Origin: Candidatus Obscuribacteraceae bacterium
Lineage (GTDB): Bacteria; Cyanobacteriota; Vampirovibrionia; Obscuribacterales; Obscuribacteraceae
NCBI GenBank assembly: GCA_044229845.1
Contig: JBGASG010000002.1
Location: 160,001-224,000, forward strand
Direction: 5' to 3'
DNA length: 64,000 nucleotides
Shown: piece after piece, positions 1 through 64,000 of the stretch
Layout of the letters: each line of letters opens with the position of its first letter
Numbering within the stretch: position 1 is the first letter of the stretch
Translations under genes and position numbers: made by a program
The notes under the pieces: generated by a model
Databases searched by the model: none
Told to the model about the DNA's origin: nothing
What the model saw: only the letters and a program-made list of their open reading frames with translations

Positions 1-219
1 CACGACATCGACACCTTTGAAGGCTTCGGCGCTCGGCTCCTGCACGGGCAGTTTCTCACCACGAAACTCGATGGTCATATCCTTGGAGCGCGCGCTGGCC
101 AGCAAGCGCAATTCTTTGACGGGAAACTTGCGTTCTTCCAGAACTTTCAACAACTCCTGACCGACGCGCCCCGTCGCTCCCAGTATTGCTACAGTAATTG
201 GTTGACGTTGTCCGGTCAT
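1..219 (-). CDS. asd: aspartate-semialdehyde dehydrogenase, N-terminal part (runs off window)
   Basis: Manual translation MTGQRQPITVAILGATGRVGQELLKVLEERKFPVKELRLLASARS; ATG overlaps the dapB stop (ATGA). Confidence 0.93.
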   Translation of the reverse strand, partial: MTGQRQPITVAILGATGRVGQELLKVLEERKFPVKELRLLASARSKDMTIEFRGEKLPVQEPSAEAFKGVDVV

Positions 220-1079
220 TTCGCTGTTACCTCCTGAGCGCGTGCGGGTGCGTTCAAATTTAGTATGTTCTCGAGTCCGACCACCATGTGATCCAGATCC
301 ATCACTGCTTTCAGCGCCAGCTCAATGCCCTTGCCGAAACAGTCGGTGTTAAAACTGTCGTGGCGGACGGTGAGCAGTTCGCCCGGCGCGCCGAAAATGA
401 CTTCCTGATGCGAGATCAGACCCGGCAATCGCAACGAATGAATGCGCACGCCGGATTCTACCTTGCCGCCGCGCGAGCCTTCCAGAAGCTCGTGGTCTTC
501 GACCTCACGCGGGTTGAACTGATTTCCTGACTCGCTGAGTTTGCGCGCGGTGTGCATGGCGGTTCCCGATGGTGCATCTAATTTCTTAGTATGGTGCATT
601 TCGACAATTTCGACATTCGGGAAGAATGCGCCAGCCTGGCGGGCGAACTCCATCATCAGGACGGCTCCGACGGCGAAGTTGGGAACGTGCATGGCGCCCA
701 ATTGCTTGCGGGCAGCCAGTTCGGTCAGTGACTTGATGTCCCGGGGGTCGAGTCCGGACGAGCCGGTGACCGCGCGCAATCCCTTGTCCAGAGCCCATTT
801 CATATGCTCGACGGCTGGCTCGGCGTGAGAAAAGTCCAGTAAGACATCGGCTTCCAAGCCCTGCGGCAGGTCATTGAGACCGCCGACGATGACGACTCCG
901 GTCCTCAAGAGGCCGACGAGTTCGCCGGCATCCTTGCCGATGTAATCCGCGCCGGCACGCCCGGTGGCGCCGACCAGCTTGAAATCGGGGTTTTCAGCGA
1001 ACAGCTTCGTGCAATAGCGGCCCATGCGGCCGTTAATGCCCGTAACGATTACCCGAATTGGCTTACTGGGGGATTGCAA
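216..1079 (-). CDS. dapB: 4-hydroxy-tetrahydrodipicolinate reductase
   Basis: GINGRMG nucleotide-binding motif, EMHHTKKLDAPSGTA catalytic motif, adjacent to asd. Confidence 0.97.
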   Translation of the reverse strand: MQSPSKPIRVIVTGINGRMGRYCTKLFAENPDFKLVGATGRAGADYIGKDAGELVGLLRTGVVIVGGLNDLPQGLEADVLLDFSHAEPAVEHMKWALDKGLRAVTGSSGLDPRDIKSLTELAARKQLGAMHVPNFAVGAVLMMEFARQAGAFFPNVEIVEMHHTKKLDAPSGTAMHTARKLSESGNQFNPREVEDHELLEGSRGGKVESGVRIHSLRLPGLISHQEVIFGAPGELLTVRHDSFNTDCFGKGIELALKAVMDLDHMVVGLENILNLNAPARAQEVTAK

Positions 1080-1161
1080 AACTTGAAGGATCTCCCGAAA
1101 ACGCCTGCGGTTCTAGACAAGCGTACCAGGGGATGCCATTAAATGATCACTTCGCTAAGCG

Positions 1162-2016
1162 ATGAAAAGCGCCGAGCGGGCGTCTTTTGGCACTACAATC
1201 TGCGGTATGAGCTACCAGACATTTCACCGCCACCCGCAGATAATCATCGCCGGAGCGCTCTGCGTGCTGTTCTTCGCCGCCGGCTGCACAGCTCCTCTGT
1301 CGATTCCGGCACCCAGTGCCGGACCCGGCTCCGCCAATGTGGGGGCGGTGTCTGCATCAGACCGCCAACAGCTCGAACAATCGCTGGCTCTCACGGTGGC
1401 GGCCAGCCGCCAGGACGGGTCTCCGACTTTTCCGCACAATGCGGAAATCGACGCGCGCCGCCTGCTGGCGCTCGACCGCAACGAGAACAACTACGAGAAA
1501 ACCATGGAGCACGCCACTAGTTTGGCTGAGATTCTGGAAAGAAACGGTCGGATTGACGAGGCGGACATACTGCGCGAGTCGCTGAGCAAGTACAAAGAGG
1601 CGCAAAGCGAACGGGCTCTCGGTGAAGAGAACTTGCAGAAGGGCGACCTGGAGGCAGCTCTGCAGCACTTCAATAAAGAGATTGATGCTCTCGAACATCT
1701 TGATCCCAAGATCTTCAGCGCGTATTCGAAAACCCTGATGGATGCTTACACTCACCTGGCTCTCGTGCAGCAAAAATTACAACACTACGAAGAGGCGGAA
1801 CGACTGCACCGCCAGATCATTGGTGCCACAGTGGAGGCGGAAGGGGACGAGAGCATTGCGGCTCAAGACTCCCAACTCGATCTGGCGCGTTTTTTCGCCG
1901 CCATCGGCGACGCGCACCGAGCACGCCTGATGCTGGACAACGTGATCACGAAGTTTCCGAAGTGCGATGAAGCTCGCAAGCTGCGCGCGCAACTAGGCGA
2001 CGAATCGAAGAGCTAA
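1162..2016 (+). CDS. TPR-containing probable lipoprotein
   Basis: Hydrophobic segment ending FFAAGC (lipobox-like), helical TPR-like repeats; true start may be the ATG at 1207. Confidence 0.7.
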   Translation: MKSAERASFGTTICGMSYQTFHRHPQIIIAGALCVLFFAAGCTAPLSIPAPSAGPGSANVGAVSASDRQQLEQSLALTVAASRQDGSPTFPHNAEIDARRLLALDRNENNYEKTMEHATSLAEILERNGRIDEADILRESLSKYKEAQSERALGEENLQKGDLEAALQHFNKEIDALEHLDPKIFSAYSKTLMDAYTHLALVQQKLQHYEEAERLHRQIIGATVEAEGDESIAAQDSQLDLARFFAAIGDAHRARLMLDNVITKFPKCDEARKLRAQLGDESKS

Positions 2017-2019
2017 GCG

Positions 2020-2499
2020 TCAGTCGAGGATGGTGGCGGAGGCCAGCATGGCGCGACCGGTCGATCCGAAGCCGCCTGAGCCGCGTTCGCTGTCGTTGGT
2101 TTCGTCGACTTCAATTACTTCCACGCGCGGAACCGGCGTGATCAAAAGTTGGGCGATGCGCTCGCCGGGTTCGAAGATATAGACTTCGTCGCCGTGGTTG
2201 ATCAACAGCACCACCACTTCTCCGCGGTAGTCACTATCGATGGTGCCGACACAGTTGGTCAATGTGACACCAGCTTTGGCGGCAAGACCGGAACGCGGAC
2301 GCAACTGACCTTCGTAGCCCGGCGGAATTTCGACAACCAGTCCCGTCGGCATGCCGAGCCGTTTTCCCGGCGCCAGGCAGAGCGGTCCGTCAATGGCAGC
2401 AGTCAAATCAAGTCCAGCCGCTCCCGGTGTTGCATAACGGGGTAGATCGCGGCAATGCGGAAGGCGTTTCACTTTCAGTTTGACTGCGGCTGTTTCCAC
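2020..2499 (-). CDS. dut: dUTP diphosphatase
   Basis: Motifs AGLDL, RPRSG, GTIDSDYRGE, RIAQL, RGSGGFGSTG; GTG start at 2499 follows AAAGAGGA (ORF track extends to 2577). Confidence 0.96.
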   Translation of the reverse strand: METAAVKLKVKRLPHCRDLPRYATPGAAGLDLTAAIDGPLCLAPGKRLGMPTGLVVEIPPGYEGQLRPRSGLAAKAGVTLTNCVGTIDSDYRGEVVVLLINHGDEVYIFEPGERIAQLLITPVPRVEVIEVDETNDSERGSGGFGSTGRAMLASATILD

Positions 2500-2530
2500 T
2501 TCTGCGTTCCTCTTTGATGAGATTAGGTGT

Positions 2531-3784
2531 TTAGCAAGCGAGCTCGTATTGCGATTGCAACTCGGACGTGGGTCCAACGACCACCAGCGAGAGCTGGTCG
2601 TTTCTCAAAAATTCATTGGCGATGTTCTTCAGTTCTTCCGAAGTCACTTTGTCGATGTCGTGACAGATCTCTTCGACTGTCAGTTGCCGACCGTAATAGA
2701 GTTCGCTGTACGCATTGCGACTGGTGCGGTAGCGCATCGATTCCAATCCGAGCAGAAGCTCCGATTTCAGTTGCGTCTTGGCGCGTTTGATTTCTTCGTC
2801 GGTCAGACCGTCCGCTTTCACTTTCTGGAACTCAGCTCCGGTCAACTCCAGCACCTGCGAAACGTGCTTGGGACTGGTGCCGGCATAAACGCCGAACAAT
2901 CCGGCTTTAGTATGGCTTTCGCGGAATGTATTGATGCTGTACACCAGACCGCGTTTCTCGCGCACTTCCTGGAACAGGCGCGATGACATGTTTCCTCCCA
3001 GGCAGAGATCGAGAATCGCCAGGGCATAACGGCGTTGATCGAGCATTTCGATACCGGGCACGGCCAGCACCAGATGCGCTTGTTCGATGTCGCGGTGTTT
3101 GACGAGGTTGAATCGTTCGTATGCCGGAGTGCCGACATCGGGCTTCTGCAACCCAACGGACAATCTATTGAGACCTCGCGACAGCTGTTCAATCACTTGC
3201 TTGTCGTCGAACTTACCGGCGATCGAGATAACAAAGTGCTCGGGGTGGTAAAAATCGCGAACATGCTCTTTGAGCATTTCGCTGGTCAGCCCGCACACGG
3301 TCTCGGCAGTGCCGGTTATCGGTCGGCTTAGAGGATGTTCAGGCCAGATGTTGGCAATCAGCGTCTCGTGCGTGACGTCCTCGGGATCGTCATCGTACAT
3401 CTTGATCTCTTCGAGGATCACCTGGCGTTCCATATCCAGGTCATCTTGCGCCAAGCGGGCGTCGGTCAGCATATCGAGCAGCAGATCAATCGCCACATGC
3501 ACACGGTCGCCCATGACGCGCCCGTAAAAACAAGTGTTCTCTTTTCCGGTGGCGGCGCCGAGGCTGCCGCCGACATCTTCGATCTCCTGCGCAATTTCGC
3601 GCGCCGTGCGCTTGCGAGTGCCCTTGAATAGCATGTGCTCGAGACAATGCGAGACACCGTTTGTCTTCAGTGTCTCGTCTTGGGAACCGACATCAACCCA
3701 CACACCAATAGAAGCGGAATACACCTCATCGACGACTTCGGTGATGATGCGCGCTCCATTGTCTAACTTTGTGGTTTGTATCAT
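2531..3784 (-). CDS. M16 family (pitrilysin-like) zinc peptidase
   Basis: HCLEH inverted zinc motif, SSRLFQEVREKRGLVY; ATG at 3784 follows GGAGA. Confidence 0.93.
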   Translation of the reverse strand: MIQTTKLDNGARIITEVVDEVYSASIGVWVDVGSQDETLKTNGVSHCLEHMLFKGTRKRTAREIAQEIEDVGGSLGAATGKENTCFYGRVMGDRVHVAIDLLLDMLTDARLAQDDLDMERQVILEEIKMYDDDPEDVTHETLIANIWPEHPLSRPITGTAETVCGLTSEMLKEHVRDFYHPEHFVISIAGKFDDKQVIEQLSRGLNRLSVGLQKPDVGTPAYERFNLVKHRDIEQAHLVLAVPGIEMLDQRRYALAILDLCLGGNMSSRLFQEVREKRGLVYSINTFRESHTKAGLFGVYAGTSPKHVSQVLELTGAEFQKVKADGLTDEEIKRAKTQLKSELLLGLESMRYRTSRNAYSELYYGRQLTVEEICHDIDKVTSEELKNIANEFLRNDQLSLVVVGPTSELQSQYELAC

Positions 3785-3857
3785 TCTCCAAACGCCGTGG
3801 CCGGGCGCTTCCGGTGCCAATTATAGCCGACTCCGGGGCAACCAACAGCAGTGAAAC

Positions 3858-3897
3858 AAACAAAAACACCACCCGAACTGAATCGCGGTGGTGTTTT
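3858..3897 (-). terminator. intrinsic terminator at the end of the repeat RNA (present in all nine copies)
   Basis: Minus strand AAAACACCACC-GCGATTCAGTTCG-GGTGGTGTTTTTGTTT. Confidence 0.8.
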
Positions 3898-4071
3898 CGC
3901 TACTGTCTGACTGCCCGTTGCTCGGGCTCAGTATTTCCTCACGCTTCAGCCAGTCCTTCACGTGGGGCGAGCTCACATCAGCTGTCGTTCCCGGTCAGCG
4001 CTGACCTGACGTTTCCGCTTGGCTCCTCGGCTCGACGCGATTGCAATTTCAGTTCAACCGCTCACCTGATG
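3858..4071 (-). ncRNA. putative structured ncRNA, unknown family (copy 1)
   Basis: -10 box TATTCT (4078-4083, minus strand), stems supported by compensatory changes among copies, terminator hairpin plus U-tract; 5' end inferred. Confidence 0.72.
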
Positions 4072-4357
4072 CATTCAAGAATACAGGTCAGTTTCACGCC
4101 CGAGAAGTACCCCAGAGGACCTTTAATAATCAGCGTTTTGCGTATACAAAACCCGCATCAGAAGCTATGGACTAGCACCACATTTGGTTAAGAAGCGCTC
4201 GATCCACGCGCGCCCCAAAGGGCTCAGGCATTCCATATTCTTTATATATAGGTACGCAATCGAATCGATCGCCCGCCCCGCCCCAATTTATATAAACGCA
4301 TCGCCAATAAGCGACTGCAGGCTCTAAAATGAGACAGAACAAAGGATCGCCACTCCA

Positions 4358-6094
4358 TTGGATCGAGACCGCGACGAGCCCCTCATAAGCAACAGCCACC
4401 CGTCCGGAGTCCTGCGCGCCGGCTACATTCTGGGCGACCGCTACCGCATCGAAGGCTGCATCGGCGCCGGGGGCATGGGCGGCGTGTATAAAGCTACGCA
4501 CATCGAACTGCGGAATACGGTCGCCATCAAAGTAATGCATTCGCGTTTCTCGGTCGACCAGAATGCAGTGGCGCGCTTCCATCGAGAAGCCAAAATCATC
4601 TCCGGACTGCATCACAAAAACATTTTGTCGGTCTACTCGTTTGGAAGCGCCGACGGACTTCTCTATTTGGCGATGGAATTCATCGACGGTCGGTCGCTTG
4701 GAGATTTGATCAGAGAACAAAAACTGCGGTCACAGAAAAACAATGCCATTGCGATTCTTCTGCAAATCTGCGATGCAATGGCTTACGCACACCACCAACA
4801 CGTATTGCACCGCGATCTCAAGCCCGACAATGTACTGATTACCAAGGCCGATCAGACAGCCAAAGTGGTCGACTTCGGATTGGCAAAATTGACTGACGAA
4901 GAAATGCAGCGACTGACAAGCACCGGTCTGGTCGTGGGAGATCCGCGCTATATGAGTCCGGAGCAGTCTCAGGGAAAACCAGTTGACGGACGCTCGGACA
5001 TTTATTCCTTTGGATGTTTGATGTACGAGCTGCTTGCCGGCCGCTGCCCATTCGATGCCGATGCGCCCGTTGCGATTCTCTTCAAACAGATCTCGGAAAA
5101 TCCCGAACTATTTGCTGACGAAACCAACCTTTCGCGCTCACTGCAAGCCATAACGCTGCAGTGCATGCAAAAGGATCCTCAGTTGCGTTATCAATCGTTT
5201 GAAGAAATTGCCGTGCAGTTGCAAATACTCGCGAGCGATCCTGATGCGAAAGTGGAAGGGAGCCACAGCAAAGCTCGTGCTGGTGCTCAAAAACATCCGG
5301 CATCCCCACAAAAAAAACGATTGCTCGCCGTCTTTACCGGGGTGGTTATCACTACGCTTGCCGGTCTGTGTGTGCTGCTTCTCTTGACCCAGTCAAACTC
5401 AAACACGAACGCAACCGGTAAGGATCAGCAAACCGATCACGATCTGCGCCAAGTGCTGGAAAAACTCAAACGCTCATACCACGACGAAGCAAAGTACAAA
5501 AGGGAGTCGCTGGAAGCAGAAAGCATCGCGTCCCAAAATCCCGGCGCGGTCAGTCCTCTTTATCGGGGGCGACTTGATTACGTTCACGCCAGGGTGCTGC
5601 AAGTGGAGACGTATCGATCAAGACCAGTTGAGAAACAGCAGCCCGGCTGGGAACAGGCGCTTAGCTACAGTCGCAAGTCAGTAGTTGAACTAAAGAAGGC
5701 GCGAGCAGATGACGCTTCCTCCTACAGCACTCACACGCGCACGGCAACCGGCTTGCTGATGATGAAGGAAGAAGATCAATATTTCTTCGATTCGATTTTG
5801 CTTTGGCAAGCGATGGCGGAGAAGTGCAATCGGGCCAATGAAGTCGAATCCTCAATGAACGAGATAATGGACTTCTGCGAACGATTCAAAATCGAATCCG
5901 ACTCCGCACCACGCATGACTCCGCTGTGGCAGCTGAAGATCAGTCGCATCGTGCAGACCGGCGATCGGACTGCAGCAAAAACCATCGCCGAGCGCTATTT
6001 GCGGTGCCTGAGGAAACAAGGCTATAAAGCAAGCTTTATTGACGATCAGGTGCGCGCAGTCAGAGCATTGGCGGGAATCGACTTACCGAATTGA
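4358..6094 (+). CDS. receptor-like Ser/Thr protein kinase, array paralog 1
   Basis: GAGGMG, VAIK, HRDLKPDN, DFG, YMSPE, DIYSFG; one TM segment; divergent helical C-terminal domain. Confidence 0.95.
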   Translation: MDRDRDEPLISNSHPSGVLRAGYILGDRYRIEGCIGAGGMGGVYKATHIELRNTVAIKVMHSRFSVDQNAVARFHREAKIISGLHHKNILSVYSFGSADGLLYLAMEFIDGRSLGDLIREQKLRSQKNNAIAILLQICDAMAYAHHQHVLHRDLKPDNVLITKADQTAKVVDFGLAKLTDEEMQRLTSTGLVVGDPRYMSPEQSQGKPVDGRSDIYSFGCLMYELLAGRCPFDADAPVAILFKQISENPELFADETNLSRSLQAITLQCMQKDPQLRYQSFEEIAVQLQILASDPDAKVEGSHSKARAGAQKHPASPQKKRLLAVFTGVVITTLAGLCVLLLLTQSNSNTNATGKDQQTDHDLRQVLEKLKRSYHDEAKYKRESLEAESIASQNPGAVSPLYRGRLDYVHARVLQVETYRSRPVEKQQPGWEQALSYSRKSVVELKKARADDASSYSTHTRTATGLLMMKEEDQYFFDSILLWQAMAEKCNRANEVESSMNEIMDFCERFKIESDSAPRMTPLWQLKISRIVQTGDRTAAKTIAERYLRCLRKQGYKASFIDDQVRAVRALAGIDLPN

Positions 6095-6095
6095 A

Positions 6096-6309
6096 AAACA
6101 AAAACACCACCCGAACTGAATCGCGGTGGTGTTCATGCTACTGCCTGACTGCCCGTTGCTCGGGCTCAGTATTTCCTCATGCTTCAGTCAGTCCTTCACA
6201 TGGGGCGAGCTCTCATCAGCTGTCGTTTCCGGTCAGCGCGGACCTGGTGTTTCTGCTTGGCTCCTCGGCTCGACGCGATTGCAACATCAGCTCAATCGCT
6301 CACCTGATG
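6096..6309 (-). ncRNA. putative structured ncRNA (copy 2)
   Basis: As copy 1. Confidence 0.7.
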
Positions 6310-6438
6310 CATTCAAGAATACACGGCAGCTTCATACCGGAGAAGTACCCCAGAGGACCTTTAATGATCGGCGCTTCGCGTATACAGAACCCACACCAGG
6401 AGCTATAGACCGGCACCACATTCGGTTAAGAAGCGCTC
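6096..6438. repeat. ~343-bp repeat, copy 2
   Basis: Collinear with copy 1. Confidence 0.97.
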
Positions 6439-6604
6439 GATCCACGCGCGCCCCAAAGGGTTCCGGCATTCCATATCGTTTATACAAGTACTTATATATA
6501 AACGCGACAGCGATCCGCCCTAAAGTCACCCGGTTCCATATAGACACATCGCTAACTATCAACCCGAGAGCGTAAAATGAGAAGGAACAAAGGAAGCATC
6601 GTAA

Positions 6605-8338
6605 TTGGATCAAGACCTCCCGAGCACCATACAATCCGGCACGATTCTCGACGGCAAGTACCGCATCGAAGGCTACATCGGCGCGGGCGGTATGGGTAGC
6701 GTCTACAAAGCGATACACGTGCAGCTCGGCAACCCGGTCGCCATCAAAATCATGCACCCGCGGTTTTCACTCGACACCAATTCGACAGCCAGGTTCCACA
6801 GAGAAGCGAAGATCATTTCCGGGCTGCATCACAAGAACATTCTGGCGGTCTATGCATTTGGTTCCAGCGACGGATCTCTATACATGGCAATGGAATTCGT
6901 TGATGGGCAGTCGCTAGGAGATCTGATCAGGGAGCGCGGACCGATGGCGCCGGAAAGTGCAGTACAAATACTCCTACAGATTTGCGAGGCGATGACCTAC
7001 GCGCACCGGCACAAAGTATTACATCGCGATTTAAAACCAGACAACGTACTTTTGGAGCGAGACACCGCGCTGGCAAAAGTCGTCGACTTCGGACTGGCTA
7101 AACTGACTGACGCGGAAACGCAACGACTGACGAGTACCGGCATGATCGTCGGTGACGCGCGCTACATGAGCCCCGAGCAATCGCAAGGCAAGCCGATCGA
7201 TCAACGTTCAGACGTGTACTCATTCGGCTGCCTGATGTATGAAACACTTGCGGGACGCTGCCCGTTTGAAGCAGATACGCCGGTTGCGGTTTTGTTCAAG
7301 CAAGTCTCAGAGGATCCGCAGCCCTTCGCCGCCGATTCGAATATCTCGCGTTCGCTGCAGGCAATTACACTCCAGGCAATGCAGAAGGAGCAACAACAGC
7401 GCTATCAATCGTTTGAAGAGATCGCCACACAATTGCAAAAACTCGTCGGCGATCCAAATGCAAAAGTCGACGGCAGTCACCGTAAAGCATTACCAAAATC
7501 GGCCGGCTCAGGCAGAATGAACAAAGCCACGGCGCTCACAGCGGTACTACTCCTCGCCCTGGCAGCAGTACTGGTGCAGCCGTTGCTGGCATTTTTTCTG
7601 CCGCGCGCGCTGGACAACGAGAACACAACCGGCAATCAGCAATCGAAGCGAACGGCAGAAATGCAAATAGCCAACTTGATACGACAACTAGTATTGCGCG
7701 GTCCTCGCGACGAGCAATTCAGCTCGCTTCTCAACGAAGCCGAATCAATTGCAAAGCAAAATCCTGACATCGACCTCGCGTTCAAGGGTCGTCTCAAATT
7801 TATGCACGGGCGATTAATCGAATCCCGCCACCTAGCAACACACGCCAAGCCAAATATCTTCAGCGATCTGAAGGCTCAAGATAAGCGCAACCTGCAGGAG
7901 GGGCTAAATTACAGCCGCATTGCGGTAAACGAATTACGACAGTCCATGACCGACGCGGAATCGCATCGTGTCTGGAAATCAGAAACCGCCAGTGGATTGA
8001 AACCTCTGCTCGTCGAAGAAATACACTTTCTCGAGTCGCTGGCGCTCTGGCGAGAGATGTCCATTCTGTGCGATTCGTTTTCGGAGATAGAAGCTGCTTC
8101 GGCCCAGATATTTCAAATCTCGGATAGATACAAAATCGACTACGCCAACGAAGCATTAGTGCGCTCTGCGTATGCCGAGTTGATCGAGTTTTACAGGCTT
8201 CGGCACAAGACGTCCGCTGCCGACATCTTGACGAAACGCTATCTGGACAATTTGAAACTGCAGGGCTGCGATCCGCTATTCATCGCCGATGAGCAAAAGC
8301 GGCTACAAACGCAAAAACAAAAACACCACCCGAACTGA
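6605..8338 (+). CDS. receptor-like Ser/Thr protein kinase, paralog 2
   Basis: Complete Hanks motifs, TM segment; ends KQKHHPN inside repeat 3. Confidence 0.95.
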   Translation: MDQDLPSTIQSGTILDGKYRIEGYIGAGGMGSVYKAIHVQLGNPVAIKIMHPRFSLDTNSTARFHREAKIISGLHHKNILAVYAFGSSDGSLYMAMEFVDGQSLGDLIRERGPMAPESAVQILLQICEAMTYAHRHKVLHRDLKPDNVLLERDTALAKVVDFGLAKLTDAETQRLTSTGMIVGDARYMSPEQSQGKPIDQRSDVYSFGCLMYETLAGRCPFEADTPVAVLFKQVSEDPQPFAADSNISRSLQAITLQAMQKEQQQRYQSFEEIATQLQKLVGDPNAKVDGSHRKALPKSAGSGRMNKATALTAVLLLALAAVLVQPLLAFFLPRALDNENTTGNQQSKRTAEMQIANLIRQLVLRGPRDEQFSSLLNEAESIAKQNPDIDLAFKGRLKFMHGRLIESRHLATHAKPNIFSDLKAQDKRNLQEGLNYSRIAVNELRQSMTDAESHRVWKSETASGLKPLLVEEIHFLESLALWREMSILCDSFSEIEAASAQIFQISDRYKIDYANEALVRSAYAELIEFYRLRHKTSAADILTKRYLDNLKLQGCDPLFIADEQKRLQTQKQKHHPN

Positions 8339-8528
8339 ATCGCGGTGGTGTTTATGCTACTGCCTGACTGCCCGTTGCTCGGGCTCAGTATCTCCTCACG
8401 CTTCAGCCAGTCCTTCACGTGGGGCGAGCTCACATCAGCTGTCGTTTCCGGTCAGCGCTGACCTGGTGTTTCCGCTTGGCTCCTCGGCTCGACGCGATTG
8501 CAATTTCAGTTCAATCGCTCACCTGATG
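8315..8528 (-). ncRNA. putative structured ncRNA (copy 3)
   Basis: As copy 1. Confidence 0.7.
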
Positions 8529-8657
8529 CATTCAAGAATACACGGCAGTTTAGCGTACGAGAAGTACCCCAGAGGACCTTTAATGATCTACCTTACGCGT
8601 ACACGAACCCCGCACCAAAAGCTATTTCCTTGCACCACATTTGGTTATGAAGCGCTC
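8315..8657. repeat. ~343-bp repeat, copy 3
   Basis: Collinear with copy 1. Confidence 0.97.
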
Positions 8658-8823
8658 GATCTATGCGCGCCGCAATGAGTTCCGGCATTCAATATCGTTT
8701 ATACAGGTACTTATATATCGATGCGGCGAGAAACCCGCCCAGGGTCGCTCGATTCTATATAGGCGTATCGCCAACTATCGACCGGAGAGCGTAGAATGAG
8801 AAGGAACAAAGGATCGCCCAAGC

Positions 8824-10587
8824 TTGGATCACACAGACGAACAGCAACTTGCCTCGAATACGCAGTCGCTTGCGGGCGGCGGATTGTCCACAGGCACGAT
8901 TCTTGACGGCAAATTTCGCATTGGTAGCTATATCGGCGGTGGAGGCATGGGCGCAGTCTTTAGCGCCACTCATCTGAAGTTAGGAAATCAGGTAGCCATC
9001 AAAGTTCTGCACTCTCGATTTGCGGTCGATCAAAATGCGGTGGCACGGTTTCATCGCGAAGCAAAAATCATCGCCGGGCTGCACCACAAAAACATTCTTT
9101 CCGTCTACGCTTTCGGTTCAGCAGATGGGCTCTTGTACATGGCAATGGAGCTTGTCGACGGCAAGTCGCTTGGAGACCTGATCGCACAGCACGGATCGTA
9201 TTCACCGGAGCGAGCCATTCCCCTTCTTCTTCAGATTTGCGATGCCATGAGTTATGCGCACCAACAAAAAGTCTTGCATCGCGACTTGAAGCCGGACAAC
9301 GTGCTCGTAACCAATGCCGATGACACAGCAAAAGTCGTCGACTTCGGGCTGGCAAAACTTACTGATGCAGAGATGCAAAGACTGACCACCACCGGCATGG
9401 TGGTCGGCGATCCGCGCTACATGAGCCCGGAGCAATCACAAGGCAAGCCGGTCGATGCTCGCTCCGACATCTACTCTTTCGGTTGCTTGATGTATGAAAT
9501 GTTGGCCGGAAGGCGTCCGTTCGACGCTGATACACCGGTTGCAATTCTTTTCAAGCAGATCTCCGAATACCCCGAATCTTTTGCAGATCAGACCAACATT
9601 TCACTGTCGCTTCAGGCGATAGCGTTTCAGGCTCTGCAAAAAGATCCGCAGGCACGGTATCAATCAATTGACGACCTGTCCAGCCAACTGCTCAAGTTGT
9701 CGCGAAATCCAGATGCAAAAGTCGAAGGAGTACGCGCTGGTGGCACGCCTACCCAGTCGCGCAGCACAACCGGAAGTCGCGCAGCGCGCCAGCATGCACT
9801 AAAAATGCTGATCGGTGCATTGCTAGTTGTGGGAGCAATCACGGTCGGCATGGTCATCATTGGCACCAGCACTCGACTGAGCAACGAAGAAGGGCTGCGA
9901 GCAAGCACCCGGCACGAAGTCAGACTTGAGTTCGACTCGCTGATTTCCAACCAGGGCTTTGTCGGCGACCAGAACCCCACAGACGCTCTGGAGCGAGCGC
10001 AAATCCTAGTTGCCCAGTACCCAGAGGAATTCAATTCCAGCGATCGAGCGAAGCTTGATTTGGTACAGGCTCTGAATTTCGAGAGGCTGGGTCGTTATAG
10101 AGAACCAGACAAAATAAAACTCGCGCAGACGCATAACAAAGGGGCCATTTCTCAACTGGAGACTGCCCTCAAAGTACATTCCGACCATCGCCGCCAAAAC
10201 AACATGCCCACGACGGATGCCGGCATGGAACCCTGGAGTAGTGATTCACGTTATTTATTTGAAGCACTACTGCTCCAATCAAGGTTGGCCGATCGAACCG
10301 GCGACCTCAAAGAGATGCGGAGCGCCATAGACTCGCTCCTCTCATTCGCAGAAAAATACGAGTTACCCTACACCATAGACAGGCGCCTGCTAAGAGAGGC
10401 GTGCGAAAGGTTGATTATGGCTTACGGTCAAGCGAACGACAGGCAGGCAGCAGAACAAGTACTGCAGCGCTTTATGAATTGCCTGGCAACTCAAGGTGAC
10501 ATCACCGCATTTACCGATAACGATGAACGATTGCTGCGCGACACCATGGAAAAGGCCTTCGACAAACAAAAACACCACCCGAACTGA
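8824..10587 (+). CDS. receptor-like Ser/Thr protein kinase, paralog 3
   Basis: Complete Hanks motifs, TM segment; ends KQKHHPN. Confidence 0.95.
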   Translation: MDHTDEQQLASNTQSLAGGGLSTGTILDGKFRIGSYIGGGGMGAVFSATHLKLGNQVAIKVLHSRFAVDQNAVARFHREAKIIAGLHHKNILSVYAFGSADGLLYMAMELVDGKSLGDLIAQHGSYSPERAIPLLLQICDAMSYAHQQKVLHRDLKPDNVLVTNADDTAKVVDFGLAKLTDAEMQRLTTTGMVVGDPRYMSPEQSQGKPVDARSDIYSFGCLMYEMLAGRRPFDADTPVAILFKQISEYPESFADQTNISLSLQAIAFQALQKDPQARYQSIDDLSSQLLKLSRNPDAKVEGVRAGGTPTQSRSTTGSRAARQHALKMLIGALLVVGAITVGMVIIGTSTRLSNEEGLRASTRHEVRLEFDSLISNQGFVGDQNPTDALERAQILVAQYPEEFNSSDRAKLDLVQALNFERLGRYREPDKIKLAQTHNKGAISQLETALKVHSDHRRQNNMPTTDAGMEPWSSDSRYLFEALLLQSRLADRTGDLKEMRSAIDSLLSFAEKYELPYTIDRRLLREACERLIMAYGQANDRQAAEQVLQRFMNCLATQGDITAFTDNDERLLRDTMEKAFDKQKHHPN

Positions 10588-10777
10588 ATCGCGGTGGTGT
10601 TAATGCTACTGCCTGACTGCCCGTTGCTCGGGCTCAGTATTTCCTCATGCTTCAGTCAGTCCTTCACATGGGGCGAGCTCACATCAGCTGTCGTTTCCGG
10701 TCAGCGCGGACCTGGTGTTTCTGCTTGGCTCCTCGGCTCGACGCGATTGCAACTTCAGTTCAATCGCTCACCTGATG
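10564..10777 (-). ncRNA. putative structured ncRNA (copy 4)
   Basis: As copy 1. Confidence 0.7.
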
Positions 10778-10906
10778 CATTCAAGAATACACGCCAGGTT
10801 CGAGCCCGAGAAGTACCCCAGAAGACCTTTAATGATCTACATTACGCGTATACAAAAATGGCACCATTACTTATTCTCCGGCACCACATTCGGTTATTGA
10901 GAGCCG
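10564..10906. repeat. ~343-bp repeat, copy 4
   Basis: Collinear with copy 1. Confidence 0.97.
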
Positions 10907-11063
10907 GATCAATGCGCTCAGCAAGCGGCTCGGGCGTTCAATATGCGCAATATATAAATCCCGATCAAGGTGTATCCAAAATTCCCCCGGATCGATATAG
11001 CACATCGCCAATTTCGTACTTCAGGGCATAAAATGAGAGAGAAGAAAGGATCAAAGTGGCATA

Positions 11064-12851
11064 GTGGAATCCCAAGAAACAGCCGGCGCACTGCCCAACG
11101 GCACTGTCGTCGACGGCAAATTCGAAATCACCGGATTCATCGGCGCCGGCGGCATGGGCACCGTCTATCGCGCCCGCCACATTGAGCTGGGCAGCGCCGT
11201 GGCCCTCAAAACACTGCACCCGCGTTTTTCGGTGGACCAGGACGCGTCCGCTCGTTTTCGTCTCGAAGCCAAGATCATCGCCGGGCTGCACCACAAAAAC
11301 ATTCTGGCCGTGCACGCGTCCGGCTACAGCAACAACTTGCTCTACATGGCAATGGAATTGATCGAAGGAACTTCGCTGAGGGCAATGGTTGCAGAAGGCG
11401 GCTCCCTGAGCACCAGCGCAGCGTTGCCTCTTTTGATCCAGATTTGCGACGCGATGATTTATGCACATGCCAACAAGGTTTTGCATCGCGACTTAAAACC
11501 GGACAATGTATTGATCGAAACCAGGGGCACCGAGCGAACTGCCAAGGTCGTCGATTTCGGACTGGCTAAATTGACCGACATCGAAATGCAACGCTTGACA
11601 CAGACTGGGATGGTCGTCGGCGATCCGCATTTCATGAGCCCCGAGCAGGCTCAAGGCAGACAGGCGGATGAGAGGTCGGACATCTACTCATTCGGTTGCT
11701 TGATGTATGACGTGTTGTCAGGCAAGCCTCCCTTCGAGTCAGACTCCGATGTGGCGGTGCTCTTCAAGCAGGTCTCCGACGAACCACAACTCTTCGCAGA
11801 CGCGAAGGCGCCCGCGTGCTTGCGGTCGTGTCAATCGATTTGCTTTCAGGCGATGGAAAAGAATCCGGAGAGTCGATATCAGTCTTTTCAGGAAGTTCGC
11901 AATGAGTTGCAGAAACTTGCAGACAATCCCGATGCGAAGATTTCCGCCTCGTCAAGAATGGCTAAGGAGGCCGCAGCGGGACGAGGTCCCGGAGCGCACA
12001 AATTCCGTCGTTTGCCTGCAACAGTTGCCGCCGTTGCGTTGTTTGCGCTGCTTTGCTTCGCGGCTGCGAAGTTCTTGCACCAAGAAGATGCAGACACACC
12101 GACCGACAAAACCCCGTCGACTGCATCCCAACCCGACGTCGCTAAATTGAAGGAAGCGTACAAGAACCTCAGCGAACGCGATGCACGAGAGAGAGTCAAA
12201 GAATTGATTTCGGTGCTCCAGCGCGCACATCTTTCGGAGTCCGCACGAAAAGCGACTTTTGCAGAGCTGGACATTGCGGAATCGCGTATCGGTTTCGACC
12301 CATTGCAGAGCGGACGTGCCGAATACGAACGAGCGGCATCAATGATGCGCTCCGTAATGGAGCAACCGCAGAGGAATCTGACCATGGATACGGTCGAAGG
12401 TCGCGAAGCCATCGAGCATTGCCGCAAGGCGCTCGCTCACTACAATAAGATCATCTCGCTCTACCAGCGCAGACCAACAGTGAACGACGCAGAGCTGAGC
12501 GATATCAACGCCGCCTCCGTTGAACTGTACCGCACTTACTCTCTCCTGATTCAGATCGCGAATACATACAGTGACTACAAAACAGTGAAGAAGGCCGCGA
12601 AAGAGTGCGTTCGACTCTGCGAATACGCGAAAGTGCCGCCAGGCACTCTGGAAGCTTGCCAGACAGCATTCGACACACTGATCATGATCGACGTTCAAGA
12701 CGTTGATACTGAGGGCGCGCAGAGTATGTCGCAGCGCAAGTTGGCTTTTCTAAAATTGCAGGGCTTCGATGCCGATTCGCTGAAGGAAGAGAAAAGAAAC
12801 CTGACAATCAAGATGCGGGAATGGTCAAAACAAAAACACCACCCGAACTGA
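11064..12851 (+). CDS. receptor-like Ser/Thr protein kinase, paralog 4
   Basis: Complete Hanks motifs, TM segment; ends KQKHHPN. Confidence 0.95.
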   Translation: MESQETAGALPNGTVVDGKFEITGFIGAGGMGTVYRARHIELGSAVALKTLHPRFSVDQDASARFRLEAKIIAGLHHKNILAVHASGYSNNLLYMAMELIEGTSLRAMVAEGGSLSTSAALPLLIQICDAMIYAHANKVLHRDLKPDNVLIETRGTERTAKVVDFGLAKLTDIEMQRLTQTGMVVGDPHFMSPEQAQGRQADERSDIYSFGCLMYDVLSGKPPFESDSDVAVLFKQVSDEPQLFADAKAPACLRSCQSICFQAMEKNPESRYQSFQEVRNELQKLADNPDAKISASSRMAKEAAAGRGPGAHKFRRLPATVAAVALFALLCFAAAKFLHQEDADTPTDKTPSTASQPDVAKLKEAYKNLSERDARERVKELISVLQRAHLSESARKATFAELDIAESRIGFDPLQSGRAEYERAASMMRSVMEQPQRNLTMDTVEGREAIEHCRKALAHYNKIISLYQRRPTVNDAELSDINAASVELYRTYSLLIQIANTYSDYKTVKKAAKECVRLCEYAKVPPGTLEACQTAFDTLIMIDVQDVDTEGAQSMSQRKLAFLKLQGFDADSLKEEKRNLTIKMREWSKQKHHPN

Positions 12852-13041
12852 ATCGCGGTGGTGTTTTCGCTACTGCCTGACTGCCCGTTGCTCGGGCTCA
12901 GTATTTCCTCACGCTTCAGCCAGTCCTTCACGTGGGGCGAGCTCACATCAGCTGTCGTTCCCGGTCAGCGCTGACCTGACGTTTCTGCTTGGCTCCTCGG
13001 CTCGACGCGATTGCAATTTCAGTTCAATCGCTCACCTGATG
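12828..13041 (-). ncRNA. putative structured ncRNA (copy 5)
   Basis: As copy 1. Confidence 0.7.
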
Positions 13042-13170
13042 CATTCAAGAATACACGGCAGTTTCATACCCGAGAAGTACCCCAGAAGACCTTTAATGAT
13101 CCGCACCACGCGTATACGGAAATGGCACCATCGCTTATTCCCTGACATCACATCCGGTTATCGAGCGCCC
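12828..13170. repeat. ~343-bp repeat, copy 5
   Basis: Collinear with copy 1. Confidence 0.97.
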
Positions 13171-13329
13171 GATCAATACGCTGCGCAAGAAGCTCCAGCG
13201 ATCCCTATATCATTCATATCGATTCGGCGACGGCGACATAACTGCAGCACCACGGATCGATATAGCTGTATCGCCAATTCCCGACTCGATGACCTAAAAT
13301 GAGAGAGAAGAAAGGATCGAGTCGCCAGC

Positions 13330-15111
13330 GTGGATCAGGAAAATCTATCTTCAGCAGACGGCGGCCAGGCTGCCAATCACGCGGCGCTGGCGGCGGGAAC
13401 CATCCTCGACGGCAAGTATCGCATCGAGAGTTTCGTCGGCGGCGGCGGCATGGGATCGGTCTATCGAGCCCATCACCTGGAACTGGACAAAGAAGTTGCG
13501 ATTAAGACCATGCATCCGCGGTTTTCAGCCGATGCGGAATCAGTGGCGCGCTTTCAGCGCGAAGCGCACATCATCTGCGAGTTGCACCACAAAAACATTC
13601 TTGCCGTCTACGCCTTCGGCATCGACAAGCAGCTCGATCTTCTTTATATGGCGATGGAGTTTGTCCAGGGACAATCGCTGGGACGACTGATTGCCGAACG
13701 CGGAGCGATCAGTCCCCAACAGGCTCTGCCTCTGCTGATGCAAATTTGTGATGCCATGGCATACGCGCATGCCAATAACGTCCTGCATCGCGATTTAAAA
13801 CCGGACAACGTGCTGATTGCAAATTCCGAAAGCGGTGAACCGGTTGTGAAGGTGGTCGATTTCGGACTGGCAAAAATAACTGATGCCGAAATGCAAAAAC
13901 TGACCAGCACCGGCATTGTGGTCGGCGATCCTTATTACATGAGCCCCGAACAGGCACAGGGACGCACAGTCGATGCGCGATCAGACATTTATTCTTTTGG
14001 CTGCCTGATGTACGAAGTGCTGACAGGTGAGCGTCCGTTTGTGGGCGAGTCGACTGTGGCGATCTTATATAAGCAAATCGGCGAGAGCCCACCACCTTTT
14101 CCTGAAGCAAAGACCAACCTGGCTCGATCGTGCCACTCGATTGTTTTCGAAGCGATGCAGAAATCGGTCGACAAGCGTTACCAATCTTTCGCAGACATCG
14201 GACAGCAACTGGCCAAGCTGCATGCCGACCCGGACGCAAAGGTGGAAGGCATTCAATCGGTTCCGACTTCTCGCGGCATCAGCAGCCCGTCGCGCATGTT
14301 ATCAACCAAAACTGTAATCCGCGTTCTCGCCGTCGTACTGCTGGTGGCAGTGCTGCCCGCAGTTTCTTTTCTGATCCTCAATCCGCGCAAGGTGTCGCCA
14401 ACCAAAGTTGAACCCGACGATGGATACAGCACCTTATCAACAGCCGATGTGCGCGCGCGAGTAAATCAATTGCTTTCGCTCACTAGAGATTCCGAATATC
14501 AGGTCGACCGCGCCGAATCTGCAATGCGCGAGTTGGAAATAGCACGAAAACACATAGGCGAAGACCCTTTTATGCAGGGACGGATCGATGCCCACCATGC
14601 CGTAGTCTTACGGCTGAGAATGCAAAAAACGAACTCGAATGCTGAGTACACCAAACAGATCGCATTTGGGCAAAAAGCCGTCGACGAATTCGATACCGCT
14701 GCTCGGCTGAGCGATGCCGGCGGACGTTATACCGCAGTCAATCAAACCGCCAGTCTGGAACACATCAGAAAAGAGCAGTTGTGGGCGCTGGAAGTAATCC
14801 GCGAAACCGCGCAAGAGATCGGCGACAGAAAAACAGCGCGCGCTGCTGCAAATCGCATTCTCGAGCTCTGGGAACACGTTCCGACAAAATCGCCCGACCC
14901 GATCGTTGAGAGTGCGTTCGACGAGTTACTTGAGTGCAGCCTGAACGAGGATCATCCCGAGGAAGTCGAGAAAATTGCAAAGCGCGCTATGGAGTATTAC
15001 CAGCACACCAAGTGCGACGTCTCGTTCATCCAAAAGCAAAAGAAGAAACTTGACCTGGCACGGTCGCTGGCAACACAGAAGCTGGCAAAACAAAAACACC
15101 ACCCGAACTGA
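13330..15111 (+). CDS. receptor-like Ser/Thr protein kinase, paralog 5
   Basis: Complete Hanks motifs, TM segment; ends KQKHHPN. Confidence 0.95.
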   Translation: MDQENLSSADGGQAANHAALAAGTILDGKYRIESFVGGGGMGSVYRAHHLELDKEVAIKTMHPRFSADAESVARFQREAHIICELHHKNILAVYAFGIDKQLDLLYMAMEFVQGQSLGRLIAERGAISPQQALPLLMQICDAMAYAHANNVLHRDLKPDNVLIANSESGEPVVKVVDFGLAKITDAEMQKLTSTGIVVGDPYYMSPEQAQGRTVDARSDIYSFGCLMYEVLTGERPFVGESTVAILYKQIGESPPPFPEAKTNLARSCHSIVFEAMQKSVDKRYQSFADIGQQLAKLHADPDAKVEGIQSVPTSRGISSPSRMLSTKTVIRVLAVVLLVAVLPAVSFLILNPRKVSPTKVEPDDGYSTLSTADVRARVNQLLSLTRDSEYQVDRAESAMRELEIARKHIGEDPFMQGRIDAHHAVVLRLRMQKTNSNAEYTKQIAFGQKAVDEFDTAARLSDAGGRYTAVNQTASLEHIRKEQLWALEVIRETAQEIGDRKTARAAANRILELWEHVPTKSPDPIVESAFDELLECSLNEDHPEEVEKIAKRAMEYYQHTKCDVSFIQKQKKKLDLARSLATQKLAKQKHHPN

Positions 15112-15301
15112 ATCGCGGTGGTGTTAATGCTACTGCCTGACTGCCCGTTGCTCGGGCTCAGTATCTCCTCACGCTTCAGCCAGTCCTTCACGTGGGGCGA
15201 GCTCACATTAGCTGTCGTTTCCGGTCAGCGCTGACCTGACGTTTCTGCTTGGCTCCTCGGCTCGACGCGACTGCATTTCTCAATCAATCGCTCACCGGTA
15301 T
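15088..15301 (-). ncRNA. putative structured ncRNA (copy 6)
   Basis: As copy 1; -10 box reads TAATCT. Confidence 0.7.
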
Positions 15302-15431
15302 GCAAATAAGATTACCGCGCGAATCGCCGCCCGTGAAGTACCCCAAAGGACCTTTAATGATCCGCATTCTGCGTATACAGAAGTGGCATCATCACTTATT
15401 CCTCGGCACCACATCCGGTTATTAAGCGCCG
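15088..15431. repeat. ~343-bp repeat, copy 6
   Basis: Collinear with copy 1; mosaic of the copy 1-5 and copy 7-9 types. Confidence 0.97.
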
Positions 15432-15585
15432 GATCAATAAGTGCGGAAAGCGCTTCCGGCGTTTCATATGCGCAATGCATAAGAACAGATCCGCTTACTA
15501 TCCGATGCGCCACCGCTTGCATATAGCAAGGCCGACAAGTGTCGCCGTCAGTGGAATAATGAGACTGGCATAACTGAGATTCATT

Positions 15586-17304
15586 GTGGAAGACAGCTCA
15601 TCCGACAAGCAACCTATCCTGCTAGAGCCAGACGAGATACTGGAAGACAAATATCGCGTCGTCCGCTTTCTCGGCCGCGGTGGCATGGGCAGCGTCCATG
15701 AGGCAATCCACACACACCTCGGCAACCGCGTTGCCATCAAGCTCTTGCATCCCCGTTTGTCAGGCGATGAAAAGCAGCTCGCCAGGTTTCAGCGTGAGGC
15801 GCACATCATTTCGGGGCTGCGACACAAGAACATCTTGTCGGTCTATGGCTTTCATCGCTGGCGCAACATGCCTTTTATGGCGATGGAGTTTATCGAAGGG
15901 GAATCGATCCGCGATCTACTGATAGAGCGGCAGGGCAATCTCTCAGCAACGGAGGCGCTGCCCCTGTTTCTGCAAATCTGCCAGGCTATGCAATTTGCTC
16001 ATAACAACAGCGTGCTGCATCGCGACCTCAAACCAGACAATGTGCTGGTTGTGAAGGAGAGCGACGGCTCACTGACGGCAAAAGTCGTTGACTTCGGACT
16101 GGCCAAACTGCAAGGGACCAACGAGATGCAGAAACTGACCAGCACCGGGCAGGTGGTCGGAGACCCGCATTATATGAGCCCCGAGCAATGCCAGGGCACG
16201 CAGCTCGATGCGCGCTCGGACATCTATTCATTCGGTTGCCTCATGTATGAAGTCTTGACGGGCGCGCGACCGTTCCTCGGCGATTCACCGGTTGCCACCA
16301 TGTATGAGCATCTGCAGAAAAACGCCAAGCCGTTTGCGAAACAATGCGGATTGCCGCTGGCAATCGAAGGCATCGTATTCAAGGCGATTGCCAAGGACCC
16401 TCGCCATCGCTACCAGTCTTTTGAAGAGCTGGCGGCTGACTTAGAAGAATTCTCCCGCAATCCGCAGATGCCGAGCATGCGTGCCGTGTCCGCCCCCACA
16501 GGTGGTGGCATGACTCCCGCAGCAAGAAGTGCCGTTTTGATCATCTTGCTCGGAGCGCTCATCTGCCTGCTTTATGTGTTCAGCCGCCCGCAGGCAGCAA
16601 CCGATCCTTACGCCAACATCTCCGACTCAGAGTTGCGAGCCCGCGCTGTTCCGGCATTGGCGAAGGCGCGCGATGCTTCGCGCAACCACGAGTTCGAGCA
16701 AGCTGATTCGTTTCTCGCCACAGTAGACGAACTGCGCAAACACCTGAACAACGACCCTTATCTCGAAGGGCGCATTGATTATCAACATGGCGAACAGTAT
16801 CTCGAAAGATTCAGAGTCACCCAAAACAAAGAGTTTGCCGCCTTAGCCAAACAATACTTGCTGAAGGCTGATGCCGACTTCAAAAGGGCCCGTGCGTCCT
16901 TATCGGCGACAAGCGGAAAGACTCAGCTGCACGACATCGAATGGCAGATGATCTCCAATCTGGACATGCTGCTCGCGGTCGGGCTGGAATCCTCCGGCTC
17001 CACAGCGGGTGACGAAGCATCGCAGCGACTGCTGGAAGAACTAGAACAAGCACCGCCACCACTGGAGTACATGCAGGGACATTCGGTGCAGAAGGCATTC
17101 AACTGGCTATTCACGCGCCGCATCAGCGAAGGGAAACCTGACGCGGCGGCGGCTCTACTGATACGCAAAATCGATTTTTCCTTACGGCAAGACTCCGATA
17201 CCGACTTTATTGCGCGGGAGAAAAAACGCATGCTGTCTGAAATCGCCGCCGTCGATCCCGTCCTGGCAAAACGGGTGCAGCAGCGGCTGGAAAAGCGCAA
17301 GTAA
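15586..17304 (+). CDS. receptor-like Ser/Thr protein kinase, paralog 6
   Basis: Complete Hanks motifs, TM segment. Confidence 0.95.
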   Translation: MEDSSSDKQPILLEPDEILEDKYRVVRFLGRGGMGSVHEAIHTHLGNRVAIKLLHPRLSGDEKQLARFQREAHIISGLRHKNILSVYGFHRWRNMPFMAMEFIEGESIRDLLIERQGNLSATEALPLFLQICQAMQFAHNNSVLHRDLKPDNVLVVKESDGSLTAKVVDFGLAKLQGTNEMQKLTSTGQVVGDPHYMSPEQCQGTQLDARSDIYSFGCLMYEVLTGARPFLGDSPVATMYEHLQKNAKPFAKQCGLPLAIEGIVFKAIAKDPRHRYQSFEELAADLEEFSRNPQMPSMRAVSAPTGGGMTPAARSAVLIILLGALICLLYVFSRPQAATDPYANISDSELRARAVPALAKARDASRNHEFEQADSFLATVDELRKHLNNDPYLEGRIDYQHGEQYLERFRVTQNKEFAALAKQYLLKADADFKRARASLSATSGKTQLHDIEWQMISNLDMLLAVGLESSGSTAGDEASQRLLEELEQAPPPLEYMQGHSVQKAFNWLFTRRISEGKPDAAAALLIRKIDFSLRQDSDTDFIAREKKRMLSEIAAVDPVLAKRVQQRLEKRK

Positions 17305-17359
17305 CCGCGGCGACAGGCGGTAGCATATACTAGTTAGGACACCGAGCGTACCTAAACCA

Positions 17360-19270
17360 TTGGATCCGGACGAGACACCGAACGACCCGCAAAATTCCAA
17401 CCATGCGCCGTCACCGTCGCTGCAGCCGGGCGCGATCATCGATGAGAAGTACGAACTGAAAAAGTTCATCGGCATGGGAGGCATGGGCGCGGTCTACAGC
17501 GCGGTACACCGGCAACTGGGAACGGACGTCGCCATTAAGGTGCTGCATCCTCGCTTCGGCGTCGATCAAGAATCGGTGGCCAGGTTTCAGCGGGAAGCAC
17601 GCATCATAGCCTCATTGAGACACGCCAACATTCTCAGTGTGTACAGTTTCAATTCATGGCAGGGCATCTTTTACATCGCCATGGAATTGATCGAAGGCGA
17701 TTCGCTGGTGGCATACATTTTTGACGGCGACAGGCTGCGCAAGCCTGAGGATAAACTGCCTTTGCTCATACAAGCCTGCCGAGCAATGAGCTTCGCACAC
17801 AAGAACGGCGTGCTGCATCGCGACCTCAAACCCGACAACGTGCTGGTCGTGAACAACCCCGACGGCAGTCAATCAGCGAAAGTTGTCGACTTCGGATTGG
17901 CAAAACTGCAGGGTGCTTCCGACGTACAACAACTGACGCGCACCGGCGAAGTGTTCGGCGATCCCAATTACATGAGCCCCGAGCAATGCCAGGGCAAGCC
18001 ACTCGATGAACGCTCCGATATCTATTCATTTGGATGCCTCATGTATGAATTATTTTCCGGGGTGAGACCGTTTGAAGCCGACACACCGCTCGGCACTCTC
18101 TACAAACACTTGCAAGACAACCCGCAGCGCTTCGCCAAACAAGTGGGGATTTCCAGTGCGCTGGAAGAAATCATTTTTCGCGCCATGGAAAAATCGCGCG
18201 AACAACGCTACGAGTCATTCGACGAAATCGCCGCCGACCTGACCCGCTTCATCGATAACCCGCAATTGAAGGCGAGCAGCTCGGTGCCTCCGGGTGGTTT
18301 TTCAGGACGGCGCCCAGCCGTACGCAACACCGCATCTGATACCAGCGGCTCAGCGTGGCGCAAAGTTTCGTCGCGGGTGATGCTGATTGTTCTTTGCCTC
18401 TTGCCCGCAGTGACTGCCGCGGTTGTCCTGATGACTCGGCGCGATGCAGAAAATGATGGTGGTCATGGTACTAGCGATGATGGTCGACACGGATTCGTCA
18501 ACCTGTCCCAGCTCGAATTGCGCACGCGAGCACTTGAGCTTTGTTCGCGCACAGCGTTGCTCGTAGCCCGAGAACGTTTTCCAGAAACAGAGACCAACCT
18601 GGCTGAACTGGATCAGCTGCGCCTGCATCTGGAGCACCAGCCCTACGTCGAAGCTCAGATAGATTTTCTGCACGGGTGGTATCAGTTGCAGATGTATCGC
18701 CGGTTGAAAGTACCGGCAGACGGAAAGAACGGAGTGAATTACCTGCGACGCTCGCTGCAAGAATACGACCAGGCATACGCCGATGCCTCCGCCAATGGTG
18801 GCGAGGCTAGTAAAACACGACTGGATGAAATAGCCACTCACAAATTCGAAGCCGCCGATCAATTGCGCTATCTGGGACTCGCTTCTGATGATGCACAAGC
18901 CACACGCCAGGGAGCATTGGAAGTAATCAGGCTGGTCAGACACCTGCCCGATAAACCGGACTACGACCAGTTGAAGGCACTGCAGCAGTCGTACGACGTA
19001 CTGATTCAAATGAATGCCGCCAAAGGAAATTACGAGCGCGCACTGAAGCTGATGTGGCGCAAACTTACTTTTCTCGAACGACAAGGATGCGATCCGGCTT
19101 TCGTTGCCAGTGAACGCAAACGCCTGGAAGTTATGATCAACGAATTGGGCGGTGCCAAAGCGGTGACTCAACTGTCGCCGAAACTGGAAGCAGAGATTCG
19201 CAAGCAATCAGCTTTGCGACACGGCTCCGCGCCCAGTGCCGACCCCGGCATCGACGATATCGAGAAGTGA
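17360..19270 (+). CDS. receptor-like Ser/Thr protein kinase, paralog 7
   Basis: Complete Hanks motifs, TM segment; no repeat between it and paralog 6. Confidence 0.95.
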   Translation: MDPDETPNDPQNSNHAPSPSLQPGAIIDEKYELKKFIGMGGMGAVYSAVHRQLGTDVAIKVLHPRFGVDQESVARFQREARIIASLRHANILSVYSFNSWQGIFYIAMELIEGDSLVAYIFDGDRLRKPEDKLPLLIQACRAMSFAHKNGVLHRDLKPDNVLVVNNPDGSQSAKVVDFGLAKLQGASDVQQLTRTGEVFGDPNYMSPEQCQGKPLDERSDIYSFGCLMYELFSGVRPFEADTPLGTLYKHLQDNPQRFAKQVGISSALEEIIFRAMEKSREQRYESFDEIAADLTRFIDNPQLKASSSVPPGGFSGRRPAVRNTASDTSGSAWRKVSSRVMLIVLCLLPAVTAAVVLMTRRDAENDGGHGTSDDGRHGFVNLSQLELRTRALELCSRTALLVARERFPETETNLAELDQLRLHLEHQPYVEAQIDFLHGWYQLQMYRRLKVPADGKNGVNYLRRSLQEYDQAYADASANGGEASKTRLDEIATHKFEAADQLRYLGLASDDAQATRQGALEVIRLVRHLPDKPDYDQLKALQQSYDVLIQMNAAKGNYERALKLMWRKLTFLERQGCDPAFVASERKRLEVMINELGGAKAVTQLSPKLEAEIRKQSALRHGSAPSADPGIDDIEK

Positions 19271-19280
19271 AAACGCGCAC

Positions 19281-19495
19281 AAACAAAAACACCACCCGAA
19301 CTGAATCGCGGTGGTGATCATGCTACTGCCTGACTGCCCGTTGCTCGGGCTCAGTATTTCCAAACGCTTCAGTCAGTCCGTCACGTAAGGCGAGCTCACA
19401 ACAGCTGTCGTTCCCGGTCAGCGCTGACCTGATGTTTCCGCTTGGCTCCTCGGCTCGAAGCAATTGCATTTCTCAATCAATTGCTCACCGGTTAT
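19281..19495 (-). ncRNA. putative structured ncRNA (copy 7)
   Basis: As copy 1; extended -10 TGcTATTCT. Confidence 0.7.
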
Positions 19496-19625
19496 GCATA
19501 TAAGAATAGCAAGCTTTCGCAGACCCGACCACTACCCCAAATGACCTTTAATGATCTAATTTTCGCGTATACGAAAGGCGCATCAACACCTATTCTTTGA
19601 CACCACATATGGTTTTTAAGCGCTC
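19281..19625. repeat. ~345-bp repeat, copy 7
   Basis: Collinear with copy 1. Confidence 0.97.
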
Positions 19626-19781
19626 GGCCAACAAGCTGCGCAAGCGATGGCGCGATCGAATATGCGATACATATCACCGAACGCGCATGCCATTTCAAGA
19701 AACTTTCAACCGCACCTCACTAGCATGTCGGCAAAAGCAAGCAGTCCTTGTATAACAGAGGAAGGCACAGGGTTTTCAAGA

Positions 19782-21130
19782 TTGGACCACGACGAAACGG
19801 CAATCGACAACGCGCGACTATCAACCGGAACCGTCGGACAACGTCATCGTTGTGAAGAGCGAAGAAAAGCTTTCGACAGCAACGGTGAAAGTGGTCGATT
19901 TTGGATTAGCCAAGTTGCAAGGCGACAACGACATGCAGCGGCTGACCAGAACCGGCGAAGTCTTCGGCGACCCAAGCTACATGAGCCCAGAAGCCGTTTC
20001 CTGCCGACAATCCAGTCGCCATCTTGATGAAACAGGTTTCGCAAGAACCACCTCCGCTGCCTCAACAGCTGGCGGTGCCGCCCGCGATCGAGGCGATTAT
20101 CTGGCGCGCCATGCAGAAAGACCCGGCTGAGCGGTACGACTCATTCGATGCAATCGCAGCAGAGCTGCGCAACTATGCCGACAATCCCGAGGCGGGAAGC
20201 CGCGCGCGACTGCCGGCGCGCAGCATCGGCGGACAGGCAGGGAAGAAGGGCAAGCAACGATTGCTTGTGACTGGAGCAATCGCGGTCGGTGTTTTTATTG
20301 CCGCGGCGGGGATGTACCTGGCATCAACCAACACACACAACACCGCGACTACAGCCTGCGAGCCATACGAACACCTGTCGCCGAACGAACTGCGACAGCG
20401 CGCCTACGCCCTCATGACGTCGGCATCCGATGCCGCCAAGCTCGGGCAGTATGAGGACGCCAACAAAACGCTGGCTGAGTTGCAGAGATTGCGACGTTAT
20501 CTGGTCACTGACGAAGATACGCAGGGGCACATCGACTACAACATCGCCTTCGTAGCGATGGCCGAAGGAGACAACAATTCCAAAGCACTGCAGCGCAAAG
20601 CCCTCGACTACTATTGCAGTTCAGCCGAACATCTCAAGAAAGCGCGCACCGCGATTTTGTCCAGCAGTCAGCCGCTGTCCAGCTTGCAACTTTTGAAAAT
20701 CGAGGAAGGATTGATCCTGTCCCTCGATGGCGAGCGGCGGGTGGCGGGATATCTGCAAGACAAAACCGCCGCCGATCGCGCCTGTCGCGAGACGCTTGAT
20801 TTTTGCGAAGGCAAATCCGCACCGATTGATAAAGGCAGGAGTCACTCTGCGCAAGCCAGTTTCGACTGGCTGTTCTCTCGAGCTATCCAGACGAAACGCC
20901 TGAAGCGCGCCTACAAACTGATGAAGCGGAAGATAGCGTTTCTTGAGATGCAGAAAGTCGATCCTGGTTTCTTGCAAGAAGCGCGAACCAGCATGGAACA
21001 TCAACTGGTTGAAGCAGCCGCGAATCAGCAAGGCAAGCGTTTCTCCAAATTTGAAGATGCCGAAGATGCGACGGATGCAGAAGATGCGACGGATGCAGAA
21101 GATGCGACGGATGCAGAAGATGCGCAGTGA
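19782..21130 (+). pseudogene. Ser/Thr kinase paralog 8 with two internal frameshifting deletions; TM and C-terminal domain intact (ORF 20024-21130)
   Basis: TTG-DHDETAIDNARLSTGTV jumps to DNVIVVK...DFG...YMSP, then to KPFPADNPVAILMKQ, each in a different frame. Confidence 0.85.
21062..21124 (+). repeat. 18-bp tandem repeat, 3.5 copies (GAAGATGCGACGGATGCA, encodes EDATDA)
   Basis: Directly visible. Confidence 0.95.
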
Positions 21131-21134
21131 ACAC

Positions 21135-21349
21135 AAACAAAAACACCACCCGAACTGAATCGCGGTGGTGTTTAAGCTACTGCCTGACTGCCCGTTGCTC
21201 GGGCTCAGTATTTCCAAACGCTTCAGTCAGTCCGTCACGTAAGGCGAGCTCACAACAGCTGGTGTTTCCGGTCAGCGCTGACCTGATGTTTCCGCTTGGC
21301 TCCTCGGCTCGAAGCAATTGCATTTCTCAATCAATTGCTCACCGGTTAT
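21135..21349 (-). ncRNA. putative structured ncRNA (copy 8)
   Basis: As copy 1. Confidence 0.7.
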
Positions 21350-21479
21350 GCATATAAGAATAGCAAGTAATTCCGAGGCGTGCCACTACCCCAATGGACC
21401 TTTAATGATCTAATTTCCGCGTATACGGAAGGCGCATCAACACTTATTGTTTGGCACCACATGTGGTTACTAAGCGCTT
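21135..21479. repeat. ~345-bp repeat, copy 8
   Basis: Collinear; very close to copy 7. Confidence 0.97.
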
Positions 21480-21647
21480 GAACCATTTGCGGCACAACGC
21501 GATCGACAAACGCATATTCGATCCATATATCATCCGAGAGGGGATCTGAGATCAGGGTTTACCCGGGAAACTCGACAGTACTCGACCGGCTACCCGAAAC
21601 CGGCGCCGGACGTACGATAGAAGTGCCCGCCCAACTTGGCAACGCCC

Positions 21648-22403
21648 ATGAAGACATCCCTGACGTTCAGCATCGCCCTCAGTTTTTTGCTATCAGCGAC
21701 ACTCGGCTGGACCGCTGCGGAGGCAGCTCCTGAGAAGGAGAAGCAGCAGCCCGGCAAACTGATTCCGCTGTCCGCGACCTTCGACAGCAGCAGAACTCTG
21801 CAGGGGCATCTGGAAGTTAAGGGCAATCGCGTGGCGCTGAGATCGCGTACAGCCAGGCGCTCCGGTAACCTGGCCGCCGTGTCCCCCTCGCGCCGACGCA
21901 TGTCGGGGCGGGCTACCCTTGCCGCACGACGGCGTGCGTTATCGGCGATAACTGCGTCGTCCGCCGAATCCGGGTTCAAGCTGGCGGTGGCGACGAGTTC
22001 GCCGCGCCCCAAACTGTCCGCTGCCGCCGCGCCTAAACTGGCAATGGCAGTGCCGGCTCAGCAGCTGCAAACCCGGGTTTCGAAATCGCACGTCCAGACC
22101 GCGGCAGCGGCTCAGGAAGATGCGGATTGCACCTGCCACGAAGCACGCAAACTCGTGGACCAGAAACGCTACAGCGAGGCAGCCATAGCCTACGAAAAAT
22201 ACGCGGACAAGCTGCTGAAGACCTTCAACAAGGAAAACGGCGACTACGCCAGCGCGCTCACCTGGCAGGGCTACAGCCTGGAGATGCAGGGTCGCAAGAA
22301 GGAAGCTCGCAAAATATTGGAGAAGGCAGCGGCTGTCTATCGCACCGCCGATCCTGAAGACGAGACCCTCGAATGGATCGAAGATCGGCTGGCAGAGCTG
22401 TAA
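21648..22403 (+). CDS. exported protein with C-terminal TPR-like domain
   Basis: Signal peptide MKTSLTFSIALSFLLSATLGWTAAEA, basic low-complexity linker, TPR-like helices. Confidence 0.75.
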   Translation: MKTSLTFSIALSFLLSATLGWTAAEAAPEKEKQQPGKLIPLSATFDSSRTLQGHLEVKGNRVALRSRTARRSGNLAAVSPSRRRMSGRATLAARRRALSAITASSAESGFKLAVATSSPRPKLSAAAAPKLAMAVPAQQLQTRVSKSHVQTAAAAQEDADCTCHEARKLVDQKRYSEAAIAYEKYADKLLKTFNKENGDYASALTWQGYSLEMQGRKKEARKILEKAAAVYRTADPEDETLEWIEDRLAEL

Positions 22404-22618
22404 AAACAAAAACACCACCCGAACTGAATCGCGGTGGTGTTCATGCTACTGCCTGACTGCCCGTTGCTCGGGCTCAGTATTTCCAAACGCTTCAGTCAGT
22501 CCGTCACGTAAGGCGAGCTCGCGATAGCTGTAGTTTCCGGTCAGCGCTGACCTGATGTTTCCGCTCGGCTCCTCGGCTCAAAGGCGTCGCATTTCTCAAT
22601 CGACGACTCACCGTTGAT
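22404..22618 (-). ncRNA. putative structured ncRNA (copy 9)
   Basis: As copy 1. Confidence 0.7.
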
Positions 22619-22748
22619 GAAAGTAAGAATAGCGCGGATCTCGAGGTTCGACCACTACCCCAAATGACCTTTAATGATCTTCGTTTTGCGTATACAAAAG
22701 CGGCATAAACACTTATGTCTTGGCACCACATTTGGTTACTAAGCGCTT
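22404..22748. repeat. ~345-bp repeat, copy 9
   Basis: Collinear; most divergent 5' stem. Confidence 0.97.
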
Positions 22749-22965
22749 GAACCATTTGCCCCGCAAGCCGCTCCGGCTGTCGATATACGCCATATATAAC
22801 TTGCCAACTCGGCCGTGTTCGGAAAGGCGCAAAACGACGTTGCAGCTCAGCCGTAAAATGCGAAGTGATATCAGTTGGGTTGGAACTCGGACTGCTCCGT
22901 GGAGTCGTTATGGGTGTCGAGCCGGACCATATATAGCCGGGCGATTTCTCGGGAGGATGTCCGCT

Positions 22966-23460
22966 ATGACGTCACGCAGACGGCGAAGAAGAACAGCAGA
23001 ATCACGGCAGTTACCAGCCGCGCCGGGCGACCAGCAGGTCAGACAGCTGCCGGTGCCGGCCAGCGCCGTCAATTCTGTGAAGAAATTGCCGGCGCCTGAC
23101 GGGCTGGCAGAAGAACACCTCCCAATCGTCGCGCCCAGGAGCGCGGGGAAGTCGGTGGGAATCTGGCAGAAAGTGCAGCGAGCTGCCAAGAAGGCGCAGG
23201 AGGAAATCGATCTATATAGATCGATCCTGAAACACCCCCGAACCCCCTTGGCTGCCAAGGCACTGTTCGGGGGCGCCATTTTGTACGCCCTGTCGCCGGT
23301 GGACCTGGTTCCGGACTTTTTGCCCGCCATGGGCTGGCTGGACGACCTGATTGTCGTGCCGGCGATGGTTTGGCTGGCACTGGAGCTGGTTCCGGACGAT
23401 GTTATAGAAGAGTGTAGGGAGCGCGTAAAGGCTGGAAACCCGCCGCCTGGCACGGTATAA
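22966..23460 (+). CDS. YkvA/DUF1232 family membrane protein
   Basis: HPRTPLAAK...YALSPVDLVPDFLPAMGWLDD; GGAGG at 22952-22956. Confidence 0.85.
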   Translation: MTSRRRRRRTAESRQLPAAPGDQQVRQLPVPASAVNSVKKLPAPDGLAEEHLPIVAPRSAGKSVGIWQKVQRAAKKAQEEIDLYRSILKHPRTPLAAKALFGGAILYALSPVDLVPDFLPAMGWLDDLIVVPAMVWLALELVPDDVIEECRERVKAGNPPPGTV

Positions 23461-23470
23461 TGGAAACTGC

Positions 23471-23542
23471 GCCGACGTAGCTCAGGGGTAGAGCAGCTGT
23501 TTCGTAAACAGCAGGTCGCGAGTTCAAATCTCGCTGTCGGCT
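23471..23542 (+). tRNA. tRNA-Thr(CGT)
   Basis: Acceptor GCCGACG/TGTCGGC, anticodon stem GCTGT/ACAGC with loop TTCGTAA, T-loop GTTCAAATC; CCA not encoded. Confidence 0.96.
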
Positions 23543-23556
23543 AAGTTTTTGAAGAT

Positions 23557-24318
23557 ATGACTTTGTGCGGTGCCCCTTCTGATTTCCCGAAGCGGTTTCC
23601 AAGAACCACCTTAAAGGTGCGGAGAAAGCATGCAGCGTGCGATCCGCTAATTGGCGTGGTCCTCTTTTTGGTGGCAACATGTGTGCCATGCATCGCTGCT
23701 GATGAGGACGCAGCATTCATCCAGCTTTGGAATCGGTATTTAGCCAAGCCTGAAATTCAGAAGTTGCTATCGGAGCGCGACGCATCCAACGAACCGGAGT
23801 CAATTCGCGTGCGCCTAAATCGCCTGCTCGAAGGCGATCTCCGCGATCAAGACAATTCCACTCGTAACTCAATTGGGTTTTTAGTCGGCGACTTCCCCGT
23901 TCCAGACTATTCACCGACAGGCGGATACGGTGTTAACGACATCAGGGGTCCGTGGGCAAGACCTGCGCTGATAGGTGCTGGCGGGGGTGCCACGATTGGC
24001 GCGAGAATCGGCATGAACAGGAAGGACCTTCTCTATTCATCAAAGGTCGTAGAGGCGGGTGAGTCCGCTTATGAGATTCACGAGGTTCTCTTGCACGACG
24101 CCAAACAGATTCAGCACAACGTCAGAACAATTGTCTGGCAACTAAGAATTCTAGGAGAGCTTAAACAGTCGATCGCGGATGGAGACAAGTCGGAGATTAC
24201 GCGTACTTGGCTGAAAGATAGCGAACAAGTGGTTCTAAGCGCAGAACAATCTTTGGCATTACAGCTTGGCATTGACTTAACAAGGGTGAAGAACCTCCTT
24301 CGCGATGAAAGTCACTAA
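23557..24318 (+). CDS. hypothetical exported protein
   Basis: 253-aa ORF with a hydrophobic signal-like segment; start uncertain. Confidence 0.55.
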   Translation: MTLCGAPSDFPKRFPRTTLKVRRKHAACDPLIGVVLFLVATCVPCIAADEDAAFIQLWNRYLAKPEIQKLLSERDASNEPESIRVRLNRLLEGDLRDQDNSTRNSIGFLVGDFPVPDYSPTGGYGVNDIRGPWARPALIGAGGGATIGARIGMNRKDLLYSSKVVEAGESAYEIHEVLLHDAKQIQHNVRTIVWQLRILGELKQSIADGDKSEITRTWLKDSEQVVLSAEQSLALQLGIDLTRVKNLLRDESH

Positions 24319-25495
24319 AATTACCGTCAATGTCCTGAGCCTTCTTATCCTCTTCGGAGGAATCATCAGTGACGCACGGGCGACTGATTCTGAACGCTTC
24401 AAGTATGGAATGGTGCGCGTGCTGAGCGACATCGATCAAAACTCGATGCGCTTTTGCAGCGGCGATCTTTTTGGATTGGAGGATCAAAACGGTAGAACCA
24501 TACTTGATGCAAAGTATTCCGACATCGAATACTGCGGACACGGCATTTTCCTCGCGACAGAGATCCAAAAGTCGAACAAATACTTCTTTGGAGACCAGCG
24601 ACATTTCTTCAATCGCGACGGCGTCGAACTCAGCTACGAGCTACCAGAAGGAACTCTGTTACTGAATATCTTTTCGTTTGGAGACAAAGGTGATCAAAAT
24701 CCTGATCTGATTCTCGACAAATTTGCATCTGACACGATTTTGCTTTTTGTTTATCGGGAGTACGATTCTGCACGTGCACCTTCTTGCTGCCGCCAGGGAC
24801 TGTGCGATTTGAAAGGAAACATTCTCCTGCCGGCGCTGCGAGGTACCATACTATTTCTCGAACCCGGTTCTGCCTTCGTCGATCCTAACGATGGCAAGCG
24901 ATTTATTGTAGACCTGAAGACATGGTCGTCTACGTCGACAAATCTTTCGCGCAATCCGGGCTCCGTGCCGCGGTCACGCCTCCCATGGCTAAAAAACTAT
25001 CAAGTGCCGATGCCTTTTCCAAATGACCGCAAAAGAAAAGTAATTCTTACAGACAATGGTTCATTTGACTCTCAGTATTGGCTGGACAGAAGGGTCAGGG
25101 ACGGTCCAGTCAAGCAGGTCGAAATGTTCAACCGCTTTCTGCATGAATACGATTTGATTGGAATGCATCGGGATCGCGTCGCAGTCTTGCTTGGAGAGCC
25201 CGAGACTGGTACGGTTTCGCCCTCCCTAACTGCCCCGGATTCCTACATCTACACTTTTCCCTGCATGAGTTGCGTGGGATATTTCGACGGCATCAAAATC
25301 AACTTCGCTAATGAACGCGTCATTAGTTGGTCGTTCATCGGCGGCAACAAATACGAACAAACCGGGCACGAGTTCGCACCAATTACAACGAACATGGTGC
25401 TCTGGCGTCCAAAGAGTAAGAATTGGTTGAGGACCATCGGGTCGTTCAATTTTCCACCATCAACCGAACCTAAGGAACCGGCATTCTCACCCTAG
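24305..25495 (+). CDS. exported hypothetical protein with WG-repeat-like motifs
   Basis: Signal peptide; FGLEDQNGRTILDAKY and QGLCDLKGNILLP motifs. Confidence 0.65.
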   Translation: MKVTKITVNVLSLLILFGGIISDARATDSERFKYGMVRVLSDIDQNSMRFCSGDLFGLEDQNGRTILDAKYSDIEYCGHGIFLATEIQKSNKYFFGDQRHFFNRDGVELSYELPEGTLLLNIFSFGDKGDQNPDLILDKFASDTILLFVYREYDSARAPSCCRQGLCDLKGNILLPALRGTILFLEPGSAFVDPNDGKRFIVDLKTWSSTSTNLSRNPGSVPRSRLPWLKNYQVPMPFPNDRKRKVILTDNGSFDSQYWLDRRVRDGPVKQVEMFNRFLHEYDLIGMHRDRVAVLLGEPETGTVSPSLTAPDSYIYTFPCMSCVGYFDGIKINFANERVISWSFIGGNKYEQTGHEFAPITTNMVLWRPKSKNWLRTIGSFNFPPSTEPKEPAFSP

Positions 25496-25819
25496 CCGGG
25501 TGGCACAGAATCGAACGATTGATGCCTGCACCTGAGCAGGATAAGTTTGTCTCGCGCAATTTGCTACCGACTTTCATGCCGCTGATAGTTCCTGCTACTG
25601 CCACCAGGACTGGTGACTTCGTCAAATCGCTCAGCCACAACGATAATCGCGTGAAGGGATCTGCAAGATCACCCGACCTGGTTTTCCGAGTGACGTCGAA
25701 ACATTAGGCGGGCTGACGAGCACATAGAATGACCAGAGTAACTCTATGGGGCTTTACGAAGCAAGACGAATTGGGAATAATGCACACATCCCAGCGCTGT
25801 CACGCCGGCAGAGGTAGTT

Positions 25820-27562
25820 ATGCAAGACGACTCGACACATACTGAGGAGTCCGGCACGCTTGAAAAATCAGTTGGCGGCGAGTCTAAACGCCTTGTCACC
25901 CATACTGTCGGCGCATCCTTTCATAGCGAAACTAGCCAATACACGCTGATCGACCTGATCGGCCATGGCTCAAGCGGGGATGTCTGGAAGGCGTCTACCG
26001 CATCTGGTGCAGACGTTGCCCTAAAGCTCTTCAAAAGAGAACTGCTGTCGAACGAGGAGGCATTGCGCCGCTTCAACCTGGAAGCAAAACTTCTGCGTCG
26101 GATATCGCATCCGAATATCGTGTCGATACTCGACATGGGCGAAACTGGCGAAGGAATTCCATTCATCGTCATGGATCTCGTCCAAGGTGATACCATTCGC
26201 GATAGGCTCAATAGTGCGGGTGTGTTTGCGCCTGACCGGGTCGCTCAGATTGGACGCGAGATTTGCCGAGCACTATCCGCGGCTCACGCACAAACTGTCA
26301 TCCATCGCGATCTTAAACCGAGCAACGTAATTATCGCCGACAGTGACGACGTGCGATTGGTTGACTTCGGCATCTCAAAGGCGGTCGGCTATACGGGCGA
26401 AACTATTACCGAGTTTGGCGGGATGGTTGGAACTCCAGCTTACATGAGCCCCGAGCAGTGTCTCGGCAAACCGGTGGACGCTCGTTCAGACATCTACGCT
26501 CTTGGTTGCACATTGTTTGAAATGTTGACCGGCACCAAAGCTTTTGAATCAGGCACCCCAGTCGAAGCAATAGCAAAACAAATCAGCCCGGATCGACAAT
26601 CACTTAGAGTTCGCTTGAAAGCAACCGGAGCACCGTTAGAGCTTCAATCCGTAATTTGGAAATGTATACAGCGGGAGCCGTCTGAGAGGTACCAAACAGC
26701 TGTGCAGGTGGAACACGACCTCAGCGCATTCCTGACCGGCGCACCTCTCCATTTCGTCCTGTCCTCCAAGCCACACATCTGGTCACGCGTTCTAGTGTGC
26801 TTTATCGGGTTCACCGCAGCAATTGCACTTTTCTGGCCAAACATTGTTTGCCACTTGCATATTGGAACACTAATCCGCAATCGTTACACGAATCAGGTTG
26901 TGCTCTGGGATCCCTGGGCTCCATCAGTTAGAGCAGCAATTGACAATGCGGTGGCTGATCATCGATCTCTGCGCGCTGGTGACTTCCGTAACGCAGCAAT
27001 GGTGGGATGCACTTTTCGATCGCTGGACATGGAGCTAGCGGACTTCACAGGAGCACAACTAACCGGTTCACATTTCATTGACACAAATCTGTGTGGTGCA
27101 AATTTCTCAAATGCACAGCTAGGCGCATCTACTTTCATGGGTGGCACACTGAGCCGTGCTAGATTTCAGAATGCAGTGTTGCAGAATTGCAAAGTCAGTC
27201 CGTCGACAGCCTGTACCGGCGCAGACTTCTCCGACGGCAATCTACTCATGGCAACCTTCGACGGTGTGAATTGTAGGGAAGCAAATTTCACCAGAGCAGA
27301 CTTGCAACAGACTTCCTTTCACAGCGCCTGCTGTAACAATGCAAATTTCACTCGAGCAGACTTGCAACAAACCCTTTTCAGGGGAGCCTCCTGCGACAAC
27401 GCGAATTTCCAATACGCCATCCTCAGTGGGACGGAGTTCGAATACACCAGTTTGCGTTATGCCAATTTCGCACACTGCACGCCCGATATTGTGCGGGCCT
27501 CGCACGCTGACTTGACCGGCACAGGAGCGCGTATCAACGAGGAAGGCGAATTGGTAAGATGA
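25820..27562 (+). CDS. Ser/Thr kinase with TM segment and pentapeptide repeats
   Basis: HRDLKPSN, DFG, YMSPE; C-terminal A(D/N)FxxAxL repeats. Confidence 0.92.
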   Translation: MQDDSTHTEESGTLEKSVGGESKRLVTHTVGASFHSETSQYTLIDLIGHGSSGDVWKASTASGADVALKLFKRELLSNEEALRRFNLEAKLLRRISHPNIVSILDMGETGEGIPFIVMDLVQGDTIRDRLNSAGVFAPDRVAQIGREICRALSAAHAQTVIHRDLKPSNVIIADSDDVRLVDFGISKAVGYTGETITEFGGMVGTPAYMSPEQCLGKPVDARSDIYALGCTLFEMLTGTKAFESGTPVEAIAKQISPDRQSLRVRLKATGAPLELQSVIWKCIQREPSERYQTAVQVEHDLSAFLTGAPLHFVLSSKPHIWSRVLVCFIGFTAAIALFWPNIVCHLHIGTLIRNRYTNQVVLWDPWAPSVRAAIDNAVADHRSLRAGDFRNAAMVGCTFRSLDMELADFTGAQLTGSHFIDTNLCGANFSNAQLGASTFMGGTLSRARFQNAVLQNCKVSPSTACTGADFSDGNLLMATFDGVNCREANFTRADLQQTSFHSACCNNANFTRADLQQTLFRGASCDNANFQYAILSGTEFEYTSLRYANFAHCTPDIVRASHADLTGTGARINEEGELVR

Positions 27563-27584
27563 GGTCTCCTGGGCGTATCTCTTT

Positions 27585-30500
27585 TTGACGCAAATGACAG
27601 AACAGAGCCATCAAGGATTGGGAGAAGTTCGCATCCGCTTCGAGAAGGGGTGGGGTATTTGCTTGGACTTGTCGCAATCCACAGCGCAACTGCCCGACGG
27701 CAACGACCAACCGCTGCGCATTGTGTCCGTTGATGGCACACCGATCAAGGGAATGAGAATTGATCAAGTTCGAGGTTTGATGCGAGGACCTCTGGGGTCG
27801 ATGGTGACCCTGGAATTGTTGAGCACCCGCGATTTGAGCATAAATCTAACCCTTGAGCGAGAACTCAGACGTGTGGGTCCAGCGACACCGAATGCAGTGC
27901 ATGCGATGTTAGCAGCATCTGAAAAGCTCGACAACTTTGATGAGTCCGACTTTCCCGACCAATACTCAACTCATCGTGACCTGACAAAACTGGAACCCTA
28001 TACCACTGGGCTGATGCATGCAGCTTTACTTTGTGGAGAGCATTGGCACGAAAGGTCCGCCATGACATCGGCGGTGCAGCTGTTTACTGTGGTTCCGTAC
28101 TATGACCGGGTTGGGCGGATTGTTGAAGCCGATGCAGCGGCATCGAAAGCCATCGAAAGGTTGCGCCGCACCAACCCCAAATCAATATGGCTGCGCGATG
28201 CCTTCTTTAGGTTTGCAGAACATTGCGAACGGAAAGGTCGATACACTGAAGCAGAGGCAATCTACAGTTTTCTGCTGGGCTCTGCGCAACCCGTTACGTG
28301 GGAGAATTCCGGCTCACGGGCAGACGTGCTAAGTCGTTACGCCCGCATGCTGATCAAGTCTGGCAGAGTCAGCGAAGCAGAAAAGTTGTTTGACGAAGTA
28401 GCGGACTTGGAAAAGGGGCGTTTCTCCATTCGCCGCGAGGTTGCAGACTTTTACGCAGAGCGAGGTAGATTCAATGACTCGATCCAAATCTACTCCGACA
28501 TTGTGATTGAGCTGGAAAAACGATCAGAATCTGAACGAATGTCGCGCAAAGATCAACCGCTAGCTGAAGCGCTCTACCAGCTTGGGATCATGTGGCAGCG
28601 TGCCGGCGACCCAGCGCAGGCGATAGCACAATTGCAGAGAGCTGTCTCTGTCTACGAGGCAAGACTCAGCCCATCCGACCGCCTGGACTTAGAGAAAAAC
28701 CCAAGCTGGTTTCCGACGCTCAGCGATCTCGAAACAAAATTGGGACAGCTGCACCTCGCGAAAGGAGATCTTGACGCCGCAGAGATCAGCCTGCGCAGCG
28801 CGATATCGCGTCTGAGAGCCGCACTTGGCGCAGCCTCACCGAGGTTGAGAGTTCCAACAGCCGCACTCGAACAATGCACCAGTGAGCAGGCAGAACATGC
28901 CGAATCGATTGAACTAAGCGGGATCGAGCAATCGGCCACGACCGACAATGTTGACGATACAGATGAAGTGTATCAGCAGATTGCCTATGCATCACGACTG
29001 GTCTGGGCAGCGAAATTCGACGTAGCGCTGCCGAGCATCTTCAATTTGCTCTTGCTATACGAGGCACCAGTCGACGAAGACACTCCAGCGGCTCGGACGA
29101 ATTTGCTATTAAACAGCCTGTGCGTATTCGCAAGAAAGCTGCTCGACGCCGGCAATTTCAAAGAAGGAAAAGAACTTCTCGATCGGCTTGAGAGTGCTGT
29201 CAGGGACAAAAACGAGCCGCCTTCGACACTACTCCCAATTATCACGGAGTACGCAGTATTTTCGGCGGAGATGAATTTGCCGGTTAGCACATTCTGGGAT
29301 CGTCTGGAGGCAGCCCTAGCCTCTGGAGACTTCGATCAGAGGAGCGAAGCGCTTGCTTCTTCTTACACGATTCCTGAGAGGCTGAGACGCTGGTCACTCG
29401 GTTATCTGTTTGCCGGTGAGTATCTTCGTGCGGAACGGCTTTTGCAGCACGCTTCATATCTGCTCTATAAGTCCGAGAACCTGCAAGATGAATTAGAGGT
29501 GATGACCAGTACAAGTCCACTGTTGCCTATTGACCTGGGCATTGTCCACATTTATTTGGGGAAGCTCCAAGAAGCCAGATCGGCAATCAAGTATGCTCTC
29601 TCATTCGACCGAAACTCCCAATATGCAATTGCGCGAAAAATTACGCATGTTGCTTTCGCCTTGCGCCAATGCGGACACGACAGGGAAGCGCTGTCACTTC
29701 TGCGCAATGCGATAGAGCGCATACCGTATTCATCGTTGCACGACAAGAGACGGAACCAAACCGTGGTACCAGCCCTACTGCATTGGAAACTTGGAGAGCT
29801 CTTGGCGAAACAGGGTAACACGACGCAAGCTCAGGCTGAACTAAATAAAGCCAGCAACCAGTATGCTGAGCGCGGCGCAAGTCCATTGAGTTTCACCTTC
29901 CTGGAGGCGGAATTGGCTGAAACGCAAAATAACTTTGCCGCAGCCTCCAGAATGTACTGGACGAGCCGCAACCAGCCACCTCTTTCCATGATGCAGCACC
30001 AGCACGATCCGGCACGGCGGGACCTGCTCCGCGCAAGACTGTCCAGAGCATTGGCATGCGCAGATCAGGCACTCAATTTTCCTGCTGATGAAACTGTCTC
30101 ACTAATCCTTGAATTGATAAATTACTTGCTACCCGGCGACTATGCTCTTGCAGAGAGCCTATTGCAGAGAGCGCAGCGATTGGTTCCGGCAGAGAGCGAC
30201 ATTGGCAGAAAGGTCACCCGCGCGATGTCCGGACTGACGCTGGGAAGCCAGTCGCGCATAAGCGAACACATAGCCGCTTGCACTCGTGCAGCTCAAGATG
30301 CCGAGAAGTCTGAGCAACTGGATGCCTATCGAACGTGGCTGTCCGTCGCCGCTGCAGAAATTCGGGGCAATCTCCCTGACGAAGCAATCACACATGCAGC
30401 ACACGCGATCACACTGTTCAAAGATCGCTGGACAGCACAATCGTCTTTTAGCCCGCTGCTTGAAGCTCGCGTCTCAATCGTAAAAGGACTGCGGGAAGGA

Positions 30501-32048
30501 GGGAAATCGGCAGCTGCCGAACGGCTGCTGAAACAAGCTGCGGATGCTGCAGGCTTTGTTTACGGCGAGAACAGCTACGCGGCCGCAGCATGTTTTGCTC
30601 ACCTGACAGACTTTTACGCTCTTGAAAGAAAGAAACAGGAAGCGTTAAAAATGGCTGAGCACGCGCTGACGATTTGCCGGGAGTCAAGTAAAAAAGGCAT
30701 TCGCAACATTGATGCATCGGGAGTTATCCATGTCATCTTGTACGCGGCGACACAGTTCGCAGACAGCAACGAATTGGAAATCTCGATTCTTCTCGCGGAG
30801 AATGCTCTGAGCACACATCGAGCCTGCGTCAAACCGGATGAGCTGCTCCTGTCTTCTACTCTCTCGAGACTTGCCCACTTCTACCAACGGAATCAGCAAA
30901 ATGAGGACTGCGATGCAGCATACAGAGAAGCACTAGAAATTTCGCGGCAGCATCCAGAGTCAGCGCACGTCATGTGGCAGATAATCAGAGATTACGCGAC
31001 CTTCCTTCGCGCCATCGGCAAGTCCGCCGAGGCAGATGAGCTTTCAGCGGTTGGCGGACGGATGGAGCCAGAGGCTCCCGAAGAGAGCCCGGCAGCCCTC
31101 GCAAGCCAGGCGGCTAGCCTGGAACGGATCCGGCACATTGATACGGCCCGGCAGCTTTTTGAGAAAGCATACACTGTGTCCAGAGGACGAGAACCGTACA
31201 GTCGGCACACATTGCAGGCGTTGCGTCAACTCATTGGATTCCACATTCGACACAACGACTTCATCCGAGTTGAGCAATTATACAAAGAAGAGCTTGAGCT
31301 GCTGGAGAATTACAGATTCGTTGAATCGTGCGAAATAATGGAATGCCTTTTAGGGTTGGCGAGCACATGCGCTCGTACCGGCAAGACAGAAGAAGCAAAA
31401 AGCTGGTTCAGCAAAGCTCGGAAATCAGACGCTGACTGGAAGCAAAGTAAAAACACTCCATCATCCGCAATGTCCATTGCCGAGGCCGCAATTCTCGTCG
31501 GTTATTTAGAGGATGCGGAAATCCTCTTGGACGCGGCCGAGAAGTTATTGGAGGAGCAAGCCCAGAGCCGGTCACCCGAGACTTCTAAAACACTGACCGC
31601 CATCGCCGATATGTGGTCGAAACTGGGTCGCACCGAAAGAGCTGAAGCAGCGCTCGCTCTCTCAAATGAGCACAGCAAGCCCGTCTCCATGACACCAGAT
31701 ACGGGCTCACAGTCCGTTCAGCCCGACGCACCGGTTGCTTTTGACTCATACCTTTTAGATCTAGAGCGTCGGATTAGACGTTGCTGGTCTCCGCCAGCAG
31801 GCGAAGAGGACAAACGCATCATAGTTCGTTTCAAGATCCATAGGAGGGGAGAAATTTCGCACCTGAGGATCGCCAAATCGTCAGGCAAGTCAAGCGCAGA
31901 TCAGGCAGCCCTGAAGGCAGTCGAACGAGCGTCCCCCTTCAGGTCCTTACCATCCGAAACATCTGACGACCAAGACTTCGAAATGGTTTTCGAATACAAC
32001 GCAGCGGGCGGTCCATGCCAAGCCGCCATCGTGATGGAGAATCGATAA
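27585..32048 (+). CDS. large PDZ-like / TPR / TonB C-terminal domain protein
   Basis: IVSVDGTPIKGM...RGPLGSMVTLEL; long TPR array; RIRRCWSPP...SSGKSSADQAALKAVERASPFRSLP. Confidence 0.8.
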   Translation: MTQMTEQSHQGLGEVRIRFEKGWGICLDLSQSTAQLPDGNDQPLRIVSVDGTPIKGMRIDQVRGLMRGPLGSMVTLELLSTRDLSINLTLERELRRVGPATPNAVHAMLAASEKLDNFDESDFPDQYSTHRDLTKLEPYTTGLMHAALLCGEHWHERSAMTSAVQLFTVVPYYDRVGRIVEADAAASKAIERLRRTNPKSIWLRDAFFRFAEHCERKGRYTEAEAIYSFLLGSAQPVTWENSGSRADVLSRYARMLIKSGRVSEAEKLFDEVADLEKGRFSIRREVADFYAERGRFNDSIQIYSDIVIELEKRSESERMSRKDQPLAEALYQLGIMWQRAGDPAQAIAQLQRAVSVYEARLSPSDRLDLEKNPSWFPTLSDLETKLGQLHLAKGDLDAAEISLRSAISRLRAALGAASPRLRVPTAALEQCTSEQAEHAESIELSGIEQSATTDNVDDTDEVYQQIAYASRLVWAAKFDVALPSIFNLLLLYEAPVDEDTPAARTNLLLNSLCVFARKLLDAGNFKEGKELLDRLESAVRDKNEPPSTLLPIITEYAVFSAEMNLPVSTFWDRLEAALASGDFDQRSEALASSYTIPERLRRWSLGYLFAGEYLRAERLLQHASYLLYKSENLQDELEVMTSTSPLLPIDLGIVHIYLGKLQEARSAIKYALSFDRNSQYAIARKITHVAFALRQCGHDREALSLLRNAIERIPYSSLHDKRRNQTVVPALLHWKLGELLAKQGNTTQAQAELNKASNQYAERGASPLSFTFLEAELAETQNNFAAASRMYWTSRNQPPLSMMQHQHDPARRDLLRARLSRALACADQALNFPADETVSLILELINYLLPGDYALAESLLQRAQRLVPAESDIGRKVTRAMSGLTLGSQSRISEHIAACTRAAQDAEKSEQLDAYRTWLSVAAAEIRGNLPDEAITHAAHAITLFKDRWTAQSSFSPLLEARVSIVKGLREGGKSAAAERLLKQAADAAGFVYGENSYAAAACFAHLTDFYALERKKQEALKMAEHALTICRESSKKGIRNIDASGVIHVILYAATQFADSNELEISILLAENALSTHRACVKPDELLLSSTLSRLAHFYQRNQQNEDCDAAYREALEISRQHPESAHVMWQIIRDYATFLRAIGKSAEADELSAVGGRMEPEAPEESPAALASQAASLERIRHIDTARQLFEKAYTVSRGREPYSRHTLQALRQLIGFHIRHNDFIRVEQLYKEELELLENYRFVESCEIMECLLGLASTCARTGKTEEAKSWFSKARKSDADWKQSKNTPSSAMSIAEAAILVGYLEDAEILLDAAEKLLEEQAQSRSPETSKTLTAIADMWSKLGRTERAEAALALSNEHSKPVSMTPDTGSQSVQPDAPVAFDSYLLDLERRIRRCWSPPAGEEDKRIIVRFKIHRRGEISHLRIAKSSGKSSADQAALKAVERASPFRSLPSETSDDQDFEMVFEYNAAGGPCQAAIVMENR

Positions 32049-32073
32049 CTACCCAATTGCCCGCCGTTGCCAG

Positions 32074-32922
32074 ATGCACTCAAGCGAAAGAGCAGCTAGA
32101 ATGCCTAAACAGTTCCTCCCGGAGCGCACGTTCTTGAGTTACCTAAAGCGGTATGAATCAGGTGAGTATGGCGCTTGGGACGAGCTGGTCTCCCTGGCGC
32201 CGCAGGTTCTCACCGACTCGGACTTGCGTACGGAAACAGAGGCGGTTGCAGAAGCCCTGATGTGGCGCGTGCGAAAGAACGCCGCAGTCTTGCGAGAAAC
32301 GTTGATCGCATCCGGAGCGTTGATCGCCGATGAAACAGCGCCGCTCACCGCGGACGATCTCAAATTTCTGACTGAGAAGTTCGGACCGCTCCCGTTGTCG
32401 CTCGATGTTTTCTATCGCACCACTGGATCAATCAAGCTGACGCCGAAGGCAGATTACAACTATGGCGATGATGTTACTCTCGAACGCGCAGATGGCGTCT
32501 CGCTGATCGCGCTGGATCCGCTCCAGGTCGAATCAGCGAGTGAACTGACTTGGCTAGTGGAGGAATGCAGCGATGATCCGGACTACCCGTTTGACTATTT
32601 TAATTTCTACCTAAGCCCCGACTACCTGCACAAGCAAAACATCAGTGGTGGCATGTCATACTCGGTGCAACTGCCGCCTCCGACTGCGCAAGAAGCACTC
32701 GATCCTATGGTTCGTTTCGAACGCAACGAACTGTCGTTCGTGAATTACCTTCGGTACTGTTTTAGCTGGGGAGGTTTTCCCGGACTTGATGTTTGCGAAC
32801 ACGCAGATGACAATGACATTCCTTTGAATTGGCAAATCGGTTTCTACGCTGTGGAAAGGCCGTGGAGACCCGCGTGCCAAAGACTGCGCGATTCTCTGAT
32901 CAAAGGACTTGTGGACTTCTAA
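32074..32922 (+). CDS. hypothetical protein, possibly SMI1/KNR4-like
   Basis: FGPLPLSLDVFY motif; acidic composition. Confidence 0.55.
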   Translation: MHSSERAARMPKQFLPERTFLSYLKRYESGEYGAWDELVSLAPQVLTDSDLRTETEAVAEALMWRVRKNAAVLRETLIASGALIADETAPLTADDLKFLTEKFGPLPLSLDVFYRTTGSIKLTPKADYNYGDDVTLERADGVSLIALDPLQVESASELTWLVEECSDDPDYPFDYFNFYLSPDYLHKQNISGGMSYSVQLPPPTAQEALDPMVRFERNELSFVNYLRYCFSWGGFPGLDVCEHADDNDIPLNWQIGFYAVERPWRPACQRLRDSLIKGLVDF

Positions 32923-32953
32923 GAAATTATCGGCGCAGAAGGAGATTCTTACG

Positions 32954-33421
32954 ATGAATTCAAGGAAATCGTTAGACGAAGCGAACTCCAAAATTGCTTT
33001 TTTGCCAATTAAGCCTAAATATGCAGACCGAATTCTGAGTGGTGAGAAAGAGTTTGAGTTCCGGCGTGCTGCTATAAGTTCGGAGCTGACGCACGTGATC
33101 ATCTATGCGAGCTCACCGCAAAAGTGCATCGTTGCCATAGCAAAGGTGGATGGTGTCCACGTCGCAGATCCAGACACGACCTGGAAGAAGACTAAGAAAT
33201 CGGCAGGCATCACCAGAGACGAATTCGATGACTACTTCAGTGGGACAGAGAAAGCGTACTGCATCGCACTGAACATGGAGTCCCTCGTAAGATTGAAGCA
33301 CACCGTGAAACCGGCTGAGATTCGCCCCGGCTTTCGGGTTCCACAATCTTTTTGTTACGTGGATTCAGCATTCCTGCAAGACGTAGTTTTGAAGTCTGGT
33401 GGCATTCAAGCTATTCTCTAG
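32954..33421 (+). CDS. ASCH/PUA-like domain protein
   Basis: LPIKPKYADRILSGEKEFEFRR, IYASSPQK, PQSFCY. Confidence 0.85.
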   Translation: MNSRKSLDEANSKIAFLPIKPKYADRILSGEKEFEFRRAAISSELTHVIIYASSPQKCIVAIAKVDGVHVADPDTTWKKTKKSAGITRDEFDDYFSGTEKAYCIALNMESLVRLKHTVKPAEIRPGFRVPQSFCYVDSAFLQDVVLKSGGIQAIL

Positions 33422-33480
33422 TTATCCTGCTTCCCGGGAGTTCTTGCGTGGGACTGATTCGGTTTCGCGAGAGCGTGGGA

Positions 33481-33759
33481 TTATGTGCAGATGCTCTTGT
33501 AGCGGCGTGCGGCGGCAATCGCCTTTGCGTTCGGCCTCGCAAGACTCAAGATCGCTTCCGCAAGAGCCTGGCTATCCTGGATGGACAGCTTGATCAGCTT
33601 GTGTTGCTCGATAACAGCGGCAGCTTTCTCAATCGCAGCAGCAGCCACAAAATCAGACCTGTTCACACCCTGCAAACTGGCCGCATAGTCGATTTGCTGT
33701 TTCGCCTCAGCGGACAAGCGAGACTCAATCCGTTCTCGTTTCTTATCCTTGGTGGCCAT
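33481..33759 (-). CDS. DUF1778 (TacA/AtaR-type ribbon-helix-helix) antitoxin
   Basis: KRERIESRLSAEAKQQIDYAASLQGVNRSDFV...IKLSIQDSQALAEAILS. Confidence 0.85.
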   Translation of the reverse strand: MATKDKKRERIESRLSAEAKQQIDYAASLQGVNRSDFVAAAAIEKAAAVIEQHKLIKLSIQDSQALAEAILSLARPNAKAIAAARRYKSICT

Positions 33760-33799
33760 GATTTGAACTCTCCAAATGATCGGCTGATTGAATTTTCCC

Positions 33800-33837
33800 A
33801 TTGACATTGTACGGCGATTTTACCTTACAATGTCAAT
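33800..33837. promoter_or_regulatory. 12-bp perfect inverted repeat, probable promoter/operator of the DUF1778 gene
   Basis: ATTGACATTGTA-N14-TACAATGTCAAT; contains TTGACA and TACAAT on both strands. Confidence 0.7.
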
Positions 33838-34182
33838 CGGGCATAAGGCGAATACCCGTACAAATCGCAAATAGGATCATCGATCCTTTTCATTTTCGCA
33901 AATTGATATTGCTAAATTGGGACTATTCCCAGGTGTAGCTTCAAGGCGGAATCTAATTCATGGACGTAAGCGAAATATTCAATCGCGTGACGTCGCGGTA
34001 CTCTGAGTGCAGGACCTATTCCGACCGCGGTACCGTCACATGGTGGGACCCTCGCGACAACAGACCTGCCAAACCTCAACAGATCTTCGAAACTCAGTTC
34101 ATCGCTCCCTCCTCACTGCGGTACATATTTGAGACTGGACCCGATAGGCTTTATGGCACAGCTTCCCAAATCGTAATACAAT

Positions 34183-34647
34183 GTGCTACATAAGACAATT
34201 GTTTCCATGCTCGAGAATCCAGTATCCAAGCCTATGAAAAACAGAACTAAAGTGGAGGACCTCGGCAGCGACATGCTGCCCGGCAAACCGATTTCAGCGA
34301 AGCTACGTGTGTCACTGGAAAAGGAGAAGAAAGAAACTCGCAAGCGGATTATCGAACGAGGGATTGTTCACTTTCGCGCGGATCAAGAGTTTATGTCAGC
34401 ACTGCTTGATGCTGCAGAAAAATTGAAGATGGCTCCAGGCACTCTTTGTCGGCAGCTGGTGTGGGAGTATTTGAAGTCGCAACAGCCCGCCCCAAAAGGG
34501 AAGATCCGCCAGCCTGCATCCGCGAACGCTGTGACCGAGGCGCTACTCAAAAAATTCGAGGCTATCGACGAAATCAGAGATGAGTTGCTTGAAATACGGC
34601 GACATTTGCTCGGCGGCAATAAGCAATCAAAGACACGGACACGCTAG
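34183..34647 (+). CDS. small basic protein, probable RHH/CopG-like DNA-binding protein
   Basis: IVHFRADQEFMSALLDAAEKLKMAPGTLCRQLVWEYL; start probably further downstream. Confidence 0.65.
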   Translation: MLHKTIVSMLENPVSKPMKNRTKVEDLGSDMLPGKPISAKLRVSLEKEKKETRKRIIERGIVHFRADQEFMSALLDAAEKLKMAPGTLCRQLVWEYLKSQQPAPKGKIRQPASANAVTEALLKKFEAIDEIRDELLEIRRHLLGGNKQSKTRTR

Positions 34648-34819
34648 ATCAAGGCAACGTAAGGCGCCAGTTCGGTATCACCGAATTTGGTGGCAAGCGC
34701 TGCTGGGATTGCCCATATCGCACCACATTCGTCGCCACTGTTGAGCCACAAATAATGACAACCATGGGATACTAATTGATACCTGGGTCGTTTCCCTTTC
34801 TCGTCTGGAGCAAGTCGGC

Positions 34820-35572
34820 ATGCTCAACAGTGTTCTACCGATTCTCGTCGTCGATGACAACGCGGTCAATCGGCTGGCGATGACAGCCCTTTTGACAAAG
34901 CTTGGCTATTCACACGAGGTTGCCTGCAATGGCTACGAAGCGCTGGCGGCATTCGAGAGCCGCCGCTTCAGCTTGATTCTGATGGACATCAACATGCCCG
35001 GAATGGATGGGTATGCCGCCACGCAGGCGATCAGAGCGCGGGAATTTGGTACAACTAAAAGCGTACCCATCATCGCTGTCACCGCATTGCCTGAAGAGGC
35101 GCGATCTCAGTGCATCAAGGCGGGTATGAATGACTTCATTCAAAAACCAGTTCGCAAGGAATCCCTCATGGAAAAGATTGAACACTTGCTGGAAGACGCT
35201 GACTCAGACTTTAAGCCCATCAGCGAGGACAAGTTGCTATCGGACTTTGATGCAGGTGAGGTCAGGCAGATTTTGGCGACGTTTCTCAATGTCACCGAAA
35301 CTTTGCTGTTCGAACTAGAGACTGCGATCGCAAAACGCGATCAAGAAATGGTCACTCGCGTCGCACTGGAATTGAAGGGTTCCAGCTTGCAGGTGAGCGC
35401 TGACGAAATGGCCAAGCTGTGCGCAAATCTCGAAACAACGAAGAACAGCGACGACTGGACTGAGCTGGTGAAAGTTTATGCGGCACTCGCTCACGCTTTC
35501 GCCCGCGTCAAAGCTTTCGTCAATGACAAACAGTACATCGCGTTGGTTTCTTCCATCGGTCCGGCTGCGTAG
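34820..35572 (+). CDS. response regulator (REC plus degenerate Hpt-like domain)
   Basis: LVVDDN, LMDINMPGMDG, FIQKP; C-terminal ALELKGSS. Confidence 0.88.
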   Translation: MLNSVLPILVVDDNAVNRLAMTALLTKLGYSHEVACNGYEALAAFESRRFSLILMDINMPGMDGYAATQAIRAREFGTTKSVPIIAVTALPEEARSQCIKAGMNDFIQKPVRKESLMEKIEHLLEDADSDFKPISEDKLLSDFDAGEVRQILATFLNVTETLLFELETAIAKRDQEMVTRVALELKGSSLQVSADEMAKLCANLETTKNSDDWTELVKVYAALAHAFARVKAFVNDKQYIALVSSIGPAA

Positions 35573-36034
35573 ATCTCAGCTAGCTCTACGCATACGCGTG
35601 TGCTTCCAGCCATGGAAATTCCGATGATAGCTGGTGTTTCCCGATACTGACCGCCGGGACCTGTCCAGCTTAGGATAGGCAAAGTAAGGTCTATGTTTTA
35701 GCGAGGTTTAGCGAGCCGGCTGTGTCTGACGATCACTTAAAACGATTACTACAATGCTTTTGGCGTTTCGAGGTCGACTTGGAGCAGCAAGCCAGTGGGG
35801 CGACGCATCAATCGAAGCAGAGCAACGAACGTCGCAGTCGCAATCAGGCGAGTTCGGTTGACTCATCGATGTTCGGACGCAGTGACTCCCAACACGATGA
35901 ATCAGGCGACCAGTCCCAGAACTGTTGAACAAAACATCACTCCAGTTGAGAATCTGTGGCACAATTGATATCGATGAGCTTGAGTCGGCGGCAAATCGAT
36001 AGGATTGCGTACAAGCTCCTGAGTGGATGGACAT

Positions 36035-36286
36035 ATGGCTAAATGCAACCTGATTCTATTTGTGACACCACAGACACAGCACGTGGCTTCGACTGTGCGC
36101 AAATTGATGCCTCCAGGTGCTGATTTGTCCGTAATTGATGTTTGCCAGCATCCGGAAGAAGCCGAAAGGGAAAACGTGATTGCCGTGCCGACGCTAATTA
36201 GAAAAGCGCCGCTCCCGCGCGAAAGCTTCATTGGCATGGTTTCCGACACGTCGGCGCTGGAAGCGTTTCTTCGACTGTGCTCATAG
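36035..36286 (+). CDS. kaiB: KaiB-family protein
   Basis: VIDVCQHPEEAERENVIAVPTLIRKAPLPRESFIG. Confidence 0.8.
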   Translation: MAKCNLILFVTPQTQHVASTVRKLMPPGADLSVIDVCQHPEEAERENVIAVPTLIRKAPLPRESFIGMVSDTSALEAFLRLCS

Positions 36287-36473
36287 TCAGCGAGATTATG
36301 TGTAATTCGTAGAAATGAGTGGTAGACTGCGTGAGCGCGTGTCGCCGGTAGCATATTGACCACAGCGCAAGGAACTTTAATTACTCGTCTTTGGTCTTAG
36401 CTGAAATTGCTATCGCCAGATTTCGACAGAAACCCCCGTTTCAGGCGAAACTCCGGCACGTGTTGGTGCATTT

Positions 36474-37094
36474 ATGGACAGCTGGGAGCGAACCGAACAT
36501 CAGGCACAAAGACTGAAGCCACAACATAATCGTCGTCGTGAGCTTCTTGAGTCCCTGGAGTTACTAAAAAATCTTCTGATACCATTCCGGACCGCAGACC
36601 CGGAAATCAATCTTCTGATTCAGGAGGCATTGTGGCTGGCGTCTCGCGCAGATCGTCCGACTGCGGAGATCAGCGAACGAAAGCCCTGGCTGTTTCGCGC
36701 TGTGCGCGATGGTGCACTCGAGAGAATTCCAGGCGCGACGATCCTCGCCCGCAAAATTCTGGACTTGCTCCCCAATCCGGGATCTGAATCACAAGACACT
36801 CCCGCGCCTGCCGACCCTGACCATCCAGCGCCAGGCAACTCCAAGTTCAAACTGCGGCTGTTTATTTCTGGAGATTCAAGAGCCTCGCGCGCGGCACAAG
36901 AAAATTTGAAAGTGATTGTCAAAGTATTGGGAGACTGCGAATATCAAGTAATAGATGTTCTGACACATCCGGAAGCAGCCGAGATCGAAAGAATCATCGC
37001 CACCCCGACACTACTTAGAGACCAGCCCCAGCCCAAACGAAAAGTAATCGGTGACTTGAGCGATCTTAAGACAGTGCTTCTAATACTGACCTAA
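36474..37094 (+). CDS. kaiB: KaiB-family protein with N-terminal extension
   Basis: LRLFISGDSRAS...IDVLTHPEAAEIERIIATPTLLRDQPQPKRKVIGDLSD. Confidence 0.85.
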   Translation: MDSWERTEHQAQRLKPQHNRRRELLESLELLKNLLIPFRTADPEINLLIQEALWLASRADRPTAEISERKPWLFRAVRDGALERIPGATILARKILDLLPNPGSESQDTPAPADPDHPAPGNSKFKLRLFISGDSRASRAAQENLKVIVKVLGDCEYQVIDVLTHPEAAEIERIIATPTLLRDQPQPKRKVIGDLSDLKTVLLILT

Positions 37095-37155
37095 AGCGAG
37101 AACCAACCTGAAGATCCTATTCATCTACGACAGACCTGAGGATTACAGATCGCTG

Positions 37156-37833
37156 GTGTCCGTGTTACCGGAGACGACAGTCGAGGCCGTTCCCGATATC
37201 GACCTCGCACTCAAAATGTTGAGTTGCTCTGATTTCGCGTGCACCGTCGTATGCCTTAATGGACTAGAGCAAGACGACAATGGAGCAGACTCGCAAGCGA
37301 TGTGCACACTGCGCGCGCAGCAGCCACTGATATTCCTGAGCGGATCCGAACTGCACGACGCAAACCTCTTAGCCCTAATTGAAGACGCAGTAACCAAGTT
37401 TGCCCGGCGAAACAATGGCTCTACGAATGCTGAATTAGAAACGGAACCGCGAGTTCAGGAAATCAGCTCAACAGTACGGAGCGACAATCCGGAATTGTTC
37501 GCCCGGCTCGTGGCGGAATACACCTCACTGATGGACGTGTCTCTTGACCAAAGGGCGTTTAGAATCACAGCAAGCGCTTCAGCGAAATTGAGCGAAGTAT
37601 CCAAAACGCTTGGCGACGCCAGAGCCGGTCCGCGCGACATAATCGAACTCTTCGCCACAGCGCTGAAAGCGAAATCGAAAAACGTTCCCAATGCGAAGGC
37701 TAAAGCGTACTCCGACATCGCGCTGCTAATGGCGTTAGAGCTTATGGGTTACCTGGTCAGTTACTACCGAAACTTGATTTTCAAAAAAGCACCACAGCTT
37801 CAAATCCACCACGAGGAAACTGCAGATGACTAG
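37156..37833 (+). CDS. KaiA3-like protein (degenerate receiver plus KaiA-like C-terminal helical domain)
   Basis: GPRDIIEL...ALELMGYLVSYYR; lies between kaiB and kaiC and overlaps the kaiC start. Confidence 0.6.
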   Translation: MSVLPETTVEAVPDIDLALKMLSCSDFACTVVCLNGLEQDDNGADSQAMCTLRAQQPLIFLSGSELHDANLLALIEDAVTKFARRNNGSTNAELETEPRVQEISSTVRSDNPELFARLVAEYTSLMDVSLDQRAFRITASASAKLSEVSKTLGDARAGPRDIIELFATALKAKSKNVPNAKAKAYSDIALLMALELMGYLVSYYRNLIFKKAPQLQIHHEETADD

Positions 37834-39340
37834 TGCCACAATCGGCGTTGAACGAATTAAGACCGGCATGTCCGGCATTGATTCAATCACTGGTGGCGGA
37901 TTGCCAAAAGGACGCTCGACTCTCGTCGCGGGCACCTCCGGAAGTGCTAAGACGGTGTTCGCGGTACAGTTCCTCGTGGAAGGCATCCGTCAATTTGATG
38001 AAGGTGGCGTGTTCGTCACGTTTGAAGAGAAGCCCGAAGACCTGCGAAAAAACGTCATTGGCTTCGGATGGCAGATCGCAGACTGGGAGCGTGACAAAAA
38101 ATGGATGTTTGTCGATGCGTCCCCGCGCAGCAGAGAAAAGAGCACCGTGATGGGAGAGTACGACTTTGGTGCACTGGTGGCGCGCATCGAATACGCAGTA
38201 AAAACCGTCAATGCAAAGCGAGTCGCGCTTGATTCTCTGGGCGCTATCTTTGCACAATTCACCGACATCGATGCGGTTCGCTCCGAACTTTTGCGCCTGA
38301 CGGAGGCCCTGAAGGACATGGGTGTTACTTCCATCGTCACCGTCGAGCGCACAGCAGACCATGGCGATATCTCCAGGCATGGTGTTGAAGAATTTGTCAC
38401 AGACAACGTGTTGATTCTGCGCAATTCGCTGGACAACGAAAAGCGGCGACGCACAATCGAAATTCTCAAACTACGCGGAACAGATCACAGCAAGGGTGAG
38501 TTTCCGTTTACCGTCATTCGCGAAGAAGGCATCGTCGCCAACCCATTAAGTGCAATCGAACTCAAGCAGAAGTCTTCGGATGCCAGAGTCAGCACAGGAG
38601 TTCCAGACTTAAATGAGATGAGCGGGGGAGGCTTTTTCCGAGACAGCGTGGTACTCGTATCGGGTGCCACCGGCACCGGCAAAACCTTGATGGTTACACA
38701 ATTCCTCGCGACTGGTGGCAAGGCAGAAGAGCGTCGTCTTTTGTTCGCCTTCGAAGAAAGCCGGGAACAGTTATTCAGAAACGCCCGCGGCTGGGGCTTT
38801 GATTTTGAGAAACTCGAACGAGACGGACTACTGAAAGTGCACTGCGTTTATCCGGAAGTAAAAGGACTGGAAGAACACCTGGTCGATATCCACAACATGA
38901 TCAGAGACTTCAAACCGCACCGCGTAGCCATCGACAGCTTATCCGCGCTCGAGCGCGTCGGAACGCTCAAGAGTTTTCGCGAATTCGTGATCGGACTGAC
39001 GTCGTACATCAAGACTGCTGAGATCTGTGGTGTGTTTACTTCGACGACACCAAGCCTTATGGGAGGTACGTCGATCACCGAAGCTCACATCTCCACGATT
39101 ACCGACACGATCATCTTGCTGAGATACATCGAACTGTTCGGGGAGATGCGACGAGGATTGACTGTGTTGAAGATGCGCGGCTCTTCACACGACAAGGAAA
39201 TTCGCGATCTCACGATTGATAACACCGGCATGCATATTGGCAAACCGTTCCGCAACGTCACCGGAATTTTCGCTGGCACCCCGAATTACTTAGACAATGA
39301 AGAACTCGGCAGGCTTGCCTCTGTATTTGCGGAAGACTGA
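37826..39340 (+). CDS. kaiC: circadian clock ATPase/kinase KaiC
   Basis: Two RecA-like domains (GTSGSAKT, GATGTGKT), FEE motifs, EAHISTITDTIILLRY, KMRGSSHDK. Confidence 0.95.
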   Translation: MTSATIGVERIKTGMSGIDSITGGGLPKGRSTLVAGTSGSAKTVFAVQFLVEGIRQFDEGGVFVTFEEKPEDLRKNVIGFGWQIADWERDKKWMFVDASPRSREKSTVMGEYDFGALVARIEYAVKTVNAKRVALDSLGAIFAQFTDIDAVRSELLRLTEALKDMGVTSIVTVERTADHGDISRHGVEEFVTDNVLILRNSLDNEKRRRTIEILKLRGTDHSKGEFPFTVIREEGIVANPLSAIELKQKSSDARVSTGVPDLNEMSGGGFFRDSVVLVSGATGTGKTLMVTQFLATGGKAEERRLLFAFEESREQLFRNARGWGFDFEKLERDGLLKVHCVYPEVKGLEEHLVDIHNMIRDFKPHRVAIDSLSALERVGTLKSFREFVIGLTSYIKTAEICGVFTSTTPSLMGGTSITEAHISTITDTIILLRYIELFGEMRRGLTVLKMRGSSHDKEIRDLTIDNTGMHIGKPFRNVTGIFAGTPNYLDNEELGRLASVFAED

Positions 39341-39423
39341 TAAGAGTTCGTCAGTCGCGTTGCCCATAGAGGTTGGGTGGCACTGTTCCTTTGATAATCT
39401 AAAAGCAGTCCGAGGCGTTGGAC

Positions 39424-39567
39424 CTTCCCCAGCGTAATACACTGTGCTACATTGGAAACAATCATTTTCTACATTCGAAGCTATCGACGAAATTAGAGAT
39501 GAGTTACATGAGATACGCCGACATGTGCTCGGCGGCACTAAGCAATCAAGGACTCGAACACGCTAGA
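39424..39567 (+). pseudogene. internally deleted remnant of a paralog of the 34183-34647 gene
   Basis: 39473-39567 matches 34554-34648 with about 11 mismatches in 95 bp; 39434-39450 matches 34173-34189. Confidence 0.8.
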
Positions 39568-39587
39568 GTCGATGGACTGCTTCTGAC

Positions 39588-40445
39588 TCAGATCCGGTTT
39601 TCTTCCAGAAACTTGCGCATGGCAATAGCAAATTCGACTCCGTTGCCTACTCCACTGTGACCTTCGGGAAGCAACAGCAATGACTTGCGCCCCATCGCCG
39701 CAGAGTACAACTCCTCCGCCTCCGCGCACGATACCACAGAATCATTCTTGCCGTGTATCAAGAGGAGCGGAGCATGCGGCTTGCTGAAAACACTCTGGTT
39801 ATCGAGATTCGCCGCCGCCTGAAAGGTCCAATCCGGATAACAGCGCAGCCAGAAAAAAGTTTCTCTCCCTGCCTGACGCAGTGAAGAAAAGCCAGAGATC
39901 ATAATCACTCCCGCAAGATCTCGCGATTGCGCCAGATACCCCGTAACGCCTGATCCCCATGATTGCCCCACGGCAATGATGTCCTTCGCAGATCGTTTCT
40001 CATGATTCGTCAAATAATCGTAGGCTGCCAGTGCATCCTCGCAACTATTCTGAATGCTGGCTCGGCCCTGACTGCGCCCAAATCCCTGATAGTCGTATAG
40101 GAACACGGAACCACCACAACCAAGCAGCAAACGAGACTTCGGGAATTGCGCGTAGATGTTGTTTCCTTTCGGGTGACTGAAAAGAAACACGCGCTTCGTG
40201 TCAGTGCGCTCGAAAAAAAGTCCGTGCAGGAGCAATCCGTTCTTGGACGGGAAAACGACTTCGCTGCATTTTATGCCTTGCGCGCGGAGCGACTGCAGAT
40301 CAGAGTCGATGTTTGGCGTGCGCGGATCTGGACACGCAAATATGATGAGATCGTACAGCGGCACATTGCTGGGCGACAGAAACAGCACGACGGACAACAT
40401 CGAGACGGCGAGCGCGGCAAACGATTTGAGGTTCAAGCGGAACAT
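39588..40445 (-). CDS. alpha/beta hydrolase
   Basis: YDYQGFGRS, GQSWG, LIHGKNDSVV. Confidence 0.88.
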   Translation of the reverse strand: MFRLNLKSFAALAVSMLSVVLFLSPSNVPLYDLIIFACPDPRTPNIDSDLQSLRAQGIKCSEVVFPSKNGLLLHGLFFERTDTKRVFLFSHPKGNNIYAQFPKSRLLLGCGGSVFLYDYQGFGRSQGRASIQNSCEDALAAYDYLTNHEKRSAKDIIAVGQSWGSGVTGYLAQSRDLAGVIMISGFSSLRQAGRETFFWLRCYPDWTFQAAANLDNQSVFSKPHAPLLLIHGKNDSVVSCAEAEELYSAAMGRKSLLLLPEGHSGVGNGVEFAIAMRKFLEENRI

Positions 40446-40627
40446 CTATCCGGGATTCCAGACAATGACAACGCCCGAGCTTAGCACGCAGCGCGCTTCT
40501 CCGACTGCTCAAACACTTCATTAAGTGTATGCCATCTTCCGCCTCCACCTTGCATGATCGCGAGGTCTCCGACCTGGTAGATATGGCAAAATAGTCAGCA
40601 GCAAACACTGAGAGTGGCTTTTACGAA

Positions 40628-42640
40628 GTGCTTGTGCAAGCCTCCTTTGCTTCAACAATCCTCCTGGGCGCTGGACTGCTCTTCCTGATTCAGCCCCTGG
40701 TAGGCAAAATTGTCACGGCCCAATTTGGTGGATCTGCAGCCATCTGGTGCCTCTGCCTATTGTTCTTCCAAATGGCGCTTCTTCTTGGTTATCTAACAAC
40801 CTACGTCCTTACGCGCCTGCCAATCGCTGCGCAAGCAATTGCATACGGTATCGTGTGGATTGTGTCGTTGCTCTTTTTGAGCCTGCCACCACCTCAGAGC
40901 TGGTATCTGAATGTTTCAAACGACCCCGTTCTGTCCCTGCTGTGGTTGCTCTCACTCTACCTGTCCTTACCCTGCCTGCTCTTATCCAGTGTGAGCGGCC
41001 TGTTGCAGTCGTGGTATGCACACGATTCCCAGAATGATCCTTATCCCTTGTACAGTCTCTCGAACATCGGATCTTTGAGCGCGCTTCTCTTGTATCCACT
41101 TTTGATCGAACGAGTCATAGGCGTCGCGCAGTCGCTGATGATCTGGAAGATCGGCTACATGATCGTTGCCGCACTTGCTGTTTCGACAAGCATTTTGATT
41201 CTTCGTCGGCGCCTGAACTCGGTGCCTGCAGCACCACAGCCCGCACTACCCGTCGCCGTCGCACCCCCCACTCTCCAATCCATCATCTCCTGGTTTGGTC
41301 TGAGCGCACTCGGTTGCATGGTACTCCTCGTATACACAACCTACATTACTCAAGACATCGCACCCGTACCATTGCTCTGGGTAATTCCCTTGGCGCTTTA
41401 TCTGCTCACGTTCATCATTTGCTTTGCGGACGAGCGCAACTACAATCCGCGTGTCTACCTCTACGTCGGTCCCACCCTCTGGCTGCTGGAGCCGTTCTTG
41501 CACGAATTCATTTTGGCCGACATGTTGTGCGTTTTGTCCATGATCTTCTGTTTCTGCATGGTAACGATGGGCGAGCTCTACAGACGTCGACCGTCGCCGG
41601 CACACTTGCCGATTTTCTACCTCGCCATTGCAGGCGGTGGCGTGCTAGGTAGTTTATTTGTCAACCTGGCGGCGCCCTCTTTATTCGATCAGTACACCGA
41701 GCGATACATCGTCATCGTTGCGATGTTGATAATTTGCTTGCGTGCCTCCTTCGCGACCAAGCATTCACAAAGCTCCGTTCGATTTGGCGTCATCTATGCG
41801 ATCATGTTCATCATCGGCTGCGCGCTCATTCAGCTGTATCACGTCATCGCGGCTAACCAGACTATAGTTGCGAGGCTGCGCAACTTCTACGGTTGTCTCA
41901 CTGTCGTACAAGACGAAGACGAGTTGCGCCTTCTGAGCGGATCGATAATCCATGGCAGCCAGCACATCGATCCCGCTCTCAAGTTGGAACCAAACAGATA
42001 CTATCTGCGATCCGGCGCCATCGGATACATCGACAAAATGGTGCGCAGTATGCGGGCAAACAGCCCAGTCAAGTACGGAATAATCGGACTCGGCGTTGGA
42101 ACTCTCGCTGCCTATGGTCGTCCAAACGACCAGATAATTTTCTACGAGATCGATCCGAAAGTCAAAGTCGCAGCTGATAGATACTTCACATTCCTCTCCT
42201 CTTCACCCGCAGCCTTGAGCGTGGTTATCAACGACGGCAGAAAGGCCCTTGAGCAGGAGCGCCACCAGAACTTTGACCTGCTCATGGTGGATGCGTTCAA
42301 CGGGGACGCGATTCCATCACATCTGCTTACGCAGGAAGCGATCAGCCTTTACTTGCGGCACATCAAGCCGGATGGCGTGCTGCTCGTTCATGTGTCCAAT
42401 CGTTATGCTGACTTAGAGCCAGTCGTAGCCAACCTGGCTGCGGCGATGAAACTACAGGCGATTACTATCACCACAAAATATGGCAAGTTTGTCGCGGTGA
42501 GCAACGCGCCTTTACCCGTGATGCCTACGGGGTCTGAGATTATCATCGCACCGGCCCGCTCAGACTCATCGGTCGGCATCTGGACGGACGATTACAGCAA
42601 CCTGTTCGCTGCAGTCTTGTCCAAAGCTACGCGCAAGTAA
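40628..42640 (+). CDS. fused membrane domain / spermidine synthase-like SAM-binding protein
   Basis: Many TM helices; IGLGVGTL, YEIDP, VDAFNGDAIPSHLLT, WTDDYS. Confidence 0.88.
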   Translation: MLVQASFASTILLGAGLLFLIQPLVGKIVTAQFGGSAAIWCLCLLFFQMALLLGYLTTYVLTRLPIAAQAIAYGIVWIVSLLFLSLPPPQSWYLNVSNDPVLSLLWLLSLYLSLPCLLLSSVSGLLQSWYAHDSQNDPYPLYSLSNIGSLSALLLYPLLIERVIGVAQSLMIWKIGYMIVAALAVSTSILILRRRLNSVPAAPQPALPVAVAPPTLQSIISWFGLSALGCMVLLVYTTYITQDIAPVPLLWVIPLALYLLTFIICFADERNYNPRVYLYVGPTLWLLEPFLHEFILADMLCVLSMIFCFCMVTMGELYRRRPSPAHLPIFYLAIAGGGVLGSLFVNLAAPSLFDQYTERYIVIVAMLIICLRASFATKHSQSSVRFGVIYAIMFIIGCALIQLYHVIAANQTIVARLRNFYGCLTVVQDEDELRLLSGSIIHGSQHIDPALKLEPNRYYLRSGAIGYIDKMVRSMRANSPVKYGIIGLGVGTLAAYGRPNDQIIFYEIDPKVKVAADRYFTFLSSSPAALSVVINDGRKALEQERHQNFDLLMVDAFNGDAIPSHLLTQEAISLYLRHIKPDGVLLVHVSNRYADLEPVVANLAAAMKLQAITITTKYGKFVAVSNAPLPVMPTGSEIIIAPARSDSSVGIWTDDYSNLFAAVLSKATRK

Positions 42641-42651
42641 GCCCGCAAACC

Positions 42652-44193
42652 CTACAGTCCTGGTTTCGGCTCACTCGGTGGCACAGCGAGAATCAAGTCG
42701 TTGCCGCTCCACTTCCCATTCATGCAGGGAGTTTGAGTCACGGCGTATTGCCGGCGAGCCTCATCCTCGACTTTGTCTTTTAGTGCAGCAAACGCTTGCC
42801 CTAAGGTTGTCTTGGACCCATTGATCTGCAGTGACTCAATCAGTTTTTTGGTGAAGATGCCGTTCGGGTACTGCTTCGATTCCCATGAACGCTGAGAAGT
42901 GCTGCTCGAACAAATCACCAGCTGTCCCGTTCCAAGAGCGATTTCATCAGCACTCACATTGCCGGTGCGAATGAGCCCCTTTCCTGTCGCCACGGTGTTG
43001 CCGCTGAAGCAAGTGTCCAGCACGATCAATACGCGATCGCTTTTGACACGCGATTTGATCAATCCACACAGTTCCTGCATAGCAATTCCCTTCGAGAACA
43101 ACTTGGTTTTGTCGGTGTCATATGCCACCAGGTAGTTGACGTGCCCGATGTCGTCTGCGTCCGCTGGTGTGCCATGGGTGGAAATGTAAATCACGACCAG
43201 GTCATCTCGCCCGGCAACTCGCGGCAACCACGAGTCGCCAAACTCGTCAAAGATCCGGTCGCGTGTCGCTTCCTTGTCGATCAACGTGCGTACATGGCTT
43301 GGCGCAAAGTTAGCCGACTTGATCAAGTAGTCTTTGAAATCGAGGGCATCCTTAGCCGAGTATTGAAGGTTGATCTGCGAATCGGCAAAGTTGCTGATTC
43401 CTATAATCAATGCCCACTTATCTTTGATCGGACGATTGACGGGTTTGCCCGAATCCGTTACCGATGACTGGGTCACTGCTTGAGCCGGTACTTGTACTGT
43501 TGTTTGGGTGAGCGGCGTCGGCGCTGCAGCCGGCGCTTGCGGCACGACTTGAACGGGCGGCACTGCGGATGTTTGCACAGGGTACCCGCCGCTGTAGCCT
43601 CGAGCAGGCGGTATCGTCGACGGCGGAGCCTGCTGATAGGGACTTGGAGTCTGATAGGAATTGGCCGGCGCACCATAAGGTGAGGCCGAGAAACGCGGGT
43701 CGCGCTGCGGTGCCACTGCCGCCGGTGCCAGACCAGCCAAAGCGGCAACTTTAGCCTGAGCCTCGGAGTAGCGAGCATGGTTGACAGCAACGGCAGAGAA
43801 CTTCTCCACCGCCTGAGGAATGTTGCCCATCGCTTCGTAACAAAGTCCGAGTTGGAAAAGCGCCTCTCCATCCCAGGGACGTAACCTCACCATTTGTTCA
43901 AAACGCTTGGCGGCAAGATTAAACTCTCCCCGCTGCACGTAATACATTGCCGTCCTGTATTGAGACTCCATCGCCTGATTGGACGGCGCATAACCCGATT
44001 GGGGCTGCGACGCCCGCTGTGTCGACTGCCGGTATGCGTTTGACATTCCGGCATTGTACCGCTGGAGCGCCTGTTGCCTGCGGATTTCCGCGGTGATAGG
44101 GTCCGCAAAGCCAGCCTGGAGGGGCATCACCCCTAACAGGGCTGCCGCCAGAAGCGCATACCAAAACCCGGAATTCACAGTGCCGGTCCTCAT
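42652..44193 (-). CDS. exported TPR plus caspase-like (peptidase C14) protein
   Basis: Signal peptide, TPRs, P/Q-rich linker, KWALIIGIS, STHG, DTCFSG. Confidence 0.88.
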   Translation of the reverse strand: MRTGTVNSGFWYALLAAALLGVMPLQAGFADPITAEIRRQQALQRYNAGMSNAYRQSTQRASQPQSGYAPSNQAMESQYRTAMYYVQRGEFNLAAKRFEQMVRLRPWDGEALFQLGLCYEAMGNIPQAVEKFSAVAVNHARYSEAQAKVAALAGLAPAAVAPQRDPRFSASPYGAPANSYQTPSPYQQAPPSTIPPARGYSGGYPVQTSAVPPVQVVPQAPAAAPTPLTQTTVQVPAQAVTQSSVTDSGKPVNRPIKDKWALIIGISNFADSQINLQYSAKDALDFKDYLIKSANFAPSHVRTLIDKEATRDRIFDEFGDSWLPRVAGRDDLVVIYISTHGTPADADDIGHVNYLVAYDTDKTKLFSKGIAMQELCGLIKSRVKSDRVLIVLDTCFSGNTVATGKGLIRTGNVSADEIALGTGQLVICSSSTSQRSWESKQYPNGIFTKKLIESLQINGSKTTLGQAFAALKDKVEDEARRQYAVTQTPCMNGKWSGNDLILAVPPSEPKPGL

Positions 44194-44256
44194 CGAGACA
44201 CCTGACTACTTCAAGTATACTGGCCTGCCGCCAATCAGTGCCAGGAAGAATGTATC

Positions 44257-45276
44257 ATGATTAGCACCGTGACTGATTACTTCATGAGCAGCGAGCGTAT
44301 TGGTTTCCGCTGGTGGCGGGCGGACGACCTGCCGCACGCCATGGAAATTTGGGGCAACCCGGAAGTCACTCGTTTCTTCAACAGAGATGCTCTCACTCCT
44401 GAGCAAGTGGCGCACAAATTGGAAGAAACAATTGCCACTGCCGAGAGGCACCATATACAGTATTGGCCGATGTTTCTGCTCGAAGATGGAACACACATCG
44501 GCTGCGCCGGACTTCGCCCTCATGCAAATGACGGCGTGCTTGAAATGGGAGTGTATCTTAAACCTCAATACTGGGGTCGGGGATTTGCCGTGGAGTCATG
44601 CGAGCGCGTCATCAGCCATGCATTCGAAAGCGGTCTGACGACCACGCTATTCGCTGGGCACCATCCCGATAATCATGGCTCGCGCAATGCACTGAGAAAG
44701 CTGGGGTTCCTCGGGATTACGGCAGAGTTCTACGAGCCGACGGGGATGTTTCACCCTTCATACCTGATGTACAAAGATCCACCCGCGCAATGCTCTATGC
44801 GCCTCGCAACTGCACGCGATGCGCACGCACTGGCACTCGTGCATCACGATTCTATTAAAGCGACATTCGGCGATGTGCTGGATGCGTATGTCGCGGCGCG
44901 TTCGCTCGATGCTTGCGAAAGACGATGGCTATCCCGCATCGAAAACGAAGCGCACCAAACAGTCGTGCTGCTGCGAGGCGAACAGATAGTCGGTTTCGCC
45001 AGCGTCGGCAAATCTCCTGACAAAGACGCCGTAGGCGCAGGCGAAATCAGTCGCATCTATCTGCACCCCTCGCTGATCGGACAGGGACATGGCAAGCAGA
45101 TGATGCAATGGTGCGAAGAAACGCTTGCAGCGTGCGGAAGTTCCACGATGAAACTTTGGGTCTTCGAACTCAACGAACGGGCGCGCAATTTCTATGAGAA
45201 ACACGGTTTTCATCCCGACGGCTGCACCAAACATGAATACGACGCCACATTACTGAGATACAGCAAGACCGTATAA
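44257..45276 (+). CDS. tandem GNAT acetyltransferase
   Basis: YWGRGFA (RimJ-like) and LIGQGHG...ARNFYEKHGF. Confidence 0.88.
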   Translation: MISTVTDYFMSSERIGFRWWRADDLPHAMEIWGNPEVTRFFNRDALTPEQVAHKLEETIATAERHHIQYWPMFLLEDGTHIGCAGLRPHANDGVLEMGVYLKPQYWGRGFAVESCERVISHAFESGLTTTLFAGHHPDNHGSRNALRKLGFLGITAEFYEPTGMFHPSYLMYKDPPAQCSMRLATARDAHALALVHHDSIKATFGDVLDAYVAARSLDACERRWLSRIENEAHQTVVLLRGEQIVGFASVGKSPDKDAVGAGEISRIYLHPSLIGQGHGKQMMQWCEETLAACGSSTMKLWVFELNERARNFYEKHGFHPDGCTKHEYDATLLRYSKTV

Positions 45277-45283
45277 TCATCAA

Positions 45284-46591
45284 ATGCATAAACTCATCAG
45301 TTTCTTTGCAATGTCGCTCCTGCTGGTTACTGCCCAAGCGCTGCCGGCAGACGCGAGGTCCGACGAGCTGCTGCCCACACAAGTTTTCAGCACAGGCGAT
45401 CACGACACCGGATACGGTAGCGTTGAGATTCCCGTCATTTACGCGACCGACCGCCCAGATATAGTGAGCACCGATCCCAATGCTGAAGGCGGACTGGCAT
45501 TCGGCGTCGCGACTATAATGATGCCATGCACGGAAGCCATGATGGACCACAGCAAAACCAAGCTGAAAGCCAGTCTGACCGCTTTAGGCTGGGTGCAGAA
45601 ACCCAACGCTAAGGTTCCTGATCCAAAAGTATCCATTGTCGGATGGACTCCTCAGCCACATGACCCGCCGTTGATCAAGCGTGAGTCGCTGCCTCACGCC
45701 GTCACGCTCCAAACAATCAAAAACGAATGGCTGGCGGCGCCCGACAAAGAAATGACTGTTTACGTCCACGGCTATTCCTGCAGATTCGACAGCGCACTGT
45801 ACACATGCGGATATCTGTCCTCGTGTCTCGAAAAACCTGTCATCTGCTATTCGTGGAATTCGCTCGGTCGGACTCGTTCGAAGGAATACAAGCTCGATGA
45901 ACAGACCGTCAGCGACCGCGGCGTGCAGGAGCATTTTTGTGGTTTCTTGAAACAAGACCTGGCCAATATGACCGGAGTCTTCGGGTCACTGTCGCTGGTG
46001 GCACACAGCTTGGGCAATCGCCTGGTTGCATACAGTCTCAACAACTGCATATACGAAGGCAAAAGTGAAATCTCGCCCTTCCTTGAGAAACTCATCCTGA
46101 TCGCTCCCGACATACGGAAAGACAAGATGCGCGAATTCTTCGGCGAACGAATGGCGAGATCCGGGGAAAACGTGTTCATATTCCACAACCCGCGCGATAA
46201 AGCCTTCGTTGCTTCGAGAATCTCTGACTTCATCAATTTCCAGGCGCCCAAAGACAAGGTCGGGCGCCGCATCGCCACCTTGCCGGGAATCAGATTCATC
46301 AATTATTCCGCGGTCGCAGAGCCTAACAAGCTGCAACTCCGCTCCTTCAAAGACCTCTTCCAGAACGCACCTATCGGGCACTACCTGCGGTTCGAGTATC
46401 TCAACGCGTTGTTGCAGTCGGGAACGGCGCCACCCGATCACTTCCTCTTCGACAACATGACGATCATCCCAGGAGATGGACTGGGCGTGCCATCGGTGAC
46501 CGCGCGCGAGCTCAAGAAATGCGCCACCATGAATGCAGAAAACGCTCGATTACGCAAAGAACTGGAAGACTGCCAAGAGTCCCACCCATAA
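45284..46591 (+). CDS. exported alpha/beta hydrolase (DUF900-like)
   Basis: YATDR, VYVHGY, AHSLGNR, LIAPDI. Confidence 0.82.
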   Translation: MHKLISFFAMSLLLVTAQALPADARSDELLPTQVFSTGDHDTGYGSVEIPVIYATDRPDIVSTDPNAEGGLAFGVATIMMPCTEAMMDHSKTKLKASLTALGWVQKPNAKVPDPKVSIVGWTPQPHDPPLIKRESLPHAVTLQTIKNEWLAAPDKEMTVYVHGYSCRFDSALYTCGYLSSCLEKPVICYSWNSLGRTRSKEYKLDEQTVSDRGVQEHFCGFLKQDLANMTGVFGSLSLVAHSLGNRLVAYSLNNCIYEGKSEISPFLEKLILIAPDIRKDKMREFFGERMARSGENVFIFHNPRDKAFVASRISDFINFQAPKDKVGRRIATLPGIRFINYSAVAEPNKLQLRSFKDLFQNAPIGHYLRFEYLNALLQSGTAPPDHFLFDNMTIIPGDGLGVPSVTARELKKCATMNAENARLRKELEDCQESHP

Positions 46592-46758
46592 TCATCGGCG
46601 CGAGGCGCGAGAACTTTGGGAAGGGTGCCACGTAGCAAAATTGCTACTTTGAAGCCCTCTTGAAAATCGAAATCACATTAAATCAGGCGTCCGTGTGCAA
46701 ATTTGCTACTTCGGACCCCTCTCCAGGTAGCAAATTTGCAACAGCACCAAAACGACAA

Positions 46759-47559
46759 TTACGGGTTAGCTGAAACCGGACGCCGAAGCGCCAAAAAAAG
46801 ACCGGCGACAAAAACCAGAACGCACAGCAGAATCCAGCCACACAACTGCTTAACAAAGTCACCCTGCGTCTTTGTTGTTATCCAGAACCTCGAATTCGGA
46901 CTATATATAAAGGTACCGTTATCGTCATCCTTGCCGACATAGCCGCCCACGGACACGCGAGCGCCTTCCGGGATCGCCAGAACTTCCACATGTGGAGGGT
47001 TGTACTGAGTATGTTTCAAGGCTTGAGCAAGCTCTGCATCAAACTCCGGCGATAGTTTCTGCCCAGCCCGAGTCTGTGCATAATTCCCATCAAGGAACTC
47101 AGCGGGCAAGTCTCCGAAAAACTCTCTAGAAATCTCAGCCGGCAAGATTAGCAGTTTCCTCCCGCGCTCATCCTTTAGCCATACCCTATCTGGTCTCAAC
47201 ACATCGAGCAGTTCGATGCGTGTCCATTTCTTCCGCTCTCGGTGATCTTCATAGACATAAACTTCCTGCAGAGCATAACTGCCACCATCACGCGAGGTCA
47301 GTGGCTTTCCATCCGCATGCAATGTCCCGGTCACCACCACCTTTTGCCCTTCAAGTGCCGGCACTCTTTCAAAATCAACAGGAGCCAGGTAGCGATCAAA
47401 ATCGTCCCTATTGACGAGGACCAATGCCGCAAGACCACACCAGGAGGCAATGATCAAAACGAATCCAGTAAACCGCAATATGGATGCTGTCTGCCATTCA
47501 GGATAGCGGAGATCTCGCTTCGGGTACTTGATCACAGCGCCGCTACCCAGGCGACGCAA
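46759..47559 (-). CDS. hypothetical membrane protein with two TM segments
   Basis: N- and C-terminal hydrophobic helices. Confidence 0.6.
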   Translation of the reverse strand: MRRLGSGAVIKYPKRDLRYPEWQTASILRFTGFVLIIASWCGLAALVLVNRDDFDRYLAPVDFERVPALEGQKVVVTGTLHADGKPLTSRDGGSYALQEVYVYEDHRERKKWTRIELLDVLRPDRVWLKDERGRKLLILPAEISREFFGDLPAEFLDGNYAQTRAGQKLSPEFDAELAQALKHTQYNPPHVEVLAIPEGARVSVGGYVGKDDDNGTFIYSPNSRFWITTKTQGDFVKQLCGWILLCVLVFVAGLFLALRRPVSANP

Positions 47560-48215
47560 TGTTCCAGGGCGGCGTTTTCCGACTTCGGTTTGAACGAATG
47601 GTCACCGGGCACGACTTCGGATTTGAACTTCGCCTTGATCTGTTTCTGGACCGTAGCGAGATCTGCAAGCGGGCAAAGATTGTCTCGGTCGCCGGTGATG
47701 AAGAGCATGGGCACTTCGATTTTACCGAGATGTGACCAGTCTCTCGGTTTGGCATTCTTCGATGCGCCCTGCAAAGGCAAGCCATAAAACACCAGCGCAC
47801 GCACATCATCGCGCTCGGCAGTCACGTATGAGTTGACGCGACCACCGAAGGATTTGCCAATCAAAACAGGCGCGCCGTGCTCCTTCATGAATTCGATTGC
47901 CGCCACAACCTCCGGTCTCTCATTCTTGCCGCCAAGTGACGGGGCACCGCGGCGAGTCAGGTACCCAAAGTTGAAACGCAATACCAGAAATCCCAGATCG
48001 GCGAGGCGCTCTGCTGTCTTCACCAGCAGTGGTGCATCCATTCCGCGTCCGGCGCCGTGAGTGACAATTACGGCACCGCGTTTTGCCGAGGCACCAGATA
48101 TGATGCCCTGCAATCCATTGCCGAAGTCAACGTTTCGCTCTTCCACGCCCACATCCAATGAACCACACCGGCTGACATATTGTAGCCGATAGGCTGTCCC
48201 AATCACGCTCGTCAA
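47532..48215 (-). CDS. alpha/beta hydrolase
   Basis: THGAG, GKSFGGR, GDRD, GDHSF; start probably near 48153. Confidence 0.85.
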   Translation of the reverse strand: MTSVIGTAYRLQYVSRCGSLDVGVEERNVDFGNGLQGIISGASAKRGAVIVTHGAGRGMDAPLLVKTAERLADLGFLVLRFNFGYLTRRGAPSLGGKNERPEVVAAIEFMKEHGAPVLIGKSFGGRVNSYVTAERDDVRALVFYGLPLQGASKNAKPRDWSHLGKIEVPMLFITGDRDNLCPLADLATVQKQIKAKFKSEVVPGDHSFKPKSENAALEHCVAWVAAL

Positions 48216-48296
48216 GCCAAATTATGTCCAGCCAATCGTGCGGTGGCGGTATCCATTCAGCGATATAATGCGCTCTCCTCTACTGGCAGGTATCCC

Positions 48297-49409
48297 ATGG
48301 AATCCAAAGCACCAAGGTTTCGCCACTCCGTAGCATCTGCGCTGGCACTGGGCGCAGCGCTGTTTCTTGCAGTTCCTGCGTTCGGACAGTCCGTAGGTTC
48401 GCGCGTACTCTGCTCGCCCACGAGCAGCGACAGCGACTGGCTACCCGGGACAGTTCTGAAAGTCGGGAACGGAGTCGTCATCGTTCGACTCGACAAACGC
48501 GACAATCACACCGACGGAGAAGTCTATAAGGTTCAGACGAAATGGGTGAAGCCGGGTTCTGGAACCCGACCCAAAAACTGGGCAGCGGTTTCGGAAAGCG
48601 ACCGTTCCTGGCACGAATTGCCTTCGCAGGCAGAACTCGAAAGCCAGGGCGGCGGTGCCGGTAGTGGCGCAGGCAGTGGTGGCGGAGATGCCGGTGGCGG
48701 TGCCGGTGGTGGCTCTGGCGGTGGCGCATCGACTTCAGGCGGGATTCAAGCCGGCAGCCGCGTGCTGGCATCCCCATTCAGCATGGATAAGGACTGGCAC
48801 GCAGCCACCGTGCTCAGAGCAATCAATGGTGGCGCCGGTGGTTATGTAGTGCGGCTGGACAAGAAACCGGGCGAACATTACGGCGTTGTCTTTGCCGTTC
48901 CCCATCAGTGGGCCAAACTCGGAAACGTGGGACCGGCACCAGCAGGGCTGGGTCCAATCGACAAGATTGACGCCATCAGATACGGGCTAGATCCGATGGC
49001 TGGTGCCACGGGCGGCAAACCCACCCAGGCACAAAGCACGACGCAAACCACGACGCATTCCACGAATCAAACCAAGCCCTCAACTAACCAGTCCGCAGCC
49101 AAAGGAGCTCCCCCGAACGGTTTGTACCAGTGCAACAAAATCTCCGGCTCCTCCTACATTTGGATCGGCACACTGGAAATCAAAGGCAATACATATCGAG
49201 GTTTCGACAAAGCTGGTTCGTTTCATCCGCTGGGGTCCGATGGCACGGGTGGTATCACATTCACCGCCGGACTAACCGGTATGCCTGATGGTTGGAAACT
49301 CGAACATTGCAATTACGCAGGACTGGACAGCGGAGGCAAACCGTTCATCCAGATACGCTACGTGAGCCCTCGCAACGCACACGAGATTGTAGACGCGGTT
49401 CTCGAATAA
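48297..49409 (+). CDS. exported protein with two Tudor/SH3-like repeats and a Gly-rich linker
   Basis: Signal peptide; GSRVLCSP...WLPGTVL and GSRVLASP...WHAATVL. Confidence 0.7.
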   Translation: MESKAPRFRHSVASALALGAALFLAVPAFGQSVGSRVLCSPTSSDSDWLPGTVLKVGNGVVIVRLDKRDNHTDGEVYKVQTKWVKPGSGTRPKNWAAVSESDRSWHELPSQAELESQGGGAGSGAGSGGGDAGGGAGGGSGGGASTSGGIQAGSRVLASPFSMDKDWHAATVLRAINGGAGGYVVRLDKKPGEHYGVVFAVPHQWAKLGNVGPAPAGLGPIDKIDAIRYGLDPMAGATGGKPTQAQSTTQTTTHSTNQTKPSTNQSAAKGAPPNGLYQCNKISGSSYIWIGTLEIKGNTYRGFDKAGSFHPLGSDGTGGITFTAGLTGMPDGWKLEHCNYAGLDSGGKPFIQIRYVSPRNAHEIVDAVLE

Positions 49410-49426
49410 GAGCCGGTCGCGACAGT

Positions 49427-51505
49427 TCAATCCAGAGGATGCCGCTCACCGGGGGACACCCAGGTCTCGTACTGTTTCTTATAACGCCTGATCGGCTCCA
49501 TGTTTCCTGTAGCCCTGCACGCATCGTACAGTCGAACGAGAAGATCTCCCCAGGCGTGTCCTCCCTGCTTCGTTTGGTACGCCACGGTTTCTTCGGTGAG
49601 GCGCAGCTCCTCATCGTATTTCTTGAGAGCATGCAGCGTTTCTGCCAGACCCATCCGCGCCTGGTCCGTGGTCACAATGTGCTGCATGTCCTCGGGTGCG
49701 TCCTGCAAGCAGCGGCGAAACGTACGCTCCGCCGACTTGTAATCCTGCACATTTAAATAGGCTTGCGCCATGTCGCGCTCGATCCAAATTTTGTATTCAC
49801 TGTCGGCCGATACCTGCAAGGCCTTCTGCGCTTCGGCAATCGCTTCTCGCGGCTTTGATTCGTGCAGGAAGGCGCGAACAAAATAAGCACGCGCCGCATC
49901 CCGCACCACCGGACGAAGCTGTAACTTTAAAACCGACTGCGCTTCATTGATGGTGCCGGACGGATGCCCCTGCGTCCACAACGCATCCAACTCGGCAAAA
50001 CTCAACCGAGCATGCAAGTCGTCAGTATCAGCCTGGTCCGATGAACTACGGGCGTGCGGCAAATACTTCAGCCCCTCTTTCGCAGCCTCCGCGGCCTCTA
50101 CGGGTAATTGCACCGTCATGAGGAGTTTGCTCAGCAAAAGGTAAGCATCCGCACATTTTCGGCTATCCTTGCGCCTTGCATAGTCGGATTTGTAAATTTC
50201 CGCCCGCCTGCGCATGTGGAAAACTGCCGGCTTCCATTGCTGCGCAGCCTGAAATGCCTCGCTCGCTAAATGATGGGCATCGACTAGGATGTACGTTGGG
50301 GTCTTTGGATCCGCTTCCAGCTCGGCGCAAACTTTGTCCCACTCGGCAGCATTGTACGAGCGCACTTCTCTCGGCGGGCTGTCCTTGAGAATTCTGTATC
50401 GTTGCTGCGCCGTCAAATTTTTCGGAAAGCTGATCTGATTTATCGGCTTATCGCGAGGTCCAGCAGACACGTGGCTCTGCTCACCGTCGCGGGTCATCAA
50501 ATGCTTCGCCACCACAATCATAATCGGAGTAAACACCAGTATCACAGCCATCAATATCAATCGGTTGACAGCCCTTTTTCGTGCACCAGCGGCGGCGCCA
50601 CTCTGAGAAGGAAGCGCCTTATCCGTGCGGACTTCTATGATTGGTTCGGACGTAACGCCTGCAAGAAACTTACCTGTGCGAAGCAGATCAGTCTCTACAT
50701 CAGAGGCGGTGGCATAACGGCTTTCGGGATTCTTCGCCAGCAGATTCGCCACAACATTAGCGAGGGAATTAGGCACATCTGGACGCAACGCATTTACTGG
50801 TGGCGCTGTACTATTCATGTGCTGCTGCATGGTTTCAATGCCACTGTCTGCAGAAAATGGTGGCGCGCCGCACAAAGTCTCGTACAAAACGCAACCGAGC
50901 GAATACAAGTCAGATCTGCTGGTAGCACGCTTGCCCATACATTGCTCTGGACTCATATATGGCGGGGAACCGACGACACGTGTCATCGTTGCACCGGTGC
51001 CTATAGCTTCCTCCCGGGCCAGTCCGAAGTCGACGATTTTGATGTGCTCGGAACCGTCGTCGGCTCGCTGCTCGACCATGATGTTGGCAGGCTTCAAATC
51101 ACGGTGCACGATGCCCCGTTCGTGAGCATATTGCAGGCCCTGCGCAATTTGAACAGCCAGGTCAACGCAGCGTTTCAGCGGCAGCGGATGCTCAGTCTCT
51201 AGAATCGCTGCCAATGATTTGCCGGAGACAAACTCCATCACCACATATGGTGCTGCCGACTCAGGCATAGTACCAACGGCGTGCACTTCCACGATATGAG
51301 GATGCTTCAGGTCGGCAAGTATGCGCGCCTCACGCCGAAACTCCTTCAGCGCATCGGCATCCTGCGCTGACTGTGCGTGCAATACTTTAATCGCCACGGC
51401 ACGATCAAGCAGGCGGTGCCAGCCTCTATAGACAACACCGCGTCCGCCTCGCCCGATTTCTTCGAGCAATTCAAAGCGACCTTCAAGTACTCGGGATTCT
51501 TCCAT
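49427..51505 (-). CDS. Ser/Thr kinase with TM segment and TPRs
   Basis: HRDLKPAN, DFG, YMSPE. Confidence 0.93.
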   Translation of the reverse strand: MEESRVLEGRFELLEEIGRGGRGVVYRGWHRLLDRAVAIKVLHAQSAQDADALKEFRREARILADLKHPHIVEVHAVGTMPESAAPYVVMEFVSGKSLAAILETEHPLPLKRCVDLAVQIAQGLQYAHERGIVHRDLKPANIMVEQRADDGSEHIKIVDFGLAREEAIGTGATMTRVVGSPPYMSPEQCMGKRATSRSDLYSLGCVLYETLCGAPPFSADSGIETMQQHMNSTAPPVNALRPDVPNSLANVVANLLAKNPESRYATASDVETDLLRTGKFLAGVTSEPIIEVRTDKALPSQSGAAAGARKRAVNRLILMAVILVFTPIMIVVAKHLMTRDGEQSHVSAGPRDKPINQISFPKNLTAQQRYRILKDSPPREVRSYNAAEWDKVCAELEADPKTPTYILVDAHHLASEAFQAAQQWKPAVFHMRRRAEIYKSDYARRKDSRKCADAYLLLSKLLMTVQLPVEAAEAAKEGLKYLPHARSSSDQADTDDLHARLSFAELDALWTQGHPSGTINEAQSVLKLQLRPVVRDAARAYFVRAFLHESKPREAIAEAQKALQVSADSEYKIWIERDMAQAYLNVQDYKSAERTFRRCLQDAPEDMQHIVTTDQARMGLAETLHALKKYDEELRLTEETVAYQTKQGGHAWGDLLVRLYDACRATGNMEPIRRYKKQYETWVSPGERHPLD

Positions 51506-51629
51506 CGTGTCCTCGTCACTAGAATACTCCCAGGTCGGGATTTTCGCCCGATGTCAATAGACTTACCCGGGCGTCTTCCAGCTAAAATAGCCGGCAGGCA
51601 TCCCCGTCACCCAAGTCAGATCCCCCGGC

Positions 51630-53858
51630 TTGCCCGGTGAGCGTGCAATCATGAAATCGAAAAGATGGCTCCTTTCAGTTATCGCGGTCCTGTCTGTGGT
51701 TTCTTCCATGGCGACAATTGCCACAGCCAAAGATTCCGGCGGCAATGAAAAGCTATGGCGCACGTGCAACGAATCAGCCGCCAAAGAAGCGAAACTCGGT
51801 CATCCGGTCGAAGCGCAACGCTTATACGAAACGGCCTTGCACGAGGCAGAAAAGTTTGGTGCAGACGATCTCAGACTAGCATCGAGTCTGATGAACCTGG
51901 CAATCCTGTATCACAACAGTGGCAAGTTCAACGAAGCAGAACCGCTCTTCTCCCGCGCTTTGCCGGTCTATGAGAAGCAGAAAGGCGCCGACTCAAAACT
52001 GGCGGCCGATGCACTGGAAGCGATGGGCGCCAACTACCGAGCACTGGCCAAGTTCCCGGACGCGGAAAAGTACTTGAATCAAGCAATAACAGTGTTTACC
52101 AAGTGTTGCGGAAGTGATTCCATCGACGTTGCCAACGCAATGAATCAGTTAGGACGCACATATTTGGCGGAGAAGAAACTCTCCGACGCGGAGAATCAAT
52201 ATAAGCGCGCACTATCGATTTACGAACGCAAGTACGGCGAAAAGAGCGAGCGAAACGTGCTGATCATGCACAACCTCGCCCAATCTTATACAGAGCAGCG
52301 CAAATTTGAAGATGCCGAACAACTCTTCCGCGACGCCCTGGCGGCCAATAAAGACTCGACGGAGAATGAGCAGAAAGAAGCCTTACTGATGAGTGGTCTG
52401 GCCAGCCTCTACCGCACGCAAGGCAAATACGACGAAGCAGACAAGCTGTATCCACGCATTCTTCAAGTGGAATCAAAGATTGATGATCCGCTGAATGTCG
52501 AACGGGCGATCACATCCAGCAACTACGGACTGAATTTGTTTTACATGGGACGATACGATGAAGCAGAGGGCAAATTCAAAGAAGCGCTCGCAGTCTATGA
52601 AAAGCGAGTCGGTCTAAACCATCCCGGCACCAACTTGATCAGAGACAATCTTGTCGCACTGTACAATCGGACAAAACGATACCCCGAGGCGGAAACGCTA
52701 TTGGTGCAGATGCTAGGCAGCACCGAACAACGCTATGGTGCTGTGCACACGCAGGTAGGCACCGTACTGGTGGCACTGGCAAATGTTTATGAAAAGCAGG
52801 ATAAGTTCGCAGAAGCGAAGTCAACGTACGAGCGCTTGCTAAAGCTTGACGAACAACTCTCAGGCGCGAAGAGCCCACGCGTTGCAGCCGACTTGAAAAA
52901 TCTCGCCCGCATGAATGAGAAACTCTCCGATGCAGCCAGCGCAGCGTCGATGAGTCAACGCGCTCAATCCATCGAGCAACAGTTGCCCGGTGCATCCCGC
53001 GTGAGCGCGCTTTCGGATCTCTCAGCCGGCAACGCCGCCGCCGCGCGAGCCGAGAAGGCACCAATCAAAGATAAGTGGGCGGTAGTGATCGGCATCAGCA
53101 ATTTCAAGGAATCCGCCCTCAACCTGAAATATGCAGCCAAGGATGCCACCGACTTTAGAAACTTCCTTGTCGGTTCGGCGAACTTCAAACCTGATCATGT
53201 GAAACTGCTGACAGACGGCGCGGCGACACGAGACAACATCGTGCGACAACTGGGCACCAAATGGCTCGGACGCCTGGCTAACTCAGGCGACCTGGTGGTG
53301 ATATTCATATCCAGTCACGGCACCACAGTTAAAGAAGGTGTGGGGGCCAACTTTCTGGTGGCATCGGATACAGACACCACCGGGCTAATTGGTACCGGCA
53401 TTCCAATGCAATGGCTGAGCCAGATCATAAAAGAACAGGTGCACTCAGATCGCGTGGTGCTTATCCTCGATGTGTGCCACTCCGGGTCTGCTTCATCGGG
53501 CGGGCAGAAGGGACTGACGCGTTCGAACACATTCAATGTGGAAAACGTGAAGCTGGGAAGCGGGCAAGCAATACTTTGTTCGAGCCTCGCAGATCAGGTC
53601 TCGTGGGAGTCAAAGAATTACGAGAACAGCGTGTTCACTCGCAAACTGATCGACGCGCTGACAAAACACGGCGATCGCCTCGGACTGACACAAGCGTACG
53701 ACTATTTGAAGAGCGATGTAGAGTCGGAGGTGCTGCGCGACCGCGGCGAGTTGCAGACGCCGGCGTTGAACATGAAAGCCTGGGACGGCGCCGATCCAGT
53801 GCTTTCGGTGATGCCGAGCAGCCCACGCCCCGGCATGCAAGAAGCCGACGGCCGGTAA
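51630..53858 (+). CDS. exported TPR plus caspase-like (peptidase C14) protein
   Basis: Signal peptide, kinesin-light-chain-type TPRs, SSHG, DVCHSG. Confidence 0.9.
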   Translation: MPGERAIMKSKRWLLSVIAVLSVVSSMATIATAKDSGGNEKLWRTCNESAAKEAKLGHPVEAQRLYETALHEAEKFGADDLRLASSLMNLAILYHNSGKFNEAEPLFSRALPVYEKQKGADSKLAADALEAMGANYRALAKFPDAEKYLNQAITVFTKCCGSDSIDVANAMNQLGRTYLAEKKLSDAENQYKRALSIYERKYGEKSERNVLIMHNLAQSYTEQRKFEDAEQLFRDALAANKDSTENEQKEALLMSGLASLYRTQGKYDEADKLYPRILQVESKIDDPLNVERAITSSNYGLNLFYMGRYDEAEGKFKEALAVYEKRVGLNHPGTNLIRDNLVALYNRTKRYPEAETLLVQMLGSTEQRYGAVHTQVGTVLVALANVYEKQDKFAEAKSTYERLLKLDEQLSGAKSPRVAADLKNLARMNEKLSDAASAASMSQRAQSIEQQLPGASRVSALSDLSAGNAAAARAEKAPIKDKWAVVIGISNFKESALNLKYAAKDATDFRNFLVGSANFKPDHVKLLTDGAATRDNIVRQLGTKWLGRLANSGDLVVIFISSHGTTVKEGVGANFLVASDTDTTGLIGTGIPMQWLSQIIKEQVHSDRVVLILDVCHSGSASSGGQKGLTRSNTFNVENVKLGSGQAILCSSLADQVSWESKNYENSVFTRKLIDALTKHGDRLGLTQAYDYLKSDVESEVLRDRGELQTPALNMKAWDGADPVLSVMPSSPRPGMQEADGR

Positions 53859-53916
53859 TTTCAAAGTAAGCGTTCGTTCGTAATTTCCGCAACGGGTTTT
53901 ACAAAGACTCCACACT

Positions 53917-54933
53917 TTGTCCACAACGGGCTCGTATTCTGCCTGCAGATTCCGCATACAAACGCGCTGCAGCTCTATCTTCTGCAGCGCTCTAACGGGG
54001 ACAGAAGATATGCCATCAGGGACCCATCCCGTGTCAGACATTTGGAAGATCACCGAAGAGAAGATCGTAGCAATGCTGAGCGACTCTCCTCGACGGCTCA
54101 GACTCTGCGATATCAGTGCCAAGTTCAAAGAGTGGCCGTCGCCATTGCGGCGAAGGGGAGACAGCCACACCCTGCGATTTCCTTTCTACAACACGTACAT
54201 CCCCGCATTGTCTAATTGGCGCCGATATCTGAAGGATCGTGGATGGCGCATGTGGAATCAGGAAGAGTTTTTCGAAAACAATCGGCATCACATCGACCTT
54301 AAAAATGCATCCCCTGAAGACTTGCAGCTTATTCAGGTATGGCTAACGATGATCAGTACTAAGTTATGCATCAAAGATTGCTTAGCATGCACCATCGCGC
54401 TCGACTACACCAATATGGAGGGAGATCCTGCCAAAGCCCCAACAGAAGTTTCAATACTGCGCACCAGAGCAAAATTGTACGGGCCCCAAGACGAGCCCGG
54501 CGACGACACAATTGAAGCGGCGAACGATCTAGCGAAACTATGTATCGATCTCATCGCTACATCTCACGCGTTCTACGGGATAGATTCGGTTGTAGCTGTC
54601 CCACGCTCAGATCCACGCAAGAAATACAGTCTTCCTGCCCACATCGCAGGTATGGTTGCTCACAACTTCGGGATTGACGACCTCACATTCGCCGTTGCAC
54701 CGCTGCAAAAGAGAAGGGAGACAAAAGATACCCCCGTAAAAGACAGATTGGCAAACCTGAAGGGAACCATGGCGGTGGACCCAGCGGCTGTATCCGGAAG
54801 AAGAATCTTGTTAATTGACGACTTGTATCACACCGGAGTTACACTAAACTATGTGGCAATGCTTCTCCAAGAAGCTGGCGCGACGACGATATATGGACTA
54901 TGCTGCGAAAAGACTTGTAGAAACAAGGACTAG
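53917..54933 (+). CDS. phosphoribosyltransferase (ComF-like) protein
   Basis: ILLIDDLYHTGVTL PRPP-binding loop; start probably at the ATG at 54010 or later. Confidence 0.8.
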   Translation: MSTTGSYSACRFRIQTRCSSIFCSALTGTEDMPSGTHPVSDIWKITEEKIVAMLSDSPRRLRLCDISAKFKEWPSPLRRRGDSHTLRFPFYNTYIPALSNWRRYLKDRGWRMWNQEEFFENNRHHIDLKNASPEDLQLIQVWLTMISTKLCIKDCLACTIALDYTNMEGDPAKAPTEVSILRTRAKLYGPQDEPGDDTIEAANDLAKLCIDLIATSHAFYGIDSVVAVPRSDPRKKYSLPAHIAGMVAHNFGIDDLTFAVAPLQKRRETKDTPVKDRLANLKGTMAVDPAAVSGRRILLIDDLYHTGVTLNYVAMLLQEAGATTIYGLCCEKTCRNKD

Positions 54934-54965
54934 GAGTCAAAATCACTAGCCACACAACACTGATA

Positions 54966-55874
54966 ATGGCTCTCTCGCTCGTCCGCGGAGTCGGACCGGC
55001 TAAGATTGGAACGATTTTACAAAGAGCAAAAGAGAGTCATTGCTCACTGGACGAGTTCCTGAGCGCCCAGTCGTCGCAAGGCTTCTTGACTGCGACACAG
55101 GCTGAGCAGCTGACTGCCAATGTCTCAACAGCTGAACAGCTGATGGAACAGCTAGGCGCCGAAGGAATTCAAACCACGTGCCTCGCGACTGAGCAGTACC
55201 CGAAGTCATTGGAAATCGCGCTAGGCATCAAAGCACCCCCGATCCTGTATTGGAAAGGAAATGCGAAACTGTTCGACACCCTCGGCATTGCAATCTGCGG
55301 ATCACGTCAGGCGTCACCGCGAGGGCTTGCGACCACGATAGACGTCGTCTCGCAGTTGTCTGCCGCCGCCTTCAATATATTATCTGGTCACGCAACCGGA
55401 ATTGACACCACAGCGCATGTCACCGCGCTTAAAGGCGGAGGGACCACCACGTTGGTGTTACCGGAGGGATTAACTCATTTCCGAATCCGCGATGAACTCA
55501 TGTCCGTATGGGATTGGGATCGCGTGCTTGTGATTAGTCAGTTCGCTCCATCGTCACCCTGGTCGATTGCCAACGCTATGTTCCGCAATTCGACGCTATG
55601 TGGATTGGCTCAGGCAACTGTTGTGATCGAATCGAAGAGCACCGGCGGCAGTATCGCAGCCGGACAAGTGTGTCTGGACATGAAGAAACCACTGTTCACC
55701 CCTATCTACGGAGATTCATTCGACTCAGATGGTGGGAATCAACTGCTAATCGCGGCCGGAGCAGCTCCCCTAGCTACGAGCAATCCCACCGAGCGGATGT
55801 CTATAACTCCTGTCGTCAATGCCACTGCGACCACACCGCAGCATGTAGCTATTGAACAGCTATCACTGTTTTAA
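54966..55874 (+). CDS. DprA/Smf-like protein
   Basis: APPILYWKGN, AICGSR, SGHATGIDTTAH, FRNSTLCGL, VIES. Confidence 0.88.
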   Translation: MALSLVRGVGPAKIGTILQRAKESHCSLDEFLSAQSSQGFLTATQAEQLTANVSTAEQLMEQLGAEGIQTTCLATEQYPKSLEIALGIKAPPILYWKGNAKLFDTLGIAICGSRQASPRGLATTIDVVSQLSAAAFNILSGHATGIDTTAHVTALKGGGTTTLVLPEGLTHFRIRDELMSVWDWDRVLVISQFAPSSPWSIANAMFRNSTLCGLAQATVVIESKSTGGSIAAGQVCLDMKKPLFTPIYGDSFDSDGGNQLLIAAGAAPLATSNPTERMSITPVVNATATTPQHVAIEQLSLF

Positions 55875-55889
55875 AGAGCTTGGATCGAT

Positions 55890-56951
55890 GTGACAAACCA
55901 ACTGCTTGAGAAACTAGGAATAGAGGTGCCCATTATTCAGGCACCGATGGCTGGCGTGTCCACACCAGAGATGGCGGCTGCGGTGTCCAATGCCGGCGCG
56001 CTGGGTTCAATCGGTGTGGGCGCAACCAACGCCGACGGTGCACGTTCAATGATCCGTGCCACGCAACAGCTCACCGAGAAACCGTTCAACGTCAATCTGT
56101 TCTGCCACCAACCCGCTGTGCAACATGCTGAGCGCGAAACGCAGTGGATTGAAAGGCTGCGCCCGACCTTTGAAAAGTTCGGCGCCAGCCCTCCGCCGAA
56201 ACTCGAAGAAATCTACAAGAGTTTCGTCGAAGACGTCGCAATGCTGGAAGTCTTGCTGGAGATGCAGCCGCACGTCGTCAGCTTTCACTTCGGACTGCCA
56301 CCGGAAGACTTCATAGCGAAATTGCGTGGCGCCGGCATTGTATTGCTCGCTACCGCCACCGATGTGCACGAGGCAAAACAACTCGAGGCTGCAGGCATTG
56401 ACGGCATCGTCGCTCAGGGATATGAAGCCGGAGGTCATCGCGGCATCTTTAATCAGGAGAAACTCGACGAGTGCATGGGCACGCTTCCTCTGACGCAACT
56501 GCTCACGGAAGAGACCAAGGTCCCGATCATCGCCGCCGGTGGCATCATGGATGGTGCCGGGATTAAAGCGGCGCTGCGTGCCGGTGCCAGCGCCGCGCAA
56601 CTCGGGACAGCATTCATCGACTGCCCCGAATCCAGCGCGGATAAGTTTTACCGTGAGCGGTTGCACTCGGATGCGGCTCATCACACGATTATGACCAGCG
56701 TGATCTCAGGGAGACCAGCTCGCTGCCTGCAAAATCTATTCAGTCAGTTCGGCGAGCAGATTGAACCGCATATGGTGCCTGAGTATCCACGCGCTTATCA
56801 TGCAGGCAAAGAACTGAACGCGGCGGCGAAGCAAGCCGGCGAAGGCGGATATGGCGCTCAATGGGCAGGAGAGGGGGCACCATTTGCACGCAGCCTGCCA
56901 GCCGCCGAACTGATTGCCCACCTGAAGTTAGAGATGGAACGCGCCGGTTAG
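55890..56951 (+). CDS. nitronate monooxygenase family flavoprotein
   Basis: PIIQAPMAG, QGYEAGGHRG, IAAGGIMDG. Confidence 0.92.
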   Translation: MTNQLLEKLGIEVPIIQAPMAGVSTPEMAAAVSNAGALGSIGVGATNADGARSMIRATQQLTEKPFNVNLFCHQPAVQHAERETQWIERLRPTFEKFGASPPPKLEEIYKSFVEDVAMLEVLLEMQPHVVSFHFGLPPEDFIAKLRGAGIVLLATATDVHEAKQLEAAGIDGIVAQGYEAGGHRGIFNQEKLDECMGTLPLTQLLTEETKVPIIAAGGIMDGAGIKAALRAGASAAQLGTAFIDCPESSADKFYRERLHSDAAHHTIMTSVISGRPARCLQNLFSQFGEQIEPHMVPEYPRAYHAGKELNAAAKQAGEGGYGAQWAGEGAPFARSLPAAELIAHLKLEMERAG

Positions 56952-57967
56952 AAACGGCGACCGTATTCCCATTCACCTATCGGCGAACGCATTTCCATCT
57001 GCCCCTTCTTGACGGAACCGGTCCAGTCGTCTTCCTCAAAGCCAATCACCTGCACGACATTCTGTCCCAGATCTATCCATGAACCACTGGTGCGTTTGCC
57101 GGCAAACTGTTTGAACCAGGTGCCACCAGGATTGATGACGAGCACGTCGGCATCAACCGGAAAGTTGTACTCCAGGCTGTATTCTGTGCGACCGTCGCCC
57201 AAATTGCGCTCACTGCCGAGCACTTTGCTCCAGGAGCCGCCAGCTTTTAAGTTCCAGCGTCCGATGAACGTTTCATCACCAGGTGGCGCAACGCAAACAA
57301 CAGATTTTTGTCCGCTGCGGTTGAGCAGATAGTTGGTTTGTCCGGGAACGCCAAGAGGCTTCCCATTGGGAAACAACCCTTTGCCCAGAGCTGCCGCCAC
57401 CGCGTTAGCGGGCATTCGCCCCGCTGCCCCAAAACGCGGGACTGCCGCACCGGTTGTCGGCGCCGCGGCTTGTGCCACCGCTCTCGGTGCCGCATGTTGC
57501 ACAGGCGCAGCTTGTGGAACCGCTTGAGGAGCTGCAGCAGGCGTCTGCGCGACTGGTGCTTGCTGCCCGTGTCTCTGCGCCATAATGGCGTCGGCTGCGG
57601 CATCAGCCTCGGGACCCTTGTAATTATTCTCAGCGGGCGTCTTGGGAACCATCCGCGGGCTACCGTCGGTCGGACGCAGTAACCCGACCCGCGCATTTAT
57701 CTCGCCGTAGCCATCGATTTTGACCAGGTAACGCTCAACCGCTGCCGGTCCGTAGTCGCAAGTTATGACACAGGGCACCCAGCCACCACCATACCCCAGG
57801 TAGTCATCGCGGAACTCCATACGCTGCCCGACGGCATAGTCGGCTGACGCCGGTGCGATGCTGAATGCCGCACCGAATACCAGACCTAAAAGAAAGCGCG
57901 CCTGTCTGCACACCATAGGATGACTCTCCGTGTCTACAAATCCCATTAGTCCACAGACAGGGCGCAA
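56948..57967 (-). CDS. exported hypothetical protein
   Basis: Signal peptide (start probably MVCRQ), A/P/Q-rich linker. Confidence 0.65.
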   Translation of the reverse strand: MRPVCGLMGFVDTESHPMVCRQARFLLGLVFGAAFSIAPASADYAVGQRMEFRDDYLGYGGGWVPCVITCDYGPAAVERYLVKIDGYGEINARVGLLRPTDGSPRMVPKTPAENNYKGPEADAAADAIMAQRHGQQAPVAQTPAAAPQAVPQAAPVQHAAPRAVAQAAAPTTGAAVPRFGAAGRMPANAVAAALGKGLFPNGKPLGVPGQTNYLLNRSGQKSVVCVAPPGDETFIGRWNLKAGGSWSKVLGSERNLGDGRTEYSLEYNFPVDADVLVINPGGTWFKQFAGKRTSGSWIDLGQNVVQVIGFEEDDWTGSVKKGQMEMRSPIGEWEYGRRF

Positions 57968-58001
57968 TTTCTACAGTCTATCGGCTGAGTCCGTTCGCAG
58001 C

Positions 58002-58565
58002 TTAGAGACGCCAGTAGATGCCTCTGGCTCGCTCCAGCAGTCTCGCACCGATAAGTTCGCGACGCAGTGTCGCAAAGTCAGGATGATGGCGCCCGATGAT
58101 CGCATTCACCTCTTTCTCTGAATACTCGCGTCCGACTTCGAAAAACTTGGTCAGCCACCGCAGGATAACGCTGCGTTTCTTCCGGCTGGCCGGAATCTCT
58201 TTAAGTCGTTCACCTTCGAGGAAGTCCCGCAAAATCTTCTGGTCGTACGCGTCTTCACTGACTGCTCGACCGATGTCGGTGACGGTTTCCAATGCCAGCA
58301 CGCGCTTGGACAAACCGCGCATGGCTTCGATGTTCAGTGTATAAAAGTGCGTCGTGCCTTCCGAACGCATCGAGACCAGGTTGATCTCCTTGAGTTTGGT
58401 CAGGTGATGCGACACTGTCGGCGCCCGCAAATTTAGCAGGCGGGCCAGTTCGTCCACACTGCGTTCTGATGCCGACAGGGCACCGACGATCTTGAGCCGA
58501 CTTTCATCGGATAAGGCTTTGAAAAATGAAAGGACTTCAGAGAAGTCCGGCGTTGAGACAGACAT
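58002..58565 (-). CDS. ArsR/SmtB-family regulator with DUF2087 domain
   Basis: FKALSDESRLKI...PTVSHHL; YSEKEVN...DFATLRRELI. Confidence 0.9.
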   Translation of the reverse strand: MSVSTPDFSEVLSFFKALSDESRLKIVGALSASERSVDELARLLNLRAPTVSHHLTKLKEINLVSMRSEGTTHFYTLNIEAMRGLSKRVLALETVTDIGRAVSEDAYDQKILRDFLEGERLKEIPASRKKRSVILRWLTKFFEVGREYSEKEVNAIIGRHHPDFATLRRELIGARLLERARGIYWRL

Positions 58566-58584
58566 GATCCTAATGTAAACCCGT

Positions 58585-58660
58585 TAATTCGATGGACATC
58601 TAATTAGATGTATATCAAATTAGCGTGGCGCACGCAACCTTATTCGACGAATATCTAATT
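58585..58660. promoter_or_regulatory. ArsR-type operator boxes
   Basis: Perfect palindrome ACATCTAATTAGATGT (58596-58611); three boxes resembling AATTnGAT-N4-ATCnAATT. Confidence 0.7.
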
Positions 58661-59491
58661 ACGCCTTGGTATTGTGGCAAGCAACCGCCGCAACGGATCG
58701 GTCGGAATTGCCGTAGTAATGGTTAGATGGTTTCCGGCAAATACAACACCCACCACTTCACCGCGATCGTTGAACAGGGCGCTGCCTGAATTGCCATGTT
58801 CGGTGTGCCCGTTAACTATCACGGAAGTCCGATTGTCCGGCGGTCCAAGTGGAACGCCATTGTCCGACGGCAGTCCAATGGTGCGCACAGTCGCCGGAGA
58901 GATAAATTGATAGCGCGAGCCATTCGGATGCCCGACAGCCGCGACTCGATCTCCGGCATTCGGTTGCTGCCCACTGATAGGAGCCGGGCGGCAAACCAAT
59001 CCATCGCCTGAGGGAACGCGCAGAATAGCCAGGTCATTCGCAGGATCGGCAGCAGCCACGGTGGCAGGGTGGATACCATTGTCATTGGTGCGCACCGCAA
59101 TCGAAGACAGACTGCTTGCCACATGGTTGTTGGTGGCAATCAGACAGTCATTGCCGTCGCGTCCAACCATAAAGCCGCTGCCATTGGGCCAAGACTGACT
59201 GTCTCCTAACATCCAGCGAAGAAACGACGGCAAGGTCGACAGTTGATCGACCCGCACCACAGAGGGGCTTACCGACCGCATCAACGCCAATGGGTCGAGG
59301 TCGGCATTGGGCGGAACATTGCCATAGTTGGTGCGGTCGCAAGCTTGCGGCGCTTCACCGGCTCTTAGAGTTGGAACTTCACCCGGGTTCGGTGCCCGGC
59401 AACTTTCATCCCACGCCATAGTAATGGTAAACCTCTCAAATAACGAGGATAAGCAATCGCCAAAGCGGCGCGAACAGACCGCCTGGGTCAA
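58655..59491 (-). CDS. trypsin-like (S1C) serine protease
   Basis: GSGF, TNNHV, DLAIL, GNSGS; start probably MAWDES. Confidence 0.88.
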   Translation of the reverse strand: MTQAVCSRRFGDCLSSLFERFTITMAWDESCRAPNPGEVPTLRAGEAPQACDRTNYGNVPPNADLDPLALMRSVSPSVVRVDQLSTLPSFLRWMLGDSQSWPNGSGFMVGRDGNDCLIATNNHVASSLSSIAVRTNDNGIHPATVAAADPANDLAILRVPSGDGLVCRPAPISGQQPNAGDRVAAVGHPNGSRYQFISPATVRTIGLPSDNGVPLGPPDNRTSVIVNGHTEHGNSGSALFNDRGEVVGVVFAGNHLTITTAIPTDPLRRLLATIPRRN

Positions 59492-59725
59492 CTTGGTTGG
59501 TAACTGGTGTGGGATGGCCAGTCAGCCAACTTCTAATTATGCGGCGACCAGCGTGCAAATTCTGTGACAGGCGCTACGCCGGGAGGCGCACTTCGAAAGT
59601 GGCGGGATCGGCAACCACGCCGAAAAGAGACAGACTCTTAACTGTCGGTCGGCTCCTGTATCACGTCGCCAAATTGCCTAGAATCGGTTCACTCGCTCGG
59701 AAACCAAACCCAGAGGACGCAACCT

Positions 59726-60319
59726 ATGAAAAAGGCTGATAATTCCCATACCCCTTCGTTGATCTCCACGGCGTTTTCGCTGCTTCGCAAGTCCGGTCTG
59801 AAGAACGGACTGAAGGTCGCCGGCGGCAGCGTCGGAATCATTGCCGTTTCCGCTGCGGCGCTTCCGGTCTTCGGTGCAATGATGATCATTGGACTGGGCA
59901 TTGGTTGCGTGGTCGTCATCGGTTCTGCCATTCATGCTTACACTTTGCTGCGCAAGCACGGCGTCGTGCAACCAGTCGAAGTGATCATCGAGAAGGGCGC
60001 AAAATCCGCTGCGCAGGAGAGCGCGCCGGGCAATGCGAAAGAGAGCGCACACGCCGACTATGTGCTCTGGGACTGCAGAGGACTGGTGCCGGTTTTCGTC
60101 AAAGAACCGACATCGGAGCAAGTGGTCTCGTTCGATGCATCCGGTGCATCCGGCGGCAACGACATCTTCAGTGTCGTCAACAACACCCGCGCCACAGTCG
60201 AAGCAGACGTGAGCGATATGTTGGCGGTCCGCATCAGAATTCTTTCCGGCGACGCACAAGGTCGCACCGGCTGGGTGAGCCGCGGCTCGTTGTTGCCTGC
60301 TGCGAAAGCCGCCGCTTGA
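59726..60319 (+). CDS. hypothetical membrane protein
   Basis: Hydrophobic N-terminal segments; C-terminal SH3-like motif GRTGWV. Confidence 0.6.
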   Translation: MKKADNSHTPSLISTAFSLLRKSGLKNGLKVAGGSVGIIAVSAAALPVFGAMMIIGLGIGCVVVIGSAIHAYTLLRKHGVVQPVEVIIEKGAKSAAQESAPGNAKESAHADYVLWDCRGLVPVFVKEPTSEQVVSFDASGASGGNDIFSVVNNTRATVEADVSDMLAVRIRILSGDAQGRTGWVSRGSLLPAAKAAA

Positions 60320-60337
60320 GCGCGTTTCTAATCGAAC

Positions 60338-61582
60338 ATGCTGTCCATTCCTGTCCCGCCCGCGCTAAAATGTCGATTCTCGTCGATAAGGATGCAAAGT
60401 ATGACCAAGCACTCGTTGCCCATCGTTACGCTACGGGATGTTGTCTCATTGCCAGGCTCGGTATTACCGTTATTTATTTCCAGAGCGCGTTCCCTAGCCG
60501 CCCTCGATGCGGCACTGGACACCGACGATCGCACGATCATTCTCTGCACTCAAAAAGATCCCGACATCGACGATCCTGTCTACACCGACATGTATGAAAC
60601 CGGCACTGTGGCTGAGATCTACCAGTTGCTCAAATTTCCGGACGGCTCCGGAAAAGTGCTTTTGGAGTCGCTGTATCGCATCCGCCTTGAGTCCATGGAA
60701 GCACAGGAATATCTCACCGGTGAGTACAGCCAATTGCAGGATGTGCAGTCGGAAAACACCGATGCCGGCTTCGCAAAACTGGTCGACGCCTATCAACGCT
60801 GGGCGCGCTTCGCCGAAACACCTCGCTACATATGGATACGCTTTCCGGCTGATTACGAGAACCGATCGCTGGCGACCGATCGCATGGCCGCGCACCTGCC
60901 CATGGCTGTCGAGGACAAAATTGCCTGCTTGAGCGAGACTTCGGTGGCGAAACGCATCGACGTGGTGCTCGGGTGGACAGAGCAACTGCACGCAGAGCAT
61001 AGCGATGAACTGGCGGAATTTGAAGAACTCTGGGAAGAAACGCCACGGTTGAGCGAGACTGAGCTCACTGAGCCCGAGAAGACACGCATAGAGAGTTTGG
61101 CTTCGCTGTTTCCGGAAGTGTCCGGCGGAGTCATCGCATACTCAGCTAAGCCCGAAAAAATGAAGTCTTTAGAGCCGCAGTTGACCTACCATCGCATCTC
61201 CAGCCAGGACGCATCTCTGTATTTAACGAGCGCATTGTCGGACAGTAGCGGTTGCGAGGTGGCGCTACTCACAAAGGGCGAGCCGCTCGATTGGCCCTTC
61301 ACGATCATGCACCAGTTGGTGCAGTCGATGGTGTTGAAGCGGTTCGACGTCCTGAAGTATTCTGCCGAAGATGGCTTTACGGTCGTATTCCTGGAATTGC
61401 CGGGAACGGGAGTTTATCACTTCCTGCTTGCGCAACTGTCGCACGGCGAGACTCCGGTTGTTCTGGCAATAGCGTTGCACGAAGACGAGGCCGATGCCGC
61501 AGATCCGGAAGAACTACTGAACATCATTAAGGAAGCACTGGGTGGACGCTTTAGCGCTCTCGATCGTCAGTATCTGGGTTAA
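60338..61582 (+). CDS. Lon protease N-terminal (substrate-binding) domain protein
   Basis: LPIVTLRDVVSLPGSVLPLFISRARSLAAL...GTVAEIYQLLKFPDG; no AAA+ or protease domain. Confidence 0.8.
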   Translation: MLSIPVPPALKCRFSSIRMQSMTKHSLPIVTLRDVVSLPGSVLPLFISRARSLAALDAALDTDDRTIILCTQKDPDIDDPVYTDMYETGTVAEIYQLLKFPDGSGKVLLESLYRIRLESMEAQEYLTGEYSQLQDVQSENTDAGFAKLVDAYQRWARFAETPRYIWIRFPADYENRSLATDRMAAHLPMAVEDKIACLSETSVAKRIDVVLGWTEQLHAEHSDELAEFEELWEETPRLSETELTEPEKTRIESLASLFPEVSGGVIAYSAKPEKMKSLEPQLTYHRISSQDASLYLTSALSDSSGCEVALLTKGEPLDWPFTIMHQLVQSMVLKRFDVLKYSAEDGFTVVFLELPGTGVYHFLLAQLSHGETPVVLAIALHEDEADAADPEELLNIIKEALGGRFSALDRQYLG

Positions 61583-61861
61583 TCAAGAACACCTGCGAGG
61601 TTCCATGTCCAAAGTTCGAGTGACCTGGATATAGTCGGGTGGATGAAGCGATTTTGTTAACGAGCACGTGGTGACCCCACCCGCTTTTCCGCGTGCTGAT
61701 TCGCAACTACCGGTTTTACCCAGGTAGGCTGCGGAACCTTGTGCTGTCGCATCACCGCAACGCCCTCCGGCAGAGGGCGAAACCCGCTATGGCTGTCTGG
61801 TTGAACCACGGCAGCCCTGCCCTCTGCCGGCCGGCGATTTCCTACGCTAAGGAGAATTACC

Positions 61862-63622
61862 ATGACGGAAGTAGCGACGGCTCCACCATCTCCTCTATCT
61901 AAAGAAACTGCACAAGCTCTGGTAGCGTTACAGCAGGAGTTGCACGGTCACAAGCAGCAAGACGATGATCGCAGCTACCTCGGCAAAGCGTTCGATTGGG
62001 TCTATCGATCGGACGAGAAGTCGTATTCCGAGATGGAACGACTGGCAAACAAAGTCGATGCCAGCCTGAAGAACAATGACTTCGCCGCCGTCGAAAAGAT
62101 GCGCGACGAGATACGACAAGCAGTCGAACACGATCAAAAAGTACTGGGCAGACAAAACGACATCGCGTACTTCGGTTCGACCGGTTTGAAAATCGGTGCC
62201 CTATTCCTCGGTGGACCACTGGGATGGGGAGCGACTGCCGGTCTCTATATGTTGGATGCGGCGCGTCCTAAAGATTCCTACGGCATGCAGGCAGTCGATG
62301 CGGGTCTGGGATTAGCCAAGGGTCTGGCATTCAAAGGCTTGATCGGCGCCACCATGACCAGCCAACTGGCGCTGCCGTTCAAGGCCGGCATCATGAGTTT
62401 TGGCGGTCGGGCGCTGGATACTGCCCTCACCAGCCAAAACTATTACGATGCAAAAAACCAACAGTACAGTCTCTGGACAGGAGTGAAAGCAACCGGCGCG
62501 GAACTTACAGACGTTCGCCATCTGGCGATCGATGCAGCCGTTATGGGCACCGCCTATGTCGGCAGTCTGGCACTCACCAAAGTATTATCGATGCCGTCAA
62601 TAGCCGCCAGCCCGTTCTATACCCGCGTAGGCAGCAGCGCCATATCTGGTATCTCCCGTGGTGCCATAACCGAAATGGCGGCTTATGAGGCAGCCGGCGT
62701 TCCATACAACTGGTCGCGCATTCTCCAGCGTTCGCTGTTGACCGGCACCGTGTATGGACTGGCAGCGGTTCCAGGCGCATTGCAAGCCGAAGCAGCGGCA
62801 GCCCGCGCGTCGCACGATGACTCTCATCAGGGCGACGGACATGACGGCAACCAGTTTCAGTATCGCGAGTACAGAAAGTTAGGCACCGTCAAAGCCGAAC
62901 AGCTTCAGAAGCCGGCTGATTGGACGACTGCAAAAGGTGATGCAATGCACGGCGACGCCGGCGACTGGAAAGTGACCGGACCAGACGGCAGCACATGGAC
63001 AGTTAAGCCGGACATCTTCGCGCAGACTTACTCAGAAGTTTCCGGTTCGCCAGGCGTCTTTGCCAAGACAGCCATTACACGCGCACTGCAGCTGACCGGT
63101 CCGACGACCATCAAAACTCTGGAAGGAACCGGCACCGGCGACGCCGGCGACTATCTGGTAGTGGGTCCGAAAGGCGAACAATACATCGTTACCCAAGCAA
63201 AATTCGAATCGATGTATCAGGCGACCGGCACCACCACTCCGATACCTGACATGCAATTGTGGCAGAAACAAGGACAGGTGCAAGCAGAGCAACTGCAGAC
63301 CGACCTGACGTGGAAGTCCTCCAACGGTGACACGCTGCATGGTGAAGCCGGCGACTGGAAGCTCACCAGCCCCACGCGCGTGTGGACGGTGAAGCCGGAA
63401 ATATTTGCCAAGACGTACACGGAAGTTGCTCCAGGTGTATTCGAAAAAACTCTGCCTGCAAAAGCCGCTCCCATTACTGGACCGATGACTGTGCAAACCC
63501 GCGAGGGTGTCAGCAGCGGTGTCGCCGGCGACTATCTGGTGATTGGTCCGGACAACGATCCTTATATTGTTCCGAAAGCCGAATTCGAAGGCATGTACCT
63601 TCCCTACAAATCCAAAAGCTGA
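61862..63622 (+). CDS. hypothetical protein with hydrophobic segments and four PGDYG-like repeats
   Basis: GDAGDWKV, GDAGDYLV, GEAGDWKL, GVAGDYLV, each followed by V(K/T/P)xxxFxxxY. Confidence 0.7.
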   Translation: MTEVATAPPSPLSKETAQALVALQQELHGHKQQDDDRSYLGKAFDWVYRSDEKSYSEMERLANKVDASLKNNDFAAVEKMRDEIRQAVEHDQKVLGRQNDIAYFGSTGLKIGALFLGGPLGWGATAGLYMLDAARPKDSYGMQAVDAGLGLAKGLAFKGLIGATMTSQLALPFKAGIMSFGGRALDTALTSQNYYDAKNQQYSLWTGVKATGAELTDVRHLAIDAAVMGTAYVGSLALTKVLSMPSIAASPFYTRVGSSAISGISRGAITEMAAYEAAGVPYNWSRILQRSLLTGTVYGLAAVPGALQAEAAAARASHDDSHQGDGHDGNQFQYREYRKLGTVKAEQLQKPADWTTAKGDAMHGDAGDWKVTGPDGSTWTVKPDIFAQTYSEVSGSPGVFAKTAITRALQLTGPTTIKTLEGTGTGDAGDYLVVGPKGEQYIVTQAKFESMYQATGTTTPIPDMQLWQKQGQVQAEQLQTDLTWKSSNGDTLHGEAGDWKLTSPTRVWTVKPEIFAKTYTEVAPGVFEKTLPAKAAPITGPMTVQTREGVSSGVAGDYLVIGPDNDPYIVPKAEFEGMYLPYKSKS

Positions 63623-64000
63623 CTAACGCGGTTTGAGGCGCCGCCACTCTGAATTTTTCTGTTTCTGAAACTTCTGCAAATCTTTGCGGGTGATACCGTT
63701 GATATCAACACCGAGTTCATCGTTGCTGGAAGCCTCAATCTCGAAGTAATGAAACAGCAGGTGGCGGATCAATGTCTGCCCCTGCGAATCGATATTCAAG
63801 TTGAACAGAGCTTGACGCAATTCGCGCTCGTGGATGAAACCGTCGCCGTCGGCGTCGAGCTGCTCGAAATGGCGTTCGGCAGCTGCCACCAGATTTTCGG
63901 GACCGAGAATATCATGGATGGTACTCTGCAACTCGCGCGCACGCCTCACCATGTCGGACAGGCGCGGCGAGTTCTGGACGGACGGATCCAATCCCACTTC
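63623..64000 (-). CDS. EF-hand protein, C-terminal part (runs off window)
   Basis: DADGDGFIHERE canonical EF-hand loop. Confidence 0.7.
   Translation of the reverse strand, partial: EVGLDPSVQNSPRLSDMVRRARELQSTIHDILGPENLVAAAERHFEQLDADGDGFIHERELRQALFNLNIDSQGQTLIRHLLFHYFEIEASSNDELGVDINGITRKDLQKFQKQKNSEWRRLKPR

What the first reader, a model, noticed from the sequence alone, without database searches (positions are those of the whole stretch)
3858..22748. Array of receptor-like kinases alternating with nine copies of a conserved ncRNA-bearing repeat
Seen: nine collinear ~343-bp non-coding repeats start at 3858, 6096, 8315, 10564, 12828, 15088, 19281, 21135 and 22404. They separate eight intervals holding seven intact kinase-TM-sensor genes, one kinase pseudogene and one exported TPR protein. 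The first ~210 bp of the repeat are much better conserved than the adjacent kinase 3' halves. No integrase, transposase, reverse transcriptase or Cas gene is in the window. Inference: the amplified unit is a structured RNA gene paired with a kinase gene, divergent from one kinase and convergent on the other, and both parts are under selection. This could be an undescribed kinase-plus-RNA signalling or defence system, with the RNA acting as antitoxin, ligand, scaffold or antisense regulator. I know of no described system with this layout.
Basis: partly seen in the sequence, partly recalled or inferred. Interest (0 to 1): 0.93.

Follow-up and report, generated by a model that had tools for sequence, protein, structure and literature searches.

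The report
Known poplar-1 RNA genes, kinase array
The nine repeats are genes for an already catalogued but functionally unexplained small RNA (poplar-1) of Obscuribacter-like bacteria, and their alternation with kinase genes is a duplication history peculiar to one genus, not a new kinase-plus-RNA system.

Summary
Nine collinear repeats lie at the stated coordinates, separating seven intact Ser/Thr kinase genes, one broken kinase and one small exported protein.

All nine repeats are full-length matches to Rfam RF03041, poplar-1, on the minus strand (131.7-137.2 bits, cut-off 110.5).

Each copy is a self-contained gene: a conserved promoter region, an RNA of about 210 nt, and an intrinsic terminator. 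Covariation across 140 copies supports the Rfam stems, a 5' hairpin, a pseudoknot and the terminator.

The family was found in 32 of 36 other genomes of the window's family and 3 of 3 of a sister family. It was found in 0 of 21 other genomes of the class and 0 of 150 of the phylum. Record titles name Obscuribacterales/Melainabacteria.

Outside this genus, kinases flank the RNA no more often than chance: 4 of 58 copies against an 8.7% background. The array kinases' ectodomain was found only in this genus.

This scan had already identified poplar-1 on other genomes. The RNA's function remains unknown.

The parts
3858..4070 (-). poplar-1 RNA gene, copy 1. Terminator 3858-3895, Rfam motif 3896-4036, 5' hairpin P0 4037-4061, predicted start near 4070.
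   Evidence: Rfam 137.2 bits. Terminator, P0 and pseudoknot covary. The start is inferred from the -10 box only.
4071..4218 (-). Conserved promoter/upstream region of copy 1: -10 box TATTCT 4078-4083, GGGGTA box 4108-4113, distal block up to about 4218. The equivalent region follows each of the other eight copies.
   Evidence: Invariant columns of A1. Conserved across genera directly 5' of the motif. The profile hits only the nine copies in the genome.
6096..6308 (-). poplar-1 RNA gene, copy 2
   Evidence: Rfam 131.7 bits at 6134-6274; A1 and A2
8315..8527 (-). poplar-1 RNA gene, copy 3
   Evidence: Rfam 137.0 bits at 8353-8493
10564..10776 (-). poplar-1 RNA gene, copy 4
   Evidence: Rfam 131.9 bits at 10602-10742
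12828..13040 (-). poplar-1 RNA gene, copy 5
   Evidence: Rfam 135.1 bits at 12866-13006
15088..15301 (-). poplar-1 RNA gene, copy 6
   Evidence: Rfam 136.8 bits at 15126-15266
19281..19495 (-). poplar-1 RNA gene, copy 7
   Evidence: Rfam 133.9 bits at 19319-19459
21135..21349 (-). poplar-1 RNA gene, copy 8
   Evidence: Rfam 135.4 bits at 21173-21313
22404..22618 (-). poplar-1 RNA gene, copy 9
   Evidence: Rfam 135.2 bits at 22442-22582
4358..6094 (+). K1: Hanks-type Ser/Thr kinase, one TM helix (aa 321-347), helical ectodomain of about 230 aa
   Evidence: Pkinase E 1.3e-53; hydropathy; promoter-like TCGCCA-18-TAAAAT at 4301-4330
6605..8338 (+). K2 kinase; its last 8 codons (KQKHHPN, stop) lie inside the terminator of RNA copy 3
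8824..10587 (+). K3 kinase; same tail overlap with RNA copy 4
11064..12851 (+). K4 kinase; same tail overlap with RNA copy 5
13330..15111 (+). K5 kinase; same tail overlap with RNA copy 6
15586..17304 (+). K6 kinase
17360..19270 (+). K7 kinase; follows K6 with no RNA gene between them
19647..21130 (+). Broken kinase: homology split over two frames. It keeps a recognisable ectodomain, and the equivalent gene is also split in the sister species.
21636..22403 (+). 255-aa ORF with a signal-peptide-like N-terminus and weak TPR similarity
2531..3820 (-). M16 peptidase gene directly downstream of RNA copy 1 on the same strand; this is the conserved ancestral slot of poplar-1
   Evidence: The same arrangement is seen in L014, L019, L024 and L083, L059, L092, L076, L087.

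Best explanation
Each repeat is a complete gene for poplar-1 RNA (Rfam RF03041), a family confined, among the genomes searched, to the order Obscuribacterales (non-photosynthetic relatives of cyanobacteria).

A unit consists of four parts:
- about 140 bp of conserved upstream DNA with a TAnnnT -10 box and a GGGGTA box near -40
- an RNA of about 210 nt that starts with a variable hairpin (P0)
- the 141-nt Rfam core: three stems, plus a pseudoknot between the P2 loop and the 3' internal loop of P3
- an intrinsic terminator

The RNA is transcribed on its own and acts in trans. It is not part of the kinase mRNAs.

The alternation with kinases arose in the common ancestor of this genus. A cassette of one receptor-type kinase plus one poplar-1 gene, at the ancestral poplar-1 slot beside the M16 peptidase gene, was duplicated in tandem several times. 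Afterwards the RNA genes stayed nearly identical under purifying selection, while the kinase ectodomains diverged almost beyond recognition.

Shown: identity, strand, structure, terminator, taxonomic range, lack of a general kinase link, and presence in RNA libraries.

Inferred: the transcription start; the duplication mechanism; and that the RNA works as a folded, probably self-pairing (dimeric) protein- or ligand-binding RNA rather than as an antisense regulator. That last point rests on the pseudoknot, the many invariant unpaired bases and the always self-complementary P1b tetraloop.
For: Identity:
- Nine full-length RF03041 hits, 131.7-137.2 bits against cut-off 110.5.
- These are the only nine in the genome.

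Strand and terminator:
- A hairpin plus T-run follows every complete copy and is kept by compensatory changes across genera.
- A U-G pair is present in 119 of 140 sequences at columns 156/186.

Structure, on 140 copies:
- 96.9% of cells are paired, against 82.5% in shuffles and 31-39% in slid controls.
- 46 of 52 pairs change on both sides.
- P0: 7 of 7 pairs covary. Pseudoknot: 6 of 6 covary, 98.8% paired. Terminator: 10 of 11 covary.
- The P1b loop is self-complementary in 140 of 140 copies allowing G-U, and a perfect palindrome in 128 (GCGC 118, GCGT 12, ACGT 6, GTAC 3, GGCC 1).

Promoter:
- TAnnnT is at least 90% conserved in A2.
- The upstream profile matches directly 5' of the motif across genera.
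- In this genome the profile hits only the nine copies.

Taxonomic range:
- Window's family 32 of 36, sister family 3 of 3, rest of the class 0 of 21.
- 0 of 150 other genomes of the phylum.
- Record titles name Obscuribacterales/Melainabacteria.

Expression:
- RNA-library contigs from four studies cover the RNA segment. Examples: 6184-6243 with no mismatch at contig depth 2733, and 6150-6277 with no mismatch at depth 397.9.
- Contigs on the flanking M16 and K1 genes have depths 3.8-5.1.
- A preprint lists poplar-1 among the RNAs enriched in intracellular RNA of drinking water (10.1101/2025.10.18.683149; passage read).

Cassette duplication:
- Repeat identity falls along the array in step with kinase identity. 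Copies 1-5 are at least 90% alike and go with K1-K5 (59-71%). Copy 6 is 73% and goes with K6 (51-53%).
- The array is collinear in the sister species.
- The ectodomain family is genus-restricted.
- The M16/DapB/dUTPase slot recurs in other genera.
Against: - No transcription start or RNA end was measured. All the runs laid were contigs, which cannot show strand, ends or level, and RNA libraries can carry DNA.
- Single-sequence folding is unremarkable and does not separate the strands (z -1.39 against -1.37).
- The simple terminator scan did not list the RNA terminator, whose stem is bulged.
- An NtcA/CRP-type reading of the promoter failed. The full GT-N10-AC ... TAN3T pattern is present in only 47 of 177 units.
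- The dimer idea rests on a small number of loop variants (22 of 140 sequences depart from GCGC), and no biophysical data exist.
- Long retention of one RNA gene after almost every kinase, in two species, also fits a functional coupling in this genus. The comparative data cannot exclude that.
- In other genera's clusters the intervening genes are not paralogs, so co-amplification of a protein gene is unusual for this family and is not explained by a general rule.
Confidence: 0.85

Rival explanations
1. In this genus the kinase and the neighbouring poplar-1 gene form a functional module. Each receptor kinase controls, or is controlled by, its adjacent RNA copy, for instance through the shared divergent intergenic region, so the array is a bank of sensor-plus-RNA units.
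For: - Eight of the nine RNA genes sit about 290-500 bp upstream of, and divergent from, a kinase gene or the broken kinase.
- The arrangement has outlasted kinase divergence to 49-71% identity, and it is shared with the sister species.
- 8 of the 10 matches to this ectodomain family in the genome are in the array.
Against: - The RNA family exists without kinases in nearly all other genomes.
- Two more distant members of the ectodomain family (C16, C15) have no RNA neighbour.
- K7 has no RNA gene of its own.
- RNA copies 8 and 9 precede a non-kinase ORF and a DUF1232 gene.
- The conserved upstream region belongs to the RNA unit in every genus, whatever the neighbour.
- Tandem duplication alone explains the adjacency.
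Confidence: 0.07
2. The RNA acts in cis as an antisense partner of the convergent kinase mRNA, whose 3' end overlaps the RNA gene.
For: - K2-K5 end inside the RNA terminator, about 24 nt of overlap, with the tail KQKHHPN read from its antisense.
- On the plus strand the hairpin is followed by few T's, so kinase transcripts may read on into the RNA gene (inference).
Against: - In other genomes the gene downstream of the RNA is on either strand and of any kind.
- The conserved pseudoknotted fold and the invariant loops are not needed for antisense pairing.
- K1 and K7 stop before the repeat.
Confidence: 0.04
3. The array is a defence or toxin-antitoxin system, with kinase toxins or sensors neutralised or guided by an RNA, as in type III toxin-antitoxin loci or kinase-based anti-phage genes.
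For: - PADLOC models PD-T4-6 and mad6 hit all seven kinases (E down to 1e-95).
- RNA repeats beside protein genes recall ToxIN-type loci (recalled, not from a call).
Against: - The PADLOC hits cover only the catalytic domain (about residues 10-320), which any Hanks kinase matches. All NCBIfam hits are far below their cut-offs.
- The RNA is on the opposite strand, with its own promoter and terminator.
- No mobile-element or defence genes lie nearby.
- The RNA lies at housekeeping slots in other genera.
Confidence: 0.02
4. The repeat is a mobile element (MITE-like) or an assembly artefact.
For: It is multi-copy and dispersed in related genomes, 1-12 copies each.
Against: - All nine copies in this genome are in one array.
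- Copies occupy conserved syntenic slots in other genera.
- Covariation shows selection on an RNA fold.
- An independent assembly of a sister species has the same array.
- The kinase paralogs are far too diverged for collapse or expansion errors.
Confidence: 0.01

Closest known systems
poplar-1 RNA motif (Rfam RF03041, type Gene; sRNA; reported in Weinberg et al. 2017, Nucleic Acids Res 45:10811, PMC5737381)
   Same: All nine copies match the whole 141-position model above the curated cut-off, with the same stems. Occurrence in clusters fits what I recall of the family description, which I could not read here.
   Different: Nothing in kind. Added here:
- placement in Obscuribacterales
- a 5' hairpin, a covarying pseudoknot, a self-complementary tetraloop, a terminator and a conserved promoter region outside the Rfam model
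- a nine-copy array in which a kinase gene was co-amplified

I could not see the paper's supplement, and its main text mentions neither 'poplar' nor 'kinase'. Some of these features may therefore already be drawn there.
Tandem arrays of small-RNA genes with individual promoters, such as NsiR1 of heterocystous cyanobacteria, or multi-copy Qrr and PrrF RNAs (recalled, not from a call)
   Same: Several nearly identical sRNA genes lie head to tail, each with its own promoter and terminator. Copy number differs between relatives (1-12).
   Different: Those RNAs are short base-pairing regulators. poplar-1 is about 210 nt with a pseudoknot and many invariant unpaired bases. No target, chaperone or regulator is known, and here protein genes sit between the copies.
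Orphan complex-fold bacterial RNAs (raiA, ROOL, GOLLD, OLE; criteria for 'biochemically sophisticated' RNAs in PMC5737381, passage read)
   Same: A pseudoknot plus many highly conserved nucleotides. Self-complementary loop sequences could mediate RNA-RNA assembly, as reported for ROOL and GOLLD (bioRxiv 10.1101/2024.12.08.627333; abstract seen).
   Different: Much smaller, confined to one order, and no structure or multimer has been shown. No sequence or model similarity to those families: the only Rfam hits in the window are RF03041 and a tRNA.
Tandemly expanded bacterial Hanks-type receptor kinases (PknB/PknD-like)
   Same: N-terminal catalytic domain, one TM helix, extracytoplasmic domain.
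   Different: There is no PASTA, beta-propeller or other known sensor domain. The ectodomain is a genus-restricted helical domain with only a sub-threshold TPR-like lead. All NCBIfam kinase equivalogs score below their cut-offs.

Membership tests
poplar-1 RNA (Rfam RF03041) | Covariance-model score at or above the curated gathering score (110.5 bits) over the full model | tested here: met
   Nine of nine copies score 131.7-137.2 bits over model positions 1-141, on the minus strand.
poplar-1 RNA (Rfam RF03041) | Consensus stems maintained by compensatory changes | tested here: met
   The Rfam helices are 95.9-99.5% paired, with double changes in most pairs, on 140 copies. One added closing pair, 208/218, is weak (68.9%).
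poplar-1 RNA (Rfam RF03041) | Free-standing sRNA gene (Rfam type 'Gene; sRNA'), not a cis leader | tested here: met
   Each copy has its own conserved -10 box and its own covarying terminator. Neighbours are of any kind and on either strand. The transcript ends were not measured.
poplar-1 RNA (Rfam RF03041) | Origin and range as originally described (recalled: metagenomic only, no classified organism) | not testable with these tools
   The supplement is unreadable here. Here the family maps to Obscuribacterales genomes.
Type III toxin-antitoxin (ToxIN-like) | RNA repeats lie directly upstream of, and are co-transcribed with, an endoribonuclease toxin that processes them | tested here: not met
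   The RNA is on the opposite strand to the protein genes, each copy has its own terminator, and the proteins are Hanks kinases.
Kinase-based anti-phage genes (PD-T4-6, Stk2, mad6) | Match beyond the generic catalytic domain, or a defence-island context | tested here: not met
   PADLOC hits are limited to the catalytic domain. There are no defence or mobile genes nearby, and the genome has 118 such kinases.
Cis-regulatory leader or riboswitch of the kinase genes | Element on the same strand, within the 5' UTR of the regulated gene | tested here: not met
   The strand is opposite to the kinases, as also shown by the G-U pairs and the T-run.
MITE or other mobile repeat | Copies scattered genome-wide, with terminal inverted repeats and no conserved position | tested here: not met
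   Nine of nine copies lie in one array. Copies occupy syntenic slots in relatives. Terminal repeats were not specifically sought.
NtcA/CRP-type class II activated promoter | GT-N10-AC palindrome centred near -41.5, about 22 nt upstream of TAN3T | tested here: not met
   The full pattern is present in 47 of 177 units (37 of 3540 in shuffles). The left half-site is not conserved.
CsrB/RsmZ-type protein sponge | A CsrA/RsmA partner encoded in the genome | tested here: not met
   PF02599 was not found in G000, which is 88.41% complete. The control rings in 3 of 14 genomes.

The most novel reading that the evidence does not exclude
In this genus the co-amplified cassettes are working units. Each receptor kinase, with its own fast-evolving ectodomain, is wired to the poplar-1 gene beside it, through the shared divergent control region or by direct binding. 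The array would then be a bank of distinct sensors, each driving or reading out one copy of an abundant, self-pairing structured RNA. That would be a kinase-RNA signalling layout with no described precedent.
Probability: 0.06. Interest if true: 0.75.

Novelty: new member of a known kind. Interest (0 to 1): 0.3.

Why it matters
As filed, as a new kinase-plus-RNA system, the finding does not stand.

What remains useful is that poplar-1, an orphan RNA described only from metagenomes as far as I recall, can now be tied to a lineage, the Obscuribacterales. These bacteria are common in sludge, drinking-water and soil data sets. The RNA has a defined gene structure and a richer fold than the Rfam model shows: a 5' hairpin, a pseudoknot, and a loop that is always self-complementary. 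It also turns up in RNA libraries of several wastewater studies.

That makes its function testable: pull-downs, dimer assays, promoter reporters.

The array itself is a clean natural example of very different selection on neighbouring genes. The RNA genes are frozen while the kinase ectodomains between them diverge to 14-28% identity.

Tried and rejected
1. NtcA/CRP-type promoter. The consensus looked like GTA-N8-TAC, then 22 nt, then TAN3T. Only 47 of 177 units carry the full pattern, so I dropped it.

2. CsrA sponge, suggested by GGA motifs in the loops. No CsrA gene was found.

3. Shared regulon. The promoter profile hits nothing else in the genome (next best E = 3.9).

4. A conserved protein partner. 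The TPR neighbours in five genera are not orthologous, and the census of 102 neighbour ORFs shows only syntenic slots.

5. Unequal crossing-over as a general rule that amplifies whatever lies between RNA copies. In other genera the intervening ORFs are not paralogs, so this stays an explanation for this genus only.

6. Single-sequence folding gave no signal on either strand.

7. The simple terminator scan missed the RNA terminator, and its promoter-like sites were no more frequent than in shuffles (3 against a mean of 3.3).

8. Reads. The laid RNA contigs left the upstream conserved region (bins 4104-4406) and most of K1 without cover. Adapter-joined contig ends near 4059, 6292, 6126 and 3921 did not define RNA ends.

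9. The small shares (0.06-0.15) of the 21 RNA-labelled runs say nothing about habitat for the 17 I did not lay.

10. The supplement of PMC5737381 could not be read.

11. Literature searches for 'poplar-1' (1 paper), 'RF03041' (0) and 'Obscuribacter' with 'small RNA' (0) found no functional study.

12. Atlas look-up of the K1 ectodomain gave only a sub-threshold TPR/DUF2225 lead (0.87). No structure prediction was run.

13. Viral contigs gave 2 pattern matches. One has no profile hit, and the other is a 2.6-kb contig too short to judge.

Full report
OBSERVATION

The repeat finder returns one family of nine 300-nt direct repeats. They start at 3858, 6096, 8315, 10564, 12828, 15088, 19281, 21135 and 22404. 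Their identity to the first copy is 100, 90, 92, 90, 93, 73, 72, 70 and 66%.

The intervals hold seven intact ORFs with a protein kinase domain (Pkinase E from 8.7e-46 to 1.3e-54). One interval holds a kinase whose homology is split over two overlapping frames. One holds a 255-aa ORF with a signal-peptide-like start and a sub-threshold TPR hit.

The array is flanked on the left by an M16 peptidase gene (2531-3820, minus strand) and dapB. On the right it is flanked by a DUF1232 gene and a tRNA. The rest of the window is ordinary chromosome, with no integrase, transposase, reverse transcriptase or Cas family among the ORFs scanned.

WHAT THE REPEAT IS

A scan of the window against Rfam 15 gives nine full-length matches to RF03041, poplar-1 RNA. 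All are on the minus strand, at 131.7-137.2 bits against a gathering score of 110.5 (alignments).

These nine are the only matches in the whole assembly, which is 5.16 Mb in 22 contigs and 88.41% complete. So the element is a known family, and it is not scattered through the genome.

The family comes from Weinberg et al. 2017 (PMC5737381). Its main text mentions neither 'poplar' nor 'kinase', and the supplement that describes the motif could not be read. From memory only: the motif was reported from metagenomes of a poplar-chip bioreactor, with no classified host, and often in several nearby copies. No paper in the library gives it a function. One preprint lists it among RNAs enriched in intracellular RNA of drinking water (passage read).

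Three earlier reports of this scan, on other genomes, reached the same identification.

ANATOMY OF ONE UNIT

Aligning the nine intergenic regions on the RNA strand (A1) shows that the Rfam core is followed at once by an invariant hairpin plus T-run. About 190 nt upstream of the core is also conserved.

In 35 copies from 29 other genomes the hairpin is kept by compensatory changes, and the T-run is always present in complete copies. It therefore has the form of an intrinsic terminator, and it fixes the transcribed strand.

I then aligned 140 units, nine from the window and 131 from other genomes, thinned at 80% shared 9-mers (A2). I wrote a full structure onto the alignment and had the pairs counted:
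- 96.9% of cells are paired, against 82.5% in column shuffles and 31-39% when partners are slid.
- 46 of 52 pairs change on both sides.
- A 5' hairpin outside the Rfam model (P0) covaries in 7 of 7 pairs.
- A pseudoknot between the P2 loop and the 3' internal loop of P3 covaries in 6 of 6 pairs and is 98.8% paired.
- The terminator covaries in 10 of 11 pairs.
- A U-G pair present in 119 of 140 sequences would be A-C on the other strand.

The P1b tetraloop is GCGC in 118 copies, GCGT in 12, ACGT in 6, GTAC in 3 and GGCC in 1. It is self-complementary in all 140 if G-U is allowed. A four-base loop cannot pair with itself within one molecule, so this suggests loop-loop or duplex pairing between two RNA molecules. 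That is inference, not shown.

Upstream of P0, a TAnnnT box is at least 90% conserved. A GGGGTA box lies about 22 nt further up, and a third block lies about 135 nt up. Placing the start 7-8 nt after the -10 box gives an RNA of about 210 nt (for copy 1, roughly 4070 down to 3860). This start is predicted, not measured.

The promoter profile finds only the nine copies in this genome. The promoter is not a credible NtcA site.

Its 'first ~210 bp' is the transcript.

EXPRESSION

Nineteen runs on record as RNA, plus two doubtful ones, hold 6-15% of the sampled words of window 3700-6700. That is about the length of the RNA.

I laid four of them, from four different studies, all as contigs. They cover the RNA segments of copies 1 and 2 with exact or near-exact pieces: 6184-6243 with no mismatch, 6150-6277 with no mismatch, and 3909-4016 with three mismatches. 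Contig depths run from hundreds to thousands. Near-exact contigs on the M16 peptidase gene and on K1 have depths of 3.8-5.1.

Contigs cannot show strand, ends or level, and depths sum over copies and organisms. This shows presence in RNA libraries and fits an abundant RNA, but it does not prove one.

WHERE THE FAMILY OCCURS

With the Rfam model, poplar-1 was found in:
- 32 of 36 other genomes of the window's family, at 1-12 copies each
- 3 of 3 genomes of a sister family, at scores just under the cut-off
- 0 of 21 genomes of seven other families of the class
- 0 of 150 other genomes from 29 families of the phylum

Nearly all their titles read Candidatus Obscuribacterales, Obscuribacteraceae, Obscuribacter or Melainabacteria. 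Seven pattern loci had no profile hit and are chance matches.

THE KINASE LINK, FROM THE RNA SIDE

- Of the 29 best-hit-per-genome loci, 3 have a kinase ORF within 1.5 kb, and one of those is the same-genus array.
- Of 65 distinct copies with at least 1.5 kb on both sides, 11 have one. Seven of these are on the sister-species array, which leaves 4 of 58.
- The window's genome has 118 kinase-domain ORFs. Outside the array, 8.7% of its positions lie within 1.5 kb of one. There is no enrichment.
- In a census of the nearest ORF on each side of 59 copies (102 ORFs), kinases are 2.
- The recurrent neighbours mark syntenic slots. The M16 peptidase lies directly downstream on the same strand in 5 loci there, 3 more, and at window copy 1. 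UbiD, dUTPase/DapB, topoisomerase and a PALP enzyme also recur.
- The TPR neighbours are not orthologous to each other.

THE KINASE LINK, FROM THE KINASE SIDE

- The kinases next to poplar-1 in other genera find their best matches among other kinases of this genome, not among the array kinases.
- A profile of the seven ectodomains (A3) hits only the window's genome and its sister species, out of 41 genomes searched. In the window's genome it hits the eight array genes, plus two distant members on other contigs that have no RNA neighbour.
- In other genera's clusters the intervening ORFs are not paralogs, and several clusters are RNA-only tandems spaced at 400-870 bp.

THE KINASES

Each has a Hanks-type catalytic domain, one TM helix at about residues 305-360, and a helical C-terminal domain of 230-270 aa with no Pfam or NCBIfam family. 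The Atlas gives only a sub-threshold TPR-like lead.

The PADLOC hits (PD-T4-6, mad6) cover the catalytic domain alone and are generic.

The paralogs are old: 49-71% identity in the kinase domain and 14-28% in the rest. K2 and K7 have 92% and 98% identical counterparts in the sister species.

K2-K5 end in KQKHHPN. This is the antisense reading of the RNA terminator, so these ORFs overlap the convergent RNA gene by about 24 nt.

EXPLANATION

The array is best read as repeated tandem duplication, in the ancestor of this genus, of a cassette of one receptor kinase and one poplar-1 gene. The duplication took place at the ancestral poplar-1 slot beside the M16 peptidase gene.

Repeat identity and kinase identity fall together along the array, which fits duplication of whole cassettes. 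After that the RNA genes were held by purifying selection, as in all other genera, while the ectodomains diverged. The sister species also carries decaying copies, so the array evolves by birth and death.

The RNA itself is a free-standing, terminated, probably abundant transcript. Its pseudoknotted fold and invariant unpaired bases point to a protein- or ligand-binding role, possibly as a dimer, rather than to antisense regulation. Its function is unknown.

A functional coupling of kinase and RNA restricted to this genus cannot be excluded, but nothing requires it. I give it about 6%.

VERDICT

The claim of an undescribed kinase-plus-RNA system is not supported.

The finding is a new, unusually large set of members of a known orphan RNA family, in an unusual genus-specific arrangement.

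Noticed in passing
window 34820-39340: A response regulator with an Hpt domain (34820-35572), a KaiB-domain protein with a long N-terminal extension (36474-37094) and a KaiC homolog (37826-39340) lie together in this non-photosynthetic relative of cyanobacteria.
   Followed up: no
window 42652-44193 (-) and 51630-53858 (+): Two proteins combine TPR repeats with a caspase (Peptidase_C14) domain. A further Ser/Thr kinase lies between them at 49427-51505.
   Followed up: no
window 25820-27562 and 27585-32048: A Ser/Thr kinase fused to pentapeptide repeats is followed by a 1487-aa TPR protein with a TonB C-terminal domain.
   Followed up: no
window 8315-8338, 10564-10587, 12828-12851, 15088-15111: The last eight codons of K2-K5 (KQKHHPN, stop) are read from the antisense of the poplar-1 terminator hairpin. 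The protein tail is thus a by-product of the RNA gene, and the stop codon sits in the hairpin loop.
   Followed up: partly
A2 columns 113-116 (window copy 1: loop of hairpin GGTCAGCGCTGACC): The P1b tetraloop is self-complementary in 140 of 140 copies allowing G-U (GCGC, GCGT, ACGT, GTAC, GGCC), and many whole hairpins are perfect palindromes. This suggests pairing between RNA molecules.
   Followed up: partly
window RNA copies 2 and 4 versus copies 1, 3, 5 (A1, A2): Copies 2 and 4 share several derived states, including a compensatory C-G to U-A pair in P2 and the CUGACUG pseudoknot variant. Yet K2 and K4 are not each other's closest kinases. This hints at gene conversion among the RNA copies.
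   Followed up: no
L031 (G006:C1:2647022-2650162); L110, L113, L114: Other genera carry RNA-only tandems of poplar-1, four copies at 490-870 bp spacing or pairs at about 400-480 bp, with no sizeable ORF between them.
   Followed up: partly
L058/L072 (CAWICA01), L106 (DATNPX01), L116/L138 (DATNPN01), L048 (DATNPY01): Public titles call these poplar-1-bearing MAGs Bryobacterales, Oculatellaceae, Planktothrix or Drouetiella.
   Followed up: partly
L189 (IMGVR_UViG_3300031868_000161, 2581 nt): A short contig filed as viral carries a poplar-1 copy. It is too short to tell whether it is viral.
   Followed up: no
G001:C10:43763-46291: The sister species' array ends in ectodomain fragments interrupted by stop codons, which are decaying kinase copies beside still-intact poplar-1 genes.
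   Followed up: no

Follow-up and report, generated by a model that had tools for sequence, protein, structure and literature searches.

Bacterial small RNAs can occur as siblings, each copy with its own promoter and terminator, as in the NsiR1 tandem array of Nostoc, in Qrr1-5 and in the csRNAs; these RNAs are short and bear a seed. The kink-turn has a consensus shared by ribosomal Kt-7, box C/D RNAs and riboswitch aptamers. Class II promoters of the CRP/NtcA type carry GTA-N8-TAC about 22 nt upstream of a TAN3T box. The poplar-1 RNA motif, to which the present locus comes closest, was to our knowledge previously known only from unclassified metagenomic DNA; the host of the locus belongs to the Obscuribacterales, which are non-photosynthetic relatives of cyanobacteria. 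The motif is said to have been described, from metagenomes, by Weinberg et al. in 2017 (NAR 45:10811). The word ‘poplar’ is absent from the main text of that paper (PMC5737381), and our literature search found nothing on Obscuribacter combined with non-coding RNA, nor on the motif under its Rfam accession, RF03041.

The window analysed here, a stretch of 64,000 nucleotides from a Candidatus Obscuribacteraceae bacterium, holds nine copies of a 300-nt repeat, 66-100% identical to copy 1 and starting at positions 3858, 6096, 8315, 10564, 12828, 15088, 19281, 21135 and 22404. A preliminary description of the letters had read the repeat core as a minus-strand gene for a structured RNA of about 210 nt that carries compensatory changes, and our analysis supports this. 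In a covariance-model scan, 9/9 copies match RF03041 on the minus strand over model positions 1-141, with scores of 131.7-137.2 bits that all exceed the curated gathering score of 110.5 (copy 1: 137.2 bits, E 1.2e-30). The repeat is the poplar-1 RNA gene, of an already catalogued family: a rediscovery, not a new RNA. These nine are the only poplar-1 matches in the 5.16-Mb assembly. Each copy has a promoter-like -10 box and a covarying intrinsic terminator, and the predicted genes are 214-218 nt long. The features of copy 1, read on the minus strand, are as follows.

4106-4124, minus strand: upstream promoter element AAAGGTCCTCTGGGGTACT, of the form GT-N10-AC, 23 nt upstream of the -10 box
4078-4083, minus strand: -10 box TATTCT
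near 4071, minus strand: predicted transcription start
4029-4066, minus strand: kink-turn signature and 5' hairpin, both outside the Rfam model
4066-4064 (GGU) and 4063-4062 (GA), minus strand: 5' strand of the kink-turn, as a sequence signature
4061-4055 (GCGGUUG) and 4043-4037 (CAAUCGC), minus strand: arms of the 5' hairpin, with the loop between them
4036-4034 (3-nt bulge GUC), 4033-4032 (GA) and 4031-4029 (GCC), minus strand: 3' strand of the kink-turn signature
3896-4036, minus strand: poplar-1 core, RF03041 positions 1-141, 137.2 bits
4025-4022/3972-3969, minus strand: helix P1
4019-4017/3982-3980, minus strand: helix P2
4006-4002/3997-3993, minus strand: helix P3
3967-3960/3944-3937, minus strand: helix P4
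3933-3930/3904-3901, minus strand: helix P5a
3927-3923/3917-3913, minus strand: helix P5b
3953-3948/3912-3907, minus strand: pseudoknot
3858-3895, minus strand: intrinsic terminator, hairpin ACACCACC.GCGA/UCG.GGUGGUGU and U-tract UUUUGUUU

The other eight copies are predicted as follows.

6094-6309, minus strand: copy 2, core 6134-6274, 131.7 bits
8313-8528, minus strand: copy 3, core 8353-8493, 137.0 bits; a plus-strand kinase ORF (6605-8338) ends within the terminator
10564-10777, minus strand: copy 4, core 10602-10742, 131.9 bits; a kinase ORF (8824-10587) ends within the terminator
12827-13041, minus strand: copy 5, core 12866-13006, 135.1 bits; a kinase ORF (11064-12851) ends within the terminator
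15087-15302, minus strand: copy 6, core 15126-15266, 136.8 bits, -10 box TAATCT; a kinase ORF (13330-15111) ends within the terminator
19281-19496, minus strand: copy 7, core 19319-19459, 133.9 bits
21135-21350, minus strand: copy 8, core 21173-21313, 135.4 bits
22402-22619, minus strand: copy 9, core 22442-22582, 135.2 bits

Among the genomes searched, poplar-1 is confined to the Obscuribacterales. It was found in 84/90 genomes of the host's own family and in 3/3 of a sister family, and in none of 57 genomes from other families of the class or of 150 sampled across the phylum. Most Obscuribacterales genomes hold several matches. In the sister family, 11/11 copies retain the promoter motif together with the leader, the hairpin, the pseudoknot and the terminator.

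We assessed covariation on 142 sequences: the nine window copies and 133 representatives from relatives. Over the whole structure 97.6% of cells are paired, compared with 83.2% in shuffles (0/500 shuffles are as good), and 40/52 pairs show compensatory change on both sides. RNAalifold, which had been suggested as a check on the copies and their homologs, recovers the helices de novo with 42/55 pairs compensatory. The strand assignment is supported as well: the same pairs are 97.6% canonical when read on the minus strand and 92.1% on the plus strand, 437/7360 cells are G-U, and folding of the sense strand gives a minimum-free-energy z-score of -2.84, that of the antisense strand one of -1.30.

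Most of the individual helices had been read correctly. The 5' stem varies and yet pairs, as GCGGUUG/CAAUCGC in copy 1, GCGAUUG/CAAUCGC in copies 2-5, GCGAUUG/CAGUCGC in copy 6, GCAAUUG/CAAUUGC in copies 7-8 and CGUCG/CGACG in copy 9; 6/7 of its pairs change on both sides and 93.4% of its cells are paired. The hairpin GGUC/GACC is P3 of the Rfam model (5/5 pairs changed on both sides), and GCCCG-AGCAA-CGGGC is its P5b (3/5). Both-side changes occur likewise in P1 (3/4 pairs), P2 (3/3), P4 (6/7) and P5a (1/4), and between 94.8 and 98.6% of the cells of P1-P5 are paired. The terminator with its U-tract has 10/11 hairpin pairs compensatory and 99.5% of cells paired over the 142 sequences, followed by UUUUUGUUU. 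We also considered by eye a pairing of the leader with the 5' arm of the terminator (an anti-terminator), and set it aside: the leader is invariant and the arm covaries with its own partner.

Two assignments had to be revised. The pairing of CUG(G/A)CU with AGUCAG is real (99.6% of cells paired, 3/6 pairs of CUGRCU/AGYCAG changed on both sides), but it is not the nested helix that had been drawn. CUGRCU lies in the loop of P4, a hairpin missing from the preliminary description, so that pairing with AGUCAG makes a 6-bp pseudoknot between this loop and the internal loop of P5. The closing helix GGUGAG/CUCGCC did not survive at all: both-side changes are seen in 0/6 pairs, the share of paired cells is 77.8% compared with 77.7% in shuffled sequences, 213/500 shuffles reach the same value, and its A-U pair exists in just 18/142 sequences. 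In truth CUC is part of P1, while GGUGA is one strand of the kink-turn signature.

Helices vary and covary, and the 35 invariant columns, together with many near-invariant ones, fall mostly in loops and junctions (GAGCCGAGG, GGAAAC twice, GAAGGACUGRCUGAAG and GAAAUACUGAG). Aligned to the RF03041 consensus and to these columns, the copies contain the unpaired blocks GAGCCGAGG, two GGAAAC, UGaCUgaag, GAAAUACUGA and GCAA.

At the base of the 5' hairpin, the sequence signature suggests a kink-turn: a 3-nt bulge, then tandem G-A/A-G, flanked by a canonical and a non-canonical stem. The 5' GA is present in 138/139 sequences, the 3' GA in 138/141 and GGU/GCC in 134/139, and a canonical closing pair stands exactly 3 nt ahead of the 3' GA in 134/139 (three of the 142 sequences were left out of these counts). 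In the RNAalifold alignment, one pair of the GGU/GCC helix is GC in 138 sequences and AU in 2. If real, the kink would serve the tertiary fold of poplar-1 itself.

The -10 box had also been placed correctly: we find TATTCT at 4083-4078 in copy 1, TAATCT in copy 6 and TGCTATTCT in copies 7-8, and TAnnnT is kept in relatives. There is no -35 box at standard spacing upstream of it. An upstream element conserved order-wide, of the form GT-N10-AC, lies 22-23 nt before the TAnnnT box, with the consensus TTAAATGT..T.TGGGGTACTTC in the 142-sequence alignment (also written TTAAATGT..TGGGGTAC). The regular expression GT-N4-6-GGGGTA[CG]T-N18-26-TAN3T matches the 5.16-Mb genome at 9 places, and these are exactly the nine poplar-1 promoters; the promoter element is dedicated to poplar-1 and common to all copies. 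A dimeric activator may bind it at about -41.5, a proposal based on the spacing and half-site shape of CRP/NtcA-type promoters. One candidate would be the single CRP/FNR-family protein found in the genome, which is generic. An NtcA orthologue was not found there, the best match to TIGR03697, this CRP/FNR-family protein, scoring 96.7 bits, far below the cut-off of 244.95. Farther upstream, all nine copies share a conserved block of about 85 nt. It is genus-specific: among 107 copies checked, both of its motifs occur together only in loci L044 and L070. A sigma-54-like reading of GCACCACAT-N2-GGTT within this block was rejected because GG is not conserved and the block is restricted to the genus.

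Contigs from four RNA libraries of four studies, on sludge and wastewater, cover both poplar-1 copies examined; RNA libraries from these environments contain the poplar-1 gene. In two of the runs, the word depth summed on poplar-1 reached 387,666 (X3) and 10,388 (X5), whereas the one M16 peptidase bin with cover had 4.5 and 4.9 in these runs. Such depths add up the contigs of all relatives and reflect expression poorly, and from contigs neither the strand nor the ends of a transcript can be read. In the four runs, the majority of promoter and kinase bins lack cover, and the depth of a few kinase bins is at most 3.8; this is not evidence of silence. The small word shares of other runs are likewise no guide to habitat. 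A preprint lists poplar-1 as one of the small RNAs for which intracellular RNA from drinking water is enriched.

CsrA, Hfq, Ro/TROVE and L7Ae-family proteins were not found in the 88%-complete genome, and we set aside a CsrA sponge, an Hfq partner, a Ro/Y-RNA partner and an L7Ae partner on these grounds. 6S RNA (RF00013) has no match in the window and none in the host's own genome. In relatives, 6S-like matches co-occur with poplar-1 in 43/90 genomes of the host's family and in 3/3 of the sister family; poplar-1 is therefore not a 6S replacement.

It is scarcely credible that the repeat is no RNA gene, and instead a DNA repeat (a mobile element or a protein-binding array) or plus-strand coding sequence. 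ORFs of 105-149 aa do overlap several copies on the plus strand (e.g. 3769-4191 and 6126-6575), and in relatives the copies are dispersed at many places. However, a frame is open throughout in 58/142 sequences in antisense, spread over the three frames, and in 1/142 in sense, and lengths of 209-226 nt fall into modulo-3 classes of 39, 46 and 57; with frames not kept and lengths in all three classes, we rejected a plus-strand coding ORF. The substitutions, both compensatory and G-U, are consistent with pairing in an RNA made from one strand, and the element is covered by RNA-library contigs. Very improbable, too, is a riboswitch-like leader acting in cis, whose terminator would be a conditional platform for the downstream gene. 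The fold is as ornate as that of a riboswitch aptamer, and an M16 peptidase gene lies 3' of poplar-1 on the same strand, abutting it or within about 400 nt, at 9 loci of relatives and after copy 1 in the window. Yet there is no steady same-strand gene downstream among 183 distinct copies: 54 have one within 700 nt, 51 are followed by an opposite-strand gene, and for 78 the neighbour is absent or far; the neighbouring families are diverse among relatives. Moreover, the terminator is strong and covaries only with itself, its 5' arm having no covarying alternative partner, and a TATAAT-type box stands between the terminator of copy 1 and the peptidase gene. The kinases offer a different cis reading, restricted to the genus, in which convergent overlap would damp or gate the upstream kinase and the divergent promoter region would couple the downstream one. 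The nine poplar-1 genes of the window alternate with seven kinase paralogues, four kinase ORFs on the plus strand (ends 8338, 10587, 12851 and 15111) close with KQKHHPN-stop inside the RNA terminators with an overlap of 24 nt, and the 85-nt block is kept upstream of all nine promoters. Nevertheless, among 150 neighbour ORFs scanned, kinases occur only in a record of the same genus (L044, L070, L071) and at one other locus (L098); elsewhere the RNA adjoins unrelated genes in either orientation, and the far-upstream block is genus-specific. We consider this cis reading improbable, and at most it would be a secondary and local role. Since neighbouring genes and orientation vary, the kinase link is local to the genus, and a family-wide link was rejected: the interleaving is a local tandem duplication of a unit of RNA gene and kinase gene. 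Within the array, the RNA genes are 89.9% identical on average, versus 51% for the co-duplicated kinase genes, a contrast that speaks for selection on the RNA. With four kinase frames ending inside RNA terminators, a local antisense effect in the genus is possible.

The most serious competitor, which we nonetheless judge rather unlikely, is a base-pairing sibling sRNA in which an invariant unpaired stretch would be the mRNA seed and the helices a mere scaffold with a terminator. It would fit the promoter and intrinsic terminator of each copy, the many co-regulated copies, the unconserved neighbours and the Rfam type of RF03041, ‘Gene; sRNA’. Conserved unpaired stretches could equally be seeds; their complements, counted for five stretches in a genome scan that is crude, occur about as often as chance predicts (28 found for 22.8 expected, 83 for 83.7, 128 for 83.7, 0 for 1.7 and 2 for 0.1). 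Against seeds stand the order-wide conservation of nearly all junction and loop nucleotides, the pseudoknot and the kink-turn signature, a pattern typical of RNAs that act through their fold; Hfq, as noted, was not found. On balance we lean towards a multi-copy RNA of about 215 nt that is compactly folded and acts in trans, each copy being its own gene with a dedicated promoter. Each repeat core is an independent poplar-1 gene on the minus strand, predicted to start a few bases after the TAnnnT box and to end at the covarying intrinsic terminator. The RNA comprises the 5' hairpin on its kink-turn signature, five covarying helices and the 6-bp pseudoknot. Through this compact three-dimensional fold it would act in trans, binding a protein or a small ligand and not working via a short seed, and the sibling copies would mainly raise and co-regulate its dosage.

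A bolder scenario can be built on this, and we regard it as doubtful. Poplar-1 could form the core of a ribonucleoprotein peculiar to the order, or else sense a ligand or act as a catalyst: the kink-turn would fold the 5' hairpin onto the pseudoknotted core, and the invariant junctions, GAGCCGAGG with the two GGAAAC strands, would make up a site for binding or catalysis. A dedicated activator of the CRP family would switch synthesis of the RNA, and in the genus it would additionally be wired to receptor kinases by overlap. If true, this would be a major unrecognised regulatory system of the Obscuribacterales, which are abundant in wastewater sludge. As it stands, an orphan RNA has been sharpened: it is tied to one bacterial order, and its gene, now about 215 nt long, gains a promoter, a kink-turn hairpin, a pseudoknot and a terminator. 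The function of this conserved RNA, present in multiple copies in little-known relatives of cyanobacteria, can be approached through a defined transcript, a candidate site for a regulator and architectural motifs open to mutation.

Altogether, poplar-1 shares traits with several known systems. Like 6S RNA, it is a stand-alone non-coding RNA of about 200 nt, but it is without the long irregular helix with a central bubble. With NsiR1, Qrr1-5 and the csRNAs it has in common many near-identical, often clustered genes, each with a promoter and a terminator, and a common promoter motif; it differs from them in its length of about 215 nt, five helices, pseudoknot and unvarying loops. Its likeness to the kink-turns of ribosomal Kt-7, box C/D RNAs and several riboswitch aptamers lies in the order [NC stem GGU]-GA-[C stem] / [C stem]-3-nt bulge-GA-[NC stem GCC], which in poplar-1 is known from the sequence signature; no L7Ae-family binding protein was found in the host genome. 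The promoter resembles class II CRP/NtcA-type promoters in its GT-N10-AC 22-23 nt ahead of TAnnnT and in the lack of a standard-spaced -35 box, although its half-sites, TGTCC..GGGGTAC, are not those of NtcA. Its helices P1-P5 and its conserved blocks are those of the poplar-1 motif RF03041, and nothing differs in kind. To that model we add the 5' hairpin on a kink-turn signature, the terminator, the promoter element, the host lineage and the pseudoknot, the last possibly annotated already by Rfam or in the paper.

The repeat core belongs to a catalogued RNA family, poplar-1. In a scan of the whole window with Rfam 15, ten matches exceed the gathering scores. One is a tRNA; the other nine cover the full length of RF03041 (poplar-1 RNA) on the minus strand and reach 131.7-137.2 bits, the cut-off being 110.5 (E 1.2e-30 to 3.1e-29). 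The preliminary description, a reading by eye of a structured minus-strand RNA, had therefore rediscovered a known family. The 300-nt repeat starts at 3858, 6096, 8315, 10564, 12828, 15088, 19281, 21135 and 22404, and these nine copies are all that the assembly holds (5.16 Mb, 22 contigs, 88% complete), RF03041 having no match elsewhere in it. Seven plus-strand Ser/Thr kinase paralogues (Pkinase E 1e-46 to 1e-54) are interleaved with the RNA genes in the window.

Protein-coding features around the poplar-1 genes
2531-3820, minus strand: M16 peptidase gene, 3' of copy 1 and on the same strand
4358-6094, 6605-8338, 8824-10587, 11064-12851, 13330-15111, 15586-17304 and 17360-19270, plus strand: kinase paralogues
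19647-21130, plus strand: kinase remnant (also delimited as 20024-21130), the end of the tandem array 4358-21130

Relatives were collected by an RF03041 search of related genomes and by a pattern scan, with one genome per species, that gave at least 160 stretches. From 259 nhmmer hits in their loci we retained 158 distinct copies with complete flanks, reduced by a k-mer filter to 133 representatives; with the nine window copies these form an alignment of 142 sequences. The structure tested on it joins the Rfam helices to the 5' hairpin, the CUGRCU/AGYCAG pairing and the terminator of the preliminary description (52 pairs). Across the alignment 97.6% of 7360 cells are paired, against 83.2% in shuffles, none of which (0/500) equals the real structure; both sides change in 40 of the 52 pairs, and sliding the partners by 1-3 columns lowers pairing to 31-41% of cells.

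Pairs with changes on both sides, by helix, in the 142-sequence alignment
5' hairpin: 6 of 7 pairs; 93.4% of cells paired
P1: 3 of 4 pairs
P2: 3 of 3 pairs
P3 (GGUC/GACC): 5 of 5 pairs
P4: 6 of 7 pairs
Pseudoknot (CUGRCU/AGYCAG): 3 of 6 pairs; 99.6% of cells paired, variation of its 5' side being bounded in the pattern-scan loci, which were picked by a pattern inside P4-P5, and free of that limit in loci from the RF03041 search and the sister family
P5a: 1 of 4 pairs
P5b (GCCCG/CGGGC): 3 of 5 pairs
Terminator: 10 of 11 pairs; 99.5% of cells paired

Given no preset structure, RNAalifold finds again the 5' hairpin, P1-P4, P5b and the terminator. It predicts 55 pairs with compensation in 42 (covariation term -10.57 kcal/mol), which bears out the preliminary description in one of the checks that it had proposed. 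Every sequence element quoted there (-10 box, 5' stems, GGUC/GACC, CUGRCU/AGUCAG, GCCCG/CGGGC, terminator) is present on the minus strand, and the 5' hairpin, GGUC/GACC, GCCCG/CGGGC and the terminator are kept by compensatory change across the alignment. The pairing of CUGRCU with AGUCAG also stands, not as the nested helix first drawn: CUGRCU lies within the loop of P4, a hairpin missing from that reading, and the pairing is therefore a pseudoknot. The closing helix GGUGAG/CUCGCC had to be abandoned. Changes on both sides are found in none of its six pairs, pairing reaches 77.8% of cells against 77.7% when shuffled, 213 of 500 shuffles do as well, and its A-U pair occurs in only 18/142 sequences; CUC is part of Rfam helix P1. 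P1 itself reads GGAGC/GCUC in this genus versus GGGGC/GCCC in others, the variable pair being G-C in 122 sequences and A-U in 17.

RNAalifold pairs the GGU of GGUGAG with the GCC of GAGCC, a helix in which one pair changes from G-C to A-U in two sequences (L029, L084). One strand then reads [GGU]-GA-[hairpin arm] and the other [hairpin arm]-NNN-GA-[GCC], the layout of the kink-turn consensus. Among the 139 alignment sequences evaluated, the 5' GA is present in 138, GGU/GCC in 134, and a canonical closing pair exactly 3 nt before the 3' GA in 134; the 3' GA itself is found in 138/141. Judged by these motifs, the 5' hairpin of poplar-1 appears to sit on a kink-turn signature.

The element reads as a minus-strand RNA rather than as a DNA site, as had been proposed: canonical pairing over the 52 pairs is 97.6% when the minus strand is read and 92.1% for the plus strand, with 437 G-U cells, and the sense strand folds at -81.5 kcal/mol (z -2.84) against -67.9 kcal/mol (z -1.30) for the antisense. 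In every copy a TAnnnT box lies 11-13 nt 5' of GGUGAG and the terminator runs out in a U-tract; together they delimit predicted genes of 214-218 nt from an inferred start, close to the earlier estimate of ~210 nt. Plus-strand ORFs of 105-149 aa lie opposite RNA genes (3769-4191, 6091-6408, 6126-6575, 8289-8678 and 10594-11031). We rejected them as coding sequence: over three antisense frames, a frame is open through the element in 58/142 sequences only (1/142 for the sense strand), and element lengths of 209-226 nt are spread over all residues modulo 3. With their frames unconserved, these ORFs would be false gene calls. A cis-regulatory leader is a misfit with the neighbours, varied in kind and orientation. 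For 183 distinct copies, the downstream neighbour is on the same strand in 54, opposite in 51 and absent or far in 78; upstream, the figures are 49, 41 and 93. The pattern fits old, independently transcribed paralogues.

A promoter element, TTAAATGT..T.TGGGGTACTTC (AAAGGTC...TGGGGTA in this genus), precedes the -10 box by 22-23 nt and has the form GT-N10-AC. A regular expression for the arrangement matches nine times in this genome, always at poplar-1 promoters. All 11 sister-family copies keep this element together with the leader, hairpin, pseudoknot (UUUGGCU/AGCCAAA) and terminator, their cores scoring 95.7-109 bits, slightly under the Rfam cut-off. Class II CRP/NtcA-type promoters are similar in shape and spacing, and by this analogy an activator may bind the GT-N10-AC element. 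The genome has one clear CRP/FNR-family protein, rejected as an NtcA orthologue (96.7 bits; cut-off 245). A further block 5' of the promoter (4125-4190 and its equivalents; columns 60-118 of alignment A2) is conserved throughout the nine copies and contains the invariant motifs GCGTATAC and GCACCACAT-N2-GGTT in plus-strand reading; of 107 copies checked, only those of the same-genus record (L044, L070) have both.

RF03041 matches occur in 84/90 genomes of the window's family and in 3/3 of its sister family in the same order, at 1-14 per positive genome. RF03041 had no match in 57 genomes from eight further families of the class, in a sample of 150 other genomes of the phylum or in 14 control genomes; among the genomes searched, poplar-1 is confined to one order. 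Among the pattern-scan matches listed, nearly all records are titled as 'Candidatus Obscuribacterales', 'Obscuribacteraceae', 'Obscuribacter' or 'Melainabacteria' metagenome-assembled genomes. Others listed (L057/L067, L078, L080/L089, L099, L108, L116) bear the titles Bryobacterales, Proteobacteria, Actinobacteria, Oculatellaceae, Planktothrix and Alphaproteobacteria; probably these bins are mixed or wrongly labelled. One relative carries a truncated poplar-1 (L175:196-508, minus strand), its 3' half and terminator intact and its 5' half replaced by unrelated sequence.

Some loci are syntenic across genera, with genes for UbiD, a PLP-dependent enzyme, topoisomerase I and others recurring. An M16 peptidase gene lies 3' of poplar-1 on the same strand in many genera, at nine loci of relatives (L028, L031, L035, L047, L058, L077, L079, L080, L087), as at copy 1; this conserved syntenic locus possibly holds the ancestral copy. 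The link with kinases is local to this genus: in a scan of 150 of 168 neighbour ORFs, kinase domains appeared only in the same-genus record and at one other locus. The kinases are receptor-type, with the kinase domain at the N terminus, a single membrane-spanning segment and, at the C terminus, a rapidly diverging part (~230 aa, 40% nucleotide identity) that has no Pfam match. Mean identity is 89.9% for RNA genes, 91.7% for RNA cores and only 51% for kinase genes, which suggests that the RNA is under strong constraint or undergoes gene conversion. Four kinase ORFs end in KQKHHPN-stop (8315-8338, 10564-10587, 12828-12851, 15088-15111); in plus-strand reading the minus-strand terminator supplies these codons with its U-tract, 3' arm and loop, and the convergent genes overlap by 24 nt. 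Because these frames end inside RNA terminators, a local antisense effect on the kinases is possible in this genus. Elsewhere in the window, a tRNA gene (23471-23542, plus strand, 68.7 bits) lies past the last array unit and a DUF1232 gene (22720-23460), and a 95-nt direct repeat, 88% identical, occurs at 34554-34648 and 39473-39567, 4.9 kb apart.

Nineteen public RNA runs (sludge, wastewater, compost) contain a small share of a 2.7-kb stretch. In contigs of at least 90% likeness from four RNA runs of four studies, copy 1 is covered in all four and copy 2 in three. Summed word depth on the RNA copies is 387,666, 10,388, 309 and 6.6 (runs X3, X5, X2 and X19), contig depths being summed over relatives and blind to strand and transcript ends; the neighbouring M16 peptidase gene, in its covered bin, has depths of 4.5 (X3) and 4.9 (X5). 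The long, clean pieces on that bin place the organism or a close relative in X3 and X5. Poplar-1 RNA is thus present, and probably abundant, in those libraries. A preprint (10.1101/2025.10.18.683149) lists it among small RNAs enriched in intracellular RNA of drinking water.

Poplar-1 is a stand-alone folded RNA with its own family-specific promoter (start predicted), its own terminator and several copies per genome. It would act in trans by way of its fold, because nearly all junction and loop nucleotides are unchanged throughout the order, in contrast to the helices, which vary and covary. It further carries a pseudoknot, the kink-turn signature and a GCAA loop, features typical of protein- or ligand-binding RNAs and less so of seed-based small RNAs; a crude search of the genome for complementary targets of the conserved stretches gave no excess over chance. 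Searches of this 88%-complete genome for proteins of the CsrA, Hfq, Ro and L7Ae families as candidate partners found none. A stand-in for 6S RNA was rejected as well, since 6S-like loci co-occur with poplar-1 in relatives. The Rfam 6S model has no match in the window's own genome; in relatives its matches are full-length and mostly sub-threshold, above the cut-off in only 4/151 genomes, and this order seems to have a 6S RNA that departs from the model.

Full-text literature searches found no publication on RF03041, nor on Obscuribacter with non-coding RNA. Poplar-1 was reportedly described from metagenomes, with no assigned organism, by Weinberg et al. 2017, in whose main text the word 'poplar' is absent. 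The family itself is already known; the present analysis assigns it to a host order, extends the transcript and adds a kink-turn signature, a dedicated promoter element, syntenic loci and cover in RNA libraries.
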